Part shown: one piece after another, positions 1 through 64,000 of the stretch
Position numbering within the stretch: the stretch's first letter is position 1
Layout: the number at the start of each line of letters is the position of its first letter
DNA from: an uncultured Chloroflexia bacterium
GTDB lineage: Bacteria > Chloroflexota > Anaerolineae > JAAYZQ01
Direction of reading: 5' to 3'
NCBI GenBank assembly: GCA_963700285.1
Contig: CAVOXA010000001.1
Location: forward strand, 544,001 to 608,000
Length of the DNA: 64,000 nt
Notes under the pieces: generated by a model
What the model was told of the DNA's origin: nothing
The model's input: the letters and a program-made list of their open reading frames with translations, nothing else
The model's database searches: none
Position numbers and translations under genes: made by a program

Positions 1-38
1 ATTTGAGGGAAGTACCTGGTTGGAACAGGTAGCGGGCC

Positions 39-785
39 ATGCCCTCCTTTCCTGTATGGCATTCTGGGCCACAGATGCCGGCCCTGGGCAATGACGAGGT
101 CCATGTCTGGCGTGCTTTTCTGGACCTGCCAGCGCCACAGGTCTCAAGTCTACAACACACTCTTTCCACAGACGAACTCACCAGGGCTGACCGGTACTAC
201 TTCCGCCAAGTCCGCGAGCGCTTTGTTGTCGGGCGCGGGTTGCTCAGGGCCATACTGAGCAGGTACCTGGGAATGGCAGCGGGCCATCTGCGCTTTTGTT
301 ATGGTCCCAACGGCAAGCCCCATCTGGACAAAGAGACTGGTGGGGAAGTGCTCCGCTTCAACGTGACCCACTGCCAAGGGCTGGCTCTCTATGCCATGGC
401 TAGCGACCGGGAGGTAGGCATCGACGTCGAATACATCCTTCCCGACTTGGCAAGGGAGGAAATCGCGGAGCGGTTCTTCTCACCACGGGAGGTCTCCACC
501 TTGCGCGCGCTGCCAGTGGCAGTGCAGCCCCAAGCCTTTTTCAACTGTTGGACGCGCAAGGAAGCCTATATCAAGGCCAAGGGGGCTGGCCTCTCGCTGC
601 CCCTAGATCAGTTTGACGTATCGCTGGCTCCAGAAGAACCGGCTGCCCTGCTGAGTACCAGGGATGACTCCCAGGAGGCTTCCCGGTGGGCGCTACGGGC
701 GTTGGATCCTGGGCCTGACTATGCTGCAGCCCTTGCTGTAGAAGGCCATGGTTGGCAGCTCAAATGCTGGCAGTGGGAAAGTTGA
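39..785 (+). CDS. Sfp-type 4'-phosphopantetheinyl transferase
   Basis: Motifs GKP, FNVTH, VGIDVE, FFNCWTRKEAYIKAKG. Confidence 0.93.
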   Translation: MPSFPVWHSGPQMPALGNDEVHVWRAFLDLPAPQVSSLQHTLSTDELTRADRYYFRQVRERFVVGRGLLRAILSRYLGMAAGHLRFCYGPNGKPHLDKETGGEVLRFNVTHCQGLALYAMASDREVGIDVEYILPDLAREEIAERFFSPREVSTLRALPVAVQPQAFFNCWTRKEAYIKAKGAGLSLPLDQFDVSLAPEEPAALLSTRDDSQEASRWALRALDPGPDYAAALAVEGHGWQLKCWQWES

Positions 786-877
786 CCAGTCCTTTCAACG
801 ACTCTTTAGGACACTGCGATGTGAGCTTGGAACTGCTGGATGCTGGTCAGATCCAGTATGGTTCTCCATCAAGGACT

Positions 878-906
878 TTGACAGGTTCTCCCTTTGATGT
901 TATACT
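878..906 (+). promoter_or_regulatory. sigma70-type promoter
   Basis: TTGACA (878-883), 17-bp spacer, TG-n-TATACT (901-906). Confidence 0.75.
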
Positions 907-1092
907 GGCGCCGAAAAGTGTGGAGGGATTAGAGGTTTCTTTGAGCATACAACAAGATATCAGATCGGTGGCGTTCGACAACCCTAGCAGTGATCCTCTG
1001 CCGCCAGACTCCCGGTCTGGATAGCTATCGCGCGCCGTCGGTGCCTGCCTCTTAGGCCAGCTCTCCAGACCAGGGGAGGGACTGGTTTTTTT
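907..1092 (+). ncRNA. putative structured leader RNA or small RNA ending in an intrinsic terminator
   Basis: GGCGCCGA (907-914) pairs with TCGGTGCC (1038-1045); hairpin CCAGAC/GTCTGG (1004-1020); GC stem plus T7 at 1056-1092. Family not recognised. Confidence 0.4.
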
Positions 1093-1127
1093 GTTGCGTT
1101 TGGCAGGGATGCTTTACAGAGGAAGAC

Positions 1128-1761
1128 ATGAAAGTCCTGGCCGTAAGCGACAAGGTGGATGAACTACTCTATAGTCCGGCCATCAAGCATCTGTTTGGTG
1201 AAGTAGATCTGGTATTAGGCTGCGGGGATCTGCCTCACTACTACCTGGAGTTCATCACGACCTTGCTGGGCGGGCCGCTGTTCTATGTCATTGGTAACCA
1301 TGCCAACGAGATCAAGCATTCCCATCAGCCCAGGCTCCGGTGGGAATACCCAGGAGGCTGTGTGAACATTGACGGGCGCGTCGTCCAGTCCAAGGGTTTG
1401 CTCGTTGCTGGTCTGGAGGGTTCGATGCGCTACAACGACAGGGAGCACTTTCAGTACCGTGAAGGGGAGATGGCCCGGAAGGCATGGGGCCTGGCTCCCT
1501 CGCTGGTGATGAACAAGCTGTTCCACGGTCGGTATCTGGATATCTTGATCACCCACGCACCGCCCAAAGGCATCCACGACAAGCCGGACCTGTGTCATCA
1601 GGGATTCCGCGCTTTTGTGACGTTCATGGATCGCTTTCGGCCGCGCTATCTGATCCATGGGCACGTACATGTCTACAGCCCGAACGAGACGACGGAGAGC
1701 GTGTATCGGGATACGACCGTAATCAACGCCTATGGCTATCGAACTCTGGAGATAAGTCCTG

Positions 1762-1772
<11 letters not shown>
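1128..1772 (+). CDS. metallophosphoesterase (calcineurin-like)
   Basis: Motifs VSD, GCGD, GNH, THAPP, HGHVH. Confidence 0.9.
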
Positions 1773-3893
<2,121 letters not shown>

Positions 3894-3959
3894 GGGAGAC
3901 CCTACCAAAATAGGGCGGCCAAGTTGCTGTCTGCCGTGGCAAAACCATGGCTTTGGCTC

Positions 3960-3993
3960 AGAGCCCCCTCGTTGAGAGGGGGCTCTTTTTTTT
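3960..3993 (+). terminator. Rho-independent terminator after proS
   Basis: AGAGCCCCCTC-gttga-GAGGGGGCTCT followed by a T-run. Confidence 0.9.
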
Positions 3994-4204
3994 CCCAACA
4001 CCTGGTGTTTCTTGGCGCAGTCCATCTTCATCGTCAGTCTACTTTGCTCCACCCTTGTCGAACCGCATACCATAGACACAGAATACTGTATTTCATCCCC
4101 CTGTTTCTAGTTTCTGTACGCGAAGCTAATATTGTACAGTCCGCCATGAGTGTCCAGTATCCTGCTTTCTATATTAAAATTTCCGGCCTATGACCACATA
4201 ATGC

Positions 4205-4277
4205 TTGACACCAGTACATTAATATGGTATGATTAGTTCAGGATGAATAGCATAGATCAACTACTCAGTACTGAATA
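4205..4277 (+). promoter_or_regulatory. sigma70 promoter plus palindromic operator (site 1)
   Basis: TTGACA 4205-4210, 17 bp, TG-n-TATGAT 4228-4233; operator TACTCAG-TA-CTGAATA 4262-4277. Confidence 0.8.
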
Positions 4278-4314
4278 ATTCTTGACACAGAAATGCTTGC
4301 AAAGGAGCAGTTTC

Positions 4315-5021
4315 ATGAATCATAAAGTTTGAAGGCTTGATCCCCGAAAGCGGAGGCCCATCTCTACCGAGCGACCAGAAAGCGGGAGTCTCCCGCCGGA
4401 CCTTTCTGAAGGTTGGCTTGGGAGGAGGTTTGCTGGTTGCGGTAGGCAGCAGATGGCTCCCTTATTCCCAGGCGCTGGAGCAAGTCGAGAGTGAGTATGT
4501 CCTGATCATCGACCTCAACAAGTGCACCGGCTGTGGCGCCTGCGAGCTGGCCTGCAACCAGCGCAACAACCTCCCCGAGGGCAAGAGCTTCATCCATCGC
4601 TTGCGCAAGGGCGATGACGCCAGATTGCTGGTGTCTTCCGGTCCAGTGCCAGCACTGCCAGGATGCACCTTGCGAGCAAGTATGCCCTGCCAGCGCCACC
4701 TACCATCACCCCAGCGGCGTGGTCCTGGTCAACGATAAGACCTGTGTGGGCTGCAAGTACTGCGCCGTGGCCTGTCCCTACGACGCCCGCGTCTATGACG
4801 AGGAGACAGGCGTGGTGAACAAGTGCTGGCTGTGCCTGGACTGGGTGCTGGGCGGCGGCCAGCCGGCTTGTGTCCAGGCCTGTGTCCAGGGAGCGCGGAT
4901 CTTTGGCCGGCGGGACGATCCCGAGATCGCCGAACTCCTGGCTTCGGGCCGCGCTCAGGCCCTGCATCCCGAATTCGGCACCAAGCCGGGCGTCGTGTAC
5001 TATATCTTTCCCGGCAGCTAG
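4315..5021 (+). CDS. NrfC/PsrB-like 4Fe-4S dicluster protein with TAT signal (frameshifted)
   Basis: SRRTFLK twin-arginine motif; CTGCGACELAC, CQHCQDAPCEQVCP, CVGCKYCAVACPY, KCWLC...PACVQAC. Confidence 0.88.
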
Positions 5022-5048
5022 GCGCAATCGCTGGAACGGAGGTCAACG

Positions 5049-5998
5049 GTGGCTGAACATCATTGGGGCTGGTTGGTCGCAATCTATCTCTTCCTGGGCG
5101 GCATGGGCGCAGGCTCGTTCATCATGGCCTCACTGGTCGAGTTGACCGGCGAGCGATACAAGCACAAATACTGTCCCACGACCATGGTCGGGCGCTGGCG
5201 TCAGCGGCCCGCTGATCCTGATCGGCACGGTCCTGCTCATCTTTGACCTGGGTGCCGGCTTGCGCGAGCCGTGGCGCATCCTCTACATGTTCACCAACTT
5301 CGAGCTCGGTCATGACCTGGGGCATCTGGATCCTGACCCTTTTCCTGCCCATCGCCTTTCTCTATGGGCTCCTGGAGATCATGCACGTCCACCCCGGGAT
5401 CCTGGCCTGGGCGCGCAAGCGGCTGCGCTTCCTGCCCGAGACGCTGCCCTACCGCGGCATCAAGCGTGTGGTGTGCAGCGTGGGCATCGTGCTGGCCGTG
5501 GGCACGGCCATCTATACCGGGGTGCTGCTCAGCGTGGTCAAGGCCGTGCCGCTGTGGAACACGCCGATCCTGCCCGCCCTCTTTCTCGTCTCGGCCATCT
5601 CCACGGGCATGGGCCTGTGCCTTGACCTGTCGGCCACCCTGGCCGTCCCCGAACTCCACCGCCGCTTCAACAACATGCCCCTCGTCCACATGATCCTCAT
5701 CGGGCTGGAGATGGCCCTGCTGGCTCTGCTGCTGATGCACGGCCCTGAACCAGGGCGGAGAGGCGGCCGAATCGGCCCAGCTGATCCTCATCGGGCAATG
5801 GGAGCGTGATCTTCTGGGTGCTGGTCGTCGGCTTTGGCATGTTGTATCCCCTTCATGGTTCACGTCTATGCCTTTGCCCGCAGCAGCCACGGCTACGTCT
5901 CCGGCATCCTGTCAGGAGCGGGGATCGTGATCGCTGGCCTGTTCGTGCGCTACCTGATCGTGGCCGCGGCCATCCCGGTTGGACCTTGGGGTGGCTGA
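5049..5998 (+). CDS. NrfD/PsrC-like polysulfide-reductase membrane anchor (frameshifted)
   Basis: HWGWLVAIYLFLGGMGAG, 'FDLG', 'SVMTWG', 'YTGVLLS..KAVPLWNTPILPALFLVSA'. Confidence 0.88.
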
Positions 5999-6043
5999 GG
6001 CTGGATACCTGCCAGCACGATTTGAACCTCGAAGAGGAGAACA

Positions 6044-7181
6044 ATGAGTCAGAAACTCAGTCTTCGCCGAATCAGAAAGTGGCCACGGTGGACCATCATC
6101 CCCATCGGCCTGGCGCTGGCCGGGCTGGCCATCGTGCTGGGGCTGATGCTGGAGCCGGCGGCCGACGCCCTGAGTCCCGCCACGGTCGAGCCGACGCCCA
6201 CGATGCCGACCATTGCCTACAGCGAGGGCACAAGTCGGACGGCTGCCACGACTGCCACTTTTCGCTGGCGGCACTGCAGGCCAGCGCTGCAGACCCGAGC
6301 ACTGCCGAGACGCTATCTGATCGAGGCCGAGTCGATAGTGACGCCCCACGGCAAGCTGGGCTGCCTGGCCTGCCATGGCGGCGACGGCGAGGCCGCAGGA
6401 CAAGGAGACGGCCCACCAGGGCCTCGTCGCCGACATGAGCGCCCAGGATCCGGAAAAGTGCGTCATCTGCCACGAGGATCTGCCCGACGAGATCCCCAGC
6501 GACCGGCTGCGCGTGCCCCACGGCGACATCGTCGAGCGGCATCGAGCAGGGCGAGCCATGCGACGTCCACTGCAGCGATTGCCACGGCGGCGTGGGCCAC
6601 GGCTTTGACCCGTCTCGGGCGAAAAGTTCTGCTCCATGACCGTCTGCCTGGACTGCCACCAGGAGCAGAAACCTGGAGATCCAGATGGCCGACTGCGATG
6701 CCTGCCACCTCGGCCCGCACGACGTGGCCATCTCGCTCACCTGCAACGACTGCCACACCTCCACTGAAGTGTGGCAGCGAGGTGGACTGCGGCATCCACC
6801 CGTGGCGCTGCCGGGCAAGCATGGCGAGACGGCCTGCTTCCAGTGCCACCAGTATCCCAACTTTAAGGGGCTGAACAACGTCTGCACCGACTGCCACGTG
6901 TCGGGCCACACCGACTGGGGCGATCACGACTGTGCCGAGTGCCACGACCCGGGCGGCACCTGGGACATGACGGCCTCGACCTGGGAAGGCCACGTCGAAC
7001 ACTGGGATCAGTACAAGGGCCAGCACCTCAAGGTGACCTGTGCTGGCTGCCACTTTGAGGGCTACCGACCTCGATCCCAGCTGCACGACCTGCCACACGG
7101 TACCCGAGAGCCACGACGACGGGCGGGCCGAGGATCGACTGCACAGCCTGCCACCAGGCGGACCAGCCGTGGGCGGAATAG
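6044..7181 (+). CDS. membrane-anchored multiheme cytochrome c (~13 CXXCH, frameshifted)
   Basis: N-terminal TM helix; CXXCH motifs spread across frames; paralogous to 23387-24613 (PHG.L.C..CH, RLR.PH, CSDCHGGVGHG). Confidence 0.82.
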
Positions 7182-7231
7182 AGATCAGACAGGCGAAGCT
7201 CTGATCAGCATTGAGGCTGAGAGAGAGACTC

Positions 7232-8690
7232 ATGAGCAAAACAAAGAGGTTGCCGAGTATCATGGGGCTGGCAGTCGTGATAGTGCTGCTTGCTCCTGGC
7301 AGCCCTGGTCGCTGACCGGCTGTGCGCCGAGCCGGCGGCCATCGCCGCCGTGGAGCCGACGGCCACCGCTCTATCCCCCACCGCCGACCGACATCCCTGC
7401 CTCCGCCGCCGGGACCGACGCCGGCGGCCCTGGATTTTCCGCTTGCCGGCTCCCACGCATACGGTCGAGGTGGAGCAGGTGGACGACCAGAACTGCGTGG
7501 ATTGCCACACCGACGAGGAGACGTTAAAGGCCATGGCCACAGAAGGAAGAAGAGCCAGGAAGTCGACTCTGAGGGTGAGGGCTGAGGTGGCTCATTGCCT
7601 CCGTTGGAGGCATGGGAAAAGGTCATCCTCAACCAGGAATCGTTCTTTGAGACGGTGCACGGTCGCTATGGCTGCATCACCTGCCACGGCGGGACCGGCG
7701 ACGCGGTCGACAAAGAGGCGGCCCACGAGGGCATGGTCCGCGAGCCCGCTTCGGCTGAGGCCTGCGGCGACTGCCACCCCGACCAGGTGGCCACCGACGG
7801 CGAACAGCCTGCACACCAACCTGGCTGGCTATACGACCGTGCTGGCTGCCCGCAGCGCACCGGACAAGATGGCCCAACTGGACGTGATGATGGACAACCA
7901 CTGCGACAAGTGCCACACCACCTGCGGCCAATGCCACGTCAGCCGGCCCACGAACCTGGGAGGCGGCCTGGTGGCAGGGCCACGAGTTCAAGGGGATCCC
8001 GCCCATGAACCTGACCTGCACCGGCTGTCACGGCAGCCGCATCGAGAACGAGTACAAGGGCAAGAACGAGGGCGTCAAGGCTGATGTCCACTGGATCAAG
8101 GGCGGCATGCCCTGCTTTGACTGCCACTCGGCCGACGAGATGCACGGGGCCCTGGGCGAGTTCGACCACCGCTACGACGGCCCGCCCACACCAGGCTGCC
8201 AGGATCCGAGCTGCCACCCGACGTGGCGGCCGGCGATGGCATCAGCAGCACACCAGGGTACCACTTTGAGGCGCTGAGCTGCCAGGTGTGCCACTCGACC
8301 ACCTACAAGAACTGCTACAGCTGCCACGTGGCCCTGGAGGATGGTACAGCCTACTTCAAGACCGAACCTTCGGAGATGGCCTTCAAGATCGGGCGCAATC
8401 CGCTCCAGAGCGATGACCGTCCCTGGAAATATGTGCCGGTGCGGCACGTGCCCATCGACCGCGATTCGTTCGCCTACTATGGCGAGGATCTGCTGCCCAA
8501 CTTTGACGCGCTGCCGACCTGGAAGTATGCCACACCGCACAACATCCAGCGCATCACGCCGCAGAACGAGACCTGCAACGCCTGCCATGGCAACGCCGAG
8601 TTCTTCCTGACGGCGGACGACGTGGATCCGGACGAACAGGAGGCCAACAAGGACGTCATCGTCGAGGAGCTGCCGTTCTCGATGCCATAG
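7232..8690 (+). CDS. multiheme cytochrome c lipoprotein with probable selenocysteine at TGA 7583-7585 (copy 1; also indel-frameshifted)
   Basis: Signal peptide with 'LTGC' lipobox-like sequence, PT-rich linker, CVDCH, then EGEG-TGA-GGSLPPLEAWEK in the same frame; 10 CXXCH plus one CX4CH; C-terminal FKIGRNP...VRHVP...WKYATPHNIQR. Confidence 0.82.
7586..7616 (+). promoter_or_regulatory. bacterial SECIS-like hairpin (copy 1)
   Basis: TGCCTCC-GTT-GGAGGCA; the G-initiated apical loop begins 17 nt after the UGA; lower stem CTCAT/ATGGG with a bulged U. Confidence 0.72.
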
Positions 8691-8760
8691 GTCCTGACTC
8701 CCACGGGCGCTAGGAGGCAAGCCCGTGGGGGGCTGAGAAGCCGGAAAGCTGGGAGTAGAA

Positions 8761-10284
8761 GTGATGACGATGCCAGCCACGACCAAAACCGACCTGCTGC
8801 TTCTCGGCCTGTTGCTGGACCGGCCCATGCACGGCTATGAGCTGTACCAGCAGATCCAGGCCGAAGGCATTGACCGCTGGTTCAACATCAGTGCCGCCGG
8901 CGTGTACTACTCTCTGCGCAAATTGCGCGATCAGGGACTGGTGGCCGAATCCCGCCAGCGAGCAGGAGGAAGCGCTCGCAAATCTATCTATCGCTTGACC
9001 GAGAAAGGCCGGATCGCCTTCTTTGAAGCGATGGACGTGGAGCTGGCCAACCGGGATGAGATCTATCTGGACTATGACCTGGCCATCTATCTGTTAAACA
9101 AGTATCCTCTGGTACGGGCACTGTCTCACCTGGAGCAGCGCCAGGCTTTTCTTGAAGAACAGGCTCAAGTGGTGCGGTCAGCCGTGACTGCGGAACGAAA
9201 CAATGGTAGCTCGCCCCTGAAACTGGCCATTCTGGACCACAAGCGCCGGTTCCTGGAGATGGAGCAGAAATGGCTGGCCGACGTCATCCAGAATATTCAG
9301 GAGAACGGTGAAAATTCCGGCGTCGAGGAGGGAGGACGGCGACGTCTAATGGTCCTTAGCGGGGAACTGCGTCACTATCACCTGCCTGACCTGATGCGCC
9401 TCATTGTCTCGGGCCGGCACAGCGGTACGTTGAAGGTCACCGATGGGGCAGAACTCCGCACCCTGAGTTTCGAGGGTGGGCAGCCGGTCTATGCTTCCTA
9501 TGTGCGTGCTGGTGAGCCGCCCGTGGCGCTGCCCTCCTGTGATGAGGTACTGGATGGACTGTGCGATCTGTTTCGCTGGCAGGAGGGCCAGTTTACTTTT
9601 GACCAGCAAACAGACCATGAGGAATGGAGCGTGGCTCTGGAATGCAGCGCTGAGGAACTGATGTTGCGGGGCTGCCGCAAAGTGGACAATTGGGCCATCA
9701 TCCAGAACCTGGTTGCTTCTGGCGATGCCATCTTTGAAGTGGGTTCTGCTGCCAGCACGCTGGAACGTCTGACGCTTCTGCCGGGTGAGGAACGGGTGGT
9801 GGCAGCGGTAGATGGCGTCAAGGACGTGGCGACCGTCGCCCGAGATCTGGATCTGACATTGTTTGAGACCAGCCGGATCTTTTACTGTCTGGCCGCCATT
9901 GGGGTGTTGCGTACCGCCGACCTGGACAAGATCCGCTTGCGGCGCGTCTTTCGAGAGATAGCCGAGCTGATATGTACCAGCACCATCCCCTGGCGTGCTA
10001 GCCCGGATGATAGGGCCTGCGAGGAGGAGGTCAACCATAGGGTTAGGCATTTACCTCTGAGGCTGGAAAACGGACGGATGATAGACCTGGCCGATCCCCA
10101 ACTGGGGATGGAGGAACTGAAAGAGATGTATCTCCAGTTTCTGGTGGACCAGTTCCGGGTCATCAGCCAGCGCTTTGGGCACTCGAACGCCCGTCAAGCT
10201 TTCGAACGGGCTTTGCACCAACTGGCGCCTGAGCTACAGGCAGTGGCCAAGCGCTATGGCTTTGATCGACTGACGATTAACTAG
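8761..10284 (+). CDS. PadR-family regulator fused to DUF4388 (PATAN-like) domain
   Basis: LLLLGLLLDRPMHGYEL...VYYSLRKLRDQGLV...YRLTEKGR wHTH; LSGELRHYHLPDLMRLIVSGRHSGTL...FRWQEGQFTF. Confidence 0.85.
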   Translation: MMTMPATTKTDLLLLGLLLDRPMHGYELYQQIQAEGIDRWFNISAAGVYYSLRKLRDQGLVAESRQRAGGSARKSIYRLTEKGRIAFFEAMDVELANRDEIYLDYDLAIYLLNKYPLVRALSHLEQRQAFLEEQAQVVRSAVTAERNNGSSPLKLAILDHKRRFLEMEQKWLADVIQNIQENGENSGVEEGGRRRLMVLSGELRHYHLPDLMRLIVSGRHSGTLKVTDGAELRTLSFEGGQPVYASYVRAGEPPVALPSCDEVLDGLCDLFRWQEGQFTFDQQTDHEEWSVALECSAEELMLRGCRKVDNWAIIQNLVASGDAIFEVGSAASTLERLTLLPGEERVVAAVDGVKDVATVARDLDLTLFETSRIFYCLAAIGVLRTADLDKIRLRRVFREIAELICTSTIPWRASPDDRACEEEVNHRVRHLPLRLENGRMIDLADPQLGMEELKEMYLQFLVDQFRVISQRFGHSNARQAFERALHQLAPELQAVAKRYGFDRLTIN

Positions 10285-10320
10285 GCAGTACTTTCTCCAA
10301 ACCCTGGAAGGAGGAACATT

Positions 10321-10722
10321 ATGGCAACGGATCAGAAGGGTGGAAATGGTTGGACGGGGCTTATGCGCTGGACAGCGCGGATCTTGGCTCTGATCGTGGG
10401 CGGTCTCTTTGCGTACTTTGCGGTCGAGTTCGGCGCAAAGGCATTCTCCAGTCTGTCTCTAACTAGCGCTCAGGGCCTGCCTCTGCTGCTTGGCTTGCTG
10501 GTGGCGATCCTGGGCACCCTCATCGCCTGGCGCTGGGAGCTGGTTGGCGGTGTGATGGCCGTGGCTGGTGCGGTTGTCGTCATGGCCCTAGTCTGCGTAG
10601 GGTCGGGCCTTGACATGCTGTACTGTGCTTTCCTGTTCACACTGCCCCTGCTGACGGCTGGCGTCCTATACCTGGGCTGCTGCTGGCAGACGAGGCAGAC
10701 CAGGTCTTTGCACAGCGCATAG
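10321..10722 (+). CDS. small 4-TM membrane protein (paralog 1)
   Basis: RBS GGAGG; hydrophobic; RWTARIL...AWRWELVGG...LYLGCCW. Confidence 0.8.
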   Translation: MATDQKGGNGWTGLMRWTARILALIVGGLFAYFAVEFGAKAFSSLSLTSAQGLPLLLGLLVAILGTLIAWRWELVGGVMAVAGAVVVMALVCVGSGLDMLYCAFLFTLPLLTAGVLYLGCCWQTRQTRSLHSA

Positions 10723-10880
10723 TGTACGGGCTGGGTGAGAGATGGTTCCAAGCCAGTCTGGGATTGGTGTCGGCCATCCCAGCAGGCGATGGCCAGGCGC
10801 CATGGTTGTGACTGGCCAAAGGCTGTTAGAACGGTGTGTATATGTATACTCTGTCTTGAACGTGAAAAAGGAGGTTAATC

Positions 10881-11282
10881 GTGGCAAAGGTTGAGAGATG
10901 TGACAGTGGTTGGACGACGGCCATGCGCTGGACTGCCCGTATCCTGGCTCTGATTGCGGTCGGACTCTTTGTGTACTTTGCCGTTGAGTTCGGCACCAAG
11001 GTCTTTCCGTCGCTGGCTTGGACCAATCCGCAAGGGATCCCGCTCCTGATCGCCCTGGTATTGGCGCTGGCGGGGGTCATCATTGCCTGGCGGTGGGAGC
11101 TGATCGGGGGCATGATCGCGGTCGGTTGCTCTGCAGCGATCATCGCCCTGGTCTGCGCAGGGTCGGGTATGGACATGCTCCTCTGCGCCCTCTACTTTAC
11201 TCTGCCGCTTTTGCTGGCTGGTGTTCTGTACCTGGTTTGCTGCTGGCGGACTAGAAGGGCGTCTCAGTCACAGAGTGCATAG
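10881..11282 (+). CDS. small 4-TM membrane protein (paralog 2)
   Basis: RBS AGGAGG; same length (133 aa) and motifs as 10321-10722. Confidence 0.8.
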   Translation: MAKVERCDSGWTTAMRWTARILALIAVGLFVYFAVEFGTKVFPSLAWTNPQGIPLLIALVLALAGVIIAWRWELIGGMIAVGCSAAIIALVCAGSGMDMLLCALYFTLPLLLAGVLYLVCCWRTRRASQSQSA

Positions 11283-11364
11283 ACACCCGGAGGAAAGGAA
11301 GCGACACGACGGGCAGGAGCATCTTGCTGGCTGCCAAGATTGGTCGCGGGCGCAAATAGCGCGC

Positions 11365-11958
11365 CTAGGGGTGCAGATGCTGGTCCAGATGTTGGTGTCT
11401 TTCCTCAAACATCTGCATGACTAGCAGGAACTTGACCGGGCGGTCATTTACATTCTGCCAGCGGTGGGGTAGATCAGCGTGGAAAAGCAGGGCATCACCC
11501 GCTGAGAGGTGGTGGTGCTCGCCATCGATCTCATAATCAAGTTCACCCTCGAGGCAGAAGACCAACTCGTGTCCGGAATGGACCATTACTCTTTTTCCAC
11601 TGCTGGCACCGGCCTCCATGGTGACCATGAAGGGGTCGCATGCCTGCTGCTCCAGGCCATAGCCGATGCTTTCCAGGACGACGCTGGCGCTTCCGGAGCG
11701 AGCACGCGCGCCAGCCCGAGTGAGGATAACCCCCTTTTTCTCCACTGGTCCTGTGAAGAATGACGTGATGGGTACCCCCAGGGCCATGGCCAGACGGTGC
11801 AGGGTGGATACGCTGGGAGAAGTCACGCCTCGTTCGATCAGGCTGATAGTATTGGGTGAAAGATCGCAGAGTTCGGCTAACGCGCGCAGCGAAAGACCGC
11901 GCTGGCCACGCAGTTCCTTCAAATACGTCCCAACGTCCGGGGTTTGTTGTTCGCTCAT
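11365..11958 (-). CDS. XRE-family HTH plus cupin transcriptional regulator
   Basis: LRGQRGLSLRALAE...ISLIERG..SPSV; cupin H-S-G-H-E...PHRWQN. Confidence 0.9.
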   Translation of the reverse strand: MSEQQTPDVGTYLKELRGQRGLSLRALAELCDLSPNTISLIERGVTSPSVSTLHRLAMALGVPITSFFTGPVEKKGVILTRAGARARSGSASVVLESIGYGLEQQACDPFMVTMEAGASSGKRVMVHSGHELVFCLEGELDYEIDGEHHHLSAGDALLFHADLPHRWQNVNDRPVKFLLVMQMFEERHQHLDQHLHP

Positions 11959-11981
11959 CGTGGTTCTCTCCTGGAAGTGAT

Positions 11982-13188
11982 CTACCTCAATCCAGGATTA
12001 TACCACGGCTGTGCGTAGGGACCGGAAAGGCTACCGCTCGGAGATTGGCCGGTAGTGCGACGCGCATCCGGCAGGGTCTCAAAACTGACATCCCGTAGCA
12101 AGCCCAACACCAGGTTATTGATAGCGGCCATCGCTTGTGCTCCTTGGCCCTTCAATCTGCAGCGATCCTCTTTTAGGGTATCATCGCGACGGAAATGAAG
12201 CCCGTTTTCAATGCCCAATGACCACGATTAAGCGCTAACAGTCGGTCCGCATTCGCCTCATCTCTTGTCAGGCTGCTTACGCCATACGAGACTTCCTGGA
12301 AGACCTTGTCATCCGAGGTGCGTACAAAATGGCGTTCTAGACGGAAGACCTGCTCGCAATCAGGCCACTTTACATACTCCTTCAGCATGCTACTGCTGGT
12401 CAGGGTTCGTCGTTCCCGGCGGCCATGTCCTTTTCCATGAGTGGTTGCCGTCTGGAAATCTTTGTGACACGGACTGAATCCACCGGTGCACATTTCGGGC
12501 TCAAACAAGGTTTCGATGTCTCGTTTCAACTGCCCCTGATTGTCCTTCACCCTCCAGACATAGTCCCCACCATCTTCCACTATCGCCATCGATAGCTCCC
12601 GCTGCGTCAACAATGCGTCGCCGGTCACTACTTTTCCTCGCAAATCAAGCTGTTTGATGGCTCGCATGGCGGCTGGAATCTCGTTTTCGTGGCTACCCAC
12701 CTCGACCTGAAACGCGACCCAGCCCTCTTCCGGCAAATATGCGCTTAGTAGATGAACACCTCTAGTTTTACCCTCCGGGATCGTGGCCCGCATCGTCTTG
12801 CCATCCAGATTGATCAGAATGCTTTGTCCTGTCCCCGGCTGCTCCTGAAAGAAATCACGGACTACTTGTTCAAAGGCATCAATGTCTATTGCCTTGTTCA
12901 GAACGCGGCTGTACGTCGTGGCGTGTGGTGCTCGCGCCTTGGACAGCCCCAGGGCCTCGGCCAAAACCTCTTTGCGGAGCGCTACCCACTGTGCAATCCC
13001 GCGTAGATGGTCTTCTCCACTCAGCTTGGCCAGGACGATGAATACCAATACGGTCACCAAGGTGAGCGCAGCCCGCGCGCATCACGTCGATCCTGGAGCT
13101 CGGCCAAGGCGGCGAACAAACTGTCCAAATCAATGACGAGTCCTTCGGGCCTCAGATTGACATCGAACGAAAGCGGAATATACTTCAT
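11982..13188 (-). mobile_element. ISAs1-family transposase (frameshifted)
   Basis: DRRDARG, IVLAKLSG, LDGKTMR, HLLSAY, ENEIPAA, VTGDALLTQ, VKDNQ, RGHW.IEN.LH..RD...EDRCR; RBS AGGAGG before the ATG at 13188. Confidence 0.9.
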
Positions 13189-13701
13189 CTTGCCCCTCCT
13201 TGGTTCCTGGGTTGCTCATCACTCTCCCAATACCAAGGTAGGGGCTTTTTTCACACTGTCCGCAGAGTTGCCAATCTGGATGTCACGGGTAATCAGGTTT
13301 GTCGCTCGCGGCCGACTTGTTTGACTTTCTGCTGCGAAGCACCTTAAGGTCAGGCCTGGATGTCACCGACCAGGCCGAGTAACTGGTTCATACGATCCTC
13401 GGTACGGGCCGGCGCATCATTGAGCTGTGGATCCCCCTCGTGCTCCAGATACCTTGGCGCAGCCACCAGCGATCTCGAGGCTGTGACAGGGGACCTGAGT
13501 CCGTGCACCAGCATTGTAGCCAGGTAACGTCTCTGGCTTGTCTCGTTCGATACAGGGTCCAGAAAAGCCCGGGATCATCTGGAAATTGACCGCGCTGTTT
13601 GGTTCCACGATGCACGTGCATTTCTGCTTGCGTGACTTGACATGGCACAGTCCCTGGTGTAGAATACATTCATCTATTGGAATATTCAGGAAGGAGCATG
13701 A

Positions 13702-14073
13702 ATGACAGGCGCCGCAAATGGTTTCAAGGCCCAAGCCCAGCTTTTCCGGGCGCTCTCGCACCCGGTGCGGCTGCGTATCTTGGACATCTTGGCTCACCAG
13801 GAAGCCTGCGTCTGTCACCTGACGTGCATCCTAGGCCAGCGTCAGCCCTACGTCTCGCAACAGTTGGCCACCCTCAGAGATGCCGGCCTGGTGGCCGATC
13901 GCCGCGAGGGCACCTTGATCTACTACCGGCTCGCCGACGATCACCTGGCTAGACTGCTCGACGCGAGCAGGACGGTGGTTCGAAATCTTGACGGAGATGG
14001 CCTGGTTTTTCCGGTGGCTCCAGAAGTGGCCCTGGAGAACTGCCCCTGTCCGCGCTGCCAGGGCGAGGGCTAA
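13702..14073 (+). CDS. ArsR/SmtB-family metalloregulator
   Basis: FRALSHPVRLRIL, CVCHL, SQQLATLRDAGLV; C-terminal CPCPRC. Confidence 0.9.
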   Translation: MTGAANGFKAQAQLFRALSHPVRLRILDILAHQEACVCHLTCILGQRQPYVSQQLATLRDAGLVADRREGTLIYYRLADDHLARLLDASRTVVRNLDGDGLVFPVAPEVALENCPCPRCQGEG

Positions 14074-14151
14074 CTCGTTCCATTATTCGGGTAGATCCTC
14101 AATCCTGTGAATCTGCGGGTGAACAGCTGGCAGAGACCGATGGAGGTCGAT

Positions 14152-15648
14152 ATGTCTATCGCGGAATGGATCATCACCCTGCTGCAGTCGGGAGTCAGCA
14201 GCCTGGCATCCTACCTGGCTGCGCACGTTCTGCTCTGCCTGGTACCCGCCTTTTTCATCGCCGGGGCCATGACGGCGCTGGTTCCCAAGGAGGCCATCAC
14301 ACGCTACCTGGGCCGCAACGCCTCGCCGTGGGTCTCCTATCCCATGGCCGCTGCGGGGGGCTTTGTCCTGGCCGTTTGCTCCTGTACGATCCTGCCTCTC
14401 TTTGCCAGCATCTATGCCCAGGGCGCCGGGCTGGGACCGGCCATCACCTTCCTGTTTGTCGGGCCGGCCATCAACATCCTGGCCGTCAGCTACACCGGTG
14501 TGGCCCTAGGTATGGATATCGCCATCGCCCGCATTGTCCTCTCACTGGTGTTTGGCATCGGCATCGGCTTGATCATGGCCTTCCTCTACCGCCGCGATGA
14601 ACAGGCTCGAACTGAGGCGTTGGGACAGAGCAAGGTAGCTGCCGGTCAAGCCTTTGCGGCCAGCGCCAGTATCAAGGGTGCGATCCTTATCTTCTTGTTG
14701 TTGCTTCTGTCGGCCCTGATCGTCGGTACACTGCGGGTGGATCTCCTGACCGGTACCTACAGCCAGGTCAACCTGCCTTTGGCTAATGCTGACGGCTGGC
14801 AAGTTGCCCTGGACCGGCTGGTGCCCTACGACGCCAGTCAGGGACAGGAGGGGGTTTCGGTCCATGGCCTGTTTCTCATCGGCCTGCTGGGCCTCATCGG
14901 CGTGGCGTCCTGGTTGGGGCTGAACAACATCGACGAGGGGTTCCACGCCTGGTCTTGGGTGGCGCTGGGCCTCATCGTGCTGACCCTCCTGGTGGCGGCG
15001 TTGCAGATCACGGTCACGGCCAGTGGCGTTCAGATCAATATCACCGGCCGGTTTGTTGCCGAAGTGATCGTCATCGGCGCCGTGGTGTTAGTCGCCTGGA
15101 AAGGGCTGGACGAGTTCGAGGTACAGGAATGGTTGTGGGAGACGTGGCGATTTGTAAAGCAGATCTTCCCTTTGCTCATCGTGGGCGTCTTTTTGGCTGG
15201 CATGGTGCGGGTGTTGATCCCGCCCCAGTTGATCGAGACCATTGCCGGGGAGAATACCCTGCTGGCCAACCTGGCCGGCGTGCTCTTTGGCGTGTTCATG
15301 TACTTTCCCACGCTGGTCGAGGTGCCCATCGCCAGGATGTTCCTGGAGCTGGGCATGCACCGCGGGCCGTTATTGGCCTATCTGATCGCCGACCCGGCGT
15401 TGAGTATCCAAAGTATCCTGATTACGGCCAAGGTCATTGGCAAAGCCAAAACTTGGATCTATGTTGGCCTGGTGACGGTATTTGCCACAACGGCTGGCTT
15501 GCTCTACGGGGCCTGGGTGGATGGGGCCAGCCTGTGGCTGATCCTCGCGGCCCTGGCAGTTTTTCTGGGCCTTTTGGTTCTGGCGCTGTGGCTGGTTGGC
15601 CGCCGTACGAACCGTGCCCCGGTCCCGGCCAAGACAGCGCAGACGTAG
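14152..15648 (+). CDS. ArsP/DUF318-family permease
   Basis: HVLLCLVPAFFIAGA, LAVCSCTILPLF, FLFVGPAINILA, FMYFPTLVEVP, GPLLAYL. Confidence 0.88.
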   Translation: MSIAEWIITLLQSGVSSLASYLAAHVLLCLVPAFFIAGAMTALVPKEAITRYLGRNASPWVSYPMAAAGGFVLAVCSCTILPLFASIYAQGAGLGPAITFLFVGPAINILAVSYTGVALGMDIAIARIVLSLVFGIGIGLIMAFLYRRDEQARTEALGQSKVAAGQAFAASASIKGAILIFLLLLLSALIVGTLRVDLLTGTYSQVNLPLANADGWQVALDRLVPYDASQGQEGVSVHGLFLIGLLGLIGVASWLGLNNIDEGFHAWSWVALGLIVLTLLVAALQITVTASGVQINITGRFVAEVIVIGAVVLVAWKGLDEFEVQEWLWETWRFVKQIFPLLIVGVFLAGMVRVLIPPQLIETIAGENTLLANLAGVLFGVFMYFPTLVEVPIARMFLELGMHRGPLLAYLIADPALSIQSILITAKVIGKAKTWIYVGLVTVFATTAGLLYGAWVDGASLWLILAALAVFLGLLVLALWLVGRRTNRAPVPAKTAQT

Positions 15649-15712
15649 ACCAGACTGGATCTTGAGGTACCAGCATTCATATGCTGAGCTTTATACTGGA
15701 AGGAGAGTTTGT

Positions 15713-15983
15713 CATGGAAGTCAAGGTTCTGGGCACGGGCTGCCCCAACTGCAAACGGCTGGAAAAGGTCACGCGCCAGGCTCTGGATGAGCTGGGCGTC
15801 GAGGCTTCGGTCACCAAGGTGACCGATTTCGGCGAGATCATGACCTACGATATCCTGTCGACGCCAGGCTTGGTCATCGATGGAACTGTGGTTTCTTCAG
15901 GACGGGTACCCAGCAAGGCCGAGGTGGCTTCCCTGATCACTGCGGCCCTGCCGCCGGCCGGGGAGCAAATTCACCGAAGCTAA
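15713..15983 (+). CDS. small thioredoxin-like redox protein (MTH895/ArsE type)
   Basis: [17 protein letters not shown]...TPGLVIDG...GRVP. Confidence 0.88.
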
Positions 15984-15995
15984 AGGAGGCGACAA

Positions 15996-16253
15996 ATGTT
16001 GCAGATCAAGGTCTTTGGCACCACGCCGCCCTGCGCCAACTGCAAGCGGGCGGAGAGAGAGGCCCGCAAGGCGGCCGAGAAATTTCCCGGCCAGGTGGAG
16101 GTCGTGCACCTGGACGCGCTGGGATCGGAGGCCCAACGGTACGGGCTGATGGTGACGCCCGTCGTCGTCATCGGTGACGAGGTGGTCAGTAGCGGCAAGG
16201 TCGTACCGGCCCCCAGGCTGATACCCATGGTCGAGCAAGCATTGCAGAACTAA
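15996..16253 (+). CDS. small thioredoxin-like protein
   Basis: PPCANC...TPVVVIGDEVVSSGKV; RBS AGGAGG. Confidence 0.85.
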   Translation: MLQIKVFGTTPPCANCKRAEREARKAAEKFPGQVEVVHLDALGSEAQRYGLMVTPVVVIGDEVVSSGKVVPAPRLIPMVEQALQN

Positions 16254-16268
16254 TCAAGGAGGCAAAAC

Positions 16269-16538
16269 ATGGTCAATCTGGAGATATTCAGCGGCGACCC
16301 ACCCTGCCCGGGCTGCGTCGCCATCATCGATCTGGCCGAGAAGGTGGCGGCCAGGTATCCCGGCGAGCTGGCGTTGAGCATCTTGAAAGGCCAAGACGCC
16401 ATGGAAAAGTTTGAAGCTTATAAACTCTTCTGCGTGCCGGCGGCCGTCGTCAATGGCTCCATCCGCATCGAGGGCATGTGCCCCAGCGAAGCGACTCTGA
16501 ACAACGCACTGCGGGAGGGGGGACTATGCTTAAAGTAA
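16269..16538 (+). CDS. small thioredoxin-like protein
   Basis: PPCPGC...FCVPAAVVNG...GMCPS; RBS AGGAGG. Confidence 0.8.
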   Translation: MVNLEIFSGDPPCPGCVAIIDLAEKVAARYPGELALSILKGQDAMEKFEAYKLFCVPAAVVNGSIRIEGMCPSEATLNNALREGGLCLK

Positions 16539-16792
16539 AGATGGAGGCTTTTGTGTCGATCCCACCCTGCTCCGGCGGGGTGGCCCTGAAACGGTTGCTG
16601 AAAGAGATCGAGTCGGAATTCGGCGAGCAGGTGGAGGTCGTCTTTCACACCGGCCCGGGCGATCCCGAGTGGGACGAGTATGCCATCAACAACGCCCCGG
16701 CCCTGGTCGTGGGCGACCTGGTCAAGTTCGTGGGACTGGCCCCCAGCAAGGCCAGCCTGGTCGGCGCCCTGCGCGAGGCAGGTCTAGAGTAG
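16526..16792 (+). CDS. thioredoxin-fold protein (monothiol CSGG)
   Basis: PPCSGG...APALVVGD..KFVG.APS; start overlaps the preceding gene. Confidence 0.72.
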   Translation: MLKVKMEAFVSIPPCSGGVALKRLLKEIESEFGEQVEVVFHTGPGDPEWDEYAINNAPALVVGDLVKFVGLAPSKASLVGALREAGLE

Positions 16793-17179
16793 GCGGAGAT
16801 TTTCACCTCTCGGCTGGACCGTCCGGCAGGATGAACCCCGGGCGGTCCTTTCCCCGTCACCGTACCGGACTGCCAGCCAGCCAGCCTCGTAAGAACAAGG
16901 GGACTGATTCCGAATGCATGATCTTGTCTGTTATTGTTTTGGGTTTTCGACTGCGGATATCCGGGAGGATGTCAGGGCAAACGACGGCGAATCGACCATC
17001 CTGGCCAAGATAACGGCGGAAAAGAAGGCGGGCACCTGTCGCTGCGCGACGGTGCATCCAGAGGGGCGCTGATGCCTGGCTGATGTCCGCCGTGTCGCGG
17101 ACGAAACGATGGCAGAGTTGTAGGGTACAATCGATCTGGCTGCTGTAGGCTGGGGTGGGGACCTATGCAATGCTCCAGG

Positions 17180-18701
17180 CTAAGGAGCCAGCAGCTTGTC
17201 AAACTCGTATCGCCTGGCCACAGTCTGGAGTTCGGGGGCCAGTTGATTCAGCGTCCGCTTGAAGGACTGGCGGGCGTTCTCACGTCCAAATCGCCGGCTG
17301 ACCACGTCCAGTTGAGCCAGCAGGAAGGCGCGGTACATCTCTACCAATCCGTCGGTTTTCAGCCGAGGATCAGCCTGGTCCTCGATCCGACCCTGGTTGA
17401 TGCACAGGGGCAGACCGTCAGTGAGCCGATTCACTTCCTGTTCGCAAGAACGATCATCGGGTGCGTTTCGCCAGGCGACGGTGCTGCTGCACATAAGCTC
17501 TGCGATCTCGCGAAAGACGCGGCGCAAGCGGATCTTGTCCAGGTCTGCGGTGCGTACCACGCCCACAGCCGCCAGACAGTAGAAGGCCCGGCTGGCCTCA
17601 AAGACAGTCATGCCCAGTTCGCGGGCGATGCTGGCCACATCCTTTACGCCGTCGAGGGATTCCAGGATCTGCTGCTCGGTGGGTGTGAGCGTCAGCCCTT
17701 CCACGCCCTCAGGGGCCATACCCAGCTCAAAGATAGCGTCGGCCGAGGATACCAGGCGCTGGATGATGGTCCAGTTGTCCACCCAGCGGCAGCCACACAG
17801 GATCAGGTCCTCGGCGCTGAGCGTCAGGGGCACGCACCATTCCTCGGATGCCATCTCCTGGTCAAAGGTGAACTTGCCCTCCTGCCAGCGGAACAGGTCG
17901 CACAGGCCCTCGATCACCTGTTCTGGCGCCGGTGGGGGAGTCGCCGGCTCGTCCTTGCGGTGGGACGTGGCGCAGACCGGCTGGCCTTCCTGGAAGGTCA
18001 GGGTACGAACCAGTATGCCATCGGTGACGGTTAGCCTGCCGCTGTGCTGGCCCGAGACGATAAGGCGGATCAGATCGGGCAGGTGATAGAGGCGCAGATC
18101 ACCACTCAGGATCATGAGCCCACGCTGTTCGTCCGTTCGGGCATCATCCGCCTGGCCCTTCCCCTGGATACTGCGGATCACATCGGCCAGCCACTCTTGC
18201 TCCATCTCCAGAAAGCGGCGCTTGTGATCCAGGATGGCAAGTTTCAGAGGGGACCGGCCATGTGCTCGTTCTTCCACCAGAGCGGCCAGCAGGTCCCCAT
18301 CTTGCTGGACCAGGAATGCCTGGTGCTGCTCCAGCAGATCGATGGCTCGCTGCAGGGGAAGTTTGTTCAGCAAGTAGATGACCACGTCATAGTCCAGGTG
18401 AGGGCTTGTCCTGGCTGACCGCCTGCTCCTCCATGGCCGCGAAAAAAGCGGCCCGGCCATCTTCGGTCAGACGATAGATCGACTTGCGGGCGCTGCGCCC
18501 TCCCCGCTGGCGCGATTCTGCCACCAAGCCCTGATCCCGCAGCTTGCCCAGGGAATAGTACACGCCGGCCATGCTGACGTTGAACCAGCCGTCAATCCCC
18601 TCGGCCTGGATCTGCTGGAAAAGCTCGTAGCCGTGCATCGGCCGGTCCAGCAGCAGGCCCAGGAGCAATAGATCGATTTTGGTCGCGGATAGTGCGCTCA
18701 T
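17180..18701 (-). CDS. PadR-DUF4388 fusion regulator, paralog 2 (frameshift ~18400)
   Basis: PadR wHTH in 18387-18701, remainder in 17180-18460; highly similar to 8761-10284. Confidence 0.85.
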
Positions 18702-18773
18702 ACCTGTTCGTGCCCCTTCATGTTAAGATCAGTATATCAGAGAACGGGCGAAAGGTCAAACACTCTCATATTT

Positions 18774-18843
18774 TTGACAAGCATTGGAGGCTATGTTATA
18801 ATCCAGCCCGAGTCAGAATCAATAGAGTATTCAGGATTGAGTA
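18774..18843 (+). promoter_or_regulatory. consensus sigma70 promoter plus palindromic operator (site 2)
   Basis: TTGACA 18774-18779, 17 bp, TG-n-TATAAT 18797-18802; operator TATTCAG-GA-TTGAGTA 18828-18843. Confidence 0.82.
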
Positions 18844-18949
18844 TTGTGCCTTTTTCAGAGGCAAGTACCGGCAGTTGCCGGCTGTACGAACGTCCCAATC
18901 CCATTCGAGATCGAAAAAAGCAAGAAAAAAAAGAAGGAGACAAAGAACC

Positions 18950-20110
18950 ATGAAAAAGCTCGCAGTATTGAACCTCGTTTTGGCCCTCAGCTTGCTGCTG
19001 GGGTCCGCCGCCTTGGCCCAGGAGCCTGAGGGTGACTTTGGCGTTATCCAGCGCACCCTGGACGCCGCCCTGGACGGTTGGAGCCCGGTCATCGGCGCCG
19101 ACGCCCTGTTCGAGAATCTGAACGACGGCGATACCTCCAATGACCCCTTTATCGTCAGCGTCCGCGCTCCCGATGACTACGCGTTGGGCCACATTCCCGG
19201 CGCCATCAACATTCCCTGGAAGACCATCGCCAAGCCCGAGAGCCTGGCCCAGCTGCCCACCGACAAGCCGATCGTGGTCTATTGCTACACCGGCCACACC
19301 GGCCAGCTTTCGGCCACCATCCTGAAGGCCCTGGGCTACGACGTCCAGAACCTCAAGTTCGGCATGATGGGCTGGACCCAGAATGACAAAGTACTGGCGA
19401 CGACACGCTTTGGCCCCGACACCGATCAGCGCGACTACCCGACGGAGACCGAGGCCAACGAGGCCACCGAGACCTATGCCTATCCCGAAGTCGCCACCGG
19501 CGAGGAAGATGCCTTTGAGATCGTGCGCGTCGCCGCCGATACCTGGATCAACTCTGATGCATCGCCCATCGTCTCGGCTGACTCGGTCTTTGACGTCCTG
19601 AACGACGGCGACGACAGCAATGACCCGTTCATCGTCAGCGTCCGCGCACCCGACGACTATGCCCTGGGTCATATCCCTGGCGCCATCAACATCCCCTGGG
19701 CGGCGATTGCCAAGCCTGAGAACCTGGCCAAGTTGCCGGCTGACAAGCCAATCCGTACCTACTGCTACACAGGCCACACCGGTCAGGTGGCGGGCACGGC
19801 TCTGGGCCTGCTGGGTTACGATGTCGCCAACATAAAGTACGGCATGATGGCCTGGACCGAGGATGACGAAGTGCTGGCCACGGCCCGCTACAATCCCGAG
19901 ACTTCGCCCGATTACACCATCGAGGGTACGGCCGCTGAGGCACCTGCCGCCGAAGAGGTAGTCGCCGAAGAGACTGCAGCCGAAGAAACAGCCCCCGCGA
20001 CCGTGCCTGAGACCGGTGGCGCTGCCTTCCCGGTCGAAGGTCTGCTGCTGGGCTTTGGTACGCTGACCGCTGCCGCTGGTCTGTACCTGCGCCGGCGCAA
20101 CGCAGCCTAA
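18950..20110 (+). CDS. secreted tandem-rhodanese sulfurtransferase with LPXTG-like (VPETG) sortase anchor
   Basis: Signal peptide MKKLAVLNLVLALSLLLGSAALA; two GHIPGAINIPW...YCYTGHT domains; tail VPETGG, hydrophobic stretch, LRRR. Confidence 0.9.
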   Translation: MKKLAVLNLVLALSLLLGSAALAQEPEGDFGVIQRTLDAALDGWSPVIGADALFENLNDGDTSNDPFIVSVRAPDDYALGHIPGAINIPWKTIAKPESLAQLPTDKPIVVYCYTGHTGQLSATILKALGYDVQNLKFGMMGWTQNDKVLATTRFGPDTDQRDYPTETEANEATETYAYPEVATGEEDAFEIVRVAADTWINSDASPIVSADSVFDVLNDGDDSNDPFIVSVRAPDDYALGHIPGAINIPWAAIAKPENLAKLPADKPIRTYCYTGHTGQVAGTALGLLGYDVANIKYGMMAWTEDDEVLATARYNPETSPDYTIEGTAAEAPAAEEVVAEETAAEETAPATVPETGGAAFPVEGLLLGFGTLTAAAGLYLRRRNAA

Positions 20111-20199
20111 GCTCTACTAGTGTTTTCGCGCTCGGGTGGGTGCTGCTGCATGCGGCACTCACCCGTTTGCTATGTGACAAAGAAGGGAGCAACCAGAAG

Positions 20200-21300
20200 A
20201 TGAAAAAGCTCTCAGTATTGAGTTTCGTGTTGGTCCTCAGCCTGTTGTTGGGTACGGTGGCCTGGGCCGCCGATGACATCCTGGCGGCCGCGGACGACTA
20301 TTTCAGCGGCGGTACCAAGAATATCTCTGCCAGCGATCTCTTTGACAACCTGAACGACGGCGACGATATCAACGACCCCTATGTCATCAGCGTTCGCAGC
20401 CAGGAAGACTATGATAAGGGCCACATCCCGGGAGCGGTCCACATGGACCCCAAGACCATGTTCACCGCGGAGAGCTTGGCCACCCTGCCCACCGACAAGC
20501 AGATCGTCGTCTATTGCTATACCGGCCAGACTTCCAGCCAGGTCGTGTCGGCCCTCAACATGCTGGGCTACGACGCTTACAGTATGCTCTTTGGCTTTTG
20601 CGCCTGGAATTCGGACCCCAATGCTGGCGGCAAGTGCTTTAGTGACAGCATGGGCAGCGATTATCCGACCACGACCGATCCCACCGCCGTGGCCATGATC
20701 GCTTATCCACCGGCCACTCCGCTGGCCGACACCACCCAGGCCGCGGCCGATGCCTATTTCAACAACGGTACCAAGAACATCAAAGCATCTGACCTGTTCG
20801 ACAACCTGAATGATGGGGACAGCAGCAACGATCCCTGGATCATCAGCGTTCGCTCGGCGGAGGACTATGAGAAGGGCCACATTCCCGGTGCTGTCTGGGA
20901 AGATTACAAAACTATGTTCGGCCAGGATGGCCTGATATCCATTCCGCCCGAGAAGCTGATCGTCGTCTACTGCTACACCGGCCAGACCGCCAGCCAGGTC
21001 ACCTCGGCCCTCAACATGCTGGGCTACGATGCCTCCAACCTGCTGTTTGGCATGCAGGGCTGGACGATGGACAAGGACGTGCGGGCCAAGTTCTTTGACC
21101 CCGAGACACAGCTCAACGAGTATCCCTACGAGGGAACCGCGGCTGAAGGCGCCGCGGAAGAGACCAGCACCGAATCTGTTCAGCCTGAGACCGTGCCCGA
21201 GACCGGTAGCGCGGCGCCGCCGGTGGACGGTATCCTGCTCGGCTTTGGTGCGCTCACTGCTGCCGCAGGCCTGTACCTGCGCCGGCGCAAGGCAGTGTAG
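20200..21300 (+). CDS. secreted tandem-rhodanese with VPETG sortase anchor (paralog 2)
   Basis: Signal peptide MKKLSVLSFVLVLSLLLGTVAWA; two GHIPGA...YCYTGQT domains; tail VPETGS...GLYLRRRKAV. Confidence 0.9.
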   Translation: MKKLSVLSFVLVLSLLLGTVAWAADDILAAADDYFSGGTKNISASDLFDNLNDGDDINDPYVISVRSQEDYDKGHIPGAVHMDPKTMFTAESLATLPTDKQIVVYCYTGQTSSQVVSALNMLGYDAYSMLFGFCAWNSDPNAGGKCFSDSMGSDYPTTTDPTAVAMIAYPPATPLADTTQAAADAYFNNGTKNIKASDLFDNLNDGDSSNDPWIISVRSAEDYEKGHIPGAVWEDYKTMFGQDGLISIPPEKLIVVYCYTGQTASQVTSALNMLGYDASNLLFGMQGWTMDKDVRAKFFDPETQLNEYPYEGTAAEGAAEETSTESVQPETVPETGSAAPPVDGILLGFGALTAAAGLYLRRRKAV

Positions 21301-21373
21301 AGCGTTACACCTGGATTTCTGCCTCATCCTCGCGGGCGCAGCCCAGGGCTGCGCCCGCTTGCTCTCCCATCTC

Positions 21374-21561
21374 TAGGGCTGCTGCATTGTCCCTTGACAT
21401 GCACTGCCAGTCAGATCTGTCATTGCGAGACGCGCTGTTTGCGCCGTGGCAATCCCCAGGGCACAAGTGGAGATCGCTTTCCCTCGGCAGGCCCTTCGCG
21501 GACTCAGGACATGCTCGGGACAGGCGCTGACGCTCGCGATGACGACTTTGCAACAGCCGTA
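21374..21561. mobile_element. 188-bp MITE with ISAs1-like ends
   Basis: Imperfect 18-bp TIRs (TAGGGCTGCTGCATTGTC / GACTTTGCAACAGCCGTA, 14/18 match); exact 10-bp flanking repeat CTCCCATCTC (21364-21373, 21562-21571); internal palindrome GTCATTGCGAG...CTCGCGATGAC. Confidence 0.78.
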
Positions 21562-21580
21562 CTCCCATCTCTTCAGAGAC

Positions 21581-21609
21581 TTGACGGATCAGGCATGCTG
21601 TGATAGAAT
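21581..21609 (+). promoter_or_regulatory. sigma70-type promoter
   Basis: TTGACG, 17 bp, TG-n-TAGAAT upstream of the second Sec-cytochrome. Confidence 0.55.
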
Positions 21610-21712
21610 TCACACGAGACCTCTGCGCCAGCGGCTGGCACATCCAGCGAGCATCGGGCTCTGCCGGGGTTTGCTGACCAACAAGTCGCTGAGTATATCC
21701 GGAGAAAGGCTT

Positions 21713-23259
21713 ATGGGTAGAACAACAAAGTTCCCAAAGATGTGGAGTGAGGCGCTGGTTGCCCTTCTCATGCTCATGGTCCCCTTGCTGCTGATCACCT
21801 GCGGTGGGCAGCCTACAGAGGTGGCCGTGGCGCCGACGGACGCGCCCGCTGAGGTCGCTCCGACCGATGCGCCTCCAACGGAGGCACTTACTGATGTACC
21901 TCCTACGGAGCCCCCGCCCACTCAGGCGCCAACCGAGCCTCCGCCGACCGAAGCTCCTACGGAACCGCCGGCGACCGACACGCCAGAGCCCACGGATGAA
22001 CCAACGCCGGAGCCAACAGACGCGCCGATACCGGAAGCTGTGGACGATACGGCTTGCATCGGTTGCCATACGGACGAGGAAACCCTCAAGCTCGTCGCTG
22101 AAGAGGAAGAAAAGCCCGAGGTAGAATCCGAAGGCGAGGGCTGAGGCGGCTCTGTGCCTCCGTTGGAGGTATGGGAGAAGGTCTTATATCAGCGACGAGA
22201 CCTTTGTAGATTCGATCCACGGCAAGATGGGCTGCATCACCTGCCACGGTGGTGCCAGCGGCGTCGAGGACAAGGAAGCGGCCCACGAAGGCGTGGTCCG
22301 TGATCCCGATTCGGTGGAGAAATGCGCCGTCTGCCACATGGAGACGGTTGAGGCAGACCAGAATAGCCTGCACTCGCAACCTGGCTGGCTATACTGACCG
22401 TTCTCTCCGCCCGCTCCACCCCGGACAAGATGCCCCAGCTCGAAGAGATGATGGGAAATCACTGCGACTACCTGCCACACGAGCTGCGGCCAGTGCCACG
22501 TCAGCCGGCCCACCAACCTGGGCGGCGGCCTGACGGCGGGTCATGAGTTCAAGAAGGTGCCCGCCCATGAACCTGACCTGCACTGGCTGTCATGGCAGCC
22601 GCATCGAGAACGAGTACAAGGGCAAGAACGAGGGCGATCAAGGCCGACACCCACTGGATCAAGGGCGGCATGCCCTGCTTTGACTGCCACACGTCTGACG
22701 AGATGCACGGCAAGCTGGGCGAGGCCGAGCATCGCTATGACGGCCCGCCGACGCCCAGCTGTACGGACGCGGACTGCCACCCAGATGTGGGCCCGGCGAC
22801 GGCAATGTCTACCACAGCGAGTTCCACTATGATGCGCTGAGCTGCCAGGTCGTGCCACTCGACGACCTACAAGAACTGCTATAGCTGTCACGTGGCCCAG
22901 GAAGACGGCGTGCCCTTTTTCAAGATCGAGCCGTCGGTGATGGACTTTAAGATCGGCCGCAACCCGCTCCAGAGCGACGACCGGCCCTGGGAGTACGTCC
23001 CGGTCCGGCACGTGCCCATCGATACCGAGTCCTTCGCCTACTATGGTGAGGACCTGCTGCCCAATTTTGACGCGGTGCCGACCTGGAAGTATGCCACGCC
23101 ACACAACATCCAGCGAATACACCTCAGACCGAGAGCTGCGATGCCTGTCACGGCAATGCCCAGTTCTTCCTGACGGCCGAGGATGTGCTGCCCGAAGAGT
23201 TGGAGGCCAACAAAGACGTTATCGTCGAAGAGCCGCCACCAGCCATGGGTGGGAGGTAA
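21713..23259 (+). CDS. multiheme cytochrome c lipoprotein with probable selenocysteine at TGA 22142-22144 (copy 2; indel-frameshifted)
   Basis: Lipobox LLITC, PTE repeats, CIGCH, EGEG-TGA-GGSVPPLEVWEK; same heme pattern and C-terminus as copy 1. Confidence 0.82.
22145..22177 (+). promoter_or_regulatory. bacterial SECIS-like hairpin (copy 2)
   Basis: TGCCTCC-GTT-GGAGGTA with the same 17-nt offset from UGA as copy 1; one G-C to G-U change that keeps the pairing. Confidence 0.72.
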
Positions 23260-23321
23260 GCTCTTACCCTGAAGAACCCCCTGCGAAGGAACCAAACTTC
23301 GCAGGTCAAGTAGGCACAAGA

Positions 23322-23354
23322 ATCGCCCGCGGTGGAGTACCCACCGCGGGCGAT
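23322..23354. terminator. hairpin between convergent operons
   Basis: ATCGCCCGCGGTGG-agtac-CCACCGCGGGCGAT. Confidence 0.65.
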
Positions 23355-23386
23355 TGCTTATTGGAAGGGTGTCCCTCAAACAGGTT

Positions 23387-24613
23387 TTACTCAGCTCCGT
23401 GGCACACCGTGCACTGCGTGTTGGCATAGTCGCCGTGGTTGGATGGGGCAGGCCTGACTTGCCCGTCAAGGCTGTGGCACATCAGACAATCCTCCTGGCC
23501 TGCCAGCCCGTGGGAGATCTGTGGCGAGAGGCTGACGACCAAGGCGGCCATGGAAGATGCCCATCCTTCCGGCGTGTGGCAGACGGTACAGTCGCCCGAT
23601 AGGTGGCCCTCTGGCCGCTGATGGCATGTGCTGCACTCGTGCTTCGGTGCGGGCTTGCCCCCGCCATGGCATCCCTCGCATGGCGCGCTCTGATGGGCAC
23701 CGGTCAGTTCCACGGGGTGCAGTTCTGCTGGCAGGACCGCCGCGTCCTGGAAGCCTATGGGCGTGTGGCAATCCTCACAGGCTGGGCCATAGTGGGGCTG
23801 TCCTGGCGGCTCGTGGCAGTCGCTGCAGCTGACTCCAGTCGCCTGCTCAAAGCTCGTGTTCGGGTGACAGTCGGAGCAAGCAGCCTGGGCATGCCCGGCC
23901 GTCAGCTCTAGCGGGTGTGTCGCCATCTCTACCTGCTGCCATGCCTCTGTCGACTGGTGGCACCCGCTGCAGTCCATGGTTCCCGTTGGTTCATGGGCAG
24001 CGATGTGGCAGGTGTCGCAGTCGCTCAGCTCGCTGTTCAGCTGCTGCGTCTGGTGGCAGTCCAGGCAGACACGCATTGGACAGATGATCTCCCCACTAAC
24101 CGGGTCATAACCGTGACCGACGCCACCGTGGCAATCACTGCAGGCTACTCCCACGGCCTCGCCGTGGCTCACGGCGTCGTGCGGGGTGCGCAGCCGGTCT
24201 TCCGGGAACTCGGCGGGTAGGTCTGGGTGACAGGCAATACAAACTCCGGCATTGCCGATACTTGGGTCAGTGACCATGCCCCTATGGGCCCTTTCCCTAT
24301 CTACAGCGACGGCGTCGCCATAATGACACGTTGCGCAGGTCAGCCGGCCGTGGGGAGTATCTTTCGGTTGAGGTTCGATGACCAGGCGTGCCATCTCGCC
24401 ATCTGTGGCGCCCTCACTGGCCAGTACTTTTGGGTCCAGGTGGCATGTCTGGCAGTTTTCTGAGCGTGGATCGGCTGTCGCTGGCTGCTGGGCCCTGGAT
24501 GCCTCCGCTCGGGTCAGCGGTTGTAGAAGCAGTACTACAAAGACTGTGAGCAGGATCAGCCCCGTGCCGGCCAAGACCACGGCCCGGCGAGACCATCGTC
24601 GGGTCGCCGGCAC
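23387..24613 (-). CDS. membrane-anchored multiheme cytochrome c (15 CXXCH)
   Basis: N-terminal TM; 15 CXXCH counted in the ORF; paralog of 6044-7181. Confidence 0.9.
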   Translation of the reverse strand: MPATRRWSRRAVVLAGTGLILLTVFVVLLLQPLTRAEASRAQQPATADPRSENCQTCHLDPKVLASEGATDGEMARLVIEPQPKDTPHGRLTCATCHYGDAVAVDRERAHRGMVTDPSIGNAGVCIACHPDLPAEFPEDRLRTPHDAVSHGEAVGVACSDCHGGVGHGYDPVSGEIICPMRVCLDCHQTQQLNSELSDCDTCHIAAHEPTGTMDCSGCHQSTEAWQQVEMATHPLELTAGHAQAACSDCHPNTSFEQATGVSCSDCHEPPGQPHYGPACEDCHTPIGFQDAAVLPAELHPVELTGAHQSAPCEGCHGGGKPAPKHECSTCHQRPEGHLSGDCTVCHTPEGWASSMAALVVSLSPQISHGLAGQEDCLMCHSLDGQVRPAPSNHGDYANTQCTVCHGAE

Positions 24614-24619
24614 TCTGCC

Positions 24620-25746
24620 CCGATAGGCGACCGCCTGGCAGGATGGGTAGGAAGCGAACCGCTAGCGCAAAGATGAGCACGCCGGCCGCGATCGCCGCCG
24701 CTGAGACGACCAGCTCCATCCAGTGCGGAAAGTACGACGCCCCAGACGGGGCGCTCTGGGCCACCAGGGCGACGCTGGTGCGGTTGATAGGCCAGGCCCA
24801 GCAGCACACAGCCGGATCCAGCGATCAGACCCGTGCTGCTTTCCCTGATCTTGCGCTGGCCAAAGAGCACCATGGGCAAGATCACGCCGATCAGGATTTC
24901 GGCCAGGAACAGAGCCGCTGTACCTGCCCTCCGAGAACACCATCCCAGCTCGCCAGCAAGGATCAGGTCGGCTACCTTGAGTACCAGGTAGAAGCCCAGC
25001 AGCACCGACACGACCCGGGCCAAGTTGCTGAGCAAGTTCAGGTCCAGACCGCAATGAAAGATCCTCTTGCAGATCGATCCGACAAAGATGGCCATGGATA
25101 GCCCGGCAAAAGCGGCCGATGTGAAGAAAAATAGTGGCAGCAGCGGCGTCCACCACAAAGGATGGAGTTTGTAGGGCATGAGCAGGAACAATGAGCCCAG
25201 CGAGGACTGGTGCAGCGACGACAGCACGATCCCGGCGCCAGCAGTCAGCACGGTGAGCATCCCGATAAGGCGCAGAGGTTTCTGCCAGTTCAGGCGCTCC
25301 AGCACGGCAGGGGCAACCTCCAGGAGCATGATGCCCATATAGATGGTCAGGCAGATGCTGACCTGGAACATAAAGGAGTGGATGTTCCAATACCAGGGAA
25401 TGAGGACGTTGTAGAACTGGTGCCAACGACCCAGATCCATTACCAGGACTGCAATGACCATCACTTCGCCAAGAAAGCCGGCCAGAACTACCGGTCGAGC
25501 GATGCTGTGGTACTCCCTGCGGTTGTAGATGTGGGTTACGGCCAGGATCATGAACGCCCCGGCAGAGAAGGGCACAAAGAATACATCATACACGATCCAC
25601 AGGCCCCAGGGATAGCCATCGCTCAGGCTCGTCGTAGAGCCCAAGCCGTTGATCATGCGGACGATGCCCACCCCCGCCCCAACGGCGACGAGGACGGCCA
25701 GGAGAAGGAGGCCGATGGGCACACGGCGTTTGCTGGTCAGGATCAT
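24620..25746 (-). CDS. NrfD/HybB-type membrane subunit (frameshift ~24790; 3' end uncertain)
   Basis: GLGSTTSLSDGYPWGLWI, DLGRW, LSSLHQSSLGSLF, HPLWWTP, 'NRTSV...YFPHWMEL'. Confidence 0.88.
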
Positions 25747-26675
25747 GGCTCGATCTCCTCTTCTTCGCCCGCCTTTTGGTCAGGCAGCGACTCCTCGTAC
25801 CGGATCTTCTGCCGCCGGCCGCCGGACAGGTAGTAGAGGCCGCCCAACATGAATGCAACACTCGCCGCAACACCAGCCGAGCCATAGGTGGCTACCGCCT
25901 CACTCAGTGCCGTGACAGGCTCTGACTTGAGCTCGGGGAAGCCCAATTCCTCAAAGGGTACGGGGGAAAGATAGATCCAGGATGTGCCCCCGACCTCTTC
26001 CCTGCCGTAGACGTGATGGACATACCGATCAGGATCTGCCTGGATGCGCGCCTCGGCTTCCACGATCAAGGCATCCCGGTCGCCGAATACAAGGGCCCCG
26101 GTCGGGCAGGCCGCAGCGCAGGCGGGCTCCATCCCCATTTCCTGCCGGTCCACACAGAAGGTGCATTTGCGAATCCGGGGCAGCGCCTCAGCCCATTCGA
26201 ACTTGGGTACGCCAAAGGGGCAGGCCACCATGCAGTAGCGACAGCCGATGCACCGGCTGCAGTCATAGACCACGGCGCCATTCTCCAGTTTTTGCAGGGC
26301 GCCCACCGGGCAGGCTGACACGCAGGCCGGATCCTGGCAGTGCATGCACTGCCGCTTGACAAAGACCCGGTATTGCTGGCCGTTTCTCTCGATTTCATAC
26401 AATTCGGGTAGGGTCCAGGTTTCTGCTGAGAGGCAGGTTCCGGTCGGGTTGCTCTCTTGACCTGGGCCCTGCTCCCCCTGCAGGTGATTCCACTGGCTGC
26501 ACGCTTCCTGGCACCATCCACAGCCAATGCACTTTGTGAGATCGCTCAGCATACCCTTCGATCCGGTCGATGGGGTCCTAATGGACGGTGACGCGTTGGT
26601 GGTGCTGCCTGGCAGCAACATAGCCCCCGCAGCGATCCCGCAGACCTGAAGGAATTTTCTTCGATCAAGCTCCAT
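25743..26675 (-). CDS. HybA/NrfC-like 4Fe-4S dicluster protein (TAT signal, C-terminal TM)
   Basis: DRRKFLQ; CIGCGWCQEAC, CMHCQDPACVSACP, CIGCRYCMVACPF, KCTFC...CAAACP, YGREEVGGTS. Confidence 0.92.
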   Translation of the reverse strand: MELDRRKFLQVCGIAAGAMLLPGSTTNASPSIRTPSTGSKGMLSDLTKCIGCGWCQEACSQWNHLQGEQGPGQESNPTGTCLSAETWTLPELYEIERNGQQYRVFVKRQCMHCQDPACVSACPVGALQKLENGAVVYDCSRCIGCRYCMVACPFGVPKFEWAEALPRIRKCTFCVDRQEMGMEPACAAACPTGALVFGDRDALIVEAEARIQADPDRYVHHVYGREEVGGTSWIYLSPVPFEELGFPELKSEPVTALSEAVATYGSAGVAASVAFMLGGLYYLSGGRRQKIRYEESLPDQKAGEEEEIEP

Positions 26676-26722
26676 TGCTTTTCTCCTCATTCCTTTTCCA
26701 GATTATTCTTGGCTGAATGGCC

Positions 26723-26899
26723 TCAAGCCGCCTTGCCTCCGGACCTATACCTCCGGATGAGATCGCTCGAGCCAAGCTGCCGGAACGCCAGGAAGGCACC
26801 CAGCACGACCAACCAGACGAGTGTTCCCGGCAAGAGGGCAAAGAACCCGCCCAGGATGACATGTCCAACCGTCACGATACTCTGTAGAACCTGTTCCAT
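26723..26899 (-). CDS. small membrane protein, 58 aa (not in the ORF track)
   Basis: MEQVLQSIVTVGHVILGGFFALLPGTLVWLVVLGAFLAFRQLG...; RBS GAGGAG. Confidence 0.6.
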   Translation of the reverse strand: MEQVLQSIVTVGHVILGGFFALLPGTLVWLVVLGAFLAFRQLGSSDLIRRYRSGGKAA

Positions 26900-26960
26900 T
26901 GCAAGGTCTCCTCTCTGACAGTAAGGTAGTGTTCTCAGGATGGAGCGGCAACACAGCGCT

Positions 26961-27089
26961 TTAGTGTCGCTGTGTCTTGGCCCGCGCGCTCTTGAATCGC
27001 TCCAGCAGATCGGTTGACAGAAGTAGGGCGGGCGCCAAGAGTACGAGAAGCGTCCCCAACACCAAAGCGACTACTGCATACGTGTTCAT
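26961..27089 (-). CDS. small membrane peptide, 42 aa (not in the ORF track)
   Basis: MNTYAVVALVLGTLLVLLAPALLLSTDLLERFKSARAKTQRH; RBS AAGGAG. Confidence 0.55.
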   Translation of the reverse strand: MNTYAVVALVLGTLLVLLAPALLLSTDLLERFKSARAKTQRH

Positions 27090-27105
27090 GGCTATAACTC
27101 CTTTT

Positions 27106-27381
27106 CTAAATGGATTGCCTGGGCTGTTCTTGAGTCATTTGGCTCGGACTGGGGGACAGGACTCTGGACATCAGAAGTATGGCTCTTGTGCCCACCGCAG
27201 ACCCACGTGCAAACCCCTGGATGTGCCCGGCTCGTGGCAGCGTTACTTCCTCTTTGTGTACTTTGTCCCGTACGATCGAGATCAGGCCTACAATCACCGC
27301 GACCCACACCAAGGCGGGTACAAAAAGGGTGATCACGATTCGCAAGATCCAGTCGACTGCAACCTGGAGTGATTCCATCAC
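27106..27381 (-). CDS. small membrane protein
   Basis: ILRIVITLFVPALVWVAVIVGLISIV TM segment; RBS GAGG. Confidence 0.6.
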   Translation of the reverse strand: MMESLQVAVDWILRIVITLFVPALVWVAVIVGLISIVRDKVHKEEVTLPRAGHIQGFARGSAVGTRAILLMSRVLSPSPSQMTQEQPRQSI

Positions 27382-27614
27382 TGTACTTCCTCTCAGATTC
27401 CCGCCAGAACCGATACACCTCCAATGGGCTTCACGATTCTCCCTACTGGGTGTGCAGTCTGCTGGACTCCAACGAGAGACTCACAGACAACCGTACCACG
27501 CTGCAACCAATATACCACCGCGCGCCGGCCCTGTCATCGGCCAACACGCCAAATCCGCACTGGCAGAAAAGCGAGTCTCTGCCCTCCACCGGCTGCCCAA
27601 CAGTGGCATCGGTC

Positions 27615-27687
27615 TAGGCAGATCTGCCCAGATGCCGGTGGGGCCGGCCAGGTATTCTTGCCAGTGTGGGCTAGGCATTCTTGCCCG
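27615..27687. promoter_or_regulatory. three imperfect palindromic boxes, candidate NarL/LuxR-type response-regulator sites
   Basis: TAGGCAGATCTGCCCA (27615), CAGGTATTCTTGCCAG (27649), TAGGCATTCTTGCCCG (27672) in a divergent promoter region. Confidence 0.55.
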
Positions 27688-27843
27688 GTCTGTGCGCAAG
27701 TCCGCTCCACTCCTTCAAAGCCAATGACCTGTGGTCAGATGATGGTTGCTCACTGGTCAATCATGCTAGGCCCAAGATCGTTATTGACAGGCTCCCTGAG
27801 GGTGGATATAATCCATCCACCTGATAGCAGGCAGAGGAGCAGA

Positions 27844-28509
27844 ATGCACAGGATACGAGTTCTCCTGGCCGAAGATCATATCTTGGTTCGGGAGGGAACC
27901 AGGCAACTTCTGGAGCGCGAGAAGGACCTCCAGGTAGTGGCCGAGGCCGGCGATGGTGAGGAGGCCGTGCGCCTTGCGGCCCAGACCAAGCCTGACGTGG
28001 CCCTGGTGGATATTTCCATGCCCAAGCTCAATGGCATCGAAGCCACCAGGCAGATCAAAGAGATTTCGCCCGGTACGGCCGTTCTGATTCTCACAGCCTA
28101 CGATGACGATCAATACGTTTTCGCCCTTTTGGAGGCCGGGGCTGCCGGATACCTGCTCAAGAACGTCCGGGGCCGCGATCTTGTGGAAGCCATCCGAGCG
28201 GTCAACGCTGGTGAATCAGCCCTCCATCCCGTGATTGCCCGCAAAGTTATCGACCGCTTCTCGCGTACCTCCGGCCAGCCGCCTGAGCGACCTGCCTCGG
28301 ATCCGCCAACTGAACGGGAAATGGAGGTGCTGAGGCTGGCGGCCAAGGGGTTGAGTAACAGAGAGATTGCGGATCAACTCTGTCTGAGTACCCGCACCAT
28401 CCAGGCCCACCTGGGCACCATTTTCACCAAAATGGAAGTCGGCTCGCGCACTGAGGCCGTGGTTCAGGCCCTGCGCAAGGGCTGGCTGGTGCTGGAAGAT
28501 ATCGAGTAG
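27844..28509 (+). CDS. NarL/LuxR-family response regulator
   Basis: VLLAEDH...VDISMP...GYLLK; HTH TEREMEVLRLAAKGLSNREIA. Confidence 0.93.
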   Translation: MHRIRVLLAEDHILVREGTRQLLEREKDLQVVAEAGDGEEAVRLAAQTKPDVALVDISMPKLNGIEATRQIKEISPGTAVLILTAYDDDQYVFALLEAGAAGYLLKNVRGRDLVEAIRAVNAGESALHPVIARKVIDRFSRTSGQPPERPASDPPTEREMEVLRLAAKGLSNREIADQLCLSTRTIQAHLGTIFTKMEVGSRTEAVVQALRKGWLVLEDIE

Positions 28510-28519
28510 GCAGGTTGGC

Positions 28520-30080
28520 ATGGAAAGAGACGCGACAGCCCTGGCAGAATCGCCGGGAGGGGTGGGACAACGCCTGATGCGGGTGTTACGCAGTCGCTAC
28601 TTTTGGATAGTGGTGGGCATGCTGGCCATCAGTTCCTTCTTTCACTACTTGGGCCTTCACTCCTTTCTTAGGCCTGTGTCTTCTCTGCCCATCACGCGGT
28701 ACGCCGTAGGGCGCATCATTTTTCTCCTGCCCGTCGCCGCAGCAGCTTTTGCCTTCGGTTACGTGGGGGGCCTGGTCACGCTCCTCGTTGCTATCCTAAT
28801 CATGTTGCCGCGGGTGTTTCTCGTTTCGCCCCACCCCCTGGATGCTCTCATTGAGACGATCGGCATTACCCTGGTTGGTCTCATCATCGTCTGGATGATC
28901 GAGACACAGGACAGGGAGAAGAAGTTGCGCCAGCGGGTTGTCGAAGAGTTGGAAACGATCAATGCCATCAGTGCTGCACTCTGCCAGTCCCTGGATCTGG
29001 ACCTCACGCTTGACCAGGTACTGGGCAAGGTCCTGGATGTGGTCCCTGGCCTGGGCGCAAAGGGCGGACTTTTCCTGTTGGATGCCCAGGGGCAAACCTT
29101 GCACCTCCGGGCCCACCGGGGACTGACAGCCGAGTTTGTCCAACAGGCATCAGAGGTTCCCCTGGATGAGTGCCTGTGCGGGCTGACAGCCGAGACGAAC
29201 GAGGTGACTGGTTGTGGAAGATGCGCTGAATCACCCCCGGCATACCCGATGTCCTGAGCGGGAGCCTCATTCGCACATCTGCGTCCCCTTGCATTCCAAG
29301 GATAGGCTGCGGGGTGTCATGGACTTTTGTCTCCCGGAGACAAGAGTGGTGGACGCTTTGGACAGGCAGATGTTCGCCGCTATCGGCAGGCAGATTGGCG
29401 TGGCGGTCGAGAACGCGCGCCTGTATGAAAACTTGCGTTTCTACGTCAGGCAGATCACCAGGGCGCAGGAGGAGGAGCGTAAGCGGGTCGCCCGCGAACT
29501 GCACGACGACACGGCCCAGGGCCTGATCGATCTCACGCGCCGGCTCGACGATCTTGCTGCCTCGGGCGAGGTACATTCCGAGTACGCCACGGCGCGCCTC
29601 GAGGAGTTGCATGAGCGAATTGAGGATCTGTTGCAGGGTGTACGGCGCTATAGTCGTGACCTTCGGCCATCTGTGCTGGACGATCTCGGATTGCTGCCAG
29701 CAGTGGAGGGGCTGCTAGCCAATATTCAGGAGACCGGGACGAGGGCCGAACTGCTGATCGTTGGTGATCAGCGGCGCCTGTCCCTGGAGGTAGAGTCGGA
29801 GTTGTACCGCATCGTGCAGGAGGCCCTTCACAATGTGCGGTGGCATGCCCAGGCCTCGCAAGTTACGATTACCGTCGAGTTTGGGCAGGACCGTGTCCGG
29901 GTCAACCTGCAGGACAATGGCCGCGGCTTTGAGGTTCTGGGCACAACCAGCGATCTGGCATCGATGGGTAAGTTTGGCCTTGTTGGGATAGCGGAGCGTA
30001 CCCAACTGTTGGGGGGGCACTTTTCGGTACAGTCGGAAGTAGGTGTGGGGACGACGGTCACTGTGGATGTGCCGGTGTAG
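28520..30080 (+). CDS. membrane GAF-domain sensor histidine kinase, HisKA_3 (frameshift ~29210)
   Basis: TM region, GAF domain, EERKRVARELHDDTAQ, LRPSVLDDLGL, QEALHN, DNGRGF. Confidence 0.9.
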
Positions 30081-30112
30081 AACTGCCGGGCAAAGGTGCG
30101 ACCGTCACCCGA

Positions 30113-30763
30113 TCACACATAGTCCTCGATACGATTCCGCGCGGCGTAGGCCGCCGCCTGGGCCCGGGAGTTCAGGTCCAGTTTGCTCAGGATCATGCTG
30201 ACATAGTTGCGCACCGTCTTTTCGCTCAGGTGCAGCGCCTCTCCGATCTCACGGTTGGTCTCTCCCTCGGCCACGCGGGCCAGAATCTGCATCTCCTGGG
30301 CGTTGAGACCTGCAAAGGCGTGGGCCCGCTCCTGTAGCCGCATCTCGCGCATCTTGGCAAAAACGCGGCCCATGACTGCCGGATCGATCAGGCTTTCGCC
30401 ACGTCCTACCCGCTCCAGAGCCCCGATCAATTCGTCGGAGCCGATCTGTTTGAGGACATAGCCATCGGCGCCATTGGCAATGGCCTCAAAGAGGACCTCG
30501 TCGTCGGGGAACGAGGTCAGCATGATCACACGCGTCTCGGGCCGGTCAGCCTTGATCTGCCGGCAGGCCTCCAGGCCGGTACCGCCCGGCAGACGCACGT
30601 CCAGTACGACCACGTCAGGCGCCAACTTGCTGGCCTGCTCCACTGCTTCACGGACTGTGCCGGCCTCGCCGACTACCTCCATCTCTGGCTGGCGATCGAT
30701 GAGGGCTCGTACCCCCACGCGTACCACTTCGTGGTCGTCGACCAGCAATACCCTCAAGCCCAT
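30113..30763 (-). CDS. DevR/DosR-like NarL-family response regulator
   Basis: [11 protein letters not shown]...LDVRLP...LTSF.DDE...[16 protein letters not shown]. Confidence 0.92.
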
Positions 30764-32208
30764 GTTTCCTCAGGTTCTAGTTCCAGGGTTGCTTCATCCT
30801 TGCCTTCGCAGGGGATCGTCAGTACCAGGCCAAGCCCCTGCCCAGGGTTACCATCCAGGACAAGCTCTGCCCCCAACATATCCGCCCGTGCCTGCATGTT
30901 GGCCAGCCCTGACCATGATAGACGCCATCAGATAGACCCTTGGGCGCCATTCCCTTGCCATCGTCCGCAATCGTCAGGCGTGTGGCGCTGCCCAGATAGC
31001 TCAGTCTGACGGTCACGTGCGTGGCCTGTGAATGCTGTACCACGTTGCTCAATGCCTCGCGCGCGATCTGTGTGATCTGCGACACATCCCCAGAGCCCAT
31101 CCAGCAGCAGCGCTGTCCCCGTGACCTCCAGGTCCACTTCCAGCAGGGTGTCCAGCCGCAGATCCCGGACAAGCTCTTCCAGGACCATCTCTAGCTCACG
31201 GGTCTGCTCCGCGGTCTGTAGATCAAAGATGTAGCGGCGGATATCCTGGATCGTTAGGTTGAGGGCGTCCATCACGCCCCGGATGCGTGTCTGGGCCTGA
31301 GGAGGATCTTCAACGACCAGGAGGTGGGCATCCTCCAGGCTGAGGCCGGCGGCATAGATCCTTTGAATGATGCCATCGTGCAGCTCCCGGCCGATCCGCT
31401 CCCGGTCCTCGGCCAGGTGCCGCGCCAGGTCCATTTCTGCCAGGCGGCGGTCATCTTCCGCCTGGAATATCTCCAGGGAACGGACGACAAAGAAGGCCAT
31501 GGCCAGGCCGCACAGGGAACGAAAGACGGGCGCCGGAATGCGCACAGTCGCATCCAGGAGGCTATAGTTCAGAATACTGGCTGGAAAGACGGGGGCCGCA
31601 GGTACCAAAATGCCGCCGACAAGGGCATACACCAGGAAGGAAGCCGCCGCACCGTTCAGATAGGTGGCAATGCGGCTCAAGCCTAACCCCCGCACTTGGC
31701 GGGCCTGGCGGAACAAGCCCACGCTGGCCAGGATCGCTCCGGGGAGACATAGAACGTAGCGGGCCCAAACCTCGCCAACCGCGACCAGCATGTTGAGGGC
31801 GTCCTGGGCCAGCAGGCCGCGCAGAAAGACGGCGGTACCCCACAGCATGAGGACCACGGCCGGTACGGCGCGCAGCCACTGCTGCCGGGGCAGAAGGGGT
31901 AGCACCATCTCGACGCCAAACTGGAGCAGGAAAAAGTACGAGACGGCCAGCAGCAACAGGTGGGCGACGACCATCACGCGTACGACGGGGTCCGGCAGGT
32001 AGAGGGCCTGCAGGGGGACAAAGATGTGCCCCCACTCATTGAGCCCATGGGCGATGCCAAAGGCGGCCAGCCAGGGCAGCGGGCGGGCCAGCTCCAGGTG
32101 GCTGTGGCGCCGCCACTGCAAGCCCGTCACCAGGCCCATGACAAAAAAGACCTGTCCGTAGACAAAATAGAGAATAATCCAGTTGATTTCCAGGATCTGG
32201 GTCAACAT
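30760..32208 (-). CDS. multi-TM sensor histidine kinase, HisKA_3 (frameshifted C-terminus; end approximate)
   Basis: [10 protein letters not shown] membrane domain; [16 protein letters not shown]; [14 protein letters not shown] in the second frame. Confidence 0.88.
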
Positions 32209-32287
32209 GCCCACAAACGACCTCCCACGGCGCAATTATAGCATCAAAGTGCGCATCTCACAATTGACGTCGTGGAGATTGCCGTTT

Positions 32288-32317
32288 TGTCCCTGGAAAT
32301 TAGGGACATCTGTCAGG
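32288..32317. promoter_or_regulatory. candidate response-regulator binding site
   Basis: Perfect inverted repeat TGTCCCT-N7-AGGGACA, overlapping a DosR-box-like TAGGGACATCTGTC. Confidence 0.45.
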
Positions 32318-32533
32318 TGTGCGCCGGGCACAAGTATGGTATGATGGGACATCCTGCACGCGTACTCGGGTGCAGGGTGCCTTTGTTTTCGTGTTGAATC
32401 AGCCCTGAGGGCCGGAATATAAAGATGAGGAAGGAGGTGCCTGGCAAACAGTTGATTGTACTCAGTTCAGATCGTTGCAGGCGAACATGTAAGCCAATGA
32501 CTGAGATCTTGGTGATTTGGAGGAGATGAAGCG

Positions 32534-35015
32534 ATGAAGTGGAAAACTGGATTGATTGTGGTAGCGGCCTTGCTCCTTCTGGCCATCCCCGTGGCCCTGA
32601 CCGTGGGAGCTGCGCCAGAGAATGGCATCACATCCCCTGCTTCGGGGGAAGCCGTAAAGGGCGAGGTCTCCATTGAGGGGACTGCCACAGACCCAAATTT
32701 CTGGAAGTACGAGTTGCACTATGGCCCGGATCCCAACCCTGACGGCATGTGGTTGGACCTCTTGGCACCCCAGGGCTATGTTGATTTGGCTGTGGTTGAG
32801 GGGGAATTGGGCAAGTGGGATACCACCATGGTTGAGGATGGCATCTATATCCTCAAGCTGCGCGTGGTGCGCAACACAGGCCAGTACGATGACCTCCTGG
32901 TGGAGGGTGTCAAGGTGGCCAATGCTGGTGATGCAGTGCCTCCAGCTGACGAACCCGCTGACGCCGAGCCTGCAGACGCTGAGCCTGCAGCCGCTGAGCC
33001 TACAGCGGCTGCCACGGAAGAACCTGAGGCAGCCGAAGAGCCCGCGGCTCCCGTAGAGACGAAGGAACTGGAGGTTCCTTTTGAGGACATGTGGGCTGGC
33101 TCGCCGCACGCCGATGCCTCAGCCGAGGCTTTCCGCCACTGGGACGAGGACGATCCAGCCGTCGTGCCCGCAAGCTGTGCCAAGTGCCACAGCGAGGGCG
33201 GCTTCCAGGACTTTCTGGGAGCCGACGGCAGCGAGGCACGGGTTGTCGATAGCGATCACGACATCAATACCGTAGTTTCCTGCGTCGCCTGCCACAACGA
33301 TGCGACGGCGACCTGGGATACGGTGGTCTTCCCCTCCGGGGCCGAGATCACCGGCCTGGGGTCGGAGGCGCGCTGCATGGAATGCCACCAGGGCCGGGCT
33401 TCGACGGTCTCTGTTGACGAGGGCATCGCCGAGGCGGGCCTCGAGGACATGGACACCGTCAGCGAGGACCTGGGCTTCACCAACATCCACTACTTTGCTG
33501 CCGCCGCGACCATGTACGGCACGCTGGCCAAGGGCGGCTACCAGTACGAGGGCAAGACGTACGACGGCAAGTTCGACCACGTCGACGGCTTTAACACCTG
33601 CATCGATTGCCACAACCCCCACACGCTGGAGCTCAAGGTCGACGACTGCGCCGCATGCCACACCGAGCAGCGACTCCAAGGACATCCGCATGCAGGGTTC
33701 CCTGGTCGACTATGATGGCGACGGCGACATGGAGGAGGGCATCTACTACGAGGTCGAAGGCCTGCAGGAGATGCTCTACGAGGCCATGCAGGCCTACGGC
33801 GCTGAGGTAGCCGGGCACGCCCATCGTCTACGACTCGCACAGCTACCCCTACTTCTTTATCGACACCGATGCCGACGGCGAGGTAGACGAAGACGAGGCT
33901 GTTCTCGCCAACGCCTACAACGCCTGGACTGGCCGCCTGGCCAAGGCCGCCTACAACTACCAGACCTCCCTGAAGGACCCGGGCGCCTACGCCCACGGCG
34001 GCAAGTACATGATCCAGCTTCTGTACGATTCCATCGAGGATCTGAACGCGGCCCTGTCCGAGCCGGTCGACCTGTCGAGCGCCAACCGCATCGACCACGG
34101 CCACTTTGCCGGTTCCGAAGAGGCATTCCGACACTGGGATGAGGACGGTGCTGTGCAGGGTAGCTGTGCCAAGTGCCACTCGGCCGCGGGCCTGCCCTTC
34201 TTCCTGGCTGAAGGAGCCAATGTCACCCAGCCGATCTCCAACGGGCTGCAGTGTGCGTCCTGCCACAGCGACCTGGAGACCTACGCTATCCACGAAGTGG
34301 CGTCAGTAGAGTTCCCCAGCGGCGCTGAGGTCGACAGCGGTGACCCCAACACCAATCTGTGCATCAACTGCCACCAGGGCCGCGAGTCCACGGCCAGCGT
34401 CAACCGCAGGATCGGTGATGCTGCGGACAATGATGTGACAGAGGGCTTGGGCTTTGCCAACGTCCACTACTTTGCCGCCGGCGCCACGCTGTTCGGCGAT
34501 GAGGTACAGGGCGCCTACCAGTTCGACGGCAAAGAGTATGCAGGCAAGAACGCGCACGTCGCCCGGCTACGCCAACTGCACCGAGTGCCACAGCGCCCAC
34601 ATGCTGGAGGTCAAGACCGACGAGTGCAGCGACCTGCCACGCGGGCATCGAGGACGTAGCCGACATCCGCATGGACAGCACCGACTATGACGGCGATGGC
34701 GACACGAGCAGTGGAATGTCCGTCGAAGTCGACCAACATGGCCGATGCGCTGTACGCTGTCTCCAGGACTATGCGGCTAGCACCGAGGGTGTCAGCGGCA
34801 TCGAGTACGACGCCCATGCCTACCCCTACTTCTTTGACGAAGAGGGCGAGCGCTATGCCACCTGGACGCCGGCGCTGCTGCGAGGGGCCTACAACTACCA
34901 GTACGCCCAGAAGGATCCCGGCGCCTTTGCCCACAACCCCAAGTACGTCATCCAGGCGCTGTACGACAGCATGGAGCATCTGGGTTGTGACGTGAGTGGC
35001 ATGACTCGACCCTAA
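32534..35015 (+). CDS. secreted multiheme cytochrome c with duplicated pentaheme module (~10 CXXCH, frameshifted)
   Basis: Signal peptide, Ig-like N-domain, acidic linker, then two 'EAFRHWDED...SCAKCHS...CHQGR.S...N.HYFAA.AT' modules. Confidence 0.85.
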
Positions 35016-35416
35016 GTGGCCTGACCGACGTGGGCTTGTTTGGTCGAGCGGTGACCGGCTTGCTCCACAAAAGTTATGCTTGTGATGAAATCGCGCCCGG
35101 CAGGCCAGCCTGCTGGGCGCGTTGCTTGTTAAGGAGCGCTTGAGGCGTACTGGCAGGCGTCGAGTCAAGACAAGGCAAGCTCCAGGGCATTGGTAAGTGC
35201 TGCGTGCAACTCTGTGGAGGGCACAGTCGCGGTCTTACCTTTCGGGCCAGCCCCTGGGCTTCGACAGATTGACTTGTCGAGACGGCTGAGATGTGGTATG
35301 GTATGCACGTGTTCCCAACCATCCACCTTGCGAGAATGAACCTGCTTGCTTTCATAGGTATGGCTATGGCCGTCTGAGGACGTGGACCTATCTGTGGCCG
35401 ATAACGGGGGTAAGGG

Positions 35417-35900
35417 ATGAGCGACTCAGTAGAATCGAAAGAAGTCGGGACGCAGGATGGATCCGTCAGCCGTCGAGGCTTTCTCAAATACGGATTGTTG
35501 GGCTTCTCTGGGCTGGCAACGGCCGTTGGTGTCCTGACACCCGTCGTCGCCTATCTTTGGCCTCCGAAAGTGGGGGCCAGTGGATCAGGGGGGCGGGTGA
35601 CTGTGGCGTCAACGAAGGACCTGGCCCCGGGGGCGGGTGGGGTCTATTCGGTTGCCAACAAACCGGTGATGGTGATCCACACCGTCGACGATGAATATGT
35701 AGCCCTGTCAGCGACCTGCACGCATTTGGGCTGCATTCTCTTCTGGGATGTCGAACAGGCAGGTGATCGCTTGCCCGTGTCACGAAGCCTACTTTAACAC
35801 CACCGGTGCCGTGATCTCGGGACCGCCACCTTCTCCGCTTGAACCCTATCGGATCCAGGTTGAGGGGGACGAGATCGTTGTAGAGGGAGGCCAGGGCTAA
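35417..35900 (+). CDS. Rieske 2Fe-2S protein (TAT signal; frameshift ~35760)
   Basis: SRRGFLK; CTHLGC; 'CPCH' in the next frame; GPPP.PL. Confidence 0.9.
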
Positions 35901-36578
35901 TGGAAGCACAATCTCGCGTCAAGTGGTCGACACGGATAGGGGATTGGTTCGATGAACGTTTCGATGTCCGCATCCCCCTGCAAGCCTTTCTGAAAAAGCC
36001 GGTACCCAAGCACGCCATCAAATGGTACTTTTGTCTGGGTGGGATTACCTTCTCCCTATTCCTCATCCAGGGTGTTACGGGTATTCTGCTCTCCTTGTAC
36101 TACAGGCCAACGACAGAAGGGGCCTACGAGAGCATTCTGTTCATCATGAACAACGTTCGCTTTGGCTGGCTGATCCGCAGCATCCACTCCTGGTCCTCGA
36201 CCTTGATGATTGCCTTCTGTATAGGCGCACATGCTGCGAGTATTCATCACCGGTGCGTACAAGAACCCGCGCGAATTGAACTGGGTTGCCGGGGTCGCGC
36301 TCCTGTTGCTGACGCTGGCCTTTGGTTTCACAGGCTACCTGTTGCCCTGGGATCAGAAAGCGCTATGGGGGTCAACGGTGGGCAGCGAGATCCTGAGTGT
36401 CGTTCCGCTGATTGGTGGCTGGCTTCTCGGTCTGCTGCGCGCGGGTATGGAGATCACCGGCTTGACATTGACCCGCTTCTACGGGATCCACATGCTGGTT
36501 CTGCCTCTTCTGGCCTTCATCTTCCTGGCAGTCCACTTTATTATTATTCGTCGCCAGGGGATCTCGGGCCCTCTTTAG
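35900..36578 (+). CDS. cytochrome b/b6 N-terminal subunit (frameshift ~36225)
   Basis: LGGIT...[47 protein letters not shown]. Confidence 0.92.
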
Positions 36579-36602
36579 ACCGGTAACAAGGAGGCTACTG
36601 TC

Positions 36603-37076
36603 ATGGAGAATGGTGCAGAGCAAATGACCCAGCCCGGGAGCGAGCGACCACGCCGGTACAAACATCCCGAATACCGGGAAGAGGATACCATACCCTTCTT
36701 TCCCAACTATGTAATCCTCGAGGTCATCGTCAGCTTCCTTGTGCTGGCTCTCTTGATCGTGCTTGCCTCATTGCTGCCCGTCGGTTTGGAGGAAAAGGCG
36801 GATCCCTTCAGTACACCACAACACATCAAGCCAGAGTGGTATTTCCTGTGGATCTACCAGTTCATCAAGGTGCCGTCTCTCCTCATCGGCCCGGGTGTCT
36901 TGGCCGCGATGGCGGGCATCTTTATCCCGGCGATTGGTATCCTGCTCTTGTTCCTTCTGCCCTTTCTGGACCGCAGACCGGAGCGCCATCCGCGGGATCG
37001 AAAACTGGCCATGGTCATCGCTGGGTTGATCGTGATCTTTTTCGTCGCAATATCGATCTGGGGCTGGTACAGTTAG
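36603..37076 (+). CDS. cytochrome b C-terminal subunit (subunit IV-like)
   Basis: PFFPN, ADPFSTP.HIKPEWYFL, LPFLDR. Confidence 0.92.
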   Translation: MENGAEQMTQPGSERPRRYKHPEYREEDTIPFFPNYVILEVIVSFLVLALLIVLASLLPVGLEEKADPFSTPQHIKPEWYFLWIYQFIKVPSLLIGPGVLAAMAGIFIPAIGILLLFLLPFLDRRPERHPRDRKLAMVIAGLIVIFFVAISIWGWYS

Positions 37077-37088
37077 GGGGTGAGGACT

Positions 37089-38762
37089 ATGCGCATCATC
37101 CGGGTCATTCCAATGTTTGTGTTGCTTGTCCTCTTTCTGCTCGCCGGGACCTCGGCCTACGGCCTCCCGCTGTTGCAGATCCCGGCGGTTCCCCACCCGG
37201 TAGAGGGTCGGGACGATTGCTTGGCCTGCCACGACACGGGCCAGGTGGCTGCCTTCCCCGAGGATCATGAAGGCCGGGCAAATGAAACCTGCACCATGTG
37301 CCATGAGGCTCCCGAGGCTGGAGCCATGCCGCCGGTTCCCCACCCGATAGAGGGTCGAGATGATTGTTTGGTTTGTCACGACGAGGGCCAGTTGATGCCC
37401 TTTCCCTCAGACCACGAAGGTCGGCCTAATGAGGGCTGCCTCGACTGCCACGAGCTTGGCGAGGCCGAGGCGCCCCAGCCCACACCCGAACCCACGGCGA
37501 CGCTGCCACCGTCAGTCCAGGTCGTGCCTACCCCGATCCATGAGCCCGTCTTGTTCGAAGAGAATACCTGCGTCTCGTGCCACCGGGAACTAGGTGGGAA
37601 GCATGCCGAGATCACGACTGACTGGGAGGAGGGTATCCACGCCGCCCAGGGCGTAGGGTGTGTAAGCTGTCATGGCGGCGATCCAACGCAGGCGGACGCC
37701 GAGGCGTCGATGTCGCCCGAAGCCGGCTACTTGGGTCCCCTGCCCAAGGATCGTATCCCAGGCTTGTGTGGATCTTGCCACACGGACGTGGACTTGATGC
37801 GACCCTTTAATCTGCCGACCGATCAACTGGACCAGTACTGGCAGAGCCTGCACGGGCAGGCGCTCCTTGAGGGCGATGAAAACGTGGCGACCTGCTTTGA
37901 CTGTCATGACGGGCACAAGGTCCTAAAGACCTCGGACCCTGCATCCCAAGTGTACCCCAGCAACGAACCGGCGATGTGCGCGGGCTGCCACGGCGACGAC
38001 ATGATGATGGAACCCTATCACATTCCCACGGACCAATATGACCTTTACCAAATGAGCGTACATGGTGAGGCTTTGCTCCAGGAACAAAATCTGCGTGCGC
38101 CTACCTGTTCTACGTGTCATGGGACGCACGGCGCTGCACCACCGGGCTACCAGCAGGTGGCCAACGTGTGTGGCCAATGTCATACAGCCACGCAGGAATA
38201 CTATATGGAGGGAGCGCACCGAACCGGCATGACCGGGGAAGCCGCCCCACGCTGTGTCACCTGCCATGGCCGGTACGATGTCATGCCCGCCACGCGGGAG
38301 CTGTTTGTTGGCTCGGAGGAGCGGCATTGCGGCAGTTGCCACCCGTCCGACAGTGAGATTGGCGGGCAGGTGGAGGCGATGTACAACGCGCTGAAAGAAG
38401 CCGATGCGGTCTATGAGCAGGCAGAGGCTACCATTGCCCTTGGTGCTGAAAAACGGCTGATCATGGCTGAACAGGAGGAACTGCTCCAGAGGGCCAACAC
38501 ACCCCTGATCGAGTCCCGAGCCATGCAGCACACGGTCAACCTGGAGGAGGTTCAAGCCAAGGCTGAGGAGTCGTTGATGCTCAGCCGGGAGGCGACGGCC
38601 TCTGCTGAAGCAGCTTTGAAAGAGTTGGACACCCGTCGCCTGGGCATGATCATTGCGCTGGGCTTTATTCTCCTCACGATCGTGGCTCTGGTTCTCATCA
38701 AGCGCCAATTGGATCGGGATCTGCAGGCAGAGCGCGCACCAGCTCGTGACGACTCGGCCTAA
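37089..38762 (+). CDS. multiheme cytochrome c (13 CXXCH) with C-terminal TM anchor
   Basis: Signal peptide, two 'PHP.EGRDDCL.CH...DHEGR.NE.C..CH' repeats, 9 further hemes, coiled region, TM. Confidence 0.92.
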   Translation: MRIIRVIPMFVLLVLFLLAGTSAYGLPLLQIPAVPHPVEGRDDCLACHDTGQVAAFPEDHEGRANETCTMCHEAPEAGAMPPVPHPIEGRDDCLVCHDEGQLMPFPSDHEGRPNEGCLDCHELGEAEAPQPTPEPTATLPPSVQVVPTPIHEPVLFEENTCVSCHRELGGKHAEITTDWEEGIHAAQGVGCVSCHGGDPTQADAEASMSPEAGYLGPLPKDRIPGLCGSCHTDVDLMRPFNLPTDQLDQYWQSLHGQALLEGDENVATCFDCHDGHKVLKTSDPASQVYPSNEPAMCAGCHGDDMMMEPYHIPTDQYDLYQMSVHGEALLQEQNLRAPTCSTCHGTHGAAPPGYQQVANVCGQCHTATQEYYMEGAHRTGMTGEAAPRCVTCHGRYDVMPATRELFVGSEERHCGSCHPSDSEIGGQVEAMYNALKEADAVYEQAEATIALGAEKRLIMAEQEELLQRANTPLIESRAMQHTVNLEEVQAKAEESLMLSREATASAEAALKELDTRRLGMIIALGFILLTIVALVLIKRQLDRDLQAERAPARDDSA

Positions 38763-38964
38763 GAGCCTTTAGGCAGGGCACAGACAGTGCGAATGTGGGC
38801 ACTAGTGGGTTAGGAGCGCAGCTACAGAGCTGGCGCCAGTACAGGTCATAGCCGGGCGGGCCCGTCCAGCACCTGGACCGCTCCTTTGTGTTCGCGCGTG
38901 TGGCTGCGTCCTCGGTCTGCTCGCCCACCATCTGAGGCGATGCCACCCAGCCACAGCAGCGCAT

Positions 38965-39028
38965 TTGACACCGGAAGTACGGTATGTTATACTCTGGCCG
39001 ACTATGCTAGACTACTCAGGGCTGAGTA
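38965..39028 (+). promoter_or_regulatory. sigma70 promoter plus perfect palindromic operator (site 3)
   Basis: TTGACA 38965-38970, 17 bp, TG-n-TATACT 38988-38993; TACTCAG-GG-CTGAGTA 39013-39028. Confidence 0.82.
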
Positions 39029-39079
39029 ATTGAGGCGGTGGATTGCCGGGATAAGGTGATAGACTTGTCGCCGGCCCAT

Positions 39080-39108
39080 TTGACACGGTTTTCACCATCT
39101 AGTATAAT
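39080..39108 (+). promoter_or_regulatory. second, consensus sigma70 promoter
   Basis: TTGACA, 17 bp, TATAAT. Confidence 0.7.
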
Positions 39109-39165
39109 CCAGAGACAGAGTATTGCGATCAGAGACTGATCGCGTTGCTGCACTGGGAGGTGTAT

Positions 39166-41485
39166 GTGACTGATTCAATGGAGAGGAAGGTCGACTCGAC
39201 CGAGCAAGTGTCCGAGCCGGCGGAGAGCAAGACTGGCTCGACGGGGCTGCCGTCCGAGCCAAACGGCAAGAAGGGCGGGAACGGCAAGCGGGCTGTACGG
39301 CTGGGTGTGATTATCGGTGCGGCCTTTATCATTGGCTTCATCGTGTTTGGCGTCATCGCCATCATGGTCTGGGACTATTCCAACAGTGTAGCCTTCTGCG
39401 CCGATGCCTGTCACGATGTACACCCCGAAGAGATCCACGCCTTTAGGGACTCGTACCACGCCAACGTCAGGTGCACCGAGTGCCACATGGGCCGGGTAGG
39501 TACTCTCAACAACATTGTCCTCAAGGCCAGCCACGCTCGCCATCTGCCCGAAGTGATCTTTGACTCCTACGACCGCCCCCTGGAATCGGCGACGATGCGC
39601 CCCGCCAACGAGTCCTGCGAACTCTGCCACTTTCCTCCTGCTTTCCACGGCGATACCGTCCGGAAAGTCACGCGCTTTCAATCGGATGAGGAAAACACAG
39701 AGAAGGATACCTATCTGATCCTCAAGACCGGGGCGGGCACACGGAATGAGGGCCTGGGCTACGGCATTCATTGGCACATCACCAATCCTGTGGAGTATAT
39801 TGCCGGGGACGAGCACAAGCAGGACATCCGCTGGGTGCGGACGACGCTGCCTGACGGCCGGACCGTGGAGTACAGCGATGTCACCAACCCCCTGACACCG
39901 GAGGAGATCGAAGCCGCCGAAAAGAAGACCATGGACTGCGTCGATTGCCACAACCGCATGGGCCATCCCTTCCCCTCTCCAGAAGACTTGGTGGACCAGG
40001 CTTTGGCCGACGGGAGTCTGAGTTCAGATCTGCCCTATGCCAAGGAATCAATGCTGGACCTGCTCTCGGCCGACTATGAGACCCAGGAGGCGGCCCTGGA
40101 GGCTGCGGCTGCGACCAGGGAGCAGTACGAGGCTGCATACCCTGAGGCAGCGGCCGCTTACCCGGAGGAGATAGACCAGGCTCAGCAACTGGCTGAGGAA
40201 CTGATTAAACGATTGATATTTGAGGAGCCGGGCGTTACCTGGCAGTCCTTCCCGGACGACAACAAGCACAAGGACTTTCCCGGCTGCTTCCGCTGCCACG
40301 ACGGCAACCATGTGAGCGAAGAGGGTGAGTCGATCCGGCTGCAGTGCAATATCTGTCACAGTGTGCCAGCAACAGTGGAGGCGGGGGACCGTCCGCCACA
40401 GCTGCCGCTGGCCTACATCCAGGAGCCAGCGTCGCACCTGGAAACCAATTTCATGGCCGACCACCGCTTCCAGGCGAACGGTGACTGCGAGGAGTGCCAT
40501 GGCGAGATTGCCTTTGGCAGTGACGACTCCTCCTTCTGTGCCAACTCGTCCTGCCACGGAAAGGCCTGGCCGATGGTTGAGCTGGATGCTGCTTTTGAGC
40601 ACCCCATCGAGCTGGAGGGCAAGCATGCGGAGGTTTGGTGCCACGACTGCCACGAGGGGGTGCGGGAACCCGAATACGCATGTGCCAACTGCCACGAGGC
40701 ACCCCAGCCCCACTTTGGCGACCTGTGCGAGGACTGCCATACGCCGGCCGGCTTTGAGGGAGCGGACATGGGCAACTTTGAGCATCCCGTGCCCGCTGGA
40801 CGGCGCTCACGCCAACACTGGTTGTAGCGATTGTCATGTTGAGGGCCGGGAGCTGACCGGCTCCTGCGCCGACTGCCACCAGCCGCCCAGCGAGCCCCAC
40901 TTTGGGCCCAACTGCGAGGACTGCCACACGCCAACGGACTTTGCCGATGCAACTTTGCCAGCCGAGCTGCACCCGGTGGCGCTGGAGGGTGCCCACCTGA
41001 CTGCCTCCTGTGACGGATGCCATGTCGAGGGCCAGGAGATGCCCGAGTTTGTGTGCAGCAACTGCCACGAGCCACCCCAGGACCACTATGGCCTCAACTG
41101 TGAGGACTGCCACACGCCAACTAGCTTTACCGATGCCAGTCTGCCGGCGGGAATGCATCCAATTGCGCTGGAGGGCGCCCACGCGACGGCTAGCTGCGGT
41201 GCCTGTCACGTCGAAGGTCAGGAGATGCCCGAGTTTGTTTGTAGCAACTGCCACGAAGCGCCGGACAACCACCTGGCAGGTGAGTGCGAAACCTGTCACA
41301 AGCCTGAGGGCTTTGCCCGATCCGCTGCTCTCCTGGTGAATCTGGCGCCGCCGATCGAACACGATCTCTCTGGACGGGACAACTGCCTGGCATGCCACGA
41401 TCCAGAGGGACAGATCAAGCCTGCACCATCCAACCACATCGAGTATGAGAACGAGCAGTGCACCCTTTGTCATAAGGCTGAGTAA
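39166..41485 (+). CDS. NapC/NirT-like quinol dehydrogenase fused to a long multiheme tail (~20 CXXCH plus 2 atypical; frameshift ~40790)
   Basis: TM then 'YSNSVAFCADACH..H..E...S.HA.V.CTECH'; GIHWH; MDCVDCHNR.GH; GCFRCHDG; repeated HP..L.G.H triheme units. Confidence 0.88.
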
Positions 41486-41794
41486 ATGCTACTGACCTCT
41501 TATAAGCCCAATAGCTTTGACGGCTCCGTAGCCGATCCGGCCTATGCCGAGCCGCCGCTCAAGATCTCTGACGACGCAGGTCGCTACGAGCAAAAGCGGG
41601 GAGTGGAGGACGACTATGGTCAGCCGGGGATGCTTTACTGCCTGATGCCGCCCGATGAGCAGGAGCGCCTTGTTACCAACATCGCGGGTACTCTCAAGAA
41701 AGTGCCCAAGGAGATCCAGCAAAAGATGGTGGAACGTTTTACCATGGCTGCCCCGGCCTACGGAGCTGGTGTGGCAAAAGGACTGGGACTGTGA
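41486..41794 (+). pseudogene. C-terminal fragment of a monofunctional heme catalase
   Basis: Y.PNSF...EPPL.I..DA.RY...DDY.QPG.LY.LM...EQERLV.NIA..L..VP.EIQ...YG.GVAK.LG; no N-terminal heme domain upstream. Confidence 0.75.
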
Positions 41795-42019
41795 CGTAAG
41801 TAGGCGGCGCTAGTCAGGTTCCGGCAGGGGTATCACGCCTGCCGCGATCGGGACGCCAGGTATCTTTTCGATGCCTGGTGTCTTTTTGTGTGTAGCCGAT
41901 GGCCTGCCAATAGGGCGTACCGGTCCCAAGCCTTTTTCACCAGGAGAATACTACAGCGGATTTCGTCTGTCTCAAAAAGTGTGGTAAGATGGGATCCTCA
42001 TGACCTCCTGGAGAGAACC

Positions 42020-43861
42020 ATGACCTTGGACATGTGGCTGGCCCTGGCCATCCTGGCCGTGGCCTTACTTTTGTTCACAACCGACTGGGTGCGTATCGAC
42101 GTGGTCGCTCTGGGCGTGGTCGTTGCCCTGATGCTTACCGGGTTGCTGACGATCCAGGAGGCTCTCTCTGGTTTTTCCAATCCGGTAGTCCTGATCGTCG
42201 CCGCCCTGTTCGTCGTCGGTGGCGCGGTGATGAATACCGGCCTGGCAGGCCAGCTCGGACGGCGCATCCTGGCCATAGCGGGGGCCAATCCGGTCCGCCT
42301 CACTGTTGTCATCATGGGGGTGGTGGCCCTTCTCTCAGGTTTCATGAGCGATGCTGCTGTCGTGGCAGCCTTTCTGCCGGCCATCATCATCCTGACCTCG
42401 AGCGCCGGGATCAGCCCCTCAAAGCTGCTGATCCCTCTCGCCTTCAGCTCCTTGCTGGGTGGCGCCCTGACCCTGGTCGGCACGCCCCCAAATCTGATCG
42501 TCAGCGATCTCCTGCGCGAGGCGGGACTGACGCCCTTTGGCTTTTTTGACTACACGCCCATTGGGCTGATCCTTCTGGTTGCCGGCATCCTGTTCATGGT
42601 TTTCTTCGGCCGCCATCTCCTTCCTGATCGCAAGCCACCGCAGGACCTGCAGTGGGTAGAGACGCCAGAGGATCTGATGGCCCGTTATCGCTTGCCCGAT
42701 GACCTGTACCGGCTGCGCGTGCGGCAGGGTTCCAGTCTACTCGGCCAGACCGTCGCAGAATCAGGGCTGGGCCAGCGTTTCCGGGTTTCGGTGCTGGAGC
42801 TTTTACGCCCGCTGCAGCCGAGGCGCCTGCCGCAGGTGGGCGGATTACACCATGTCTCGCTGGAAGGGGCGCGGCTGGCGGCCGACGATGTACTGGTGGT
42901 CCAGGGTGACGGGAGTGACGTGAGCCACGCGGTTGCCGTCTTGAACCTCGGGCTCCAACCTGCAGAGGCGGACGCTGAACACTCTCTCATCACTGACGAG
43001 GCCGGCATCGCCGAAGTCCTGCTGCCTGCGCGATCCTCACTTCTGGGCAAGACTGTGGTGGACGTGAGGTTTGGCTCGGTATACGAGTTGACCGTGTTGG
43101 GAATCAACCGGCCTGGCGCCGGAGGCAAGCTGAACGTCAAGCGGACCGTGCTTGGTTTTGGTGATGTGCTTCTCGTCCAGGGCCCCTGGCAGAGCATTCT
43201 GGCCTTGCGAAAGAATCGCCGCGACTTTGTGGTGATGGGTGAGCCAGAGGCCATGGCCGGTGCGCCAGCGCGCCACAAGGCGCGGATTGCCCTGCTGATC
43301 CTGGCCGGAATGCTGATCTTGCTGGTGACTAACGCCGTACCCACGGTTGTGGCTTGCCTGGTCGCCGCCCTCGCTGCTGTCGTGTCCGGGTGCCTGACGA
43401 TGGACGAAGCCTACCAGGCCGTGGATTGGAAGAGCATCGTCCTGATCGCCTGCATGCTGCCCATGAGTATTGCCCTGGAAAAAGTGGGACTGGTCCAGTT
43501 GGTGGCCGATGCCATGGTAGACTCCCTGGGACTGTGGGGGCCCATGGCTGTGCTTGCTGGTCTGTTTCTGCTTACTTCTGTCTTTACTCAGGTCCTGTCC
43601 AATACGGCGACCACCGTCCTGGTCGCACCCATTGCTCTGACAGCGGCTCAGGAGTTGGGTGTTGCCCCCTACGCCTATATGATGGGCGTTGCGGTCGCTG
43701 CGTCGATGGCTTTTGCTTCGCCGGTGGCCTCGCCGGTGAACACTCTCGTGATGGGGGCGGGGAATTACCGCTTTGGCGACTATGTGAAGGTTGGTATCCC
43801 ATTGCTGGTGATTGCCCTGGTCGTGAGCGTTCTTTGTCTCCCGCTGTTGTGGCCGTTCTAG
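42020..43861 (+). CDS. SLC13/CitMHS-family permease with TrkA-C domains
   Basis: SGFSNP, LLSGFMS, LGGALTLVGTPPNL, two TrkA-C domains, SNTAT, SPVN.LVMG.GNYRFGDY. Confidence 0.92.
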   Translation: MTLDMWLALAILAVALLLFTTDWVRIDVVALGVVVALMLTGLLTIQEALSGFSNPVVLIVAALFVVGGAVMNTGLAGQLGRRILAIAGANPVRLTVVIMGVVALLSGFMSDAAVVAAFLPAIIILTSSAGISPSKLLIPLAFSSLLGGALTLVGTPPNLIVSDLLREAGLTPFGFFDYTPIGLILLVAGILFMVFFGRHLLPDRKPPQDLQWVETPEDLMARYRLPDDLYRLRVRQGSSLLGQTVAESGLGQRFRVSVLELLRPLQPRRLPQVGGLHHVSLEGARLAADDVLVVQGDGSDVSHAVAVLNLGLQPAEADAEHSLITDEAGIAEVLLPARSSLLGKTVVDVRFGSVYELTVLGINRPGAGGKLNVKRTVLGFGDVLLVQGPWQSILALRKNRRDFVVMGEPEAMAGAPARHKARIALLILAGMLILLVTNAVPTVVACLVAALAAVVSGCLTMDEAYQAVDWKSIVLIACMLPMSIALEKVGLVQLVADAMVDSLGLWGPMAVLAGLFLLTSVFTQVLSNTATTVLVAPIALTAAQELGVAPYAYMMGVAVAASMAFASPVASPVNTLVMGAGNYRFGDYVKVGIPLLVIALVVSVLCLPLLWPF

Positions 43862-43884
43862 GAGGATGATAGCCGACGGACGAT

Positions 43885-44748
43885 GTGCAATGGATGACAG
43901 TTGAGGGACGGAGCATGGTTCATCTTGACCCAGATCAGCCGCTAAACACGGTACCATTCGCCATCTTTGATGTCGAGACCACCGGTCTGAGTCCGGCCTA
44001 TGGCCACCGCGTCTGCGAGATAGCCTGCTTGCGCCTGCTGGATGGCGTACAAGCCGGCCAGTTCGAGTCGCTGGTGGACCCAGGGCGGCCGATCTCTTCG
44101 GGGGCCTTCCGAGTCAACCGCATATCGGCTGACATGCTCCTCGATGCTCCGACCTTCGATCAAGTGGCCGAACACCTGCTGTTGCTGATGGACGGCGCCG
44201 TGCTTGTGGCGCACAATGCTCCCTTTGACCTGGGCTTCTTGGCCGCCGAACTGGAGCGTGCCCGATTGCTGCCGCCGGAAGGACCGGTCGTGGATACCCT
44301 GGTCCTGGCCCGCCGGGCCTACAGCTTTGCCCGGAATGGCCTGCAGGCCGTGGCCAGCGCGCTGGACGTGGAGACCGATCCCGCCCACCGGGCCATGGGC
44401 GATGTCTGGACCACCTGCCGGGTCCTGGAACGGATCCTGTACGATCTGGATCGTCGCTGGGGGGTGACGACCCTGGGCGGGCTCGTCGATTTCCAGGGCG
44501 ATCCCATCCTTTACCCTCTGCCTCACATCCTTCCCCTGCCGCCAGCCATTGCCGAAGCACTGGAGAGCCAAGGGCAGGTGCGGATGCGCTACGTGGACGC
44601 CCGTGGCCAGGAGACCGAGCGCGCAGTGCGCCCCCTGCGCGTCCACGCGCGACGGGGCCACCTGTACCTGCTGGCCCACTGCTACCAGGCCGGCGAATTG
44701 CGGACCTTTCGATTGGACCGCGTCGTGGAGATGGTGCTAGAAGACTGA
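43885..44748 (+). CDS. DnaQ-like DEDDh 3'-5' exonuclease fused to a WYL domain
   Basis: FDVETTG, VAHNAPFD, HRAMGD; C-terminal Y.DARG..TER.VRP...YLLAHC....RTFRLDRV. Confidence 0.88.
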   Translation: MQWMTVEGRSMVHLDPDQPLNTVPFAIFDVETTGLSPAYGHRVCEIACLRLLDGVQAGQFESLVDPGRPISSGAFRVNRISADMLLDAPTFDQVAEHLLLLMDGAVLVAHNAPFDLGFLAAELERARLLPPEGPVVDTLVLARRAYSFARNGLQAVASALDVETDPAHRAMGDVWTTCRVLERILYDLDRRWGVTTLGGLVDFQGDPILYPLPHILPLPPAIAEALESQGQVRMRYVDARGQETERAVRPLRVHARRGHLYLLAHCYQAGELRTFRLDRVVEMVLED

Positions 44749-44801
44749 GCCAGCGAACAACAAAGCCGCCGGGATTCTCACCCGGCGGCCGTGACCCCAG
44801 G

Positions 44802-44874
44802 CGCGCCTGGAGGGACTCGAACCCCCAACCTACTGATTCGAAGTCAGGCGCTCTATCCATTGAGCTACAGGCGC
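44802..44874 (-). tRNA. tRNA-Arg(TCG)
   Basis: Cloverleaf GCGCCTG...CTGACT-TCG-AATCAG...GGTTCGAGTCC...CAGGCGC; CCA not encoded. Confidence 0.95.
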
Positions 44875-45031
44875 AAAAGCCTTTTGGGCCAGACCCGAGT
44901 ATACCACAAGTGGCACCAGAAACAAAATATATAAGCGAATCTGGAGGATGCGCCCTGGAGGGTCGCAGTGCTCCGGAACCGTCTCAGGCTTGCCGCGTGC
45001 GTGCAGGCGCAGCATTGGAGATTGGCCGCTG

Positions 45032-45823
45032 TCATCGGCTCTCCAGATCTGTGTGAAATCGATCTGTGATGAACATGTGGCCTGGCGCGTGGGTGATCAT
45101 CCTGGGAACCCGGCTGGCCTGGGCCACAGCTTGGGTTGTGACCCCACAGGCCCAAAAGACGGGAACCTCACCGGGATACACGGGCACTGCATCGCCATAG
45201 TCGGGCTGGTTCAAGTCTTGAATCCCCAATCCGGCGGCGTCTCCGATGTGAACCGGTGCTCCGTGGGCACGTGGGTAGCGGGATGTGATTTGAGCTGCGA
45301 GTTCCACCGATGAGTCTGGGATGGGCCGCATGGAAACTACCAGTGGCCCCTGAAAGATGCCAGCGCGCAGGCATTGCCTATTTGTGCGGTACATGGGCAC
45401 GTTGCACCCATGCTCCAAGTGGCGTACCGGCAGACCGGCGGATACCAGTGCCTGTTCAAAGGTGAAACTACAGCCTAGAAGAAAGGCCACTGAATCCTCG
45501 TTCCAGTGGCTGTCGATGTCGCTCAGCTCGTCCACTGCCTCGCCCTGCTCGTACACACGGTATCGGGGCAAATCCGTGCGCAGATCGGCCCCCTGGGCCC
45601 ACGCTGGGCTGGGATAAGGGCAGCCTGTTGCAGTCACATCGAGGACCGGACATGGTTTGGGGTTCTGGTTGCAAAAGCTGGCAAAGTCCGAGGCATAGAC
45701 TTGGGGCAGGATCACGAGGTTGGCCTGGACATAGCCCGGGGCCAAGGCGGCTGTTGGACGCTGCCATTCACCAGAGCGGATGGCTTGACGTGCTGCGGTA
45801 CCAGTTGCCAAACTCACGTTCAT
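45032..45823 (-). CDS. putative hydro-lyase (DUF1445 / D-glutamate cyclase-like)
   Basis: GYVQANL, FCNQNPKPCP, DLRTDLPRY, GCSFTFE, VFWACGVT, THAPGHMF. Confidence 0.9.
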   Translation of the reverse strand: MNVSLATGTAARQAIRSGEWQRPTAALAPGYVQANLVILPQVYASDFASFCNQNPKPCPVLDVTATGCPYPSPAWAQGADLRTDLPRYRVYEQGEAVDELSDIDSHWNEDSVAFLLGCSFTFEQALVSAGLPVRHLEHGCNVPMYRTNRQCLRAGIFQGPLVVSMRPIPDSSVELAAQITSRYPRAHGAPVHIGDAAGLGIQDLNQPDYGDAVPVYPGEVPVFWACGVTTQAVAQASRVPRMITHAPGHMFITDRFHTDLESR

Positions 45824-46124
45824 GATCGGGGGTCGCCTCCGGAAAATCTATCCACAGACAGAACGTTACCTGGCCAAACAGCCGACCTGGGATCTGAAAG
45901 CAACCAAGGTGGTGTCCAGGTACCCGCATTATACGTGCATGATCATTCCAGTGCAAGCAGGCAATTGCGTCACGCGCTCTGGAATGCTCGCCAGGTAGGG
46001 AATTTGCTGTGCGGCCTGTACGCTCCAACCCAGATGAGCGCTCTTGTCATAGGCTAGATTATCTAGTAGAATAGACACAAGTTCGACCGTTCCATTCAGA
46101 ACACTTTTTCACTGGCAGCGCAGT

Positions 46125-47381
46125 ATGTCGCAAAGCTATGAGCTGATGGCAAAACGGATCGTGGCGGAGGCCCACCGGCTGGGCTTTGACTTGGTGGGCA
46201 TCGTACCGGCTGAGCCGCCCACTACTTTCGGCCGCTACCAGGCTTGGCTGGAACAGGATTACCATGGCGGGATGGCCTACCTGGCCCGGCCGGACGCGGT
46301 GGCCAAGCGGGCGGATCTGGCTGCTGTCCTACCTGGCGTTCGCTCGGCGCTGGTGGTGGGCGCCAACCATCATAGTTATCCCCTGCCCTCTGCGCTGCGT
46401 GACGAGCCTGCTCGCGGCATCATCGCCAGCTATGCCTGGGGCGATGACTATCACGACGTGCTGCTTCCGCGACTGCGCCAGTTGGCGGCTTTTGTGGAAA
46501 CCGAGACGGGCCGGTCAGTGGCCCACCGTGCCTACGTCGATACCGGCCCCGTCCTGGAGCGAGACCTGGCTGCCCGGGCCGGGCTGGGCTTTGTGGGCAA
46601 GAATACCAATCTCATCCATCCTCGATTGGGTTCGTGGCTGATCCTGGCTGAACTGCTGCTTGCCACGGAGATCCGGCCCATCACCTCTGTTCGGCAAAGT
46701 CTCCCGACCGCCGCCGAGCGGGGCTCGATCAGAGACCTCGCCCGACACGCAGGGATCCAGGATCTTGGAACCCAAGAACTCCCGCGACGTGCAGAATGCC
46801 AACCTCCCAAGCGGGGAACCTGCGGCGGTTGTACCCGCTGCCTGGATGCCTGTCCCACTGGCGCGCTCGTCGCTCCTTATCTGCTCGACGCCCGGCGCTG
46901 TATCTCCTACCTGACCATCGAGTTGAGAGGCCCCATTCCCATCGAGTTTCGTCCGCAGATTGGCAATCGTATTTTTGGCTGCGACATCTGCCAGGAGGTC
47001 TGCCCCTGGAACCGGCGTTTCGCGCACCCTACAACGGAGCTGGCCTTCCAGCCCAGGCCCGATGCTATCGCGCCCCTTCTGCTCGATCTCATGGACCTGG
47101 ACGACGAGGGTTTCCGGAGGCGCTTTCGCGGCTGCCCGTTGGTGCGGGCCAAGCGGCGCGGTCTGCTGCGCAACGTGGCCGTGGCCCTGGGCAACTGGGG
47201 GGATCCTGCCGCTGTACCGGCCTTGGCTCGTGCCTTGCATGATCCCGAGCCACTGGTCCGAGGGCACGCGGCCTGGGCCCTGGGTCGTGCTGCCACTGAT
47301 CAGGCTCGGCAGGCCCTGGCGCAAGCCCTGAGCACCGAGACCGACGGCTGGGTGCGAGAGGAACTATCGTTTGTCCTCTAG
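46125..47381 (+). CDS. queG: tRNA epoxyqueuosine(34) reductase
   Basis: YAWGDDYH, VDTGPVLER, GLGFVGKN, CGGCTRCLDACPT, CISYLTIE, GCDICQEVCPWN, HEAT repeats. Confidence 0.93.
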   Translation: MSQSYELMAKRIVAEAHRLGFDLVGIVPAEPPTTFGRYQAWLEQDYHGGMAYLARPDAVAKRADLAAVLPGVRSALVVGANHHSYPLPSALRDEPARGIIASYAWGDDYHDVLLPRLRQLAAFVETETGRSVAHRAYVDTGPVLERDLAARAGLGFVGKNTNLIHPRLGSWLILAELLLATEIRPITSVRQSLPTAAERGSIRDLARHAGIQDLGTQELPRRAECQPPKRGTCGGCTRCLDACPTGALVAPYLLDARRCISYLTIELRGPIPIEFRPQIGNRIFGCDICQEVCPWNRRFAHPTTELAFQPRPDAIAPLLLDLMDLDDEGFRRRFRGCPLVRAKRRGLLRNVAVALGNWGDPAAVPALARALHDPEPLVRGHAAWALGRAATDQARQALAQALSTETDGWVREELSFVL

Positions 47382-47424
47382 GCTGTTGCTCTCTCCACTC
47401 CGTGGCCCCGTGGCTCTGTGTGTC

Positions 47425-48117
47425 TCAATCCTCCATCCATGCGTTGCCCGTGTAGCTACATACACCGACCCGTGGTGAATTGACAATGGGCAGCAACCCT
47501 TCCCCGTACCCTTCCGACTCGTCGCACTTTTCACAGAGGAGAGCATAGTCCTCAAAGACGTCGATGTAGATGGCTGGCTTGCCACAGTGGTCGCACGGAT
47601 ACTCGGGTGGCTCATTTCGCGCCAGGATCTGGATGGGATCGCCTGGCTCGGCCACCCCAATGCGCTCGGAGACGACTCTCAGGGCCAGATGGGTTGTGGA
47701 CCCAAAATCGTACTCGTGGGAAAACTTGATGTCTGGCCAAAGGACCTCGCTCAGCGTGATATCCATGTCCCGGTCCATTCCCCAGCCGTCAGTAAAGACC
47801 TGGACCATGTAGTTCTGTTCCTGGATTCTGAACATGCTCAGGTGCCCGCAGCACTCCAGCCAGATGTCACGGAGAAACTGATCCAGTTCATACAAAGTGC
47901 TATTGTCCGGAACCTCCAGGTTCAACCAGTACTCTGTGGCGTACGTCCCTGCCACCGCAAGATGGAAGAGCCGTGTCTTCCGCGCATTTCTACTGTTTTC
48001 TGAAGCGATGGCTGCTTTGCGCGCTGGGCATGCCTGTAGGTGGCGGGACATCCCTGATTTGGCATAGGACCTTGTACAGAAAGTGCAAACTCCACGGGAC
48101 ATAGGACTCCTGGTCAT
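47425..48117 (-). CDS. conserved protein with pRiA4b ORF-3-like domain and Zn-ribbon motifs
   Basis: CTFC...HL.AC; LD.FLRDIWLECCGHLS.F; YDFGSTT; VNSPRVGVC.Y. Confidence 0.75.
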   Translation of the reverse strand: MTRSPMSRGVCTFCTRSYAKSGMSRHLQACPARKAAIASENSRNARKTRLFHLAVAGTYATEYWLNLEVPDNSTLYELDQFLRDIWLECCGHLSMFRIQEQNYMVQVFTDGWGMDRDMDITLSEVLWPDIKFSHEYDFGSTTHLALRVVSERIGVAEPGDPIQILARNEPPEYPCDHCGKPAIYIDVFEDYALLCEKCDESEGYGEGLLPIVNSPRVGVCSYTGNAWMED

Positions 48118-48218
48118 GGCAGTCCTCCTTTCCTCTTTCGTCTTTGACTGCTAGAACTCTGACTGTTTCTCCAAATCTTTCAATAACTCACAATGACTGG
48201 GGCTCGGTTCTGTCCAGA

Positions 48219-49910
48219 TCATCTTTGTACAATTGGCACATAGATCACGTGATTCGCCGCACTGTCCTCCGCCGGCAGCGATCCAGTACGTCGGTAGTTC
48301 CCCCTTCCGGTTCCCCACAGGACGCGCGCCTTCGCGGTGCCAGGAAAGTCGTAGGCGACAAAGCCGGAATGAGCCGTGTTCAGCACCAATTCCAGGTCAG
48401 CATCCGAGTCCAAGTTGGCAAGGGTCGGGGCGGCGAGCGCACCATTCCAATCGGCTGCCTGTACCGGGCTTGACGAAAGCCCGCTGAAAGCAGGTGGTAG
48501 CTCTACTTCGTGCAGTACAGAACCCAGGTGATTGAGAATGTACAGCTTTCCGGTTCGGTTGGTGCCCTTTTGTACCCAGGAGGCGAATATGACTTCGGCC
48601 TGACCGTCATCGTCCAGGTCGGCGACGACCGGCTCCGAGGCAAAGCGATAGAAACCCTCGCCGGCGTCATAGACCGAATAGGGCCAGTTTCCGTGCTCCA
48701 TCTTGTCCAGCCAAAAGGCGTGGACGCGGCCATCGTAGGATGGGTAGAGGATCTCTTTCTCTCCATCGCCATCTAGGTCGGCCACGGCCGGGTTGGGCTG
48801 GTTATTCTCAATGACGCCATAGGCTTCGGACAAGGGAGCGCCCGTGTCGGTGGGCGGATTCTGCCAGTCGTAGCCATCAGTCTTGAAGCGACTACGGTCA
48901 GGATTGAACAGGTACAGGCCGTTGTACTGGGATGGGTAACCGGGGATACAGTCGTAGACGTTGCCGACGGCGGCAACCTCCATCGTACCATCGCCGTTCA
49001 AGTCAGCGATGGCGGCGGGGCCATGGGCAAAGTTGGCCCTGTACCGCTCTTCCCTTCCATCACTAGCGCTGCACGTGCCCCAGCCCCGTACCTCGATGGC
49101 GAGGCTTTCCCACACGCCTACTTTCCCCCAGCCCACACCGCCATACATCGTGTGGGCTGGGATCTGTATGCCATTGGCCTCGTAGGCGCAGATATAGTGC
49201 ACGTCGGACGGTATTACGATCTCGGCTTCCCCGTCGCCATCGAGGTCGCCGACAGCGGCATTGCTGTTAAACACGCCGTGAGCGTAGCCACTGTCGCTGC
49301 CCAACTGGGGCCAGCCCTGGCGCAGCCCGCCGTCATGATTGTAGACCCAAGTATTGACCTTGTCGTGCGTGGCGCCGGTCACAATGATCTCCAACTCGCC
49401 ACCATTGCCCCCGAGATCATCGATGGCCAGCCCCCTCAGCTCCCGTTCTGTGGGTCTCTGGGGCCAGCCAGGCTCAAAATAGCCGTCATGGTCATAGACC
49501 GAGACGTGGCCGCTGCCATGGGCTGTGACGATCTCCAAGTCGCCGTTGCCGTCCAGGTCGGCGACGGCGATGCCCGGCCAGGTACGGCCCGCGCTGCTGG
49601 CAGCGGGTTGGCTGCGGTCGTAGCCCGAGGCCACCCGCCATTCCAGGGTACCTGTCGGTCCGTCGAGGACGACGATCGAATATGCCGAGGCGATCACTTC
49701 CATTGCGCCATCGCCATCCAGATCGGCTACGGCCGGCGAACTGTACCAGCCGGTCTCGCACCAGGAGGCGTAGCAGCCCCCGTGCTGCCACTTGAGCACC
49801 GGTGCGGGGATGGTCCCCGGGGACGACGCCTGCGCGATCTGTGCCGTTTCGGCTCCAGCCCATGGTACAAACAACATGACCAGGACCATCAGGATTGGCA
49901 TCGCCTTCAT
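48219..49910 (-). CDS. secreted FG-GAP/VCBS-repeat protein
   Basis: Signal peptide; repeated PAVADLDGDG..E motifs; C-terminal 'VIYVPIVQR'. Confidence 0.88.
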   Translation of the reverse strand: MKAMPILMVLVMLFVPWAGAETAQIAQASSPGTIPAPVLKWQHGGCYASWCETGWYSSPAVADLDGDGAMEVIASAYSIVVLDGPTGTLEWRVASGYDRSQPAASSAGRTWPGIAVADLDGNGDLEIVTAHGSGHVSVYDHDGYFEPGWPQRPTERELRGLAIDDLGGNGGELEIIVTGATHDKVNTWVYNHDGGLRQGWPQLGSDSGYAHGVFNSNAAVGDLDGDGEAEIVIPSDVHYICAYEANGIQIPAHTMYGGVGWGKVGVWESLAIEVRGWGTCSASDGREERYRANFAHGPAAIADLNGDGTMEVAAVGNVYDCIPGYPSQYNGLYLFNPDRSRFKTDGYDWQNPPTDTGAPLSEAYGVIENNQPNPAVADLDGDGEKEILYPSYDGRVHAFWLDKMEHGNWPYSVYDAGEGFYRFASEPVVADLDDDGQAEVIFASWVQKGTNRTGKLYILNHLGSVLHEVELPPAFSGLSSSPVQAADWNGALAAPTLANLDSDADLELVLNTAHSGFVAYDFPGTAKARVLWGTGRGNYRRTGSLPAEDSAANHVIYVPIVQR

Positions 49911-49912
49911 CT

Positions 49913-51190
49913 CTACTTGACCTCCTCTGCAGCCAGGGGCAGGAGCAGACGCCATGAGAGCCCGGACGAATCATACTCGTCTGCCCCGATGTCCGATGCC
50001 GGGCCAAAGGGCCTTTCATCCCCGTCATAGTCGTCAGCTACGTTGGCCAGGGGATCTGTCTGGTCAATGATTTCGCTGGCTGTGGGTCGCAGGTGCAGGT
50101 CACCACCAGCGGGATCGATGAACCAGTCCGCCTGGGCGTTTGTCTCATTCTCGCGCACGGTGCTTTGAGCGCCATCCCGGTTGGCCCAGATGCGCATATT
50201 GGTCAAGTTGTAGGCAAAAGTCCCCGCGCTGTCAGGGAACCGGGCCTCCATGCCCCAGGTTAAGCCTGGCGATGGATTGAGCAAGAGAGCGGTGTTGTGG
50301 GCGACCACCCAGCCTCGGGCGTGGACCATGTCGAGTACGGTATCGTGGGGCAGGCTGGCATAGATCATGTTGTTGCGCACAATCCCGCCGCTGTGATCCC
50401 CACTGCCGTGGCTGGCGTTCCCAAAGGCGATGCCCTGGTAGCAGTCGACGAGCAGGTTTCGCTCGACTACAGTATCTGAGGAACCGGACCAGAAGAGGAT
50501 GGTCGGGATGGGGGCATTGCCCGGCGTCCGGATGCGGTACCATTGGTTGTCGCGCACGATCCAGCGGTGCGCCTGGTGAGCACTGATGCCGTTGGTGTAT
50601 TCGTCAGGCGCCGAGGTGGTGTATTCCAGGCGTGAGCAGGCCAATAGCCCGTCCTCACTGCCATTGCCCGCCGGGTTCACCTTGACGAGCTGGTCGCCAG
50701 TATCGAGGACATGAAGGTTGTACAGAACCGGCCGGTCAGCGCCCTGTATGGAAACGCCATGGTCCCGAGCGTTGCGGATGGTGAGATCGGCGATTGTCAC
50801 ATCGCTGGCCGAGACCAGGATGCCGAAACGTCCCGAGTCCATGCCGCCAAAATCCAGTACGACTTCGCCCCGCTTCCCGGACGCGCCGCGCAAAGTGATC
50901 CCGTTGTTCACAAAGTGAACATAATCGGTCATCGCATAGGTACCTGCCATGACCAGGATCGTTGTGCCTGGTGCTGCGTAGAGCGTCTGGTGGCGCAATG
51001 CCTCCTCAGTCGAGACGCTGATCGTGGGCGCTTCAGGTGGCGGCAGGGGCGGGCAACGAATCGCAGAGGGTCCCTGTACCAGTGGCGGGGCCGTTGCTTG
51101 CAGCGACGAGGCCGGTGGTCGTAGCAAGACACAAAGAATCAGCGCCAGAAAGCTCACGACCAGCCGGCGCAGCCTTGCCGCATCTGGCAT
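49913..51190 (-). CDS. secreted right-handed beta-helix (pectin-lyase-like) protein
   Basis: Signal peptide; PGTTILV..GTY, ITLRG, parallel beta-helix repeats; D.DG..RP.G..SDIGADE. Confidence 0.82.
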   Translation of the reverse strand: MPDAARLRRLVVSFLALILCVLLRPPASSLQATAPPLVQGPSAIRCPPLPPPEAPTISVSTEEALRHQTLYAAPGTTILVMAGTYAMTDYVHFVNNGITLRGASGKRGEVVLDFGGMDSGRFGILVSASDVTIADLTIRNARDHGVSIQGADRPVLYNLHVLDTGDQLVKVNPAGNGSEDGLLACSRLEYTTSAPDEYTNGISAHQAHRWIVRDNQWYRIRTPGNAPIPTILFWSGSSDTVVERNLLVDCYQGIAFGNASHGSGDHSGGIVRNNMIYASLPHDTVLDMVHARGWVVAHNTALLLNPSPGLTWGMEARFPDSAGTFAYNLTNMRIWANRDGAQSTVRENETNAQADWFIDPAGGDLHLRPTASEIIDQTDPLANVADDYDGDERPFGPASDIGADEYDSSGLSWRLLLPLAAEEVK

Positions 51191-51327
51191 GGCTTCATCT
51201 CCTTTCAGGGCCCGACCATCATACCACCAAATGCAGTGTGCGTCAATCGTCAGGATGTGGTATAATGCCGCCCACCTGTAATCAGGCTGACTGTCTTGTA
51301 CAGTGGCCGGCTCAGAAGGAGGAGACT

Positions 51328-51786
51328 ATGACCGTTGAAAAAATCCTGCGCGAAGCGATTCAGGGCGAGATTGAGGCGCACCTGCTATACACCGAGGCCG
51401 CAGACATGGTACAGGAAGATTACGTCAAGCAGACCTTGCGGGAATTAGCACAGGAGGAGCAGGGGCACAGGTTTGCCCTGGAAAGAATGCTGGTCAACCC
51501 CGACCAGATCAGCTATAGCGTGCGCAAACTTCAGGAGGAAACGGTCGAGGACTATCAGATCGGTGACCACCTGGTCGCCCAGCCCCTGGGACCCAATTCG
51601 ACCTTCCAGGACGTCTGCATCTTTGCCTCAAAGAAGGAGCAGCAGTCCTACGAGCTCTACCGGGACATGGCGGCGCAGAATGAGGGCGAGCTGAGTGAAC
51701 TGCTGGAGGCCATGGCCAAAGACGAGCTACGCCACAAGAACCTGGTGGAGGGCTGGTACGAGGAAGTTGTTTACCAGGAGTTCTAG
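51328..51786 (+). CDS. rubrerythrin/ferritin-like protein
   Basis: AI..E.EA..LY...LA.EE..H repeated twice; RBS AGGAGG. Confidence 0.88.
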   Translation: MTVEKILREAIQGEIEAHLLYTEAADMVQEDYVKQTLRELAQEEQGHRFALERMLVNPDQISYSVRKLQEETVEDYQIGDHLVAQPLGPNSTFQDVCIFASKKEQQSYELYRDMAAQNEGELSELLEAMAKDELRHKNLVEGWYEEVVYQEF

Positions 51787-52805
51787 TGGAAGCCATCCAC
51801 GTTCTTTCTACGCTCCGTTTTGCTGAGGGCCTGCTCCAACAGCTGCGGTCCGTGTCCCCCTGCTTGCACGTGATCCAGCAGACCTGCCACGACGCTGGAG
51901 AAGTGGCTTCTGTGCTGGCTGGCCATCCTCAGGTGGAAGTCCTGTATACTTTTGATCTGCCCCCGGATGTCCTGGAACTGGCCCCCCGTCTGCGTTGGAT
52001 CCAACTTCACAGTGCTGGTGCGGAGCATGTGATGGACAATCCTGTTGCTGCAAGCAACGTGGCGATCACCACTGTGAGCGGCATTCATGCCACGCCCATC
52101 GCCGAATATGTGCTTGCCTCGATGCTGGCTCATCGCTGGCAGGTGGCGATGTGGACAAACTGCCAGCGCGAGGGCAGGTGGCCGCAGGGTAGGTGGAACC
52201 TCTACTCCCGCCCAGAGCTTCGGGGCGCTACTCTGGGCATCGTGGGCTATGGCAGCATCGGCCGGGAAGTCGGCCGGTTGGGTCGGGCCTTTGGTATGAG
52301 GGTGTTTGCCCTGCGCCGCACGGTCGGGCGACCCGACCAGGGTTATGCTGTCAGCCGCACCGGAGATCCGGAGGGTAGCATCCCTGAGCGTTTCTACCCG
52401 GCTACTGCGCTGCACCGCATGCTGGCCGAGTGCGACTATGTGGTCGTAGCCGTGCCCTTGACGCCGGCGACGACTCATTTGATCGGGGAGACCGAGCTTC
52501 GGGCCATGAAGCCGACTGCCTACCTCGTCAACATCGCCCGTGGCTCCATCGTGGACGAGGCTGCGCTGGTCCGTGCCCTGGACGAGGGGTGGATCGCGGG
52601 TGCGGGACTGGACGTGTTCGAGCAGGAACCACTACCTTCTGACAGCCCGTTGTGGGAAATGGAGAACGCCCTGATTTCGCCTCATGTAGCGGGCTTTACG
52701 CCACGCTACGACGAGCGGGCCACGGTGCTCTTTGCTCAGAACCTGGCCCGCTACCTGGCCGGCCAGCCGCTGCTAAACCTGGTGGACAAGTCGAGAGGGT
52801 ACTGA
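51786..52805 (+). CDS. D-2-hydroxyacid dehydrogenase
   Basis: GIVGYGSIG, PLTPAT, VNIARG, AGLDVF..EPL, SPHVAG. Confidence 0.93.
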   Translation: MEAIHVLSTLRFAEGLLQQLRSVSPCLHVIQQTCHDAGEVASVLAGHPQVEVLYTFDLPPDVLELAPRLRWIQLHSAGAEHVMDNPVAASNVAITTVSGIHATPIAEYVLASMLAHRWQVAMWTNCQREGRWPQGRWNLYSRPELRGATLGIVGYGSIGREVGRLGRAFGMRVFALRRTVGRPDQGYAVSRTGDPEGSIPERFYPATALHRMLAECDYVVVAVPLTPATTHLIGETELRAMKPTAYLVNIARGSIVDEAALVRALDEGWIAGAGLDVFEQEPLPSDSPLWEMENALISPHVAGFTPRYDERATVLFAQNLARYLAGQPLLNLVDKSRGY

Positions 52806-53585
52806 TGGTAGCCTATCCGGAGACTGCTCAGAGAACCAAGGGCATCATCTTTGACCTGGGCCATACGTTGATGCATTTGGACAGCACGTGGCCGGAGGTA
52901 GCAAAGTACGGGGCGGCCGATCTGGCGGCTTTCGTCCAGGGGCAGTCACTGGGGCTGGATGGGCACATCTTTGCCCAAGCTGTGCTAGACCGCCGTGCGG
53001 AGGGTTTTGCCCGGGCAAAAGAGACGATGCGTGAGGTACCGGCTGAGCGTACCATGCGCTGGGTCTATGCCCGCTTTGGCATACCGGATCCAGACCCGGC
53101 TCTGGTGAGGGACAGCATCGACGCCTTTTTCGCCTACGAGCACAGCCGGTGGCAGGCCGACCCGGAGGCAACATCTCTCCTGCGCGAGCTGACGGGGCAG
53201 GGGATGCGGCTGGGGCTGTTTTCCAATGCCACCGACGACCGCTTCATCCAGAATCTGGTAGACCGCCTGGGCTTCCGGCCCTGGCTGGATCCGGCGCTCA
53301 GTTCTTCCGGAACTGGCGTCCGGAAACCGGACCCAACGGCCTTCATGCCCATCCTAGCTGCCTGGGATCTGTTCCCTGAAGAGGTGGTGATGGTTGGCGA
53401 CACGCTGGATGCCGACATCCTGGGTGCCCAACAGGCAGGAATGCGCAGCGTGTGGATCCGGTCCCGTGAGGATGCCCGCCAGGATGGACGTCGGCACTGC
53501 TGGAACCAGCGAGCAGGTGCCGATTCAGCCTGACGCGACGATCTGCCGCCTTGGGGAACTGCTGGACTGCCTGAGAAAACTGTAG
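52805..53585 (+). CDS. HAD-family hydrolase (frameshift near the C-terminus)
   Basis: IFDLGHTL, FSNA, RKPDP, MVGDTLDADILGA. Confidence 0.9.
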
Positions 53586-53629
53586 CGTAGGGCAGTCCTT
53601 GCCCGCTGGCTGTCCCAAGAGTCGACCGG

Positions 53630-55402
53630 TTAGCCCTTCCCCATCCTTTTCAGATTCTCTACTTCCTGGCTTAGGATGCGCCGCAGAATGGCGATGGATG
53701 CCGCATAGGTGGCATCCACGCCAAAGTAGGACAGGCTCTTGGACAACAGCGATCTGCCGCCGGCTGTAGGGCGTGTCCGAGGCATAGTGGATCACGCCAA
53801 TGTCGTAGGGCGCGTTGATGAACAGGTTGACGATCTCGTTGATCGGGATAGCGCTTGGGATAGATGTTTTCATAGACCCCGCTGAGGTAGGGCCCCGCCT
53901 CCATCTCGATGTCGGTGTAGCCCTCCTGGTAGAACACGCCCACAAAGTCCTTGTTCTGCAAAAAGGTGCCGCGCACCGTCACCGCCTTCTGGTTGTCAAA
54001 CACGCTGCCCTGGGTCAGATAGGGCGCGACGTCGCTGGCGCAGGAAGCAGTTCTTGAACAGGAACGTGTTCTGCGAATGCTCGTCATAGACCACGTTGGG
54101 GATCATGACGTCGCCCACCTGGCCGTTGAGGGTCGCCGCCTTGCCCATGAAATAGACCCCCTGCAGCTCGCCCAGGTTGGCAGCGACCTGGCTGAAGATC
54201 TGGTAGGCGGCCATGCCCAGCGGATAGTCCACGTTAAAGATGACGGCGTCGCTCTCCTGGAGGGCCTCCAGACCCGTCGACGCAGACCCGCCGGTCAAAG
54301 CCTTCGGGGCGCAGGGACTTGAGTTCGATGACCTGGGCCGCCACGTCCAGGTAGAGGGGATTCTCGACGTGCAGCAATCCCCGCTCCCGGTGGAAGCGGT
54401 ACATGGCTGCTTGCTTTGCTCGCCTGCGTCTCGGCGTCGCCGTGGCGCAGGTACTTGCCCAGCGCGTAGTAGAGCAGGTTCTCCATAGACTCGTCCGGCT
54501 CCTGGCCGGCCTTGAGGCGCTGGTAGTGATGCCACAGGTTCTCCGGGTTGACCTCCTGCAAGAAAGCCGCCAACTCGTCCTCGATGGCCAGGGCATAGCC
54601 GCCCAGCAGGTTGACCAGGCTGTGGGTATTGGACGAGACAAAGTAGACCGGCCGGTAGAAAAGGTCGCTGTGCAGGTAGCGATCGACCTCCTGGGAGATC
54701 GGTGTACCACCAGCCGTCGGTGGCCCGACGATAGTCGGTCAGCGAGCCGGCCAGCAGCCGGATGGCCATGTCCTTTCGCTCGCGCCCGGCCTGAAGCAGG
54801 TTGGGCCACAGCGCCGGCCCCCAGGCGGCCTGGAGCTTGACAAAATCGTCGGCCGAGATGCCCAGAACGTCGGCCACATCGCCTACCTCTTCGGGCGCCA
54901 GCGGCTCGCCGCCCGGAGACGTGGGCCTCGATGCGGGCCAGCATCGGGCGTGTTGGCCAGCCGCATCGTGGAGCTTGTTCCACTCGATCTGGTAGGCCGT
55001 CAGCATGGGGATCAGGTCGTCGATGTCGGACACGCTGGCGATAAAGGCGGCCAGGGTGCTCTCGCCGTCAAAGAACATCTTGCGGCGGCGCGAGTGGGCC
55101 GTCACCGGCTGCCACTTTTCCACATCGGGAAAGCCCCGCCGGTCGAACACCTCGTCCGACTGGCCCATGAGCACCAGGTCGACCTGCGGCAGGCATTGGG
55201 GCAGGCGCATCACGCTGTAGACAAAGGCCGAGATGTCGGGCGTGGGGTCGTCGGCGCCGACGTGCAGGCTGGAGTTCATGGCCGAGTGGGTCTCTTCCAG
55301 CGAGCGAACGCGGATGTCGCTGGTGGATCGCAGCAGCGAGTAGTAGGTGCGCATGTAGAGTTCGATCTCTTCGTTGCCGCGAGAGGGTATGTCACGGATC
55401 AT
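53630..55402 (-). CDS. conserved hypothetical protein (DUF6909-like; several frameshifts)
   Basis: Continuous coding across frames: IELYMRTYYSLLRS, SVSDIDDLIP..TAYQIEWNK, NVDYPLG, MGKAATLNG, IEMEAGPYL, HYASDTP. Confidence 0.7.
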
Positions 55403-55624
55403 CCGTCAATCTCCTGTTTGGGCACGTTGCTCGCTCACCCAGTTTCGCTGCAGGCCAGGAACAGGGTCTCGTGCCCGACATGCGCTCATCGCAGGTCACC
55501 GATGCAGCCGCGACCAGCGATCTCTAGCCTTGCAGGCGGAAAACGTCTGTGCACGTGGTCGCTGTAAACAACGCCCCAGTTGGTGGTCGTGTCAGGGCGT
55601 CACCAGTACAAGGCGGCAATGTCT

Positions 55625-56050
55625 CTACTCGTCCAATGCCTCGTACTGCTCGGGCATGTCCAGCTCCACAACCTCGCCGTGGGTGTTGATGATCACCCGG
55701 AAACCCAGCATGCCCAGCCAGGCGCGTGCGTCCGTCGGGCAGCCCTTGCTCGAGTCACCTGGTCCATGTTCTTGATCGAGGCGTCGATCATGGCCTTGGT
55801 AAACAGGTCGTCCTTGCCCAGCATCTGGAGCATGGCCTCGGTGGCGATCTCTCGGTGGGCCATGAACTGCTCGCGAAGCATCTCGATCACCTGCCGGTCC
55901 ACGGCTTCCGATTCGACGTGGCGCCGGAAGCCGGCATCATCGACGACATAGTTGGGCACGTCGCCGACCATGACCACATCGACTGGGTTGCCCTCCTCGT
56001 CCTGGACCAGCCCGGCAAAACAGCGCGGTCCGCGGGGTCGAGTCTGTCAT
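55625..56050 (-). CDS. hypothetical protein (frameshifted)
   Basis: RBS GGAGG; YVVDDAGFRRH...MLGKDDLFTKAMIDAS...WLGMLGFRVIIN.HG. Confidence 0.6.
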
Positions 56051-56132
56051 GCGATACCCTCCTTCCATTGGGTATGGGAAAGGGCAGCGACTGACGCATC
56101 GCTGCCCTCCCCGCGAAGCAATGTGCGATTCC

Positions 56133-56207
56133 TGGTGGACCCGGCCGGATTCGAACCGGCGATCTCCTGCGTGCAAAGCAGGCGCCTTCCCGCTAGGCCA
56201 CGGGCCC
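56133..56207 (-). tRNA. tRNA-Ala(TGC)
   Basis: Cloverleaf with G3:U70, anticodon arm CCTGC-TT-TGC-AC-GCAGG, encoded CCA. Confidence 0.95.
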
Positions 56208-56215
56208 AATCGATG

Positions 56216-56302
<87 letters not shown>

Positions 56303-56312
56303 CATGATAGCG

Positions 56313-56788
56313 GACGCAGACGGGATCATACCCCCGATTCTGTCAGCCTGCTCCCAGGGCAGAGGGCTGCCGTCATCTGTCTCACTCCACACTCGGAGTG
56401 GCGGCTCCTGACTTGCCGGGTGTGACCCGGCCTCATCGTCGCCGCTGCGACGAGACCGAACCCTGCGCGACCGTCGGTCTGCCGCTGGCCCGGCCCACTC
56501 GCCTTGCTCCCGGTCGCACGCTCGCCTAGCCGGCCGTGTCGCCACGACCGCTGGTGGGCTCTTACCCCACCGGTTCGCCCCTTACCGGCGCTCCAGAGGG
56601 AGCGCTGGCGGGAATGCTTTCTGTTGCGGTTGTAGTCAGGACGCGGCTCTCGCCGGCCTGCCCCCACTTGCTGTTTCGTGGGGCGACCTTGTCCCGCACC
56701 GGAGCGGGACTGGGAGTCGGGAAGTTCCTCTAGGCAACAGACCACGTTGGAGCTGCTTGCTGCCCAGCGACGGCTCACCCATCTGCCC
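56313..56788 (-). ncRNA. rnpB: RNase P RNA (divergent P4); ends approximate
   Basis: P1 GCAGATGGG/CCCGTCTGC; GAGGAA; GCAACAGAAAG; GGTAAGGG.GAA.CGGTGGGGTAAGAGCCCACC; GGAGCAAGGC; ACAGAA near the 3' end; TATAAT just upstream. Confidence 0.88.
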
Positions 56789-56947
56789 AACTGGAGATTA
56801 TACCACGAGACCCGGCTGCTATCAAATACGGACCATTCCGGTGCCATAGACGGTCTGGGCACGTGTAGGCATGGGATCAAATACACTTGACAGTTCCGGC
56901 CAGATGCGGTATCTTGGACCGGAGAAGGAAATGGGGATCTGAGAACC

Positions 56948-58042
56948 TTGCAACGCGAAACGGGACCGTATTGGAAGACCTGGATCAAGCTCGCGCCACT
57001 ACCGTTGGTGGCGCTGCTGGTCGGTTGCCGCCTACTGGCACACAAGGACACCCGTGTCCAATCCGCCAGTGGGCGCGCCGCCTGTCCAGTCCGGCGTGCC
57101 GGCCACATCTCTGACTGCCACACCCTCTCCCATTCTGACGGCTACGCCTACGCTCACTCCCACGCCTACTGCAACATCGACCGCAACTTCGACGGTCACT
57201 GCCACAGCCGCGCCTACCCATACACATACACCCACTTCCACGCCTACCACGACTGCTACGCCAACAGACACACCCACGGCCACCCACACGCCGACGCGTA
57301 CCCCTACCCCGACGCCCCTGCTGCCCAACGCCCGACGGCGTCGACCGCCAGGCGCGCGTGCCGATCCTGATGTACCACCACATCGATGAGCCGCCGACCG
57401 GGCGCCGATGCGCTGCGCCGCGACCTATCGGTCACGCCCAAGAGCTTTGAAGAAGCAGCTTGCGCTACCTCCAGCAAGAGGGCTACGAGTCCATCACGCT
57501 CAACGACCTGGTCCTGCACCTGACCATCGGCAAGCCACTGCCTGCCCAAGCCGATCATCCTCACCTTCGACGATGGCTATGCCGATGCCTACACCCATGC
57601 CTTCCCGCTGCCTGCAGCGCTTTGGCTTCACCGGCACCTTTTTCCTGATCACTGCGCCGATCGATGCCCAGAATCCCGATTTTCTCTCGTGGGACCAGGT
57701 GGAAGAGATGCACGCTGCCGGCATGAAGTTCGAGCCCCACAGCTACGACCATCCCGACATGCGCAACCGGGGCTTTGACTTTGTCGTCTTCCAGATCCTG
57801 GCCCCCAAGGAGGCCATCGAAGCCCGCACCGGCGAGACCTGCCGCTTTTTTGCCTATCCCGTCCGGCCGCTACGACCAGTTCGTCATCGACGTGCTGCGC
57901 TCGGCCGACTATCTGGGGCGCGGTGCTGACCGAGCAGGGCGCCACCCACAGCCTGGATGACCTGTTCGAGCTGCGCCGCGTCCGCGTCCACGGCGAGGAC
58001 GACCTGGATGCCTTTGTCCGCACGCTGAACCTCGATTGGTAG
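56948..58042 (+). CDS. polysaccharide deacetylase with Thr/Pro-rich linker (frameshifted; start uncertain)
   Basis: TPT repeats; [38 protein letters not shown]. Confidence 0.85.
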
Positions 58043-58059
58043 AGTATCTGGGTACCACG

Positions 58060-59848
58060 ATGTACTTTGACGCGCTGACCATGGCCTGCGTGGCCGACGA
58101 ACTTGCGCGGCTACCATCCTCGGCGGGCGGGTGCAGCAAGTTCTCCTGCCCGACAGGCTGTCGGTGGGGCTGGAGATCTATGCCCAGCACCAGCGTCACT
58201 ACCTGCTGGCCTCTGCCCACGCCGAACTGGGCCGGCTGCTCCTGTCCTCTGAAAAGCTGCGGCGGGGCGTGGACAAGGAGACCGGCCTGCTCCTGCTGCT
58301 GCGCAAGTATGCCCGCGGCGCCAGCGTCTCGGCCATCGAGCAGCCGCCCTTTGAGCGCGTCCTGCGCCTGAGCTTCGACCATCCCGAGTGGGGCTGCAGC
58401 GAGCTGGTCGTCGAGGTGATGGGCCGCCACTCCAACATCATCCTGGTGGGCCCCGGCCAGCGGGTGCTGGATGCCGTCAAGCGGGTGGGGCCGCACATGA
58501 GTTCGGCCCGCCCCATCCTTCCGGGACCGGCCCTACGCCCCGCCCCCTGCCCCAGGCCAAGCTTGCGCCCTCTGACCTGACCGAGTATCGCCTGCCAGCA
58601 GATTCTGGAGGGTCACGGGCCCGGGGACCAGGTCTGGCAGGCGCTGGTCGAGCGGCCTGCGCGGCATGAGCCCTCTCCTGGCCCGCGAGATCACCTTCCG
58701 CGCTCTGGGCCAGGCCCCGGGCCAGGATTGCCGAGGTGGAACGCCTCACGCCTCTTCTGGAGGCGGCCAGGTGCCTGCTCTCGCCTCTCGACCTGTCCGC
58801 GGCGACCCGATCTGGCAGCCTACGGTTGTGCTGGAAGAGGACCAGGTCGCGGTCTATGCTCCCTATCCACTGACCCACCGGGGCGAACCGCAGGCCATGC
58901 CTTCCATGAGCCAGGCCATCGAGGCCTATACCCGCGGCGGCCGCCAGCACAGATTCCTACGCCGCGGCCAAGCACCCCGTCCAGGAGTCCATCTCCAAGG
59001 CCCGCGTCCGCCTGGAGCGCCGCCTCGAGTCTCTGGATCGTTCGCTGAGGCAGGGCGACCAGGCGGACCGCTGGCGCCAGTGGGGGGAGTGGATCCTGGC
59101 CTACGCCCACACCATCACCCCGGGCCAGACGGAACTGGTGGCCGAGACCGGCGGCGACAAACCGCTGCTCATCCCGCTGGACCCGCGAGATATCGGCCCG
59201 CGGACAACGCCCAGGCCTGCTTCGCCCGCTACCGCAAGGCACAGCGGGCCATCGGAGGGCGGCCCGGCCCGCCTGGCCGAGGTCGATCTGGCCTTGCGCG
59301 ATCTGGAGCAATTGGAGACCGACCTGGCGCTGGCCGATAGCCGCCCCGAGATCGACGAGGTCCGGACTGTCCTCGCTCGAGGCGGGCTACATCCAAGCAG
59401 AAAAGACGAAAATCATCCATAGTTGCCTCCAGCAAGCCGCTGTCCATGACCTCGCCGGATGGTCTGCCGCATCCTGGTGGGCCGCAACAGCCGCCAGAAC
59501 GACGACGTCACCTTTCGCCACGCGAAAAGCGACGACTGGTGGTTCCACGCCCGGGGCGTGCCTGGCGCCCACGTCATCGTCCGCTCGGCCGGCCAGCCGC
59601 TCCCAGAAGCGACGATCCGCCGGGCCGCGGAACTGGCCGCCTTCTTCTCCGGCCTGCGCGACGACGCCTTCGTGGTCGTGGACTATACCCTGCGCCGCCA
59701 TGTGCGCCGCATCCCCGGCGCTGCGCCCGGTCTCGTGACCTATGTTCAGGAAAAGACCATTCGTGTCAGCCCCTCGGGCCCGGACTCGACTGCTCCGTCT
59801 GGGAGCCAGCGACCCGGCGAGGTAGCTCGGGAGCCTGAAAGAATATGA
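58060..59848 (+). CDS. NFACT / Rqc2 (FbpA-like) ribosome quality-control protein (frameshifted)
   Basis: MYFDALT, ERVLRL, LVVEVMGRHSNIIL, NAQ..F.RYRKA, GRNSRQND, WFHARGVPGAHV, VDYT. Confidence 0.88.
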
Positions 59849-60705
59849 CAGCCACGGCCTCAACCGGGGCAGATACGATCATATTCCTCCATATTCACAA
59901 GACAGCGGGTACGACGCTGCACCGGGTCATCGAGCGCCAGTACCGCCCTGAGCAGATCTGGACCCTCGACGAGCAGAACGGTTTCGACGACCTGGTAAGC
60001 CTCACAGAAGCGCAGAGAGCCCGGATCCGCATGCTCAGGGGTCACATGGAATTCGGCCTGCACGAATTCATGCCGGCGACGACCACCTATTTCACCCTCC
60101 TGCGACAGCCCATCGAGCGTGTCATCTCCTTCTACTATTTCATTCGCCGCAACCCCAACCACTATCATTTCGAACCCATCGTCAACCAGGACCTGAGCCT
60201 GGGCGACTTTTTGGCTACCAGACAGAACAAGATGATGGACAACGGCCAGACCAGGGTGCTGGCCGGGGCCCGGAACAACGACTATCCCATCGGCGCCTGT
60301 ACCCCGGACCTGCTGGCGCTGGCCAAACAGCATCTCAGGGACCATTTCTCGGTCGTAGGCCTCATGGAGCGCTTTGATGAGACCCTCCTCCTCCTGAAAC
60401 AGGCCTACGGCTGGCGCAACGTGCGATACGTCCGCCAGAATGTGACCACCAGCCGCCCCTTGCAGGCCGACCTGCCGCCATCCACCCTGGACCTCGTCGC
60501 CGAATACAACCAGCTTGACCTTGAACTCTATGACTATGCGGCGGCGCTCTTTGAGGAACAGATCCGAAAGCAGGGTGCCCAGTTCGCCGGGCAAGTGCGT
60601 TCCTTTCAGGCAGCCAACCGCGCTCTGGCCCGTCTCATGGTCCTGGACCCAAGGGGCCACGGCCGGCGCATCCAGGACGCGCTGCGCCAGCGCAGCGCGC
60701 GCTGA
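59845..60705 (+). CDS. sulfotransferase family 2 protein
   Basis: FLHIHKTAGTT (PAPS-binding loop), GH, TLLRQPIERVISFY, VGLMERFDE, N.LD.ELY. Confidence 0.88.
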   Translation: MTATASTGADTIIFLHIHKTAGTTLHRVIERQYRPEQIWTLDEQNGFDDLVSLTEAQRARIRMLRGHMEFGLHEFMPATTTYFTLLRQPIERVISFYYFIRRNPNHYHFEPIVNQDLSLGDFLATRQNKMMDNGQTRVLAGARNNDYPIGACTPDLLALAKQHLRDHFSVVGLMERFDETLLLLKQAYGWRNVRYVRQNVTTSRPLQADLPPSTLDLVAEYNQLDLELYDYAAALFEEQIRKQGAQFAGQVRSFQAANRALARLMVLDPRGHGRRIQDALRQRSAR

Positions 60706-60756
60706 CCGCCCGCGATGCGCTGGGACCATGAAATCCAACAGTTCAGGGAGGAAGAA

Positions 60757-61035
60757 ATGACAATCGAAGAACTAAGGGCCTTGGTCAAGCCGGACCAACT
60801 GAGCAGCCAGCACCTGACGGCCATCTGGTATGACCTGCACGGCGACTGGGACACCGCCCATCGTATCGTCCAGGAGATGGTCGACTCCAACGCCGAGTGG
60901 ATCCATGCTTACCTGCACCGCAAAGAGCCCGACATCGGCAACGCCAAGTATTGGTACCGCCGCTCGGGCCACGCCTATCCCGGCAGCATCGGCCTTGATG
61001 ACGAGGTGACGGCCATCCTTGCTGCTTTGCCCTGA
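60757..61035 (+). CDS. conserved hypothetical protein
   Basis: GDWD.AH.IVQ...W.HAYLHRKE.D..NA.YWY.R family motif. Confidence 0.8.
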   Translation: MTIEELRALVKPDQLSSQHLTAIWYDLHGDWDTAHRIVQEMVDSNAEWIHAYLHRKEPDIGNAKYWYRRSGHAYPGSIGLDDEVTAILAALP

Positions 61036-61062
61036 TTCAGAAGGGGGACGGGGGGCGGTGCA

Positions 61063-62085
61063 TCAGGTGAGGCTGGCGGAGGAAGGCCGGGCATACAGAC
61101 CCTCTGCCAGCGCCAGGTAGTGCCGGTACTTGGCCTCAATATCCGCCTCCCAGCCCGCCGACCAGCCCACCAGCCGCCTATCCAACCCCCTGGGCAGCTC
61201 GTACAGGTAGCGGGCCAGACGAAGGACCCACCACACCACCAGGATCTGGCAGTAGGTCTGGATGCGCACCAAAGCCGTGGCGTCCCCTACCAGGTCGTAG
61301 TAGGCGGTCGCAAGCGTCTCCCACCGCCAGGCGGGGACCTCTATATAGGCCACGTGCGTCAACAGGTTGGCTACGTCAAAGGCCGGGTCTCCCCAGCCGC
61401 TGTATTCCCAATCCACTGAGGCCCAGGAGCCCGAACGCCGGACATAGTTGGTGATATTGTTGTCCAGCCGGCAGAGCGCCGTAGGCGGCTTCGGCCATTC
61501 TGGAAACTGTCTATCCTCGAACCGCGCCAGCAGCGCCTTCAGGGGGGCATCCTGCGCGTCCTTGGGGATATGCTTCACCTGCCGCCTGACAACGCGTTTG
61601 CCTTCCTCAGCGCTGCAGACATGGATCCTGCTCTCTCTCAGCGCCAGGTTGACCCGGTCCGGGGTGACTGCATGAACCAGAGCCAAGTGTTCCAGCACCC
61701 TATGCCACTCGGCCGGGGTCTCCGGGGCGCGGTCCTTCACCTCACCATCCAGCCAACTCTGGACCACCACCGGCTGGGCATAGCTGCTGCGATCCAGCAA
61801 GACCGGCCGCGCAGCAATCGACAGGCCTGCCTGGCGCAAGACCGTCAGCGCGCCATACTCTCGGCCGGCCCGGTCGCACTCATCCGGCACCGTAAACTTG
61901 ACGGCCAGGTCACCCCGGGGGCCTCTGGCCTGATACAGAAGATTGTTCCGCCCGCCGGCGATGCGCCTGATCCGCCAATCTCCCCACGCCGTCTCGCCGT
62001 CCCAGTCCGCGCCCGCCAGGTACTCCAGCAGCGGGCGAACGAGTCTCTCCTGTCCCTGCTTTGGCAGGCGACTGGGCATGCTCAT
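61063..62085 (-). CDS. aminoglycoside phosphotransferase-like kinase
   Basis: GGRNNLLY, VK, D...N, VDWEYSGWGDPAFD. Confidence 0.82.
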   Translation of the reverse strand: MSMPSRLPKQGQERLVRPLLEYLAGADWDGETAWGDWRIRRIAGGRNNLLYQARGPRGDLAVKFTVPDECDRAGREYGALTVLRQAGLSIAARPVLLDRSSYAQPVVVQSWLDGEVKDRAPETPAEWHRVLEHLALVHAVTPDRVNLALRESRIHVCSAEEGKRVVRRQVKHIPKDAQDAPLKALLARFEDRQFPEWPKPPTALCRLDNNITNYVRRSGSWASVDWEYSGWGDPAFDVANLLTHVAYIEVPAWRWETLATAYYDLVGDATALVRIQTYCQILVVWWVLRLARYLYELPRGLDRRLVGWSAGWEADIEAKYRHYLALAEGLYARPSSASLT

Positions 62086-62877
62086 ACAGAGGCTAGGCCG
62101 CGGAATCTCTGGGGCTTCTGCGCGATACAGATAATCGACGTGCCCACCGGCAGGTTCACCCAGCGCAGTACCTGCGACTCGGTCCAGGTCACGCCGCTGA
62201 GGATCGTATTCAGCAGCGGCGGCGCCGGCTCCATCTCTACCTGGTACGATTCGTCGTCAAAGTGCGGCGAGCCCAGCTCCGGCTCCTGGTCAGCGCCCCG
62301 CCGCAGCAGGACCAGCGCCGCGGCCATGGGAAACACGAAAAAGTTGTTGTAGGTCATCCGCCTGATCTGGAATCCAAGCTGCCCCAACCGGTCCCCCAAC
62401 TCCTGGGTCGTATAGCGCCGCTTGTGGTCGTTTAGCACGTCGTTGTGGCTCCACAGCCACATGAAGGCCGGCACCGTAACCACCAGATGCCCGCCCGGCG
62501 CGCAGACCCGATAGCACTCGCCCAACACCGCCATCTCGTCATCGCAGTGCTCCACCGTGTCCAGCAGCGACACCAGCTCAAAGGCATCGTCCTCGAAGGG
62601 CAGGTCCTCGGCCACCCCCTCGCGCACGTCGTAGCCCCGCTCGCGGGCCACCACCAGCGGCTTGGCATTGTTGTCCACACCCACCACCGGACCATAGCGC
62701 GCCAGGTGGTGGAACATGTTCCCCGCGCCGCAGCCGATATCCAGCACCCGCTGGCTGCCGTCGGGCTTAACCTCGCGGTCAAGCATATTCAGCAGCGACC
62801 AGGTCCGCCCGGCGAACCACCAGTGGTTGTCTTCCTCGATCTCGGTGGGTATAGTCGGTGTTGTGTTTGTCTGTCAT
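62082..62877 (-). CDS. class I SAM-dependent methyltransferase (5' frameshift)
   Basis: HWWF..R; VLDIGCGAG; LDTVEH; TVPAFMWLWSHND...HKRRY. Confidence 0.88.
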
Positions 62878-62931
62878 AGTCTTATCAGGCTCCTGTTCCG
62901 TGGTTCGTGTTGCGTGGTTCGTGTCCGGCGT

Positions 62932-64000
62932 TCAGGGCATCGGGATCTCGTACACCCGCTCCATCATCGGCACCACAATCGGCCAGTCATACCCCGCCGC
63001 CGCAAATTCGCGGGCAACCTTTCCCATCTTCTCCCTGCGCTCCCGGTCCCCCAGCAGCGTCACCACCGCCGCCGCAAATTCCTCCGGCGTGTCGCCCAGC
63101 ACCAGCTCCCGCCCCGAGACCACCTCAAAGCCCTCGGCGCCCACCGTCGTCGACACGATCGCCTTGCCCATGGCCATCGCTTCCAGCACCTTGAGCCGCG
63201 TCCCGCCGCCCATCCGCAGCGGCACGACATATACCCCCGCCCCGGCGATATAGGGCCGCACGTCCTCAACCCAGCCGGTGATCACGATGGCCGGATTCTC
63301 CGCCAGTGGCGCCAGCCGTGGGTGCGGGTCCTTGCCCACCACCCAAAACCGCGTCCCCGGCGCCTCCGCCAGGATCAGCGGCAGGATCTCCAGGGCAAAC
63401 CACAGCACCGCGTCCACGTTCGGCCGGAAATCCATCTTGGCCGTAAAGACCAGGTCCTCCTCCCGCGGCCCCTCGGCCAGCGGCGCAACCGGTTCCGTGC
63501 ACAGCGCCATGTCCACCCCGTTGGGCACCACCGCTGGCTCCAGCCCCGGCACCAGGTCCCGCAGCACCCCCGCATCCGTCTCCGACACGGCCACCACCCG
63601 GTCCGCCGTCTCGCACGCCCGCCGCTCGTAGCCCCGCAGCCGCTGCCACTGCACGAACGAATACGCCGCCGGGATCCAGCGCCCTGGCTGCCTGGCATCT
63701 GTCTCAAAAGCCCGCTGCTGCAGCACATACTCGGCATTGTGGTCGTCGAACACAAGTAGGGGCGACGGGACGTCGCCCTTCTTACCCTCACGCACCTCCG
63801 CCGCCTGAAACAGGTACTGCGCCAGCTCGATCCCCTCCACCTCCACGATATCTGGCCGTTCCCGCGCCATGGTCGCCGCCAGCCGCTCCTCAAACTCCGC
63901 CGAAGGTAGCCGCTGCGCCATATCCGGCAGCCGCGAAAACAGCATGCCCCGCAGCCGCTGCGCCGTGCTCCGCACCGGCGGCGCGACAACCTGGATGCTC
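62932..64000 (-). CDS. GT4 glycosyltransferase (starts beyond the window)
   Basis: DHNAE, VVPNGVD, PN.DA, VVPLR.GGGTRLKVLEAMAMGKAIVST. Confidence 0.92.
   Translation of the reverse strand, partial: SIQVVAPPVRSTAQRLRGMLFSRLPDMAQRLPSAEFEERLAATMARERPDIVEVEGIELAQYLFQAAEVREGKKGDVPSPLLVFDDHNAEYVLQQRAFETDARQPGRWIPAAYSFVQWQRLRGYERRACETADRVVAVSETDAGVLRDLVPGLEPAVVPNGVDMALCTEPVAPLAEGPREEDLVFTAKMDFRPNVDAVLWFALEILPLILAEAPGTRFWVVGKDPHPRLAPLAENPAIVITGWVEDVRPYIAGAGVYVVPLRMGGGTRLKVLEAMAMGKAIVSTTVGAEGFEVVSGRELVLGDTPEEFAAAVVTLLGDRERREKMGKVAREFAAAGYDWPIVVPMMERVYEIPMP

Follow-up and report, generated by a model that had tools for sequence, protein, structure and literature searches.

A candidate selenocysteine-containing, rhodanese-linked multiheme cytochrome system for sulfane sulfur reduction at the surface of a Chloroflexota bacterium

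The question raised by this locus is what a sediment bacterium may do with approximately 95 heme-binding sites encoded within 37 kb. The cluster lies in a 64,000-nucleotide stretch (hereafter the window) of a 7.05-Mb genome (G000, 89% complete), and counting on the coding strands yielded 88 intact CxxCH motifs, 4 longer ones and 3 broken by indels, in line with the ~90+ heme motifs reported by a first-pass annotation. When the whole genome was scored in all six frames over 37-kb segments, the densest contained 89 motifs, the second 13 and the median segment 2. Motif counts, Pfam searches and ORF comparison recovered every part listed in that annotation, the Pfam matches comprising two NrfD, two 4Fe-4S and two rhodanese proteins (two domains each), Rieske, cytochrome b and its subunit IV, a NapC/NirT N-terminus and two DUF4388 proteins. 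Short-read RNA contigs differed from the assembly by single-base indels at 10 places within cluster genes, several of them in 2–3 runs; the assembly is thus indel-rich, and its broken reading frames are most likely errors. The description of the cluster as an island did not hold: composition is typical (GC 0.605; tetranucleotide distance at the 51st percentile), and a congener (G001) is syntenic with the whole cluster and through both flanks, so a horizontally acquired genomic island was rejected. The paralog pairs are kept in at least 3 other genomes.

Two of the cytochromes, paralogs of each other and both predicted lipoproteins with 11 heme sites, contain an in-frame UGA. Sec-cytochrome 1 (7233–8690, plus strand; 10 CxxCH and one CX4CH) carries it between hemes 1 and 2 at 7583–7585, followed by a SECIS-like hairpin at 7596–7612 (together 7583–7612). 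Sec-cytochrome 2 (21713–23259, plus strand), which also has a Pro/Thr stalk, shows 8 intact CxxCH, one CX4CH and two indel-broken motifs, its copy in the congener having 10 CxxCH; its UGA (22142–22144) and hairpin (22155–22171; together 22142–22171) are spanned by a short-read RNA contig. With an invariant loop G 17 nt from the UGA and energies of −18.6 and −16.5 kcal/mol, both hairpins fit the SECIS model that PMC13188914 gives for bacteria, which requires G in the loop's first two positions, a loop 16–37 nt from the UGA and an MFE ≤ −7.5. Relatives were found at 478 places in GTDB genomes, and the best 80 of these loci, which are kin and hence not independent (34 are long, at least 15 kb), were compared. 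The Sec-site codon was TGA in 77, TGG in one, TTG in one and cut off in one. All five stem pairs of the hairpin were kept in 77/77 TGA loci, with double changes from G:C to C:G in 14 and from T:A to G:C in 1, and the stem Pro codon was CCT in 76 of the 77 (entropy 0.1, against 1.3–1.9 at five control codons). Cys was aligned at the Sec site in 8 of 11 distant homologs picked, and selA, selB and tRNA-Sec of the host genome all scored above cut-off; selA was not found in one relative carrying the Sec-cytochrome (G053, 88% complete). The recoding proposed by the first-pass annotation was upheld on these grounds, and from their sequence context both in-frame UGAs almost certainly encode selenocysteine. 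Twenty-one long homologs with Trp, Gly, Leu or another residue at the Sec site retain all hemes, and the scaffold therefore persists without selenium. Eleven conserved non-motif His accompany the 11 hemes, a number that would allow bis-His ligation throughout, leaving no open catalytic heme. The Sec loop was not resolved in a structure model (residues 25–38 at pLDDT < 50). Gene callers cut the Sec-cytochrome in two at the TGA, most of the matches listed (120) being ~361 aa long.

The first multiheme cytochrome shown to reduce polysulfide in a selenium-dependent manner, in 2026, was MccSep, which is required for S0 respiration and also reduces selenite (PMC13510729). MccSep/ExtKL (GSU2937-2936, NF040886) belongs to the extHIJKLMNOPQS cluster of Geobacter sulfurreducens, which joins Rieske/cytochrome b to its Sec-cytochrome (PMC13510729; PMC5877670). 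The likeness to ext drawn by the first-pass annotation remains good as a functional analogy. Both loci encode an exported multiheme cytochrome carrying one Sec, a rhodanese and additional multiheme cytochromes; Rieske, cytochrome b and subunit IV genes also lie in both, here with cytochrome b pieces that score below the ExtP cut-off. Homology, in contrast, was not borne out. NF040886 had no match in the host genome, none with the full-length proteins P0093 or P0081 and none among 67 family members (E ≤ 0.01), and identity with MccSep/ExtKL was rejected. Here there are 11 hemes instead of 5, and the Sec lies close to the N-terminus, after heme 1 and before heme 2, whereas that of MccSep is in a C-terminal Ig-like domain; the heme-ligand Cys of MccSep (C239) is missing, 74 of 75 Sec forms having no Cys outside heme motifs. 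Neither an ExtH-type rhodanese (NF040901) nor ExtI matched any of 36 cluster pieces, the rhodaneses belonging to a different family, and the cytochrome b pieces scored 84 + 152 bits against ExtP (cut-off 290); the ExtQ score in the cluster was 29 of 150. The predicted anchors are lipid and sortase tails, as opposed to the periplasm and porin of Geobacter, and the NrfC/NrfD-type modules and PadR-DUF4388 regulator are extra here.

The Sec-cytochromes seem to be remote relatives of octaheme tetrathionate reductase (OTR, PDB 1SP3), which is a precedent for S–S bond reduction. OTR was the top VIA-align match of the structure model, albeit a weak one (Z 3.9, rmsd 6.5 over 239 residues); Foldseek returned no matches for that model. 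MccSep did not figure among the matches listed by either search, whose libraries may not include it. By hhalign, the probability against OTR was 98%, with cytochrome hemes 3–9 collinear with OTR hemes 1–7, although single-sequence control cytochromes also scored 94–95% over short stretches. The hhalign score of 105.6 was reached by 0/50 shuffles (maxima 70.8 and 91.9 in 25 + 25). Four of 67 family members matched TIGR04315 (OTR) weakly (best E 7e-5), the host genome gave no match, and membership in the OTR family was rejected, the scores being far under the 375-bit cut-off. Compared to OTR, the Sec-cytochromes have 11 hemes rather than eight, the three extra hemes being accompanied by the Sec loop, and conservation of the Lys ligand of OTR heme II was not observed. 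Table 1 of the prokaryotic selenoprotein inventory PMC13188914, from which the present family is missing, lists an OTR annotated in GenBank as bearing Sec.

The most constant companion of the Sec-cytochrome is a rhodanese. Tandem rhodanese 1 (18950–20110, plus strand; signal peptide, two CYTGHT loops) and tandem rhodanese 2 (20200–21300, plus strand; two CYTGQT loops) both end in VPETG, a hydrophobic stretch and RRR, accounting for two of the seven such tails genome-wide, and five sortases are encoded outside the cluster. Omp85 was not found in 5/5 genomes searched, the host included. The predicted wall anchoring of both rhodaneses, in a cell surface built without an outer membrane as the first-pass annotation had it, was thereby supported. 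A rhodanese lies within 8 kb of the Sec gene in 62/80 loci and 32/34 long ones (a stricter cut gave 59 and 30), and the cluster's rhodanese family occurs in 16/20 relatives with the Sec-cytochrome and 0/41 without. Cytochrome–rhodanese fusion proteins exist (P0152, P0182), and the Sec-less loci L055 (Trp) and L070 (Leu) are both devoid of rhodanese although 8 kb upstream is present. The conserved core is cytochrome plus rhodanese.

Two quinone-linked modules accompany this core. The first, on the plus strand, consists of an NrfC/DsrO/TtrB-like 4Fe-4S protein with a TAT motif (4315–5021, frameshifted in the assembly), an NrfD/PsrC-family membrane subunit (5049–5999, frameshifted, end approximate) and cytochrome A, with 13 CxxCH and an N-terminal hydrophobic anchor (6044–7181; a single 398-aa frame in G001). 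The order nrfC-nrfD-multiheme relay-catalytic cytochrome resembles NrfABCD, and the NrfD/PsrC plus NrfC/PsrB pair and exported rhodanese recall the Wolinella polysulfide reductase PsrABC, which works alongside the rhodanese Sud. Identity with PsrABC was rejected, since none of 13 PF00384 matches (molybdopterin subunit) lies in the window; the Sec-cytochrome would occupy that position. The second module, on the minus strand, comprises a HybA/HmcB-like 4Fe-4S protein (25743–26690; Pfam and profile scores) and a HybB/HmcC-like NrfD-family subunit with a 15-heme cytochrome (23387–25746; 15 CxxCH), a 791-aa fusion in G001 that an indel has likely split here. The two NrfC/NrfD modules of the first-pass annotation are thus both present, but the second best matches HybA/HybB or HmcB/HmcC, below cut-off (HmcB 273 bits of 420; PRK10881 280 of 450 in G001), and differs from these in having no adjacent hydrogenase subunit and in its fused membrane subunit. 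A HybA/HybB pair lies directly 3′ of the cytochrome in L073, L079, L085 and L096. The predicted co-occurrence with rhodanese and PadR-DUF4388 genes (the latter in 18/80 loci) was observed. An NrfC+NrfD-type pair was also frequent near the Sec gene, in 29/80 loci and 14/34 long ones, 20/34 having none.

The remaining cytochrome genes follow downstream. Two NarL/HisKA_3-type two-component pairs (27850–32235; Pfam) precede a secreted 10-heme cytochrome with two 5-heme repeats (32534–35016, plus strand; 9 CxxCH and one broken; second homolog at G000:C10:1716436), with which the kinase at about 30.9–32.2 kb travels. Next come Rieske, a cytochrome b divided into an N part and a subunit IV, and cytochrome B, with 13 CxxCH and a C-terminal anchor (35417–38762, plus strand), and a NapC/NrfH-like 22-heme membrane cytochrome (39145–41485, plus strand; 20 CxxCH and two longer motifs; a single 789-aa frame in G001). 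The Rieske, decaheme and NapC-like genes are rare neighbors of the Sec-cytochrome, the decaheme gene being near it in 6/80 loci and Rieske in 2/80. Between 12.0 and 16.8 kb lies a passenger block of an insertion (12006–13252, minus strand; DDE_Tnp_1 transposase at 12173–13060 by Pfam) missing from G001, and ArsR, an ArsP/SO_0444-like permease and four thioredoxin-like ORFs (13702–16792, plus strand). It is preceded by two DUF7670 genes (plus strand) and an XRE-cupin regulator (minus strand) at 10321–11958; DUF7670 also follows the Sec1 operon in 5/80 loci.

The dedicated regulation suggested by the first-pass annotation gained support from two PadR-DUF4388 genes (8761–10284, plus strand, by Pfam; 17180–18701, minus strand, frameshifted and divergent from rhodanese 1) and a palindrome, TAYTCA-N4-TGARTA, predicted to be their operator. 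Its 3 copies in 7.05 Mb all lie in the cluster (4262–4277, 18828–18843 and 39013–39028, the last left out when defining the pattern), 20–29 nt behind sigma70-type promoter-like sites of nrfC (4205–4233, 11 of 12), rhodanese 1 (18774–18802, a perfect 12 of 12) and the napC-like gene (38965–38993, 11 of 12), all three sites being on the plus strand, and 3/3 are kept in G001. The palindrome occurs in 15/18 loci with PadR-DUF4388 and 2/62 others (reversed control, 1 and 3). Because this rare palindrome is shared and tracks PadR-DUF4388, the first and last operons likely form a single regulon, a link that is new here.

We lean towards a function at the cell surface, where the cluster would reduce polysulfide or another form of sulfane sulfur as a convergent counterpart of the Geobacter ext cluster. 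Sulfane sulfur would be gathered outside the membrane by the rhodanese cysteines (CYTG[HQ]T) and handed to the lipid-anchored cytochrome. There a selenolate, carried by the flexible acidic loop that lies between hemes 1 and 2, would attack the S–S bond, possibly at heme 4, the counterpart in the alignment of catalytic heme II of OTR; Sec alone would do the job of Sec325 and Cys239 in MccSep. Quinol would feed cytochrome 1, in the place of PsrA or NrfA, through NrfD, NrfC and the 13-heme protein, and cytochrome 2 through the HybA/HybB-15-heme or NapC-like 22-heme module. The operons of nrfC, the rhodaneses and the napC-like gene may be repressed by PadR-DUF4388. Together, the decaheme and the Rieske/cytochrome b block may make up an extracellular electron-transfer module under separate regulation, often but not always nearby, and the ArsR/ArsP block and insertion would be passengers. 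Several points weigh against this reading: electron transfer from menaquinol to polysulfide is uphill; Rieske/cytochrome b fits high-potential acceptors; heme-copper oxidases are also encoded in the genome; the enzyme is not homologous to MccSep; its hemes could all be bis-His-ligated; the match to the OTR fold is weak; the scaffold persists without selenium; and 20/34 long loci have no NrfC/NrfD pair.

Operation in the opposite direction, or disproportionation, is unlikely but the best-surviving alternative. The Sec-cytochrome would then oxidize sulfide or polysulfide, loading sulfane sulfur onto the rhodanese; the electrons would reach quinone through HybA/HybB and continue to Fe(III), humics or oxygen by way of the Rieske, NapC-like and decaheme modules. 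The HybA/HybB pair of hydrogenase-2 reduces quinone, and the profile matches of the second module, the palindrome common to the napC-like gene and the heme-copper oxidases also encoded in the genome are consistent with such a flow, as is a precedent in Desulfurivibrio, where PMC12545173 describes multiheme Fe(III) reduction coupled to the oxidation of sulfide, rhodanese being one of the genes transcribed or upregulated. Against this stand the failure to find dsrA in the 89%-complete host genome, the reductase activity of both characterized analogues, MccSep and OTR, and the rarity of decaheme and Rieske genes near the Sec gene.

It is improbable that the whole 37 kb makes up a single respiratory machine, with each multiheme wire ending at the Sec site. 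Complete synteny in G001, the palindrome linking both ends, the Rieske/cytochrome b of the ext cluster (PMC5877670) and the joint presence of Sec-cytochrome, NapC-like, decaheme and HybAB or Rieske genes in L046, L056, L058, L067 and L068 would fit. The decaheme protein, however, is found in 14/41 relatives without the Sec-cytochrome and 10/20 with it, and has its own sensor kinase; a passenger block sits mid-cluster; and the palindrome (≤1 mismatch) was found neither in front of the decaheme, Rieske and hybA genes nor in front of any of 10 napC-like genes outside the genus. The quinol-to-Sec polysulfide system initially proposed thus kept its Sec, rhodanese tie, surface anchoring and regulation, and lost the single wire.

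Equally doubtful is that the substrate is tetrathionate/thiosulfate or selenite/tellurite, the role being scavenging or detoxification rather than sulfur respiration. The relation to OTR, the selenite reduction by MccSep and the ArsR/ArsP/thioredoxin block within the cluster point that way; yet ArsP is near the Sec gene in 1/80 loci, that of the congener, and the ~95 hemes and two quinone modules suggest a high-flux pathway. Very improbable, finally, is that the TGA truly terminates translation or results from damage, in which case a lipoprotein with 1 heme would be made apart from a 10-heme protein, or the genes would be pseudogenes: database entries divide the gene there, the assembly has many errors and TGAGG could act as a ribosome-binding site, but the codon is never TAA or TAG in the 77 loci, the hairpin covaries, continuous Cys, Trp and Leu homologs exist, the downstream part has no signal peptide and the TGA at 22142 is unchanged in the spanning short-read contig.

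Under the preferred reading of sulfane sulfur reduction, the locus represents an enzyme non-homologous to MccSep whose gene neighborhood, with its rhodanese, multihemes and quinone modules, matches that of MccSep, in hosts where Omp85 was not found. A literature search found no paper on the PadR-DUF4388 regulator family, for which the candidate operator gives a direct test. More tentatively, Chloroflexota and Acidimicrobiia may have evolved a second selenium–heme sulfur reductase independently of MccSep: an OTR-derived 11-heme lipoprotein with Sec capping the catalytic heme, supplied by rhodaneses that sortase anchors to the monoderm surface, with interchangeable quinone modules and a PadR-DUF4388 repressor with its own operator. 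Anaerolineae are usually regarded as fermenters. If sulfur reduction is true, they would contribute to cryptic sulfur cycling, with the rhodanese–cytochrome pair as a marker gene; if the convergent origin is also true, abundant sediment Anaerolineae would be overlooked S0/polysulfide respirers.

The cluster at 4205..41485 is the main multiheme depot of its genome: six-frame counts gave 89 CxxCH motifs within its 37 kb, compared to 13 in the next window and a genome-wide median of 2. Profile searches recovered every part listed in the first-pass annotation, and the 90 or more heme motifs claimed there were matched by 88 intact CxxCH, four CX3-4CH and three broken motifs, the heme sites numbering, gene by gene, 13, 11, 11, 15, 10, 13 and 22. 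The term "island", on the other hand, had to be abandoned, and a genomic island was rejected, because composition is typical, with a GC of 0.605 and a tetranucleotide distance that ranks at the 51st percentile among 181 windows, and the congener G001 is syntenic at 80-91% identity across the cluster and both flanks. Those close homologs that bear names belong to Anaerolineae or Chloroflexota. Each of the two rhodaneses carries a signal peptide, a pair of CYTG[HQ]T loops and a sorting tail of the VPETG type; the five sortase genes of the source genome, G000, all lie outside the cluster, and one of them adjoins selB at G000:C10:2126954-2130232. No Omp85 was found in a search of five genomes (G000 and four relatives). 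G001 encodes the second NrfD and the 15-heme protein as one fused product; the best profile for this NrfD was HybB/HmcC and that for its partner HmcB/HybA, with every score below cut-off.

The middle of the cluster is occupied by a passenger block consisting of an insertion sequence missing from G001 and of ArsR, ArsP-type permease and thioredoxin-like genes, the latter three being found near a Sec gene in one of 80 related loci. This stretch (13702-16792) encodes ArsR, an ArsP/SO_0444-like permease and four thioredoxin-like ORFs behind a promoter-like site of its own at 13637-13665; one of the ORFs weakly matches the selenoprotein models TsoC/TsoX and has no UGA. Immediately past the napC-like gene lies a catalase C-terminal remnant (41486-41794), and G001 carries a full catalase-peroxidase a few kb beyond that gene. 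Minus-strand tRNA-Arg(TCG), tRNA-Ala and tRNA-Leu genes are located at 44800-44874 and 56133-56299, with tRNA-Arg standing 3.3 kb outside the cluster.

The window corresponds to G000:C1:544001-608000. The G000 assembly (7.05 Mb, 89% complete) is rich in single-base indels, and most genes appear in pieces for this reason; several are a single frame in G001, and G001 and other loci were used as intact proxies for the broken genes. Compared to RNA contigs from four sediment metatranscriptome runs, indels were located at 22183, 22635, 22852, 23113, 33667, 33811, 34561, 34629, 34730 and 34757, several of these 10 sites being seen in two or three runs. A pseudogene reading was rejected, since the short-read contigs differ from the assembly at the indels and the neighboring proS is likewise frameshifted (nine single-base gaps relative to G001 in 1.5 kb). 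Rhodanese 1 was matched exactly by contigs in these libraries, over 795 and 854 nt, parts of cytochrome 2 were covered, and the decaheme was covered in all four runs; such contigs may include DNA carry-over and can neither rank genes nor prove transcription. The nrfC operon, the Rieske block and the 41.4-43.3 kb flank had no contig cover, which is uninformative on expression.

Both in-frame UGA codons, at 7583 in Sec-cytochrome 1 (7233..8690, plus strand) and at 22142 in Sec-cytochrome 2 (21713..23259, plus strand), almost certainly encode selenocysteine within the motif EGEG-U-GG. A scan of GTDB genomes returned 478 places encoding a relative, of which the best 80 were kept; the codon at the Sec site was TGA in 77 of these 80, TGG in one, TTG in one and cut off in one. 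A stem starts ten bases past the UGA and the loop-opening G lies 17 nt from it, a position and loop that agree with the bacterial SECIS model (PMC13188914). Five stem pairs are present in 77 of 77 loci, one of them switching from G:C to C:G in 14, and synonymous positions of the stem are frozen (CCT in 76 of 77) compared to five freely varying control codons. Cysteine occupies the Sec position in eight of 11 distant homologs, which were chosen for having Cys near the site. A short-read RNA contig spans 21928-22182, including the UGA at 22142, with a single difference at 22003; that TGA is a true stop is scarcely credible. In the genome, selA, selB and tRNA-Sec all scored above their cut-offs. 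Co-occurrence of selA is uninformative, because 55 of 61 relatives carry this gene.

In a quick tree the two copies fell into sister clades, and pairs are retained in at least three other genomes. The Actinomycetota Sec-cytochromes (mostly Acidimicrobiia; L074, L077, L078, L082, L084, L087, L090, L093, L098, L099, L101, L102, L113 and L122) formed one clade nested among Chloroflexota (SH-aLRT 97). Sec-less paralogs with a full heme set were also seen (P0057-P0123, 21 long homologs; loci L055 and L070), the Sec position of the 21 long forms being taken by Trp in 15, Gly in three, Leu in one and other residues in the remainder; these paralogs may be non-catalytic wires that have lost selenium.

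The homology to Geobacter sulfurreducens ExtKL (MccSep) raised in the first-pass annotation was not borne out by HMM comparison: NF040886 matched nothing in the genome, none of the full-length homologs and none of 67 family members, and identity with ExtKL/MccSep was rejected on these grounds. Matches to ExtN/ExtM, with E-values down to 2e-13 in 14 of the 67 members and 4e-10 in 49, fell far under cut-off and were set aside as generic CxxCH similarity. MccSep is a five-heme protein with its selenocysteine (Sec325) in a C-terminal Ig-like domain and with Cys239 as a heme ligand (PMC13510729); the Anaerolineae cytochrome, in contrast, has 11 hemes and an N-terminal Sec, and a spare Cys is missing from 74 of 75 Sec forms. 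Eleven His residues outside the heme motifs are conserved, H141 and H323 being poorly retained among Cys forms.

An AlphaFold model (pLDDT 71.7, Sec loop unresolved) found its best structural match among 48,161 chains in octaheme tetrathionate reductase (OTR, 1SP3), a match that was weak (Z 3.9, rmsd 6.5) yet 239 residues long. Foldseek gave no match to the model at E <= 0.001, searches of PDB sequences found no true relative, and the ESM Atlas yielded generic multiheme clusters only. Upon comparison by hhalign with 17 TIGR04315-matching Chloroflexota proteins (16 above cut-off), hemes 3-9 aligned with OTR hemes 1-7 (98%, score 105.6), exceeding 25 column shuffles (maximum 70.8) and 25 block permutations (maximum 91.9). 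Distant homology to OTR is thus likely rather than proven from these alignments, because single control cytochromes reach 94-95% against OTR over 23-70 columns. Heme 4 aligned with OTR heme II, the catalytic heme of that enzyme. Heme II bears a Lys56 ligand (PMC3769277).

Among the 80 loci, which are kin and biased toward close relatives, a rhodanese lies within 8 kb of the Sec-cytochrome in 62 (32 of 34 long loci), upholding the expected co-occurrence; both Sec-less loci are without one. The cluster rhodanese family (E <= 1e-30) is present in 16 of 20 genomes with a Sec-cytochrome and 0 of 41 without, cytochrome-rhodanese fusions occur, and rhodaneses are otherwise encoded at just six places in the 7 Mb of G000. 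Rhodanese matches at G000:C1:436245 and C1:1541378 each contain two TGA codons, reflecting frameshifts or Sec forms. The expectation that NrfC/NrfD and the PadR-DUF4388 regulator would also accompany the cytochrome held for a minority: an NrfC/NrfD-type pair was nearby in 29 of the 80 and in 14 of the 34 long loci, and PadR-DUF4388 was near the Sec gene in 18. NapC-like, decaheme and Rieske genes were near it in six, six and two loci, respectively. In L073, L079 and L085, a cytochrome with extra hemes and a hydrophobic tail is followed directly by HybA/HybB; L014 joins them as a further variant that has additional hemes, a C-terminal membrane anchor or both, and a HybA(/HybB)-like gene next. 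The decaheme gene occurs in 10 of 20 genomes with a Sec-cytochrome and 14 of 41 without, often accompanied by its own kinase. Here, the sensor kinase (30928-32235, minus strand) has a His-bearing membrane domain and stands beside the secreted decaheme in nine of 17 fetched regions; it may be a redox or heme sensor. From the neighborhood and genome-level counts, the core thus consists of cytochrome plus rhodanese, with an exchangeable quinone module and with the decaheme/Rieske block as a module of its own.

A palindrome, TAYTCA-N4-TGARTA, was first spotted by eye at 4262 and 18828; the whole genome contains exactly three copies, and the remaining one (39013) precedes the napC-like gene. Six permuted patterns had zero genome matches. 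Each copy is retained in G001 and follows a near-consensus sigma70 promoter at a distance of 20-29 nt, a repressor position. With one mismatch allowed, it was present in 15 of 18 PadR-DUF4388 loci and two of 62 others (reversed control, 1 and 3). Exact copies occurred in nine of 61 genomes, seven of these being among the 11 with PadR-DUF4388; of 15 exact copies, 11 were inside such clusters and four elsewhere. None was found before 10 other napC-like genes or, with up to one mismatch, before the hybA, decaheme or Rieske genes. We infer a PadR-DUF4388 regulon made up of the two Sec/rhodanese operons and, within this genus, the NapC-like wire as well. In another genome, G002 (81% complete), PadR-DUF4388, palindrome, NrfC, NrfD and 13-heme genes run to a contig end (G002:C222, L175); no Sec-cytochrome was found there, probably owing to an assembly gap. 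Exact palindromes off cluster genes in two genomes with the regulator (L188, G013:C283:3535; L189, G004:C34:6790) are either chance or further regulon members.

Chemistry involving sulfane sulfur, in some direction, is well favored by our analysis, and we lean, by a narrower measure, toward a cell-surface sulfane-sulfur reductase drawing quinol electrons through a heme chain. Quinol electrons would arrive via the NrfD-NrfC-13-heme or the HybAB/NapC-like modules, a rhodanese persulfide would supply sulfane sulfur and be attacked by Se, and the heme chain would carry the electrons for reduction. The cluster encodes no molybdopterin subunit, and the cytochrome would therefore fill the catalytic slot. 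G000 carries genes for cytochrome c assembly, NiFe hydrogenases and heme-copper oxidases; dsrA was not found in this 89% complete genome. Oxidation or disproportionation of sulfur instead is unlikely. That the whole 37 kb is one wire is a still weaker proposition, and tetrathionate or a metalloid as substrate ranks equally low.

A surface sulfane-sulfur reductase would have a counterpart in the Geobacter ext cluster, where rhodanese, Sec-cytochrome, multihemes and Rieske/cyt b are joined too (PMC5877670); the two clusters likely work alike, but the one described here belongs to none of ExtKL, ExtH, PsrABC and OTR proper. The Sec-cytochrome family is absent from Table 1 of PMC13188914, and our literature search, whose coverage excluded subscription papers, found no paper describing it. 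The putative palindrome regulon is new, and the locus contributes a two-paralog layout, a division into core and accessory modules, a likely link to OTR and a predicted operator.

Follow-up and report, generated by a model that had tools for sequence, protein, structure and literature searches.

In a 64,000-nucleotide stretch of DNA from an uncultured Chloroflexia bacterium, referred to here as the window, two paralogous cytochrome c genes each carry an in-frame UGA that is very likely read as selenocysteine (Sec); judging from sequence comparison, the most likely product of either gene is a single exported selenium protein with eleven hemes. Among the homologues collected, the UGA and a SECIS-type hairpin have been kept together across several bacterial phyla, and the proteins constitute an uncatalogued family of probable Sec-cytochromes with an architecture unrelated to that of MccSep. 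The two genes and their sites are located as follows.

7232..8690 (+): copy 1, lipoprotein eleven-heme cytochrome c with an in-frame UGA (likely Sec); several 1-2 nt indels in the assembly, homologues intact
7583..7585 (+): TGA of copy 1, likely Sec codon (GEG-U-GG)
7596..7612 (+): SECIS-like hairpin of copy 1, 7-bp stem, GUU loop from +18 after the UGA
21713..23259 (+): copy 2, paralogous lipoprotein eleven-heme cytochrome c with a long Pro/Thr/Glu linker and an in-frame UGA
22142..22144 (+): TGA of copy 2, likely Sec codon (GEG-U-GG)
22155..22171 (+): SECIS-like hairpin of copy 2

Re-reading of the letters confirmed an earlier note on this DNA in placing the TGA codons at 7583-7585 within DSEGEG-U-GGSLPPLEAWEK and at 22142-22144 within ESEGEG-U-GGSVPPLEVWEK, and in pairing them with the hairpins TGCCTCC-GTT-GGAGGCA (7596-7612) and TGCCTCC-GTT-GGAGGTA (22155-22171), the gap between TGA and loop G being 17 nt. 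Its statement that the frame continues without an indel held at the TGA itself but not elsewhere, since three-frame translation and alignment with a sister genome revealed many 1-2 nt indels in both copies, neither of which is a single open frame. The indels of copy 1 lie near 7311-7324, 7370-7399, 7443, 7537-7555, 7802, 7976 and 8220-8260, and copy 2 has nine single-base indels, all 3' of the UGA (near 22183, 22376, 22395, 22468, 22563, 22635, 22797, 22848 and 23114). The count of eleven hemes likewise stands for intact relatives, with one CX4CH motif (heme 8) included, and not for the window copies; as both are frameshifted, the eleven-heme protein was read from the relatives, among which the copy 2 orthologue (L062/L044) is open through the heme domain.

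These many single-base frameshifts are probably assembly errors. That the family is real but both window copies are decayed pseudogenes is very unlikely; indels are indeed denser in the two copies than in their surroundings, reaching about 20 per kb in the two highest bins (bin counts being sums over two overlapping alignments), but most of them are insertions of one base, neither the UGA nor the hairpin is damaged, the copies are 86-90% identical to the sister genome, and the sole proS match in the genome (window 2445-3890) is likewise interrupted, with selD and selB matching in pieces. None of the public sequencing runs contained more than 0.14 of the query words. Contigs from relatives, rather than from the window genome, showed single-base differences at some of the indel sites, for example 7976. 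An Rfam search over the window yielded tRNAs only.

Seventy-nine homologous loci were collected, two of them truncated, and of the 77 that cover the UGA site 74 carry TGA, two TGG and one TTG. TAA and TAG, which the earlier note would have counted against its reading, occur in none of the 77, and a codon-free DNA pattern scan (80 loci fetched) gave TGA in 75/75 family matches. In the phylum of Desulfosarcina alkanivorans a single TGA was present in 41 of 42 matches, the 42nd being cut by the contig start, and TGA lay at G-x-G-U-G/A in 29 of the 30 loci fetched. Coding is conserved on both sides of the in-frame UGA across homologues, as is expected of a bacterial selenoprotein. Moreover, the absence of a signal peptide from the downstream half, remarked on earlier for the window, extends to the family: a signal-like hydrophobic stretch was detected in 0 of 74 downstream halves and in 65 of 68 complete upstream halves.

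Nearly all of the best database matches are stored as truncated halves, and the short downstream form accounts for 86 of the best 120, as would be the case if there were two genes, a small monoheme lipoprotein ending at the UGA and a ten-heme protein restarting at a TTG or GTG in the hairpin. Such a start is available at codon +7 in 64 of 69 sequences, and a GGAG or GAGG word before codon +4 (54/69) would permit reinitiation. This division is nevertheless hardly credible: the stop is always TGA whereas the genuine stops of 75 complete family genes are mixed (TAG 32, TAA 23, TGA 20), the downstream half has no signal-like stretch, full-length sense-codon homologues exist, and the model of the joined protein folds as one unit.

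According to PMC13188914, a bacterial SECIS has a loop of 3-9 nt with G in the first two loop positions, a stem of 4-16 bp, a spacing of 16-37 nt and an MFE <= -7.5; the window hairpins have a 3-nt GUU loop, 7 bp, 17 nt and about -12 kcal/mol. Local folds gave -12.1 kcal/mol (z -2.8) for copy 1 and -12.5 kcal/mol (z -3.7) for copy 2. Throughout the genome, this combination of TGA and hairpin geometry occurs at 9 of 196,041 TGA triplets, only three of which lie in frames open on both sides, and two of these are copies 1 and 2. The genome's two formate-dehydrogenase-type sites have a similar hairpin, with a 7-bp stem and a GGUCU loop at +19. Among 69 distinct family sequences the loop, G(G/U)U, starts at +18 in 67 and at +21 in two, its G is invariant, the geometry is of SelB type, and the Pro codons in the hairpin are uniformly CCT (57/57) and CCG (61/61). 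Conservation is limited to pairs 1-7, the bulged U of copy 1 falling within a variable lower stem. In 41 sequences six of the seven pairs vary in both partners, and pairing is kept in 95% of cells, compared with 41-54% for slid partners; these compensatory swaps alter the encoded amino acids.

Homologues with Cys aligned to the UGA had been anticipated, and a 50%-representative search supplied them: among 42 full-length distant homologues 15 have Cys at the column (one doubtful), for example P0273 with GEG-C-GG. No Cys was present among the closest 34 matches, and an initial conclusion that Cys homologues did not exist, based on close matches, an empty region search and an empty Cys-codon pattern scan, was overturned by that search. 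In the other 27 of the 42 both Cys and Sec are missing, so absence of a chalcogen is compatible with retention of the fold.

Trp is found at this position in 26 of the 31 close full-length forms, independently in P0185, and in L070, which retains the hairpin, and these cases would suit read-through of the UGA as Trp with the hairpin as a general read-through signal. We consider this extremely improbable, given that 29 of the 31 forms belong to one derived clade (99 SH-aLRT, in a quick tree of 59/109 rows with truncated halves left out and the root not fixed) in which the E-G-x-x-G flanks are lost too, that TGA to TGG is a single transition, that many distant homologues have Cys, and that the hairpin has SelB-type geometry with its invariant loop G. 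A candidate catalytic residue, Lys280, present in 73/73 TGA loci and lost in the Trp forms, was at one stage taken to have been lost together with Sec; the idea was abandoned, since K or Q had been demanded by one of the search patterns and some TGA forms have Thr.

The Sec machinery that the earlier note said should be sought (selA, selB, selD and the tRNA-Sec gene selC) was found in the genome, as were CcmC/E/F homologues. selA was detected in 46 of 50 carrier genomes, with four carrier MAGs lacking a detected copy, and its co-occurrence was discarded as a test for Sec because the background frequencies (55/61, 231/301 and 172/251, or 69-90%) are too high to discriminate.

Of the eleven heme motifs one precedes Sec, which thus lies between hemes 1 and 2, 29-36 residues after motif 1 as counted along the sequence, where the earlier note had set it next to its first heme. 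The heme 8 motif counted as CX4CH is CX2CH in many homologues. There are eleven conserved non-motif His residues, so that all hemes may be bis-His, and the family alignment contains no conserved free Cys. A predicted model of the joined protein reached pLDDT 90.8 (an earlier model built from 19 sequences, at 43.7, was unusable), and the best match to its predicted fold is octaheme tetrathionate reductase (OTR; Shewanella oneidensis, 1sp3), although a middling one (VIA Z 8.9, rmsd 4.5, 262 aligned; next match 4.6) and a Foldseek search against the PDB gave nothing at E 0.001. Weak sequence matches to HAO (E about 2e-5) probably reflect heme motifs, and kinship was not accepted. The family fits no NCBIfam model, scoring below the cut-offs of the selenoprotein models TsoA/B/C/X/Y, GSU2204 and UshA-like, and the 119 selenoprotein families tabulated in 2026 do not include it.

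In the literature covered, one Sec-heme enzyme family has been characterised, and the present family would add a second, unrelated architecture. MccSep/ExtKL (GSU2937-2936, Geobacter sulfurreducens, NF040886), described in PMC13510729 as a Sec-heme polysulfide reductase, is likewise an exported multiheme cytochrome c with one Sec, an in-frame UGA and a downstream SECIS, annotated as two genes, and its ext cluster includes a rhodanese, ExtH, in parallel with the rhodanese neighbours of our family. However, the five hemes of MccSep all precede its Sec, and it also has an Ig-like domain and a His/Cys-ligated heme that its mechanism needs, whereas the present family is lipid-anchored, carries eleven hemes with Sec placed between the first and the second, and has no conserved free Cys. 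Five full-length members gave no match to NF040886 at E 0.01, and the family is not MccSep.

OTR-like neighbours match the family profile (96% over 167 columns), locus L038 fuses an OTR domain to the family protein, and a Sec-bearing OTR is listed in a 2026 review. OTR has eight hemes rather than eleven, and the family itself does not match TIGR04315; only the fused OTR part of L038 does (179 of 375 bits), and the UGA in that part is at a different position from the family Sec. Heme II of OTR has a Lys ligand, and no conserved Lys precedes its putative equivalent in the family.

The neighbouring genes in the window are the following.

4331..5021, start approximate (+): NrfC/TtrB/DsrO-type 4Fe-4S protein with a twin-arginine-like leader, typed from its orthologue; frameshifted
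5052..5980, ends approximate (+): NrfD/PsrC-type membrane protein (PF03916 in the orthologue); frameshifted
6044..7181 (+): 13-heme cytochrome c with a membrane anchor, a candidate electron relay; broken by frameshifts
8761..10284 (+): PadR + DUF4388 regulator, after copy 1
17165..18701 (-): second PadR + DUF4388 regulator, divergent from the rhodanese genes; frameshifted
18950..20110 (+): exported tandem rhodanese 1, two YCYTGHT loops, C-terminal VPETG with a hydrophobic and basic tail
20197..21300 (+): exported tandem rhodanese 2, two YCYTGQT loops and a C-terminal tail like that of rhodanese 1, immediately 5' of copy 2
23387-24613 (-): multiheme cytochrome convergent to copy 2, candidate link only
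24556-25746 (-): HybB/HmcC/NrfD-like membrane gene convergent to copy 2, candidate link only
25743-26690 (-): convergent HybA/HmcB-like Fe-S gene, candidate link to copy 2 only

The C-terminal tails of the rhodaneses we take to be sortase-signal-like. Between copies 1 and 2 there are genes for an ArsR regulator, an ArsP-type permease and a thioredoxin-like protein. In the family, a rhodanese occurs at <=6 kb in 58 of 77 loci, rising to 28/33 where at least 4 kb is available on each side, nine loci have it as an in-frame fusion 5' of the UGA, and it is present in 27 of the 30 loci fetched from the D. alkanivorans phylum. No rhodanese adjoins copy 1, and none was seen in 19 of the 77 loci, some on short contigs. 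Other neighbours are NrfC-like proteins (40/77), cytochrome b (23/77) and NrfD (19/77); among the neighbour clusters a molybdopterin subunit was not found as a conserved neighbour, and the arsR-arsP block is absent from the 40 commonest. At locus L101 formate dehydrogenase genes lie alongside, and the locus is followed by a UshA-like gene that has an in-frame TGA too.

A sulfur-redox role exerted together with rhodanese is probable. The gene context gives neither direction nor substrate; by analogy, we lean towards the reductive direction, in which the protein would reduce rhodanese-borne sulfane sulfur as a Sec-heme replacement for PsrA. The precedent is the polysulfide reductase PsrABC with the Sud rhodanese of Wolinella succinogenes, which, as described in PMC2628731, likewise combines an NrfC/NrfD-type electron module with an exported rhodanese; PsrABC has the molybdo-subunit PsrA, whereas here its position would fall to the Sec-cytochrome and the role of Sud to the rhodanese. 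Quinol would be oxidised by NrfD or cytochrome b and the electrons relayed by NrfC, with the 13-heme cytochrome also taking part at copy 1; the lipid-anchored exported cytochrome, supplied in this way from the quinone pool, would take sulfane sulfur from the neighbouring cell-surface rhodanese. The eleven hemes would act mainly as a wire, and Sec, on a Gly/Glu-rich loop, would attack the rhodanese Cys-persulfide or polysulfide. Since there is no conserved second Cys, electrons from the hemes would resolve the Se-S intermediate and set sulfide free.

The same gene context would fit a module working oxidatively, with sulfur derived from sulfide or thiosulfate loaded onto rhodanese and electrons passed to the quinone pool in a TsdA/SoxAX-like manner; NrfC/NrfD modules carry no sign of direction, and in PMC13510729 Sec-heme chemistry is related to TsdA/SoxAX acting in reverse. 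We regard this as unlikely, since both OTR, the closest fold, and the one Sec-heme enzyme characterised so far have been described as reductases; the formate dehydrogenase genes beside L101 are suggestive only. A substrate other than sulfur, whether an oxyanion of selenium or tellurium or some other metalloid, with a function in detoxification or selenium handling, is quite unlikely. MccSep reduces selenite too, and the arsR-arsP and thioredoxin-like genes between the copies and the UshA-like gene after L101 could be read in this sense, but arsR-arsP is not a common neighbour of the family, whereas rhodanese and quinone-linked subunits are.

Returning to the reductive sulfur reading, a more general version can be put forward tentatively, with doubt outweighing confidence: the family may represent a widespread molybdenum-free sulfur respiration module in which an all-bis-His eleven-heme wire, lacking both a catalytic heme site and a resolving Cys of its own, serves a lone Sec on a flexible arm that strips the rhodanese persulfide. 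Sec catalysis of this kind would be new, and the module would have been hidden because gene callers split the gene. At least 1,681 and at least 2,662 related proteins were found at E 1e-20 in two database searches, and carriers occur in sediment Chloroflexota, Desulfobacterota, Acidimicrobiia and Spirochaetota. If the sulfur reading is true, the abundant sediment Anaerolineae and Dehalococcoidia have an overlooked route by which to respire or cycle zero-valent sulfur, and one that selenium supply would affect. A cultured carrier, Desulfosarcina alkanivorans PL12 (locus L134), together with the natural Cys forms, makes the idea directly testable.

The two paralogous lipoprotein cytochromes of the window both carry an in-frame UGA that is very likely read as selenocysteine (Sec):
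7232..8690, + strand: copy 1, 11-heme cytochrome c, TGA at 7583-7585
21713..23259, + strand: copy 2, 11-heme cytochrome c, TGA at 22142-22144
The TGA codons, flanks and hairpins were found in the sequence exactly where the earlier note had located them, and the conserved TGA with its hairpin is a real feature. The note's claim that the frame continues with no indel held at the TGA itself; elsewhere both genes shift frame repeatedly in the assembly, mostly by single extra bases when aligned with a sister genome (86% and 90% identity for the two copies). Assembly error is the likelier cause, because the neighbouring nrfC, nrfD and 13-heme cytochrome genes, selB, selD and proS (window 2445-3890, the genome's only match and itself a sign of indel errors) are likewise interrupted. 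Since neither window gene is an open frame in the assembly, the protein layout was taken from intact relatives; it has a lipoprotein signal, followed by a Pro/Thr linker and the first heme motif, a spacer of 29-36 residues, GEG-U-GG (U being the residue at the UGA) and ten further heme motifs, one of which is CX4CH in the window copies.

Scanning a single genome for each species gave 539 candidates, of which 481 were related stretches; 79 homologous loci were returned, originating from Anaerolineae, Dehalococcoidia, Acidimicrobiia, Desulfobacterota and Spirochaetaceae. At the 77 loci covering the site the codon is TGA in 74, TGG in two and TTG in one; TAA or TAG, which the earlier note had named as evidence against Sec, occurs in none. 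As a control, the true ends were read in 75 complete genes, where TAG (32), TAA (23) and TGA (20) all serve as stops. Within the window's phylum the gene was found in 8 of 300 other genomes, with TGA in every one, and in the Desulfosarcina phylum in 40 of 381 genomes, with one TGA in 41 of 42 matches; even distant subfamilies of the latter retain G-x-G-U-G/A. A metagenome pattern that left the codon free gave at least 120 matches and, of 80 loci fetched, 5 were unrelated and 75 were family members, all with TGA. The locus sets behind these codon counts partly overlap, and related genomes do not count as independent cases. At one locus (L070:8355) the codon is TGG although both the hairpin and the flanks are preserved, and a close relative (L072) has TGA; either Sec was lost recently there or the assembly is wrong.

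As originally described, the hairpin has in both copies a 7-bp stem and a GUU loop 17 nt from the UGA; local folds give -12.1 and -12.5 kcal/mol. On both strands of the genome this geometry occurs at 9 of 196,041 TGA triplets, three of them in frames open on both sides, and two of those three are copies 1 and 2. It agrees with every criterion of the bSECIS model in the available part of PMC13188914, and it resembles two formate-dehydrogenase-type Sec sites of the same genome. GUU and GGU are the only loops among 69 distinct sequences, lying at +18 in 67 of them and at +21 in two. The observation that stem codons are fixed while neighbouring synonymous sites vary was borne out by CCT in 57/57, CCG in 61/61 and GAG in 60/60. 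For 41 chosen sequences, from which the tested structure was itself derived and which therefore favour it, six of the seven pairs vary on both arms of the stem, and pairing holds in 95% of cells, compared with 41-54% when the partners are slid. The stem swaps alter the protein (PPLEA, APLEP, EPLAP, TPLAP) and the RNA constraint therefore overrides the coding constraint. At the three non-TGA loci the hairpin is weakened or lost in two and kept in L070, and the most distant members (L189-L193) do not retain it exactly.

These genes could instead encode two proteins, the upstream part ending at the UGA and the downstream part restarting near the hairpin, where 64 of 69 sequences have TTG or GTG as codon +7 and 54 of 69 have a purine-rich word ahead of codon +4. 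Yet the first 60 residues contain no hydrophobic stretch in any of 74 downstream halves, in accord with the signal peptide previously reported as lacking, whereas such a stretch is present in 65 of 68 upstream halves that are complete. Attachment of heme c follows export, and the downstream half alone could therefore not mature, leaving such a restart very improbable compared with readthrough as Sec.

Among the top 120 database matches, 86 were downstream halves starting at or past the hairpin and 34 were full length, none of the latter having Cys at the column. Trp occupies it in 26 of the 31 that were aligned, and 29 of these 31 constitute one clade, nested among TGA forms, that has also lost the flanking Glu/Gly residues. 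Deltaproteobacteria-type sequences added one more instance of Trp and a single instance of Cys. When these two were combined with 40 proteins from a profile search of 50% representatives, the Cys homologues anticipated earlier emerged in 15 of 42 full-length proteins (one doubtful), the others having Ala (6), Trp (5), Tyr (3), a gap (3) or further residues (10). Judged from these alignments, the Cys/Sec correspondence that marks a selenoprotein is present, yet chalcogen-free forms are common.

The Sec machinery sought in the genome is present, with selA, selB, selD (carrying its own in-frame TGA) and tRNA-Sec, and CcmC, CcmE and CcmF homologues are encoded. A survey of 50 of the 79 loci, including three non-TGA loci, found selA in 46 of 50 carrier genomes against backgrounds of 55/61, 231/301 and 172/251, rates so high that co-occurrence does not discriminate for Sec. 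Further likely selenoproteins of the window's genome are SelD, an MvhD and two subunits of formate-dehydrogenase type.
Likely selenoprotein sites of the window's genome (contig:position), each with an in-frame TGA
C9:56688
C22:53849-54217
C1:67946
C1:1379341

A model of the mature domain (109 sequences) reached pLDDT 90.8 and pTM 0.87, the Sec region being lower (69-79). Its best solved-structure match is octaheme tetrathionate reductase (OTR; 1sp3, Z 8.9, rmsd 4.5, 262 aligned; next Z 4.6); Foldseek gave no match in the PDB at E 0.001, and profile comparison with OTR-like neighbours gave 96%. Ten non-motif His residues are invariant in 59/59 rows and at least two His lie between hemes 8 and 9 in 76/76 loci checked; there are therefore 11 candidate ligands for 11 hemes, all of which may be bis-His coordinated. 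No conserved free Cys was found in the family, and Sec would be the reactive site. Dehalococcoidia loci L114-L117, L119, L122, L123, L131, L135 and L108 have three extra Cys in the C-terminal part (CxxS, CxxxC), and ten Dehalococcoidia loci adjoin ccm genes. At L038:1-2637 the Sec domain is joined to an OTR-like domain that has an in-frame TGA of its own (STY-U-APP), which makes the fusion a candidate multiheme protein with two Sec residues; no selA turned up in its 88% complete MAG.

No NCBIfam model (June 2026) reaches its cut-off for this family, the NF040886 profile of the Sec multiheme cytochrome MccSep does not match it, and Table 1 of a 2026 review (PMC13188914), as far as the available part extends, has no recognisable entry for it. 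A term search of the deep-Sep main text returned neither cytochrome nor heme. The literature searched, at the level of abstracts and main texts, gave no account of the family, and prior mention is possible; MccSep was the sole characterised Sec multiheme protein found there (PMC13510729, with PMC1914089 dealing with the same protein, both in the parts available). The 11-heme proteins appear to form a new family within the already known class of Sec multiheme cytochromes, with an architecture unlike the known one and a predicted function.

Copy 1 is preceded by nrfC, nrfD and the 13-heme cytochrome gene, and copy 2 by genes for two exported rhodaneses of tandem type, whose loops read CYTG. Within 6 kb of 77 loci we found rhodanese at 58, by an HMM built from eight domains of the same loci, NrfC-like proteins at 40, cytochrome b at 23 and NrfD at 19; at nine loci the protein carries, upstream of the UGA, a fusion of one to four rhodanese domains. 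The layout is that of polysulfide reductase PsrBC with the rhodanese Sud, as given in the accessible part of PMC2628731, but without PsrA. Hence the proposal that the Sec cytochrome would reduce sulfur borne by the neighbouring rhodanese, a mechanism whose direction and substrate we infer. Just upstream of L101:10073, a UshA-like gene downstream of rhodanese has an in-frame TGA (YPAG-U-GAS) and is a candidate neighbouring selenoprotein. Between the two copies lie:
12173-13060, - strand: ORF which we take to be transposase-like, missing from the aligned sister locus
13702-16800: genes for an ArsR regulator and an ArsP-type permease, with several small thioredoxin-like genes that encode CxxC motifs
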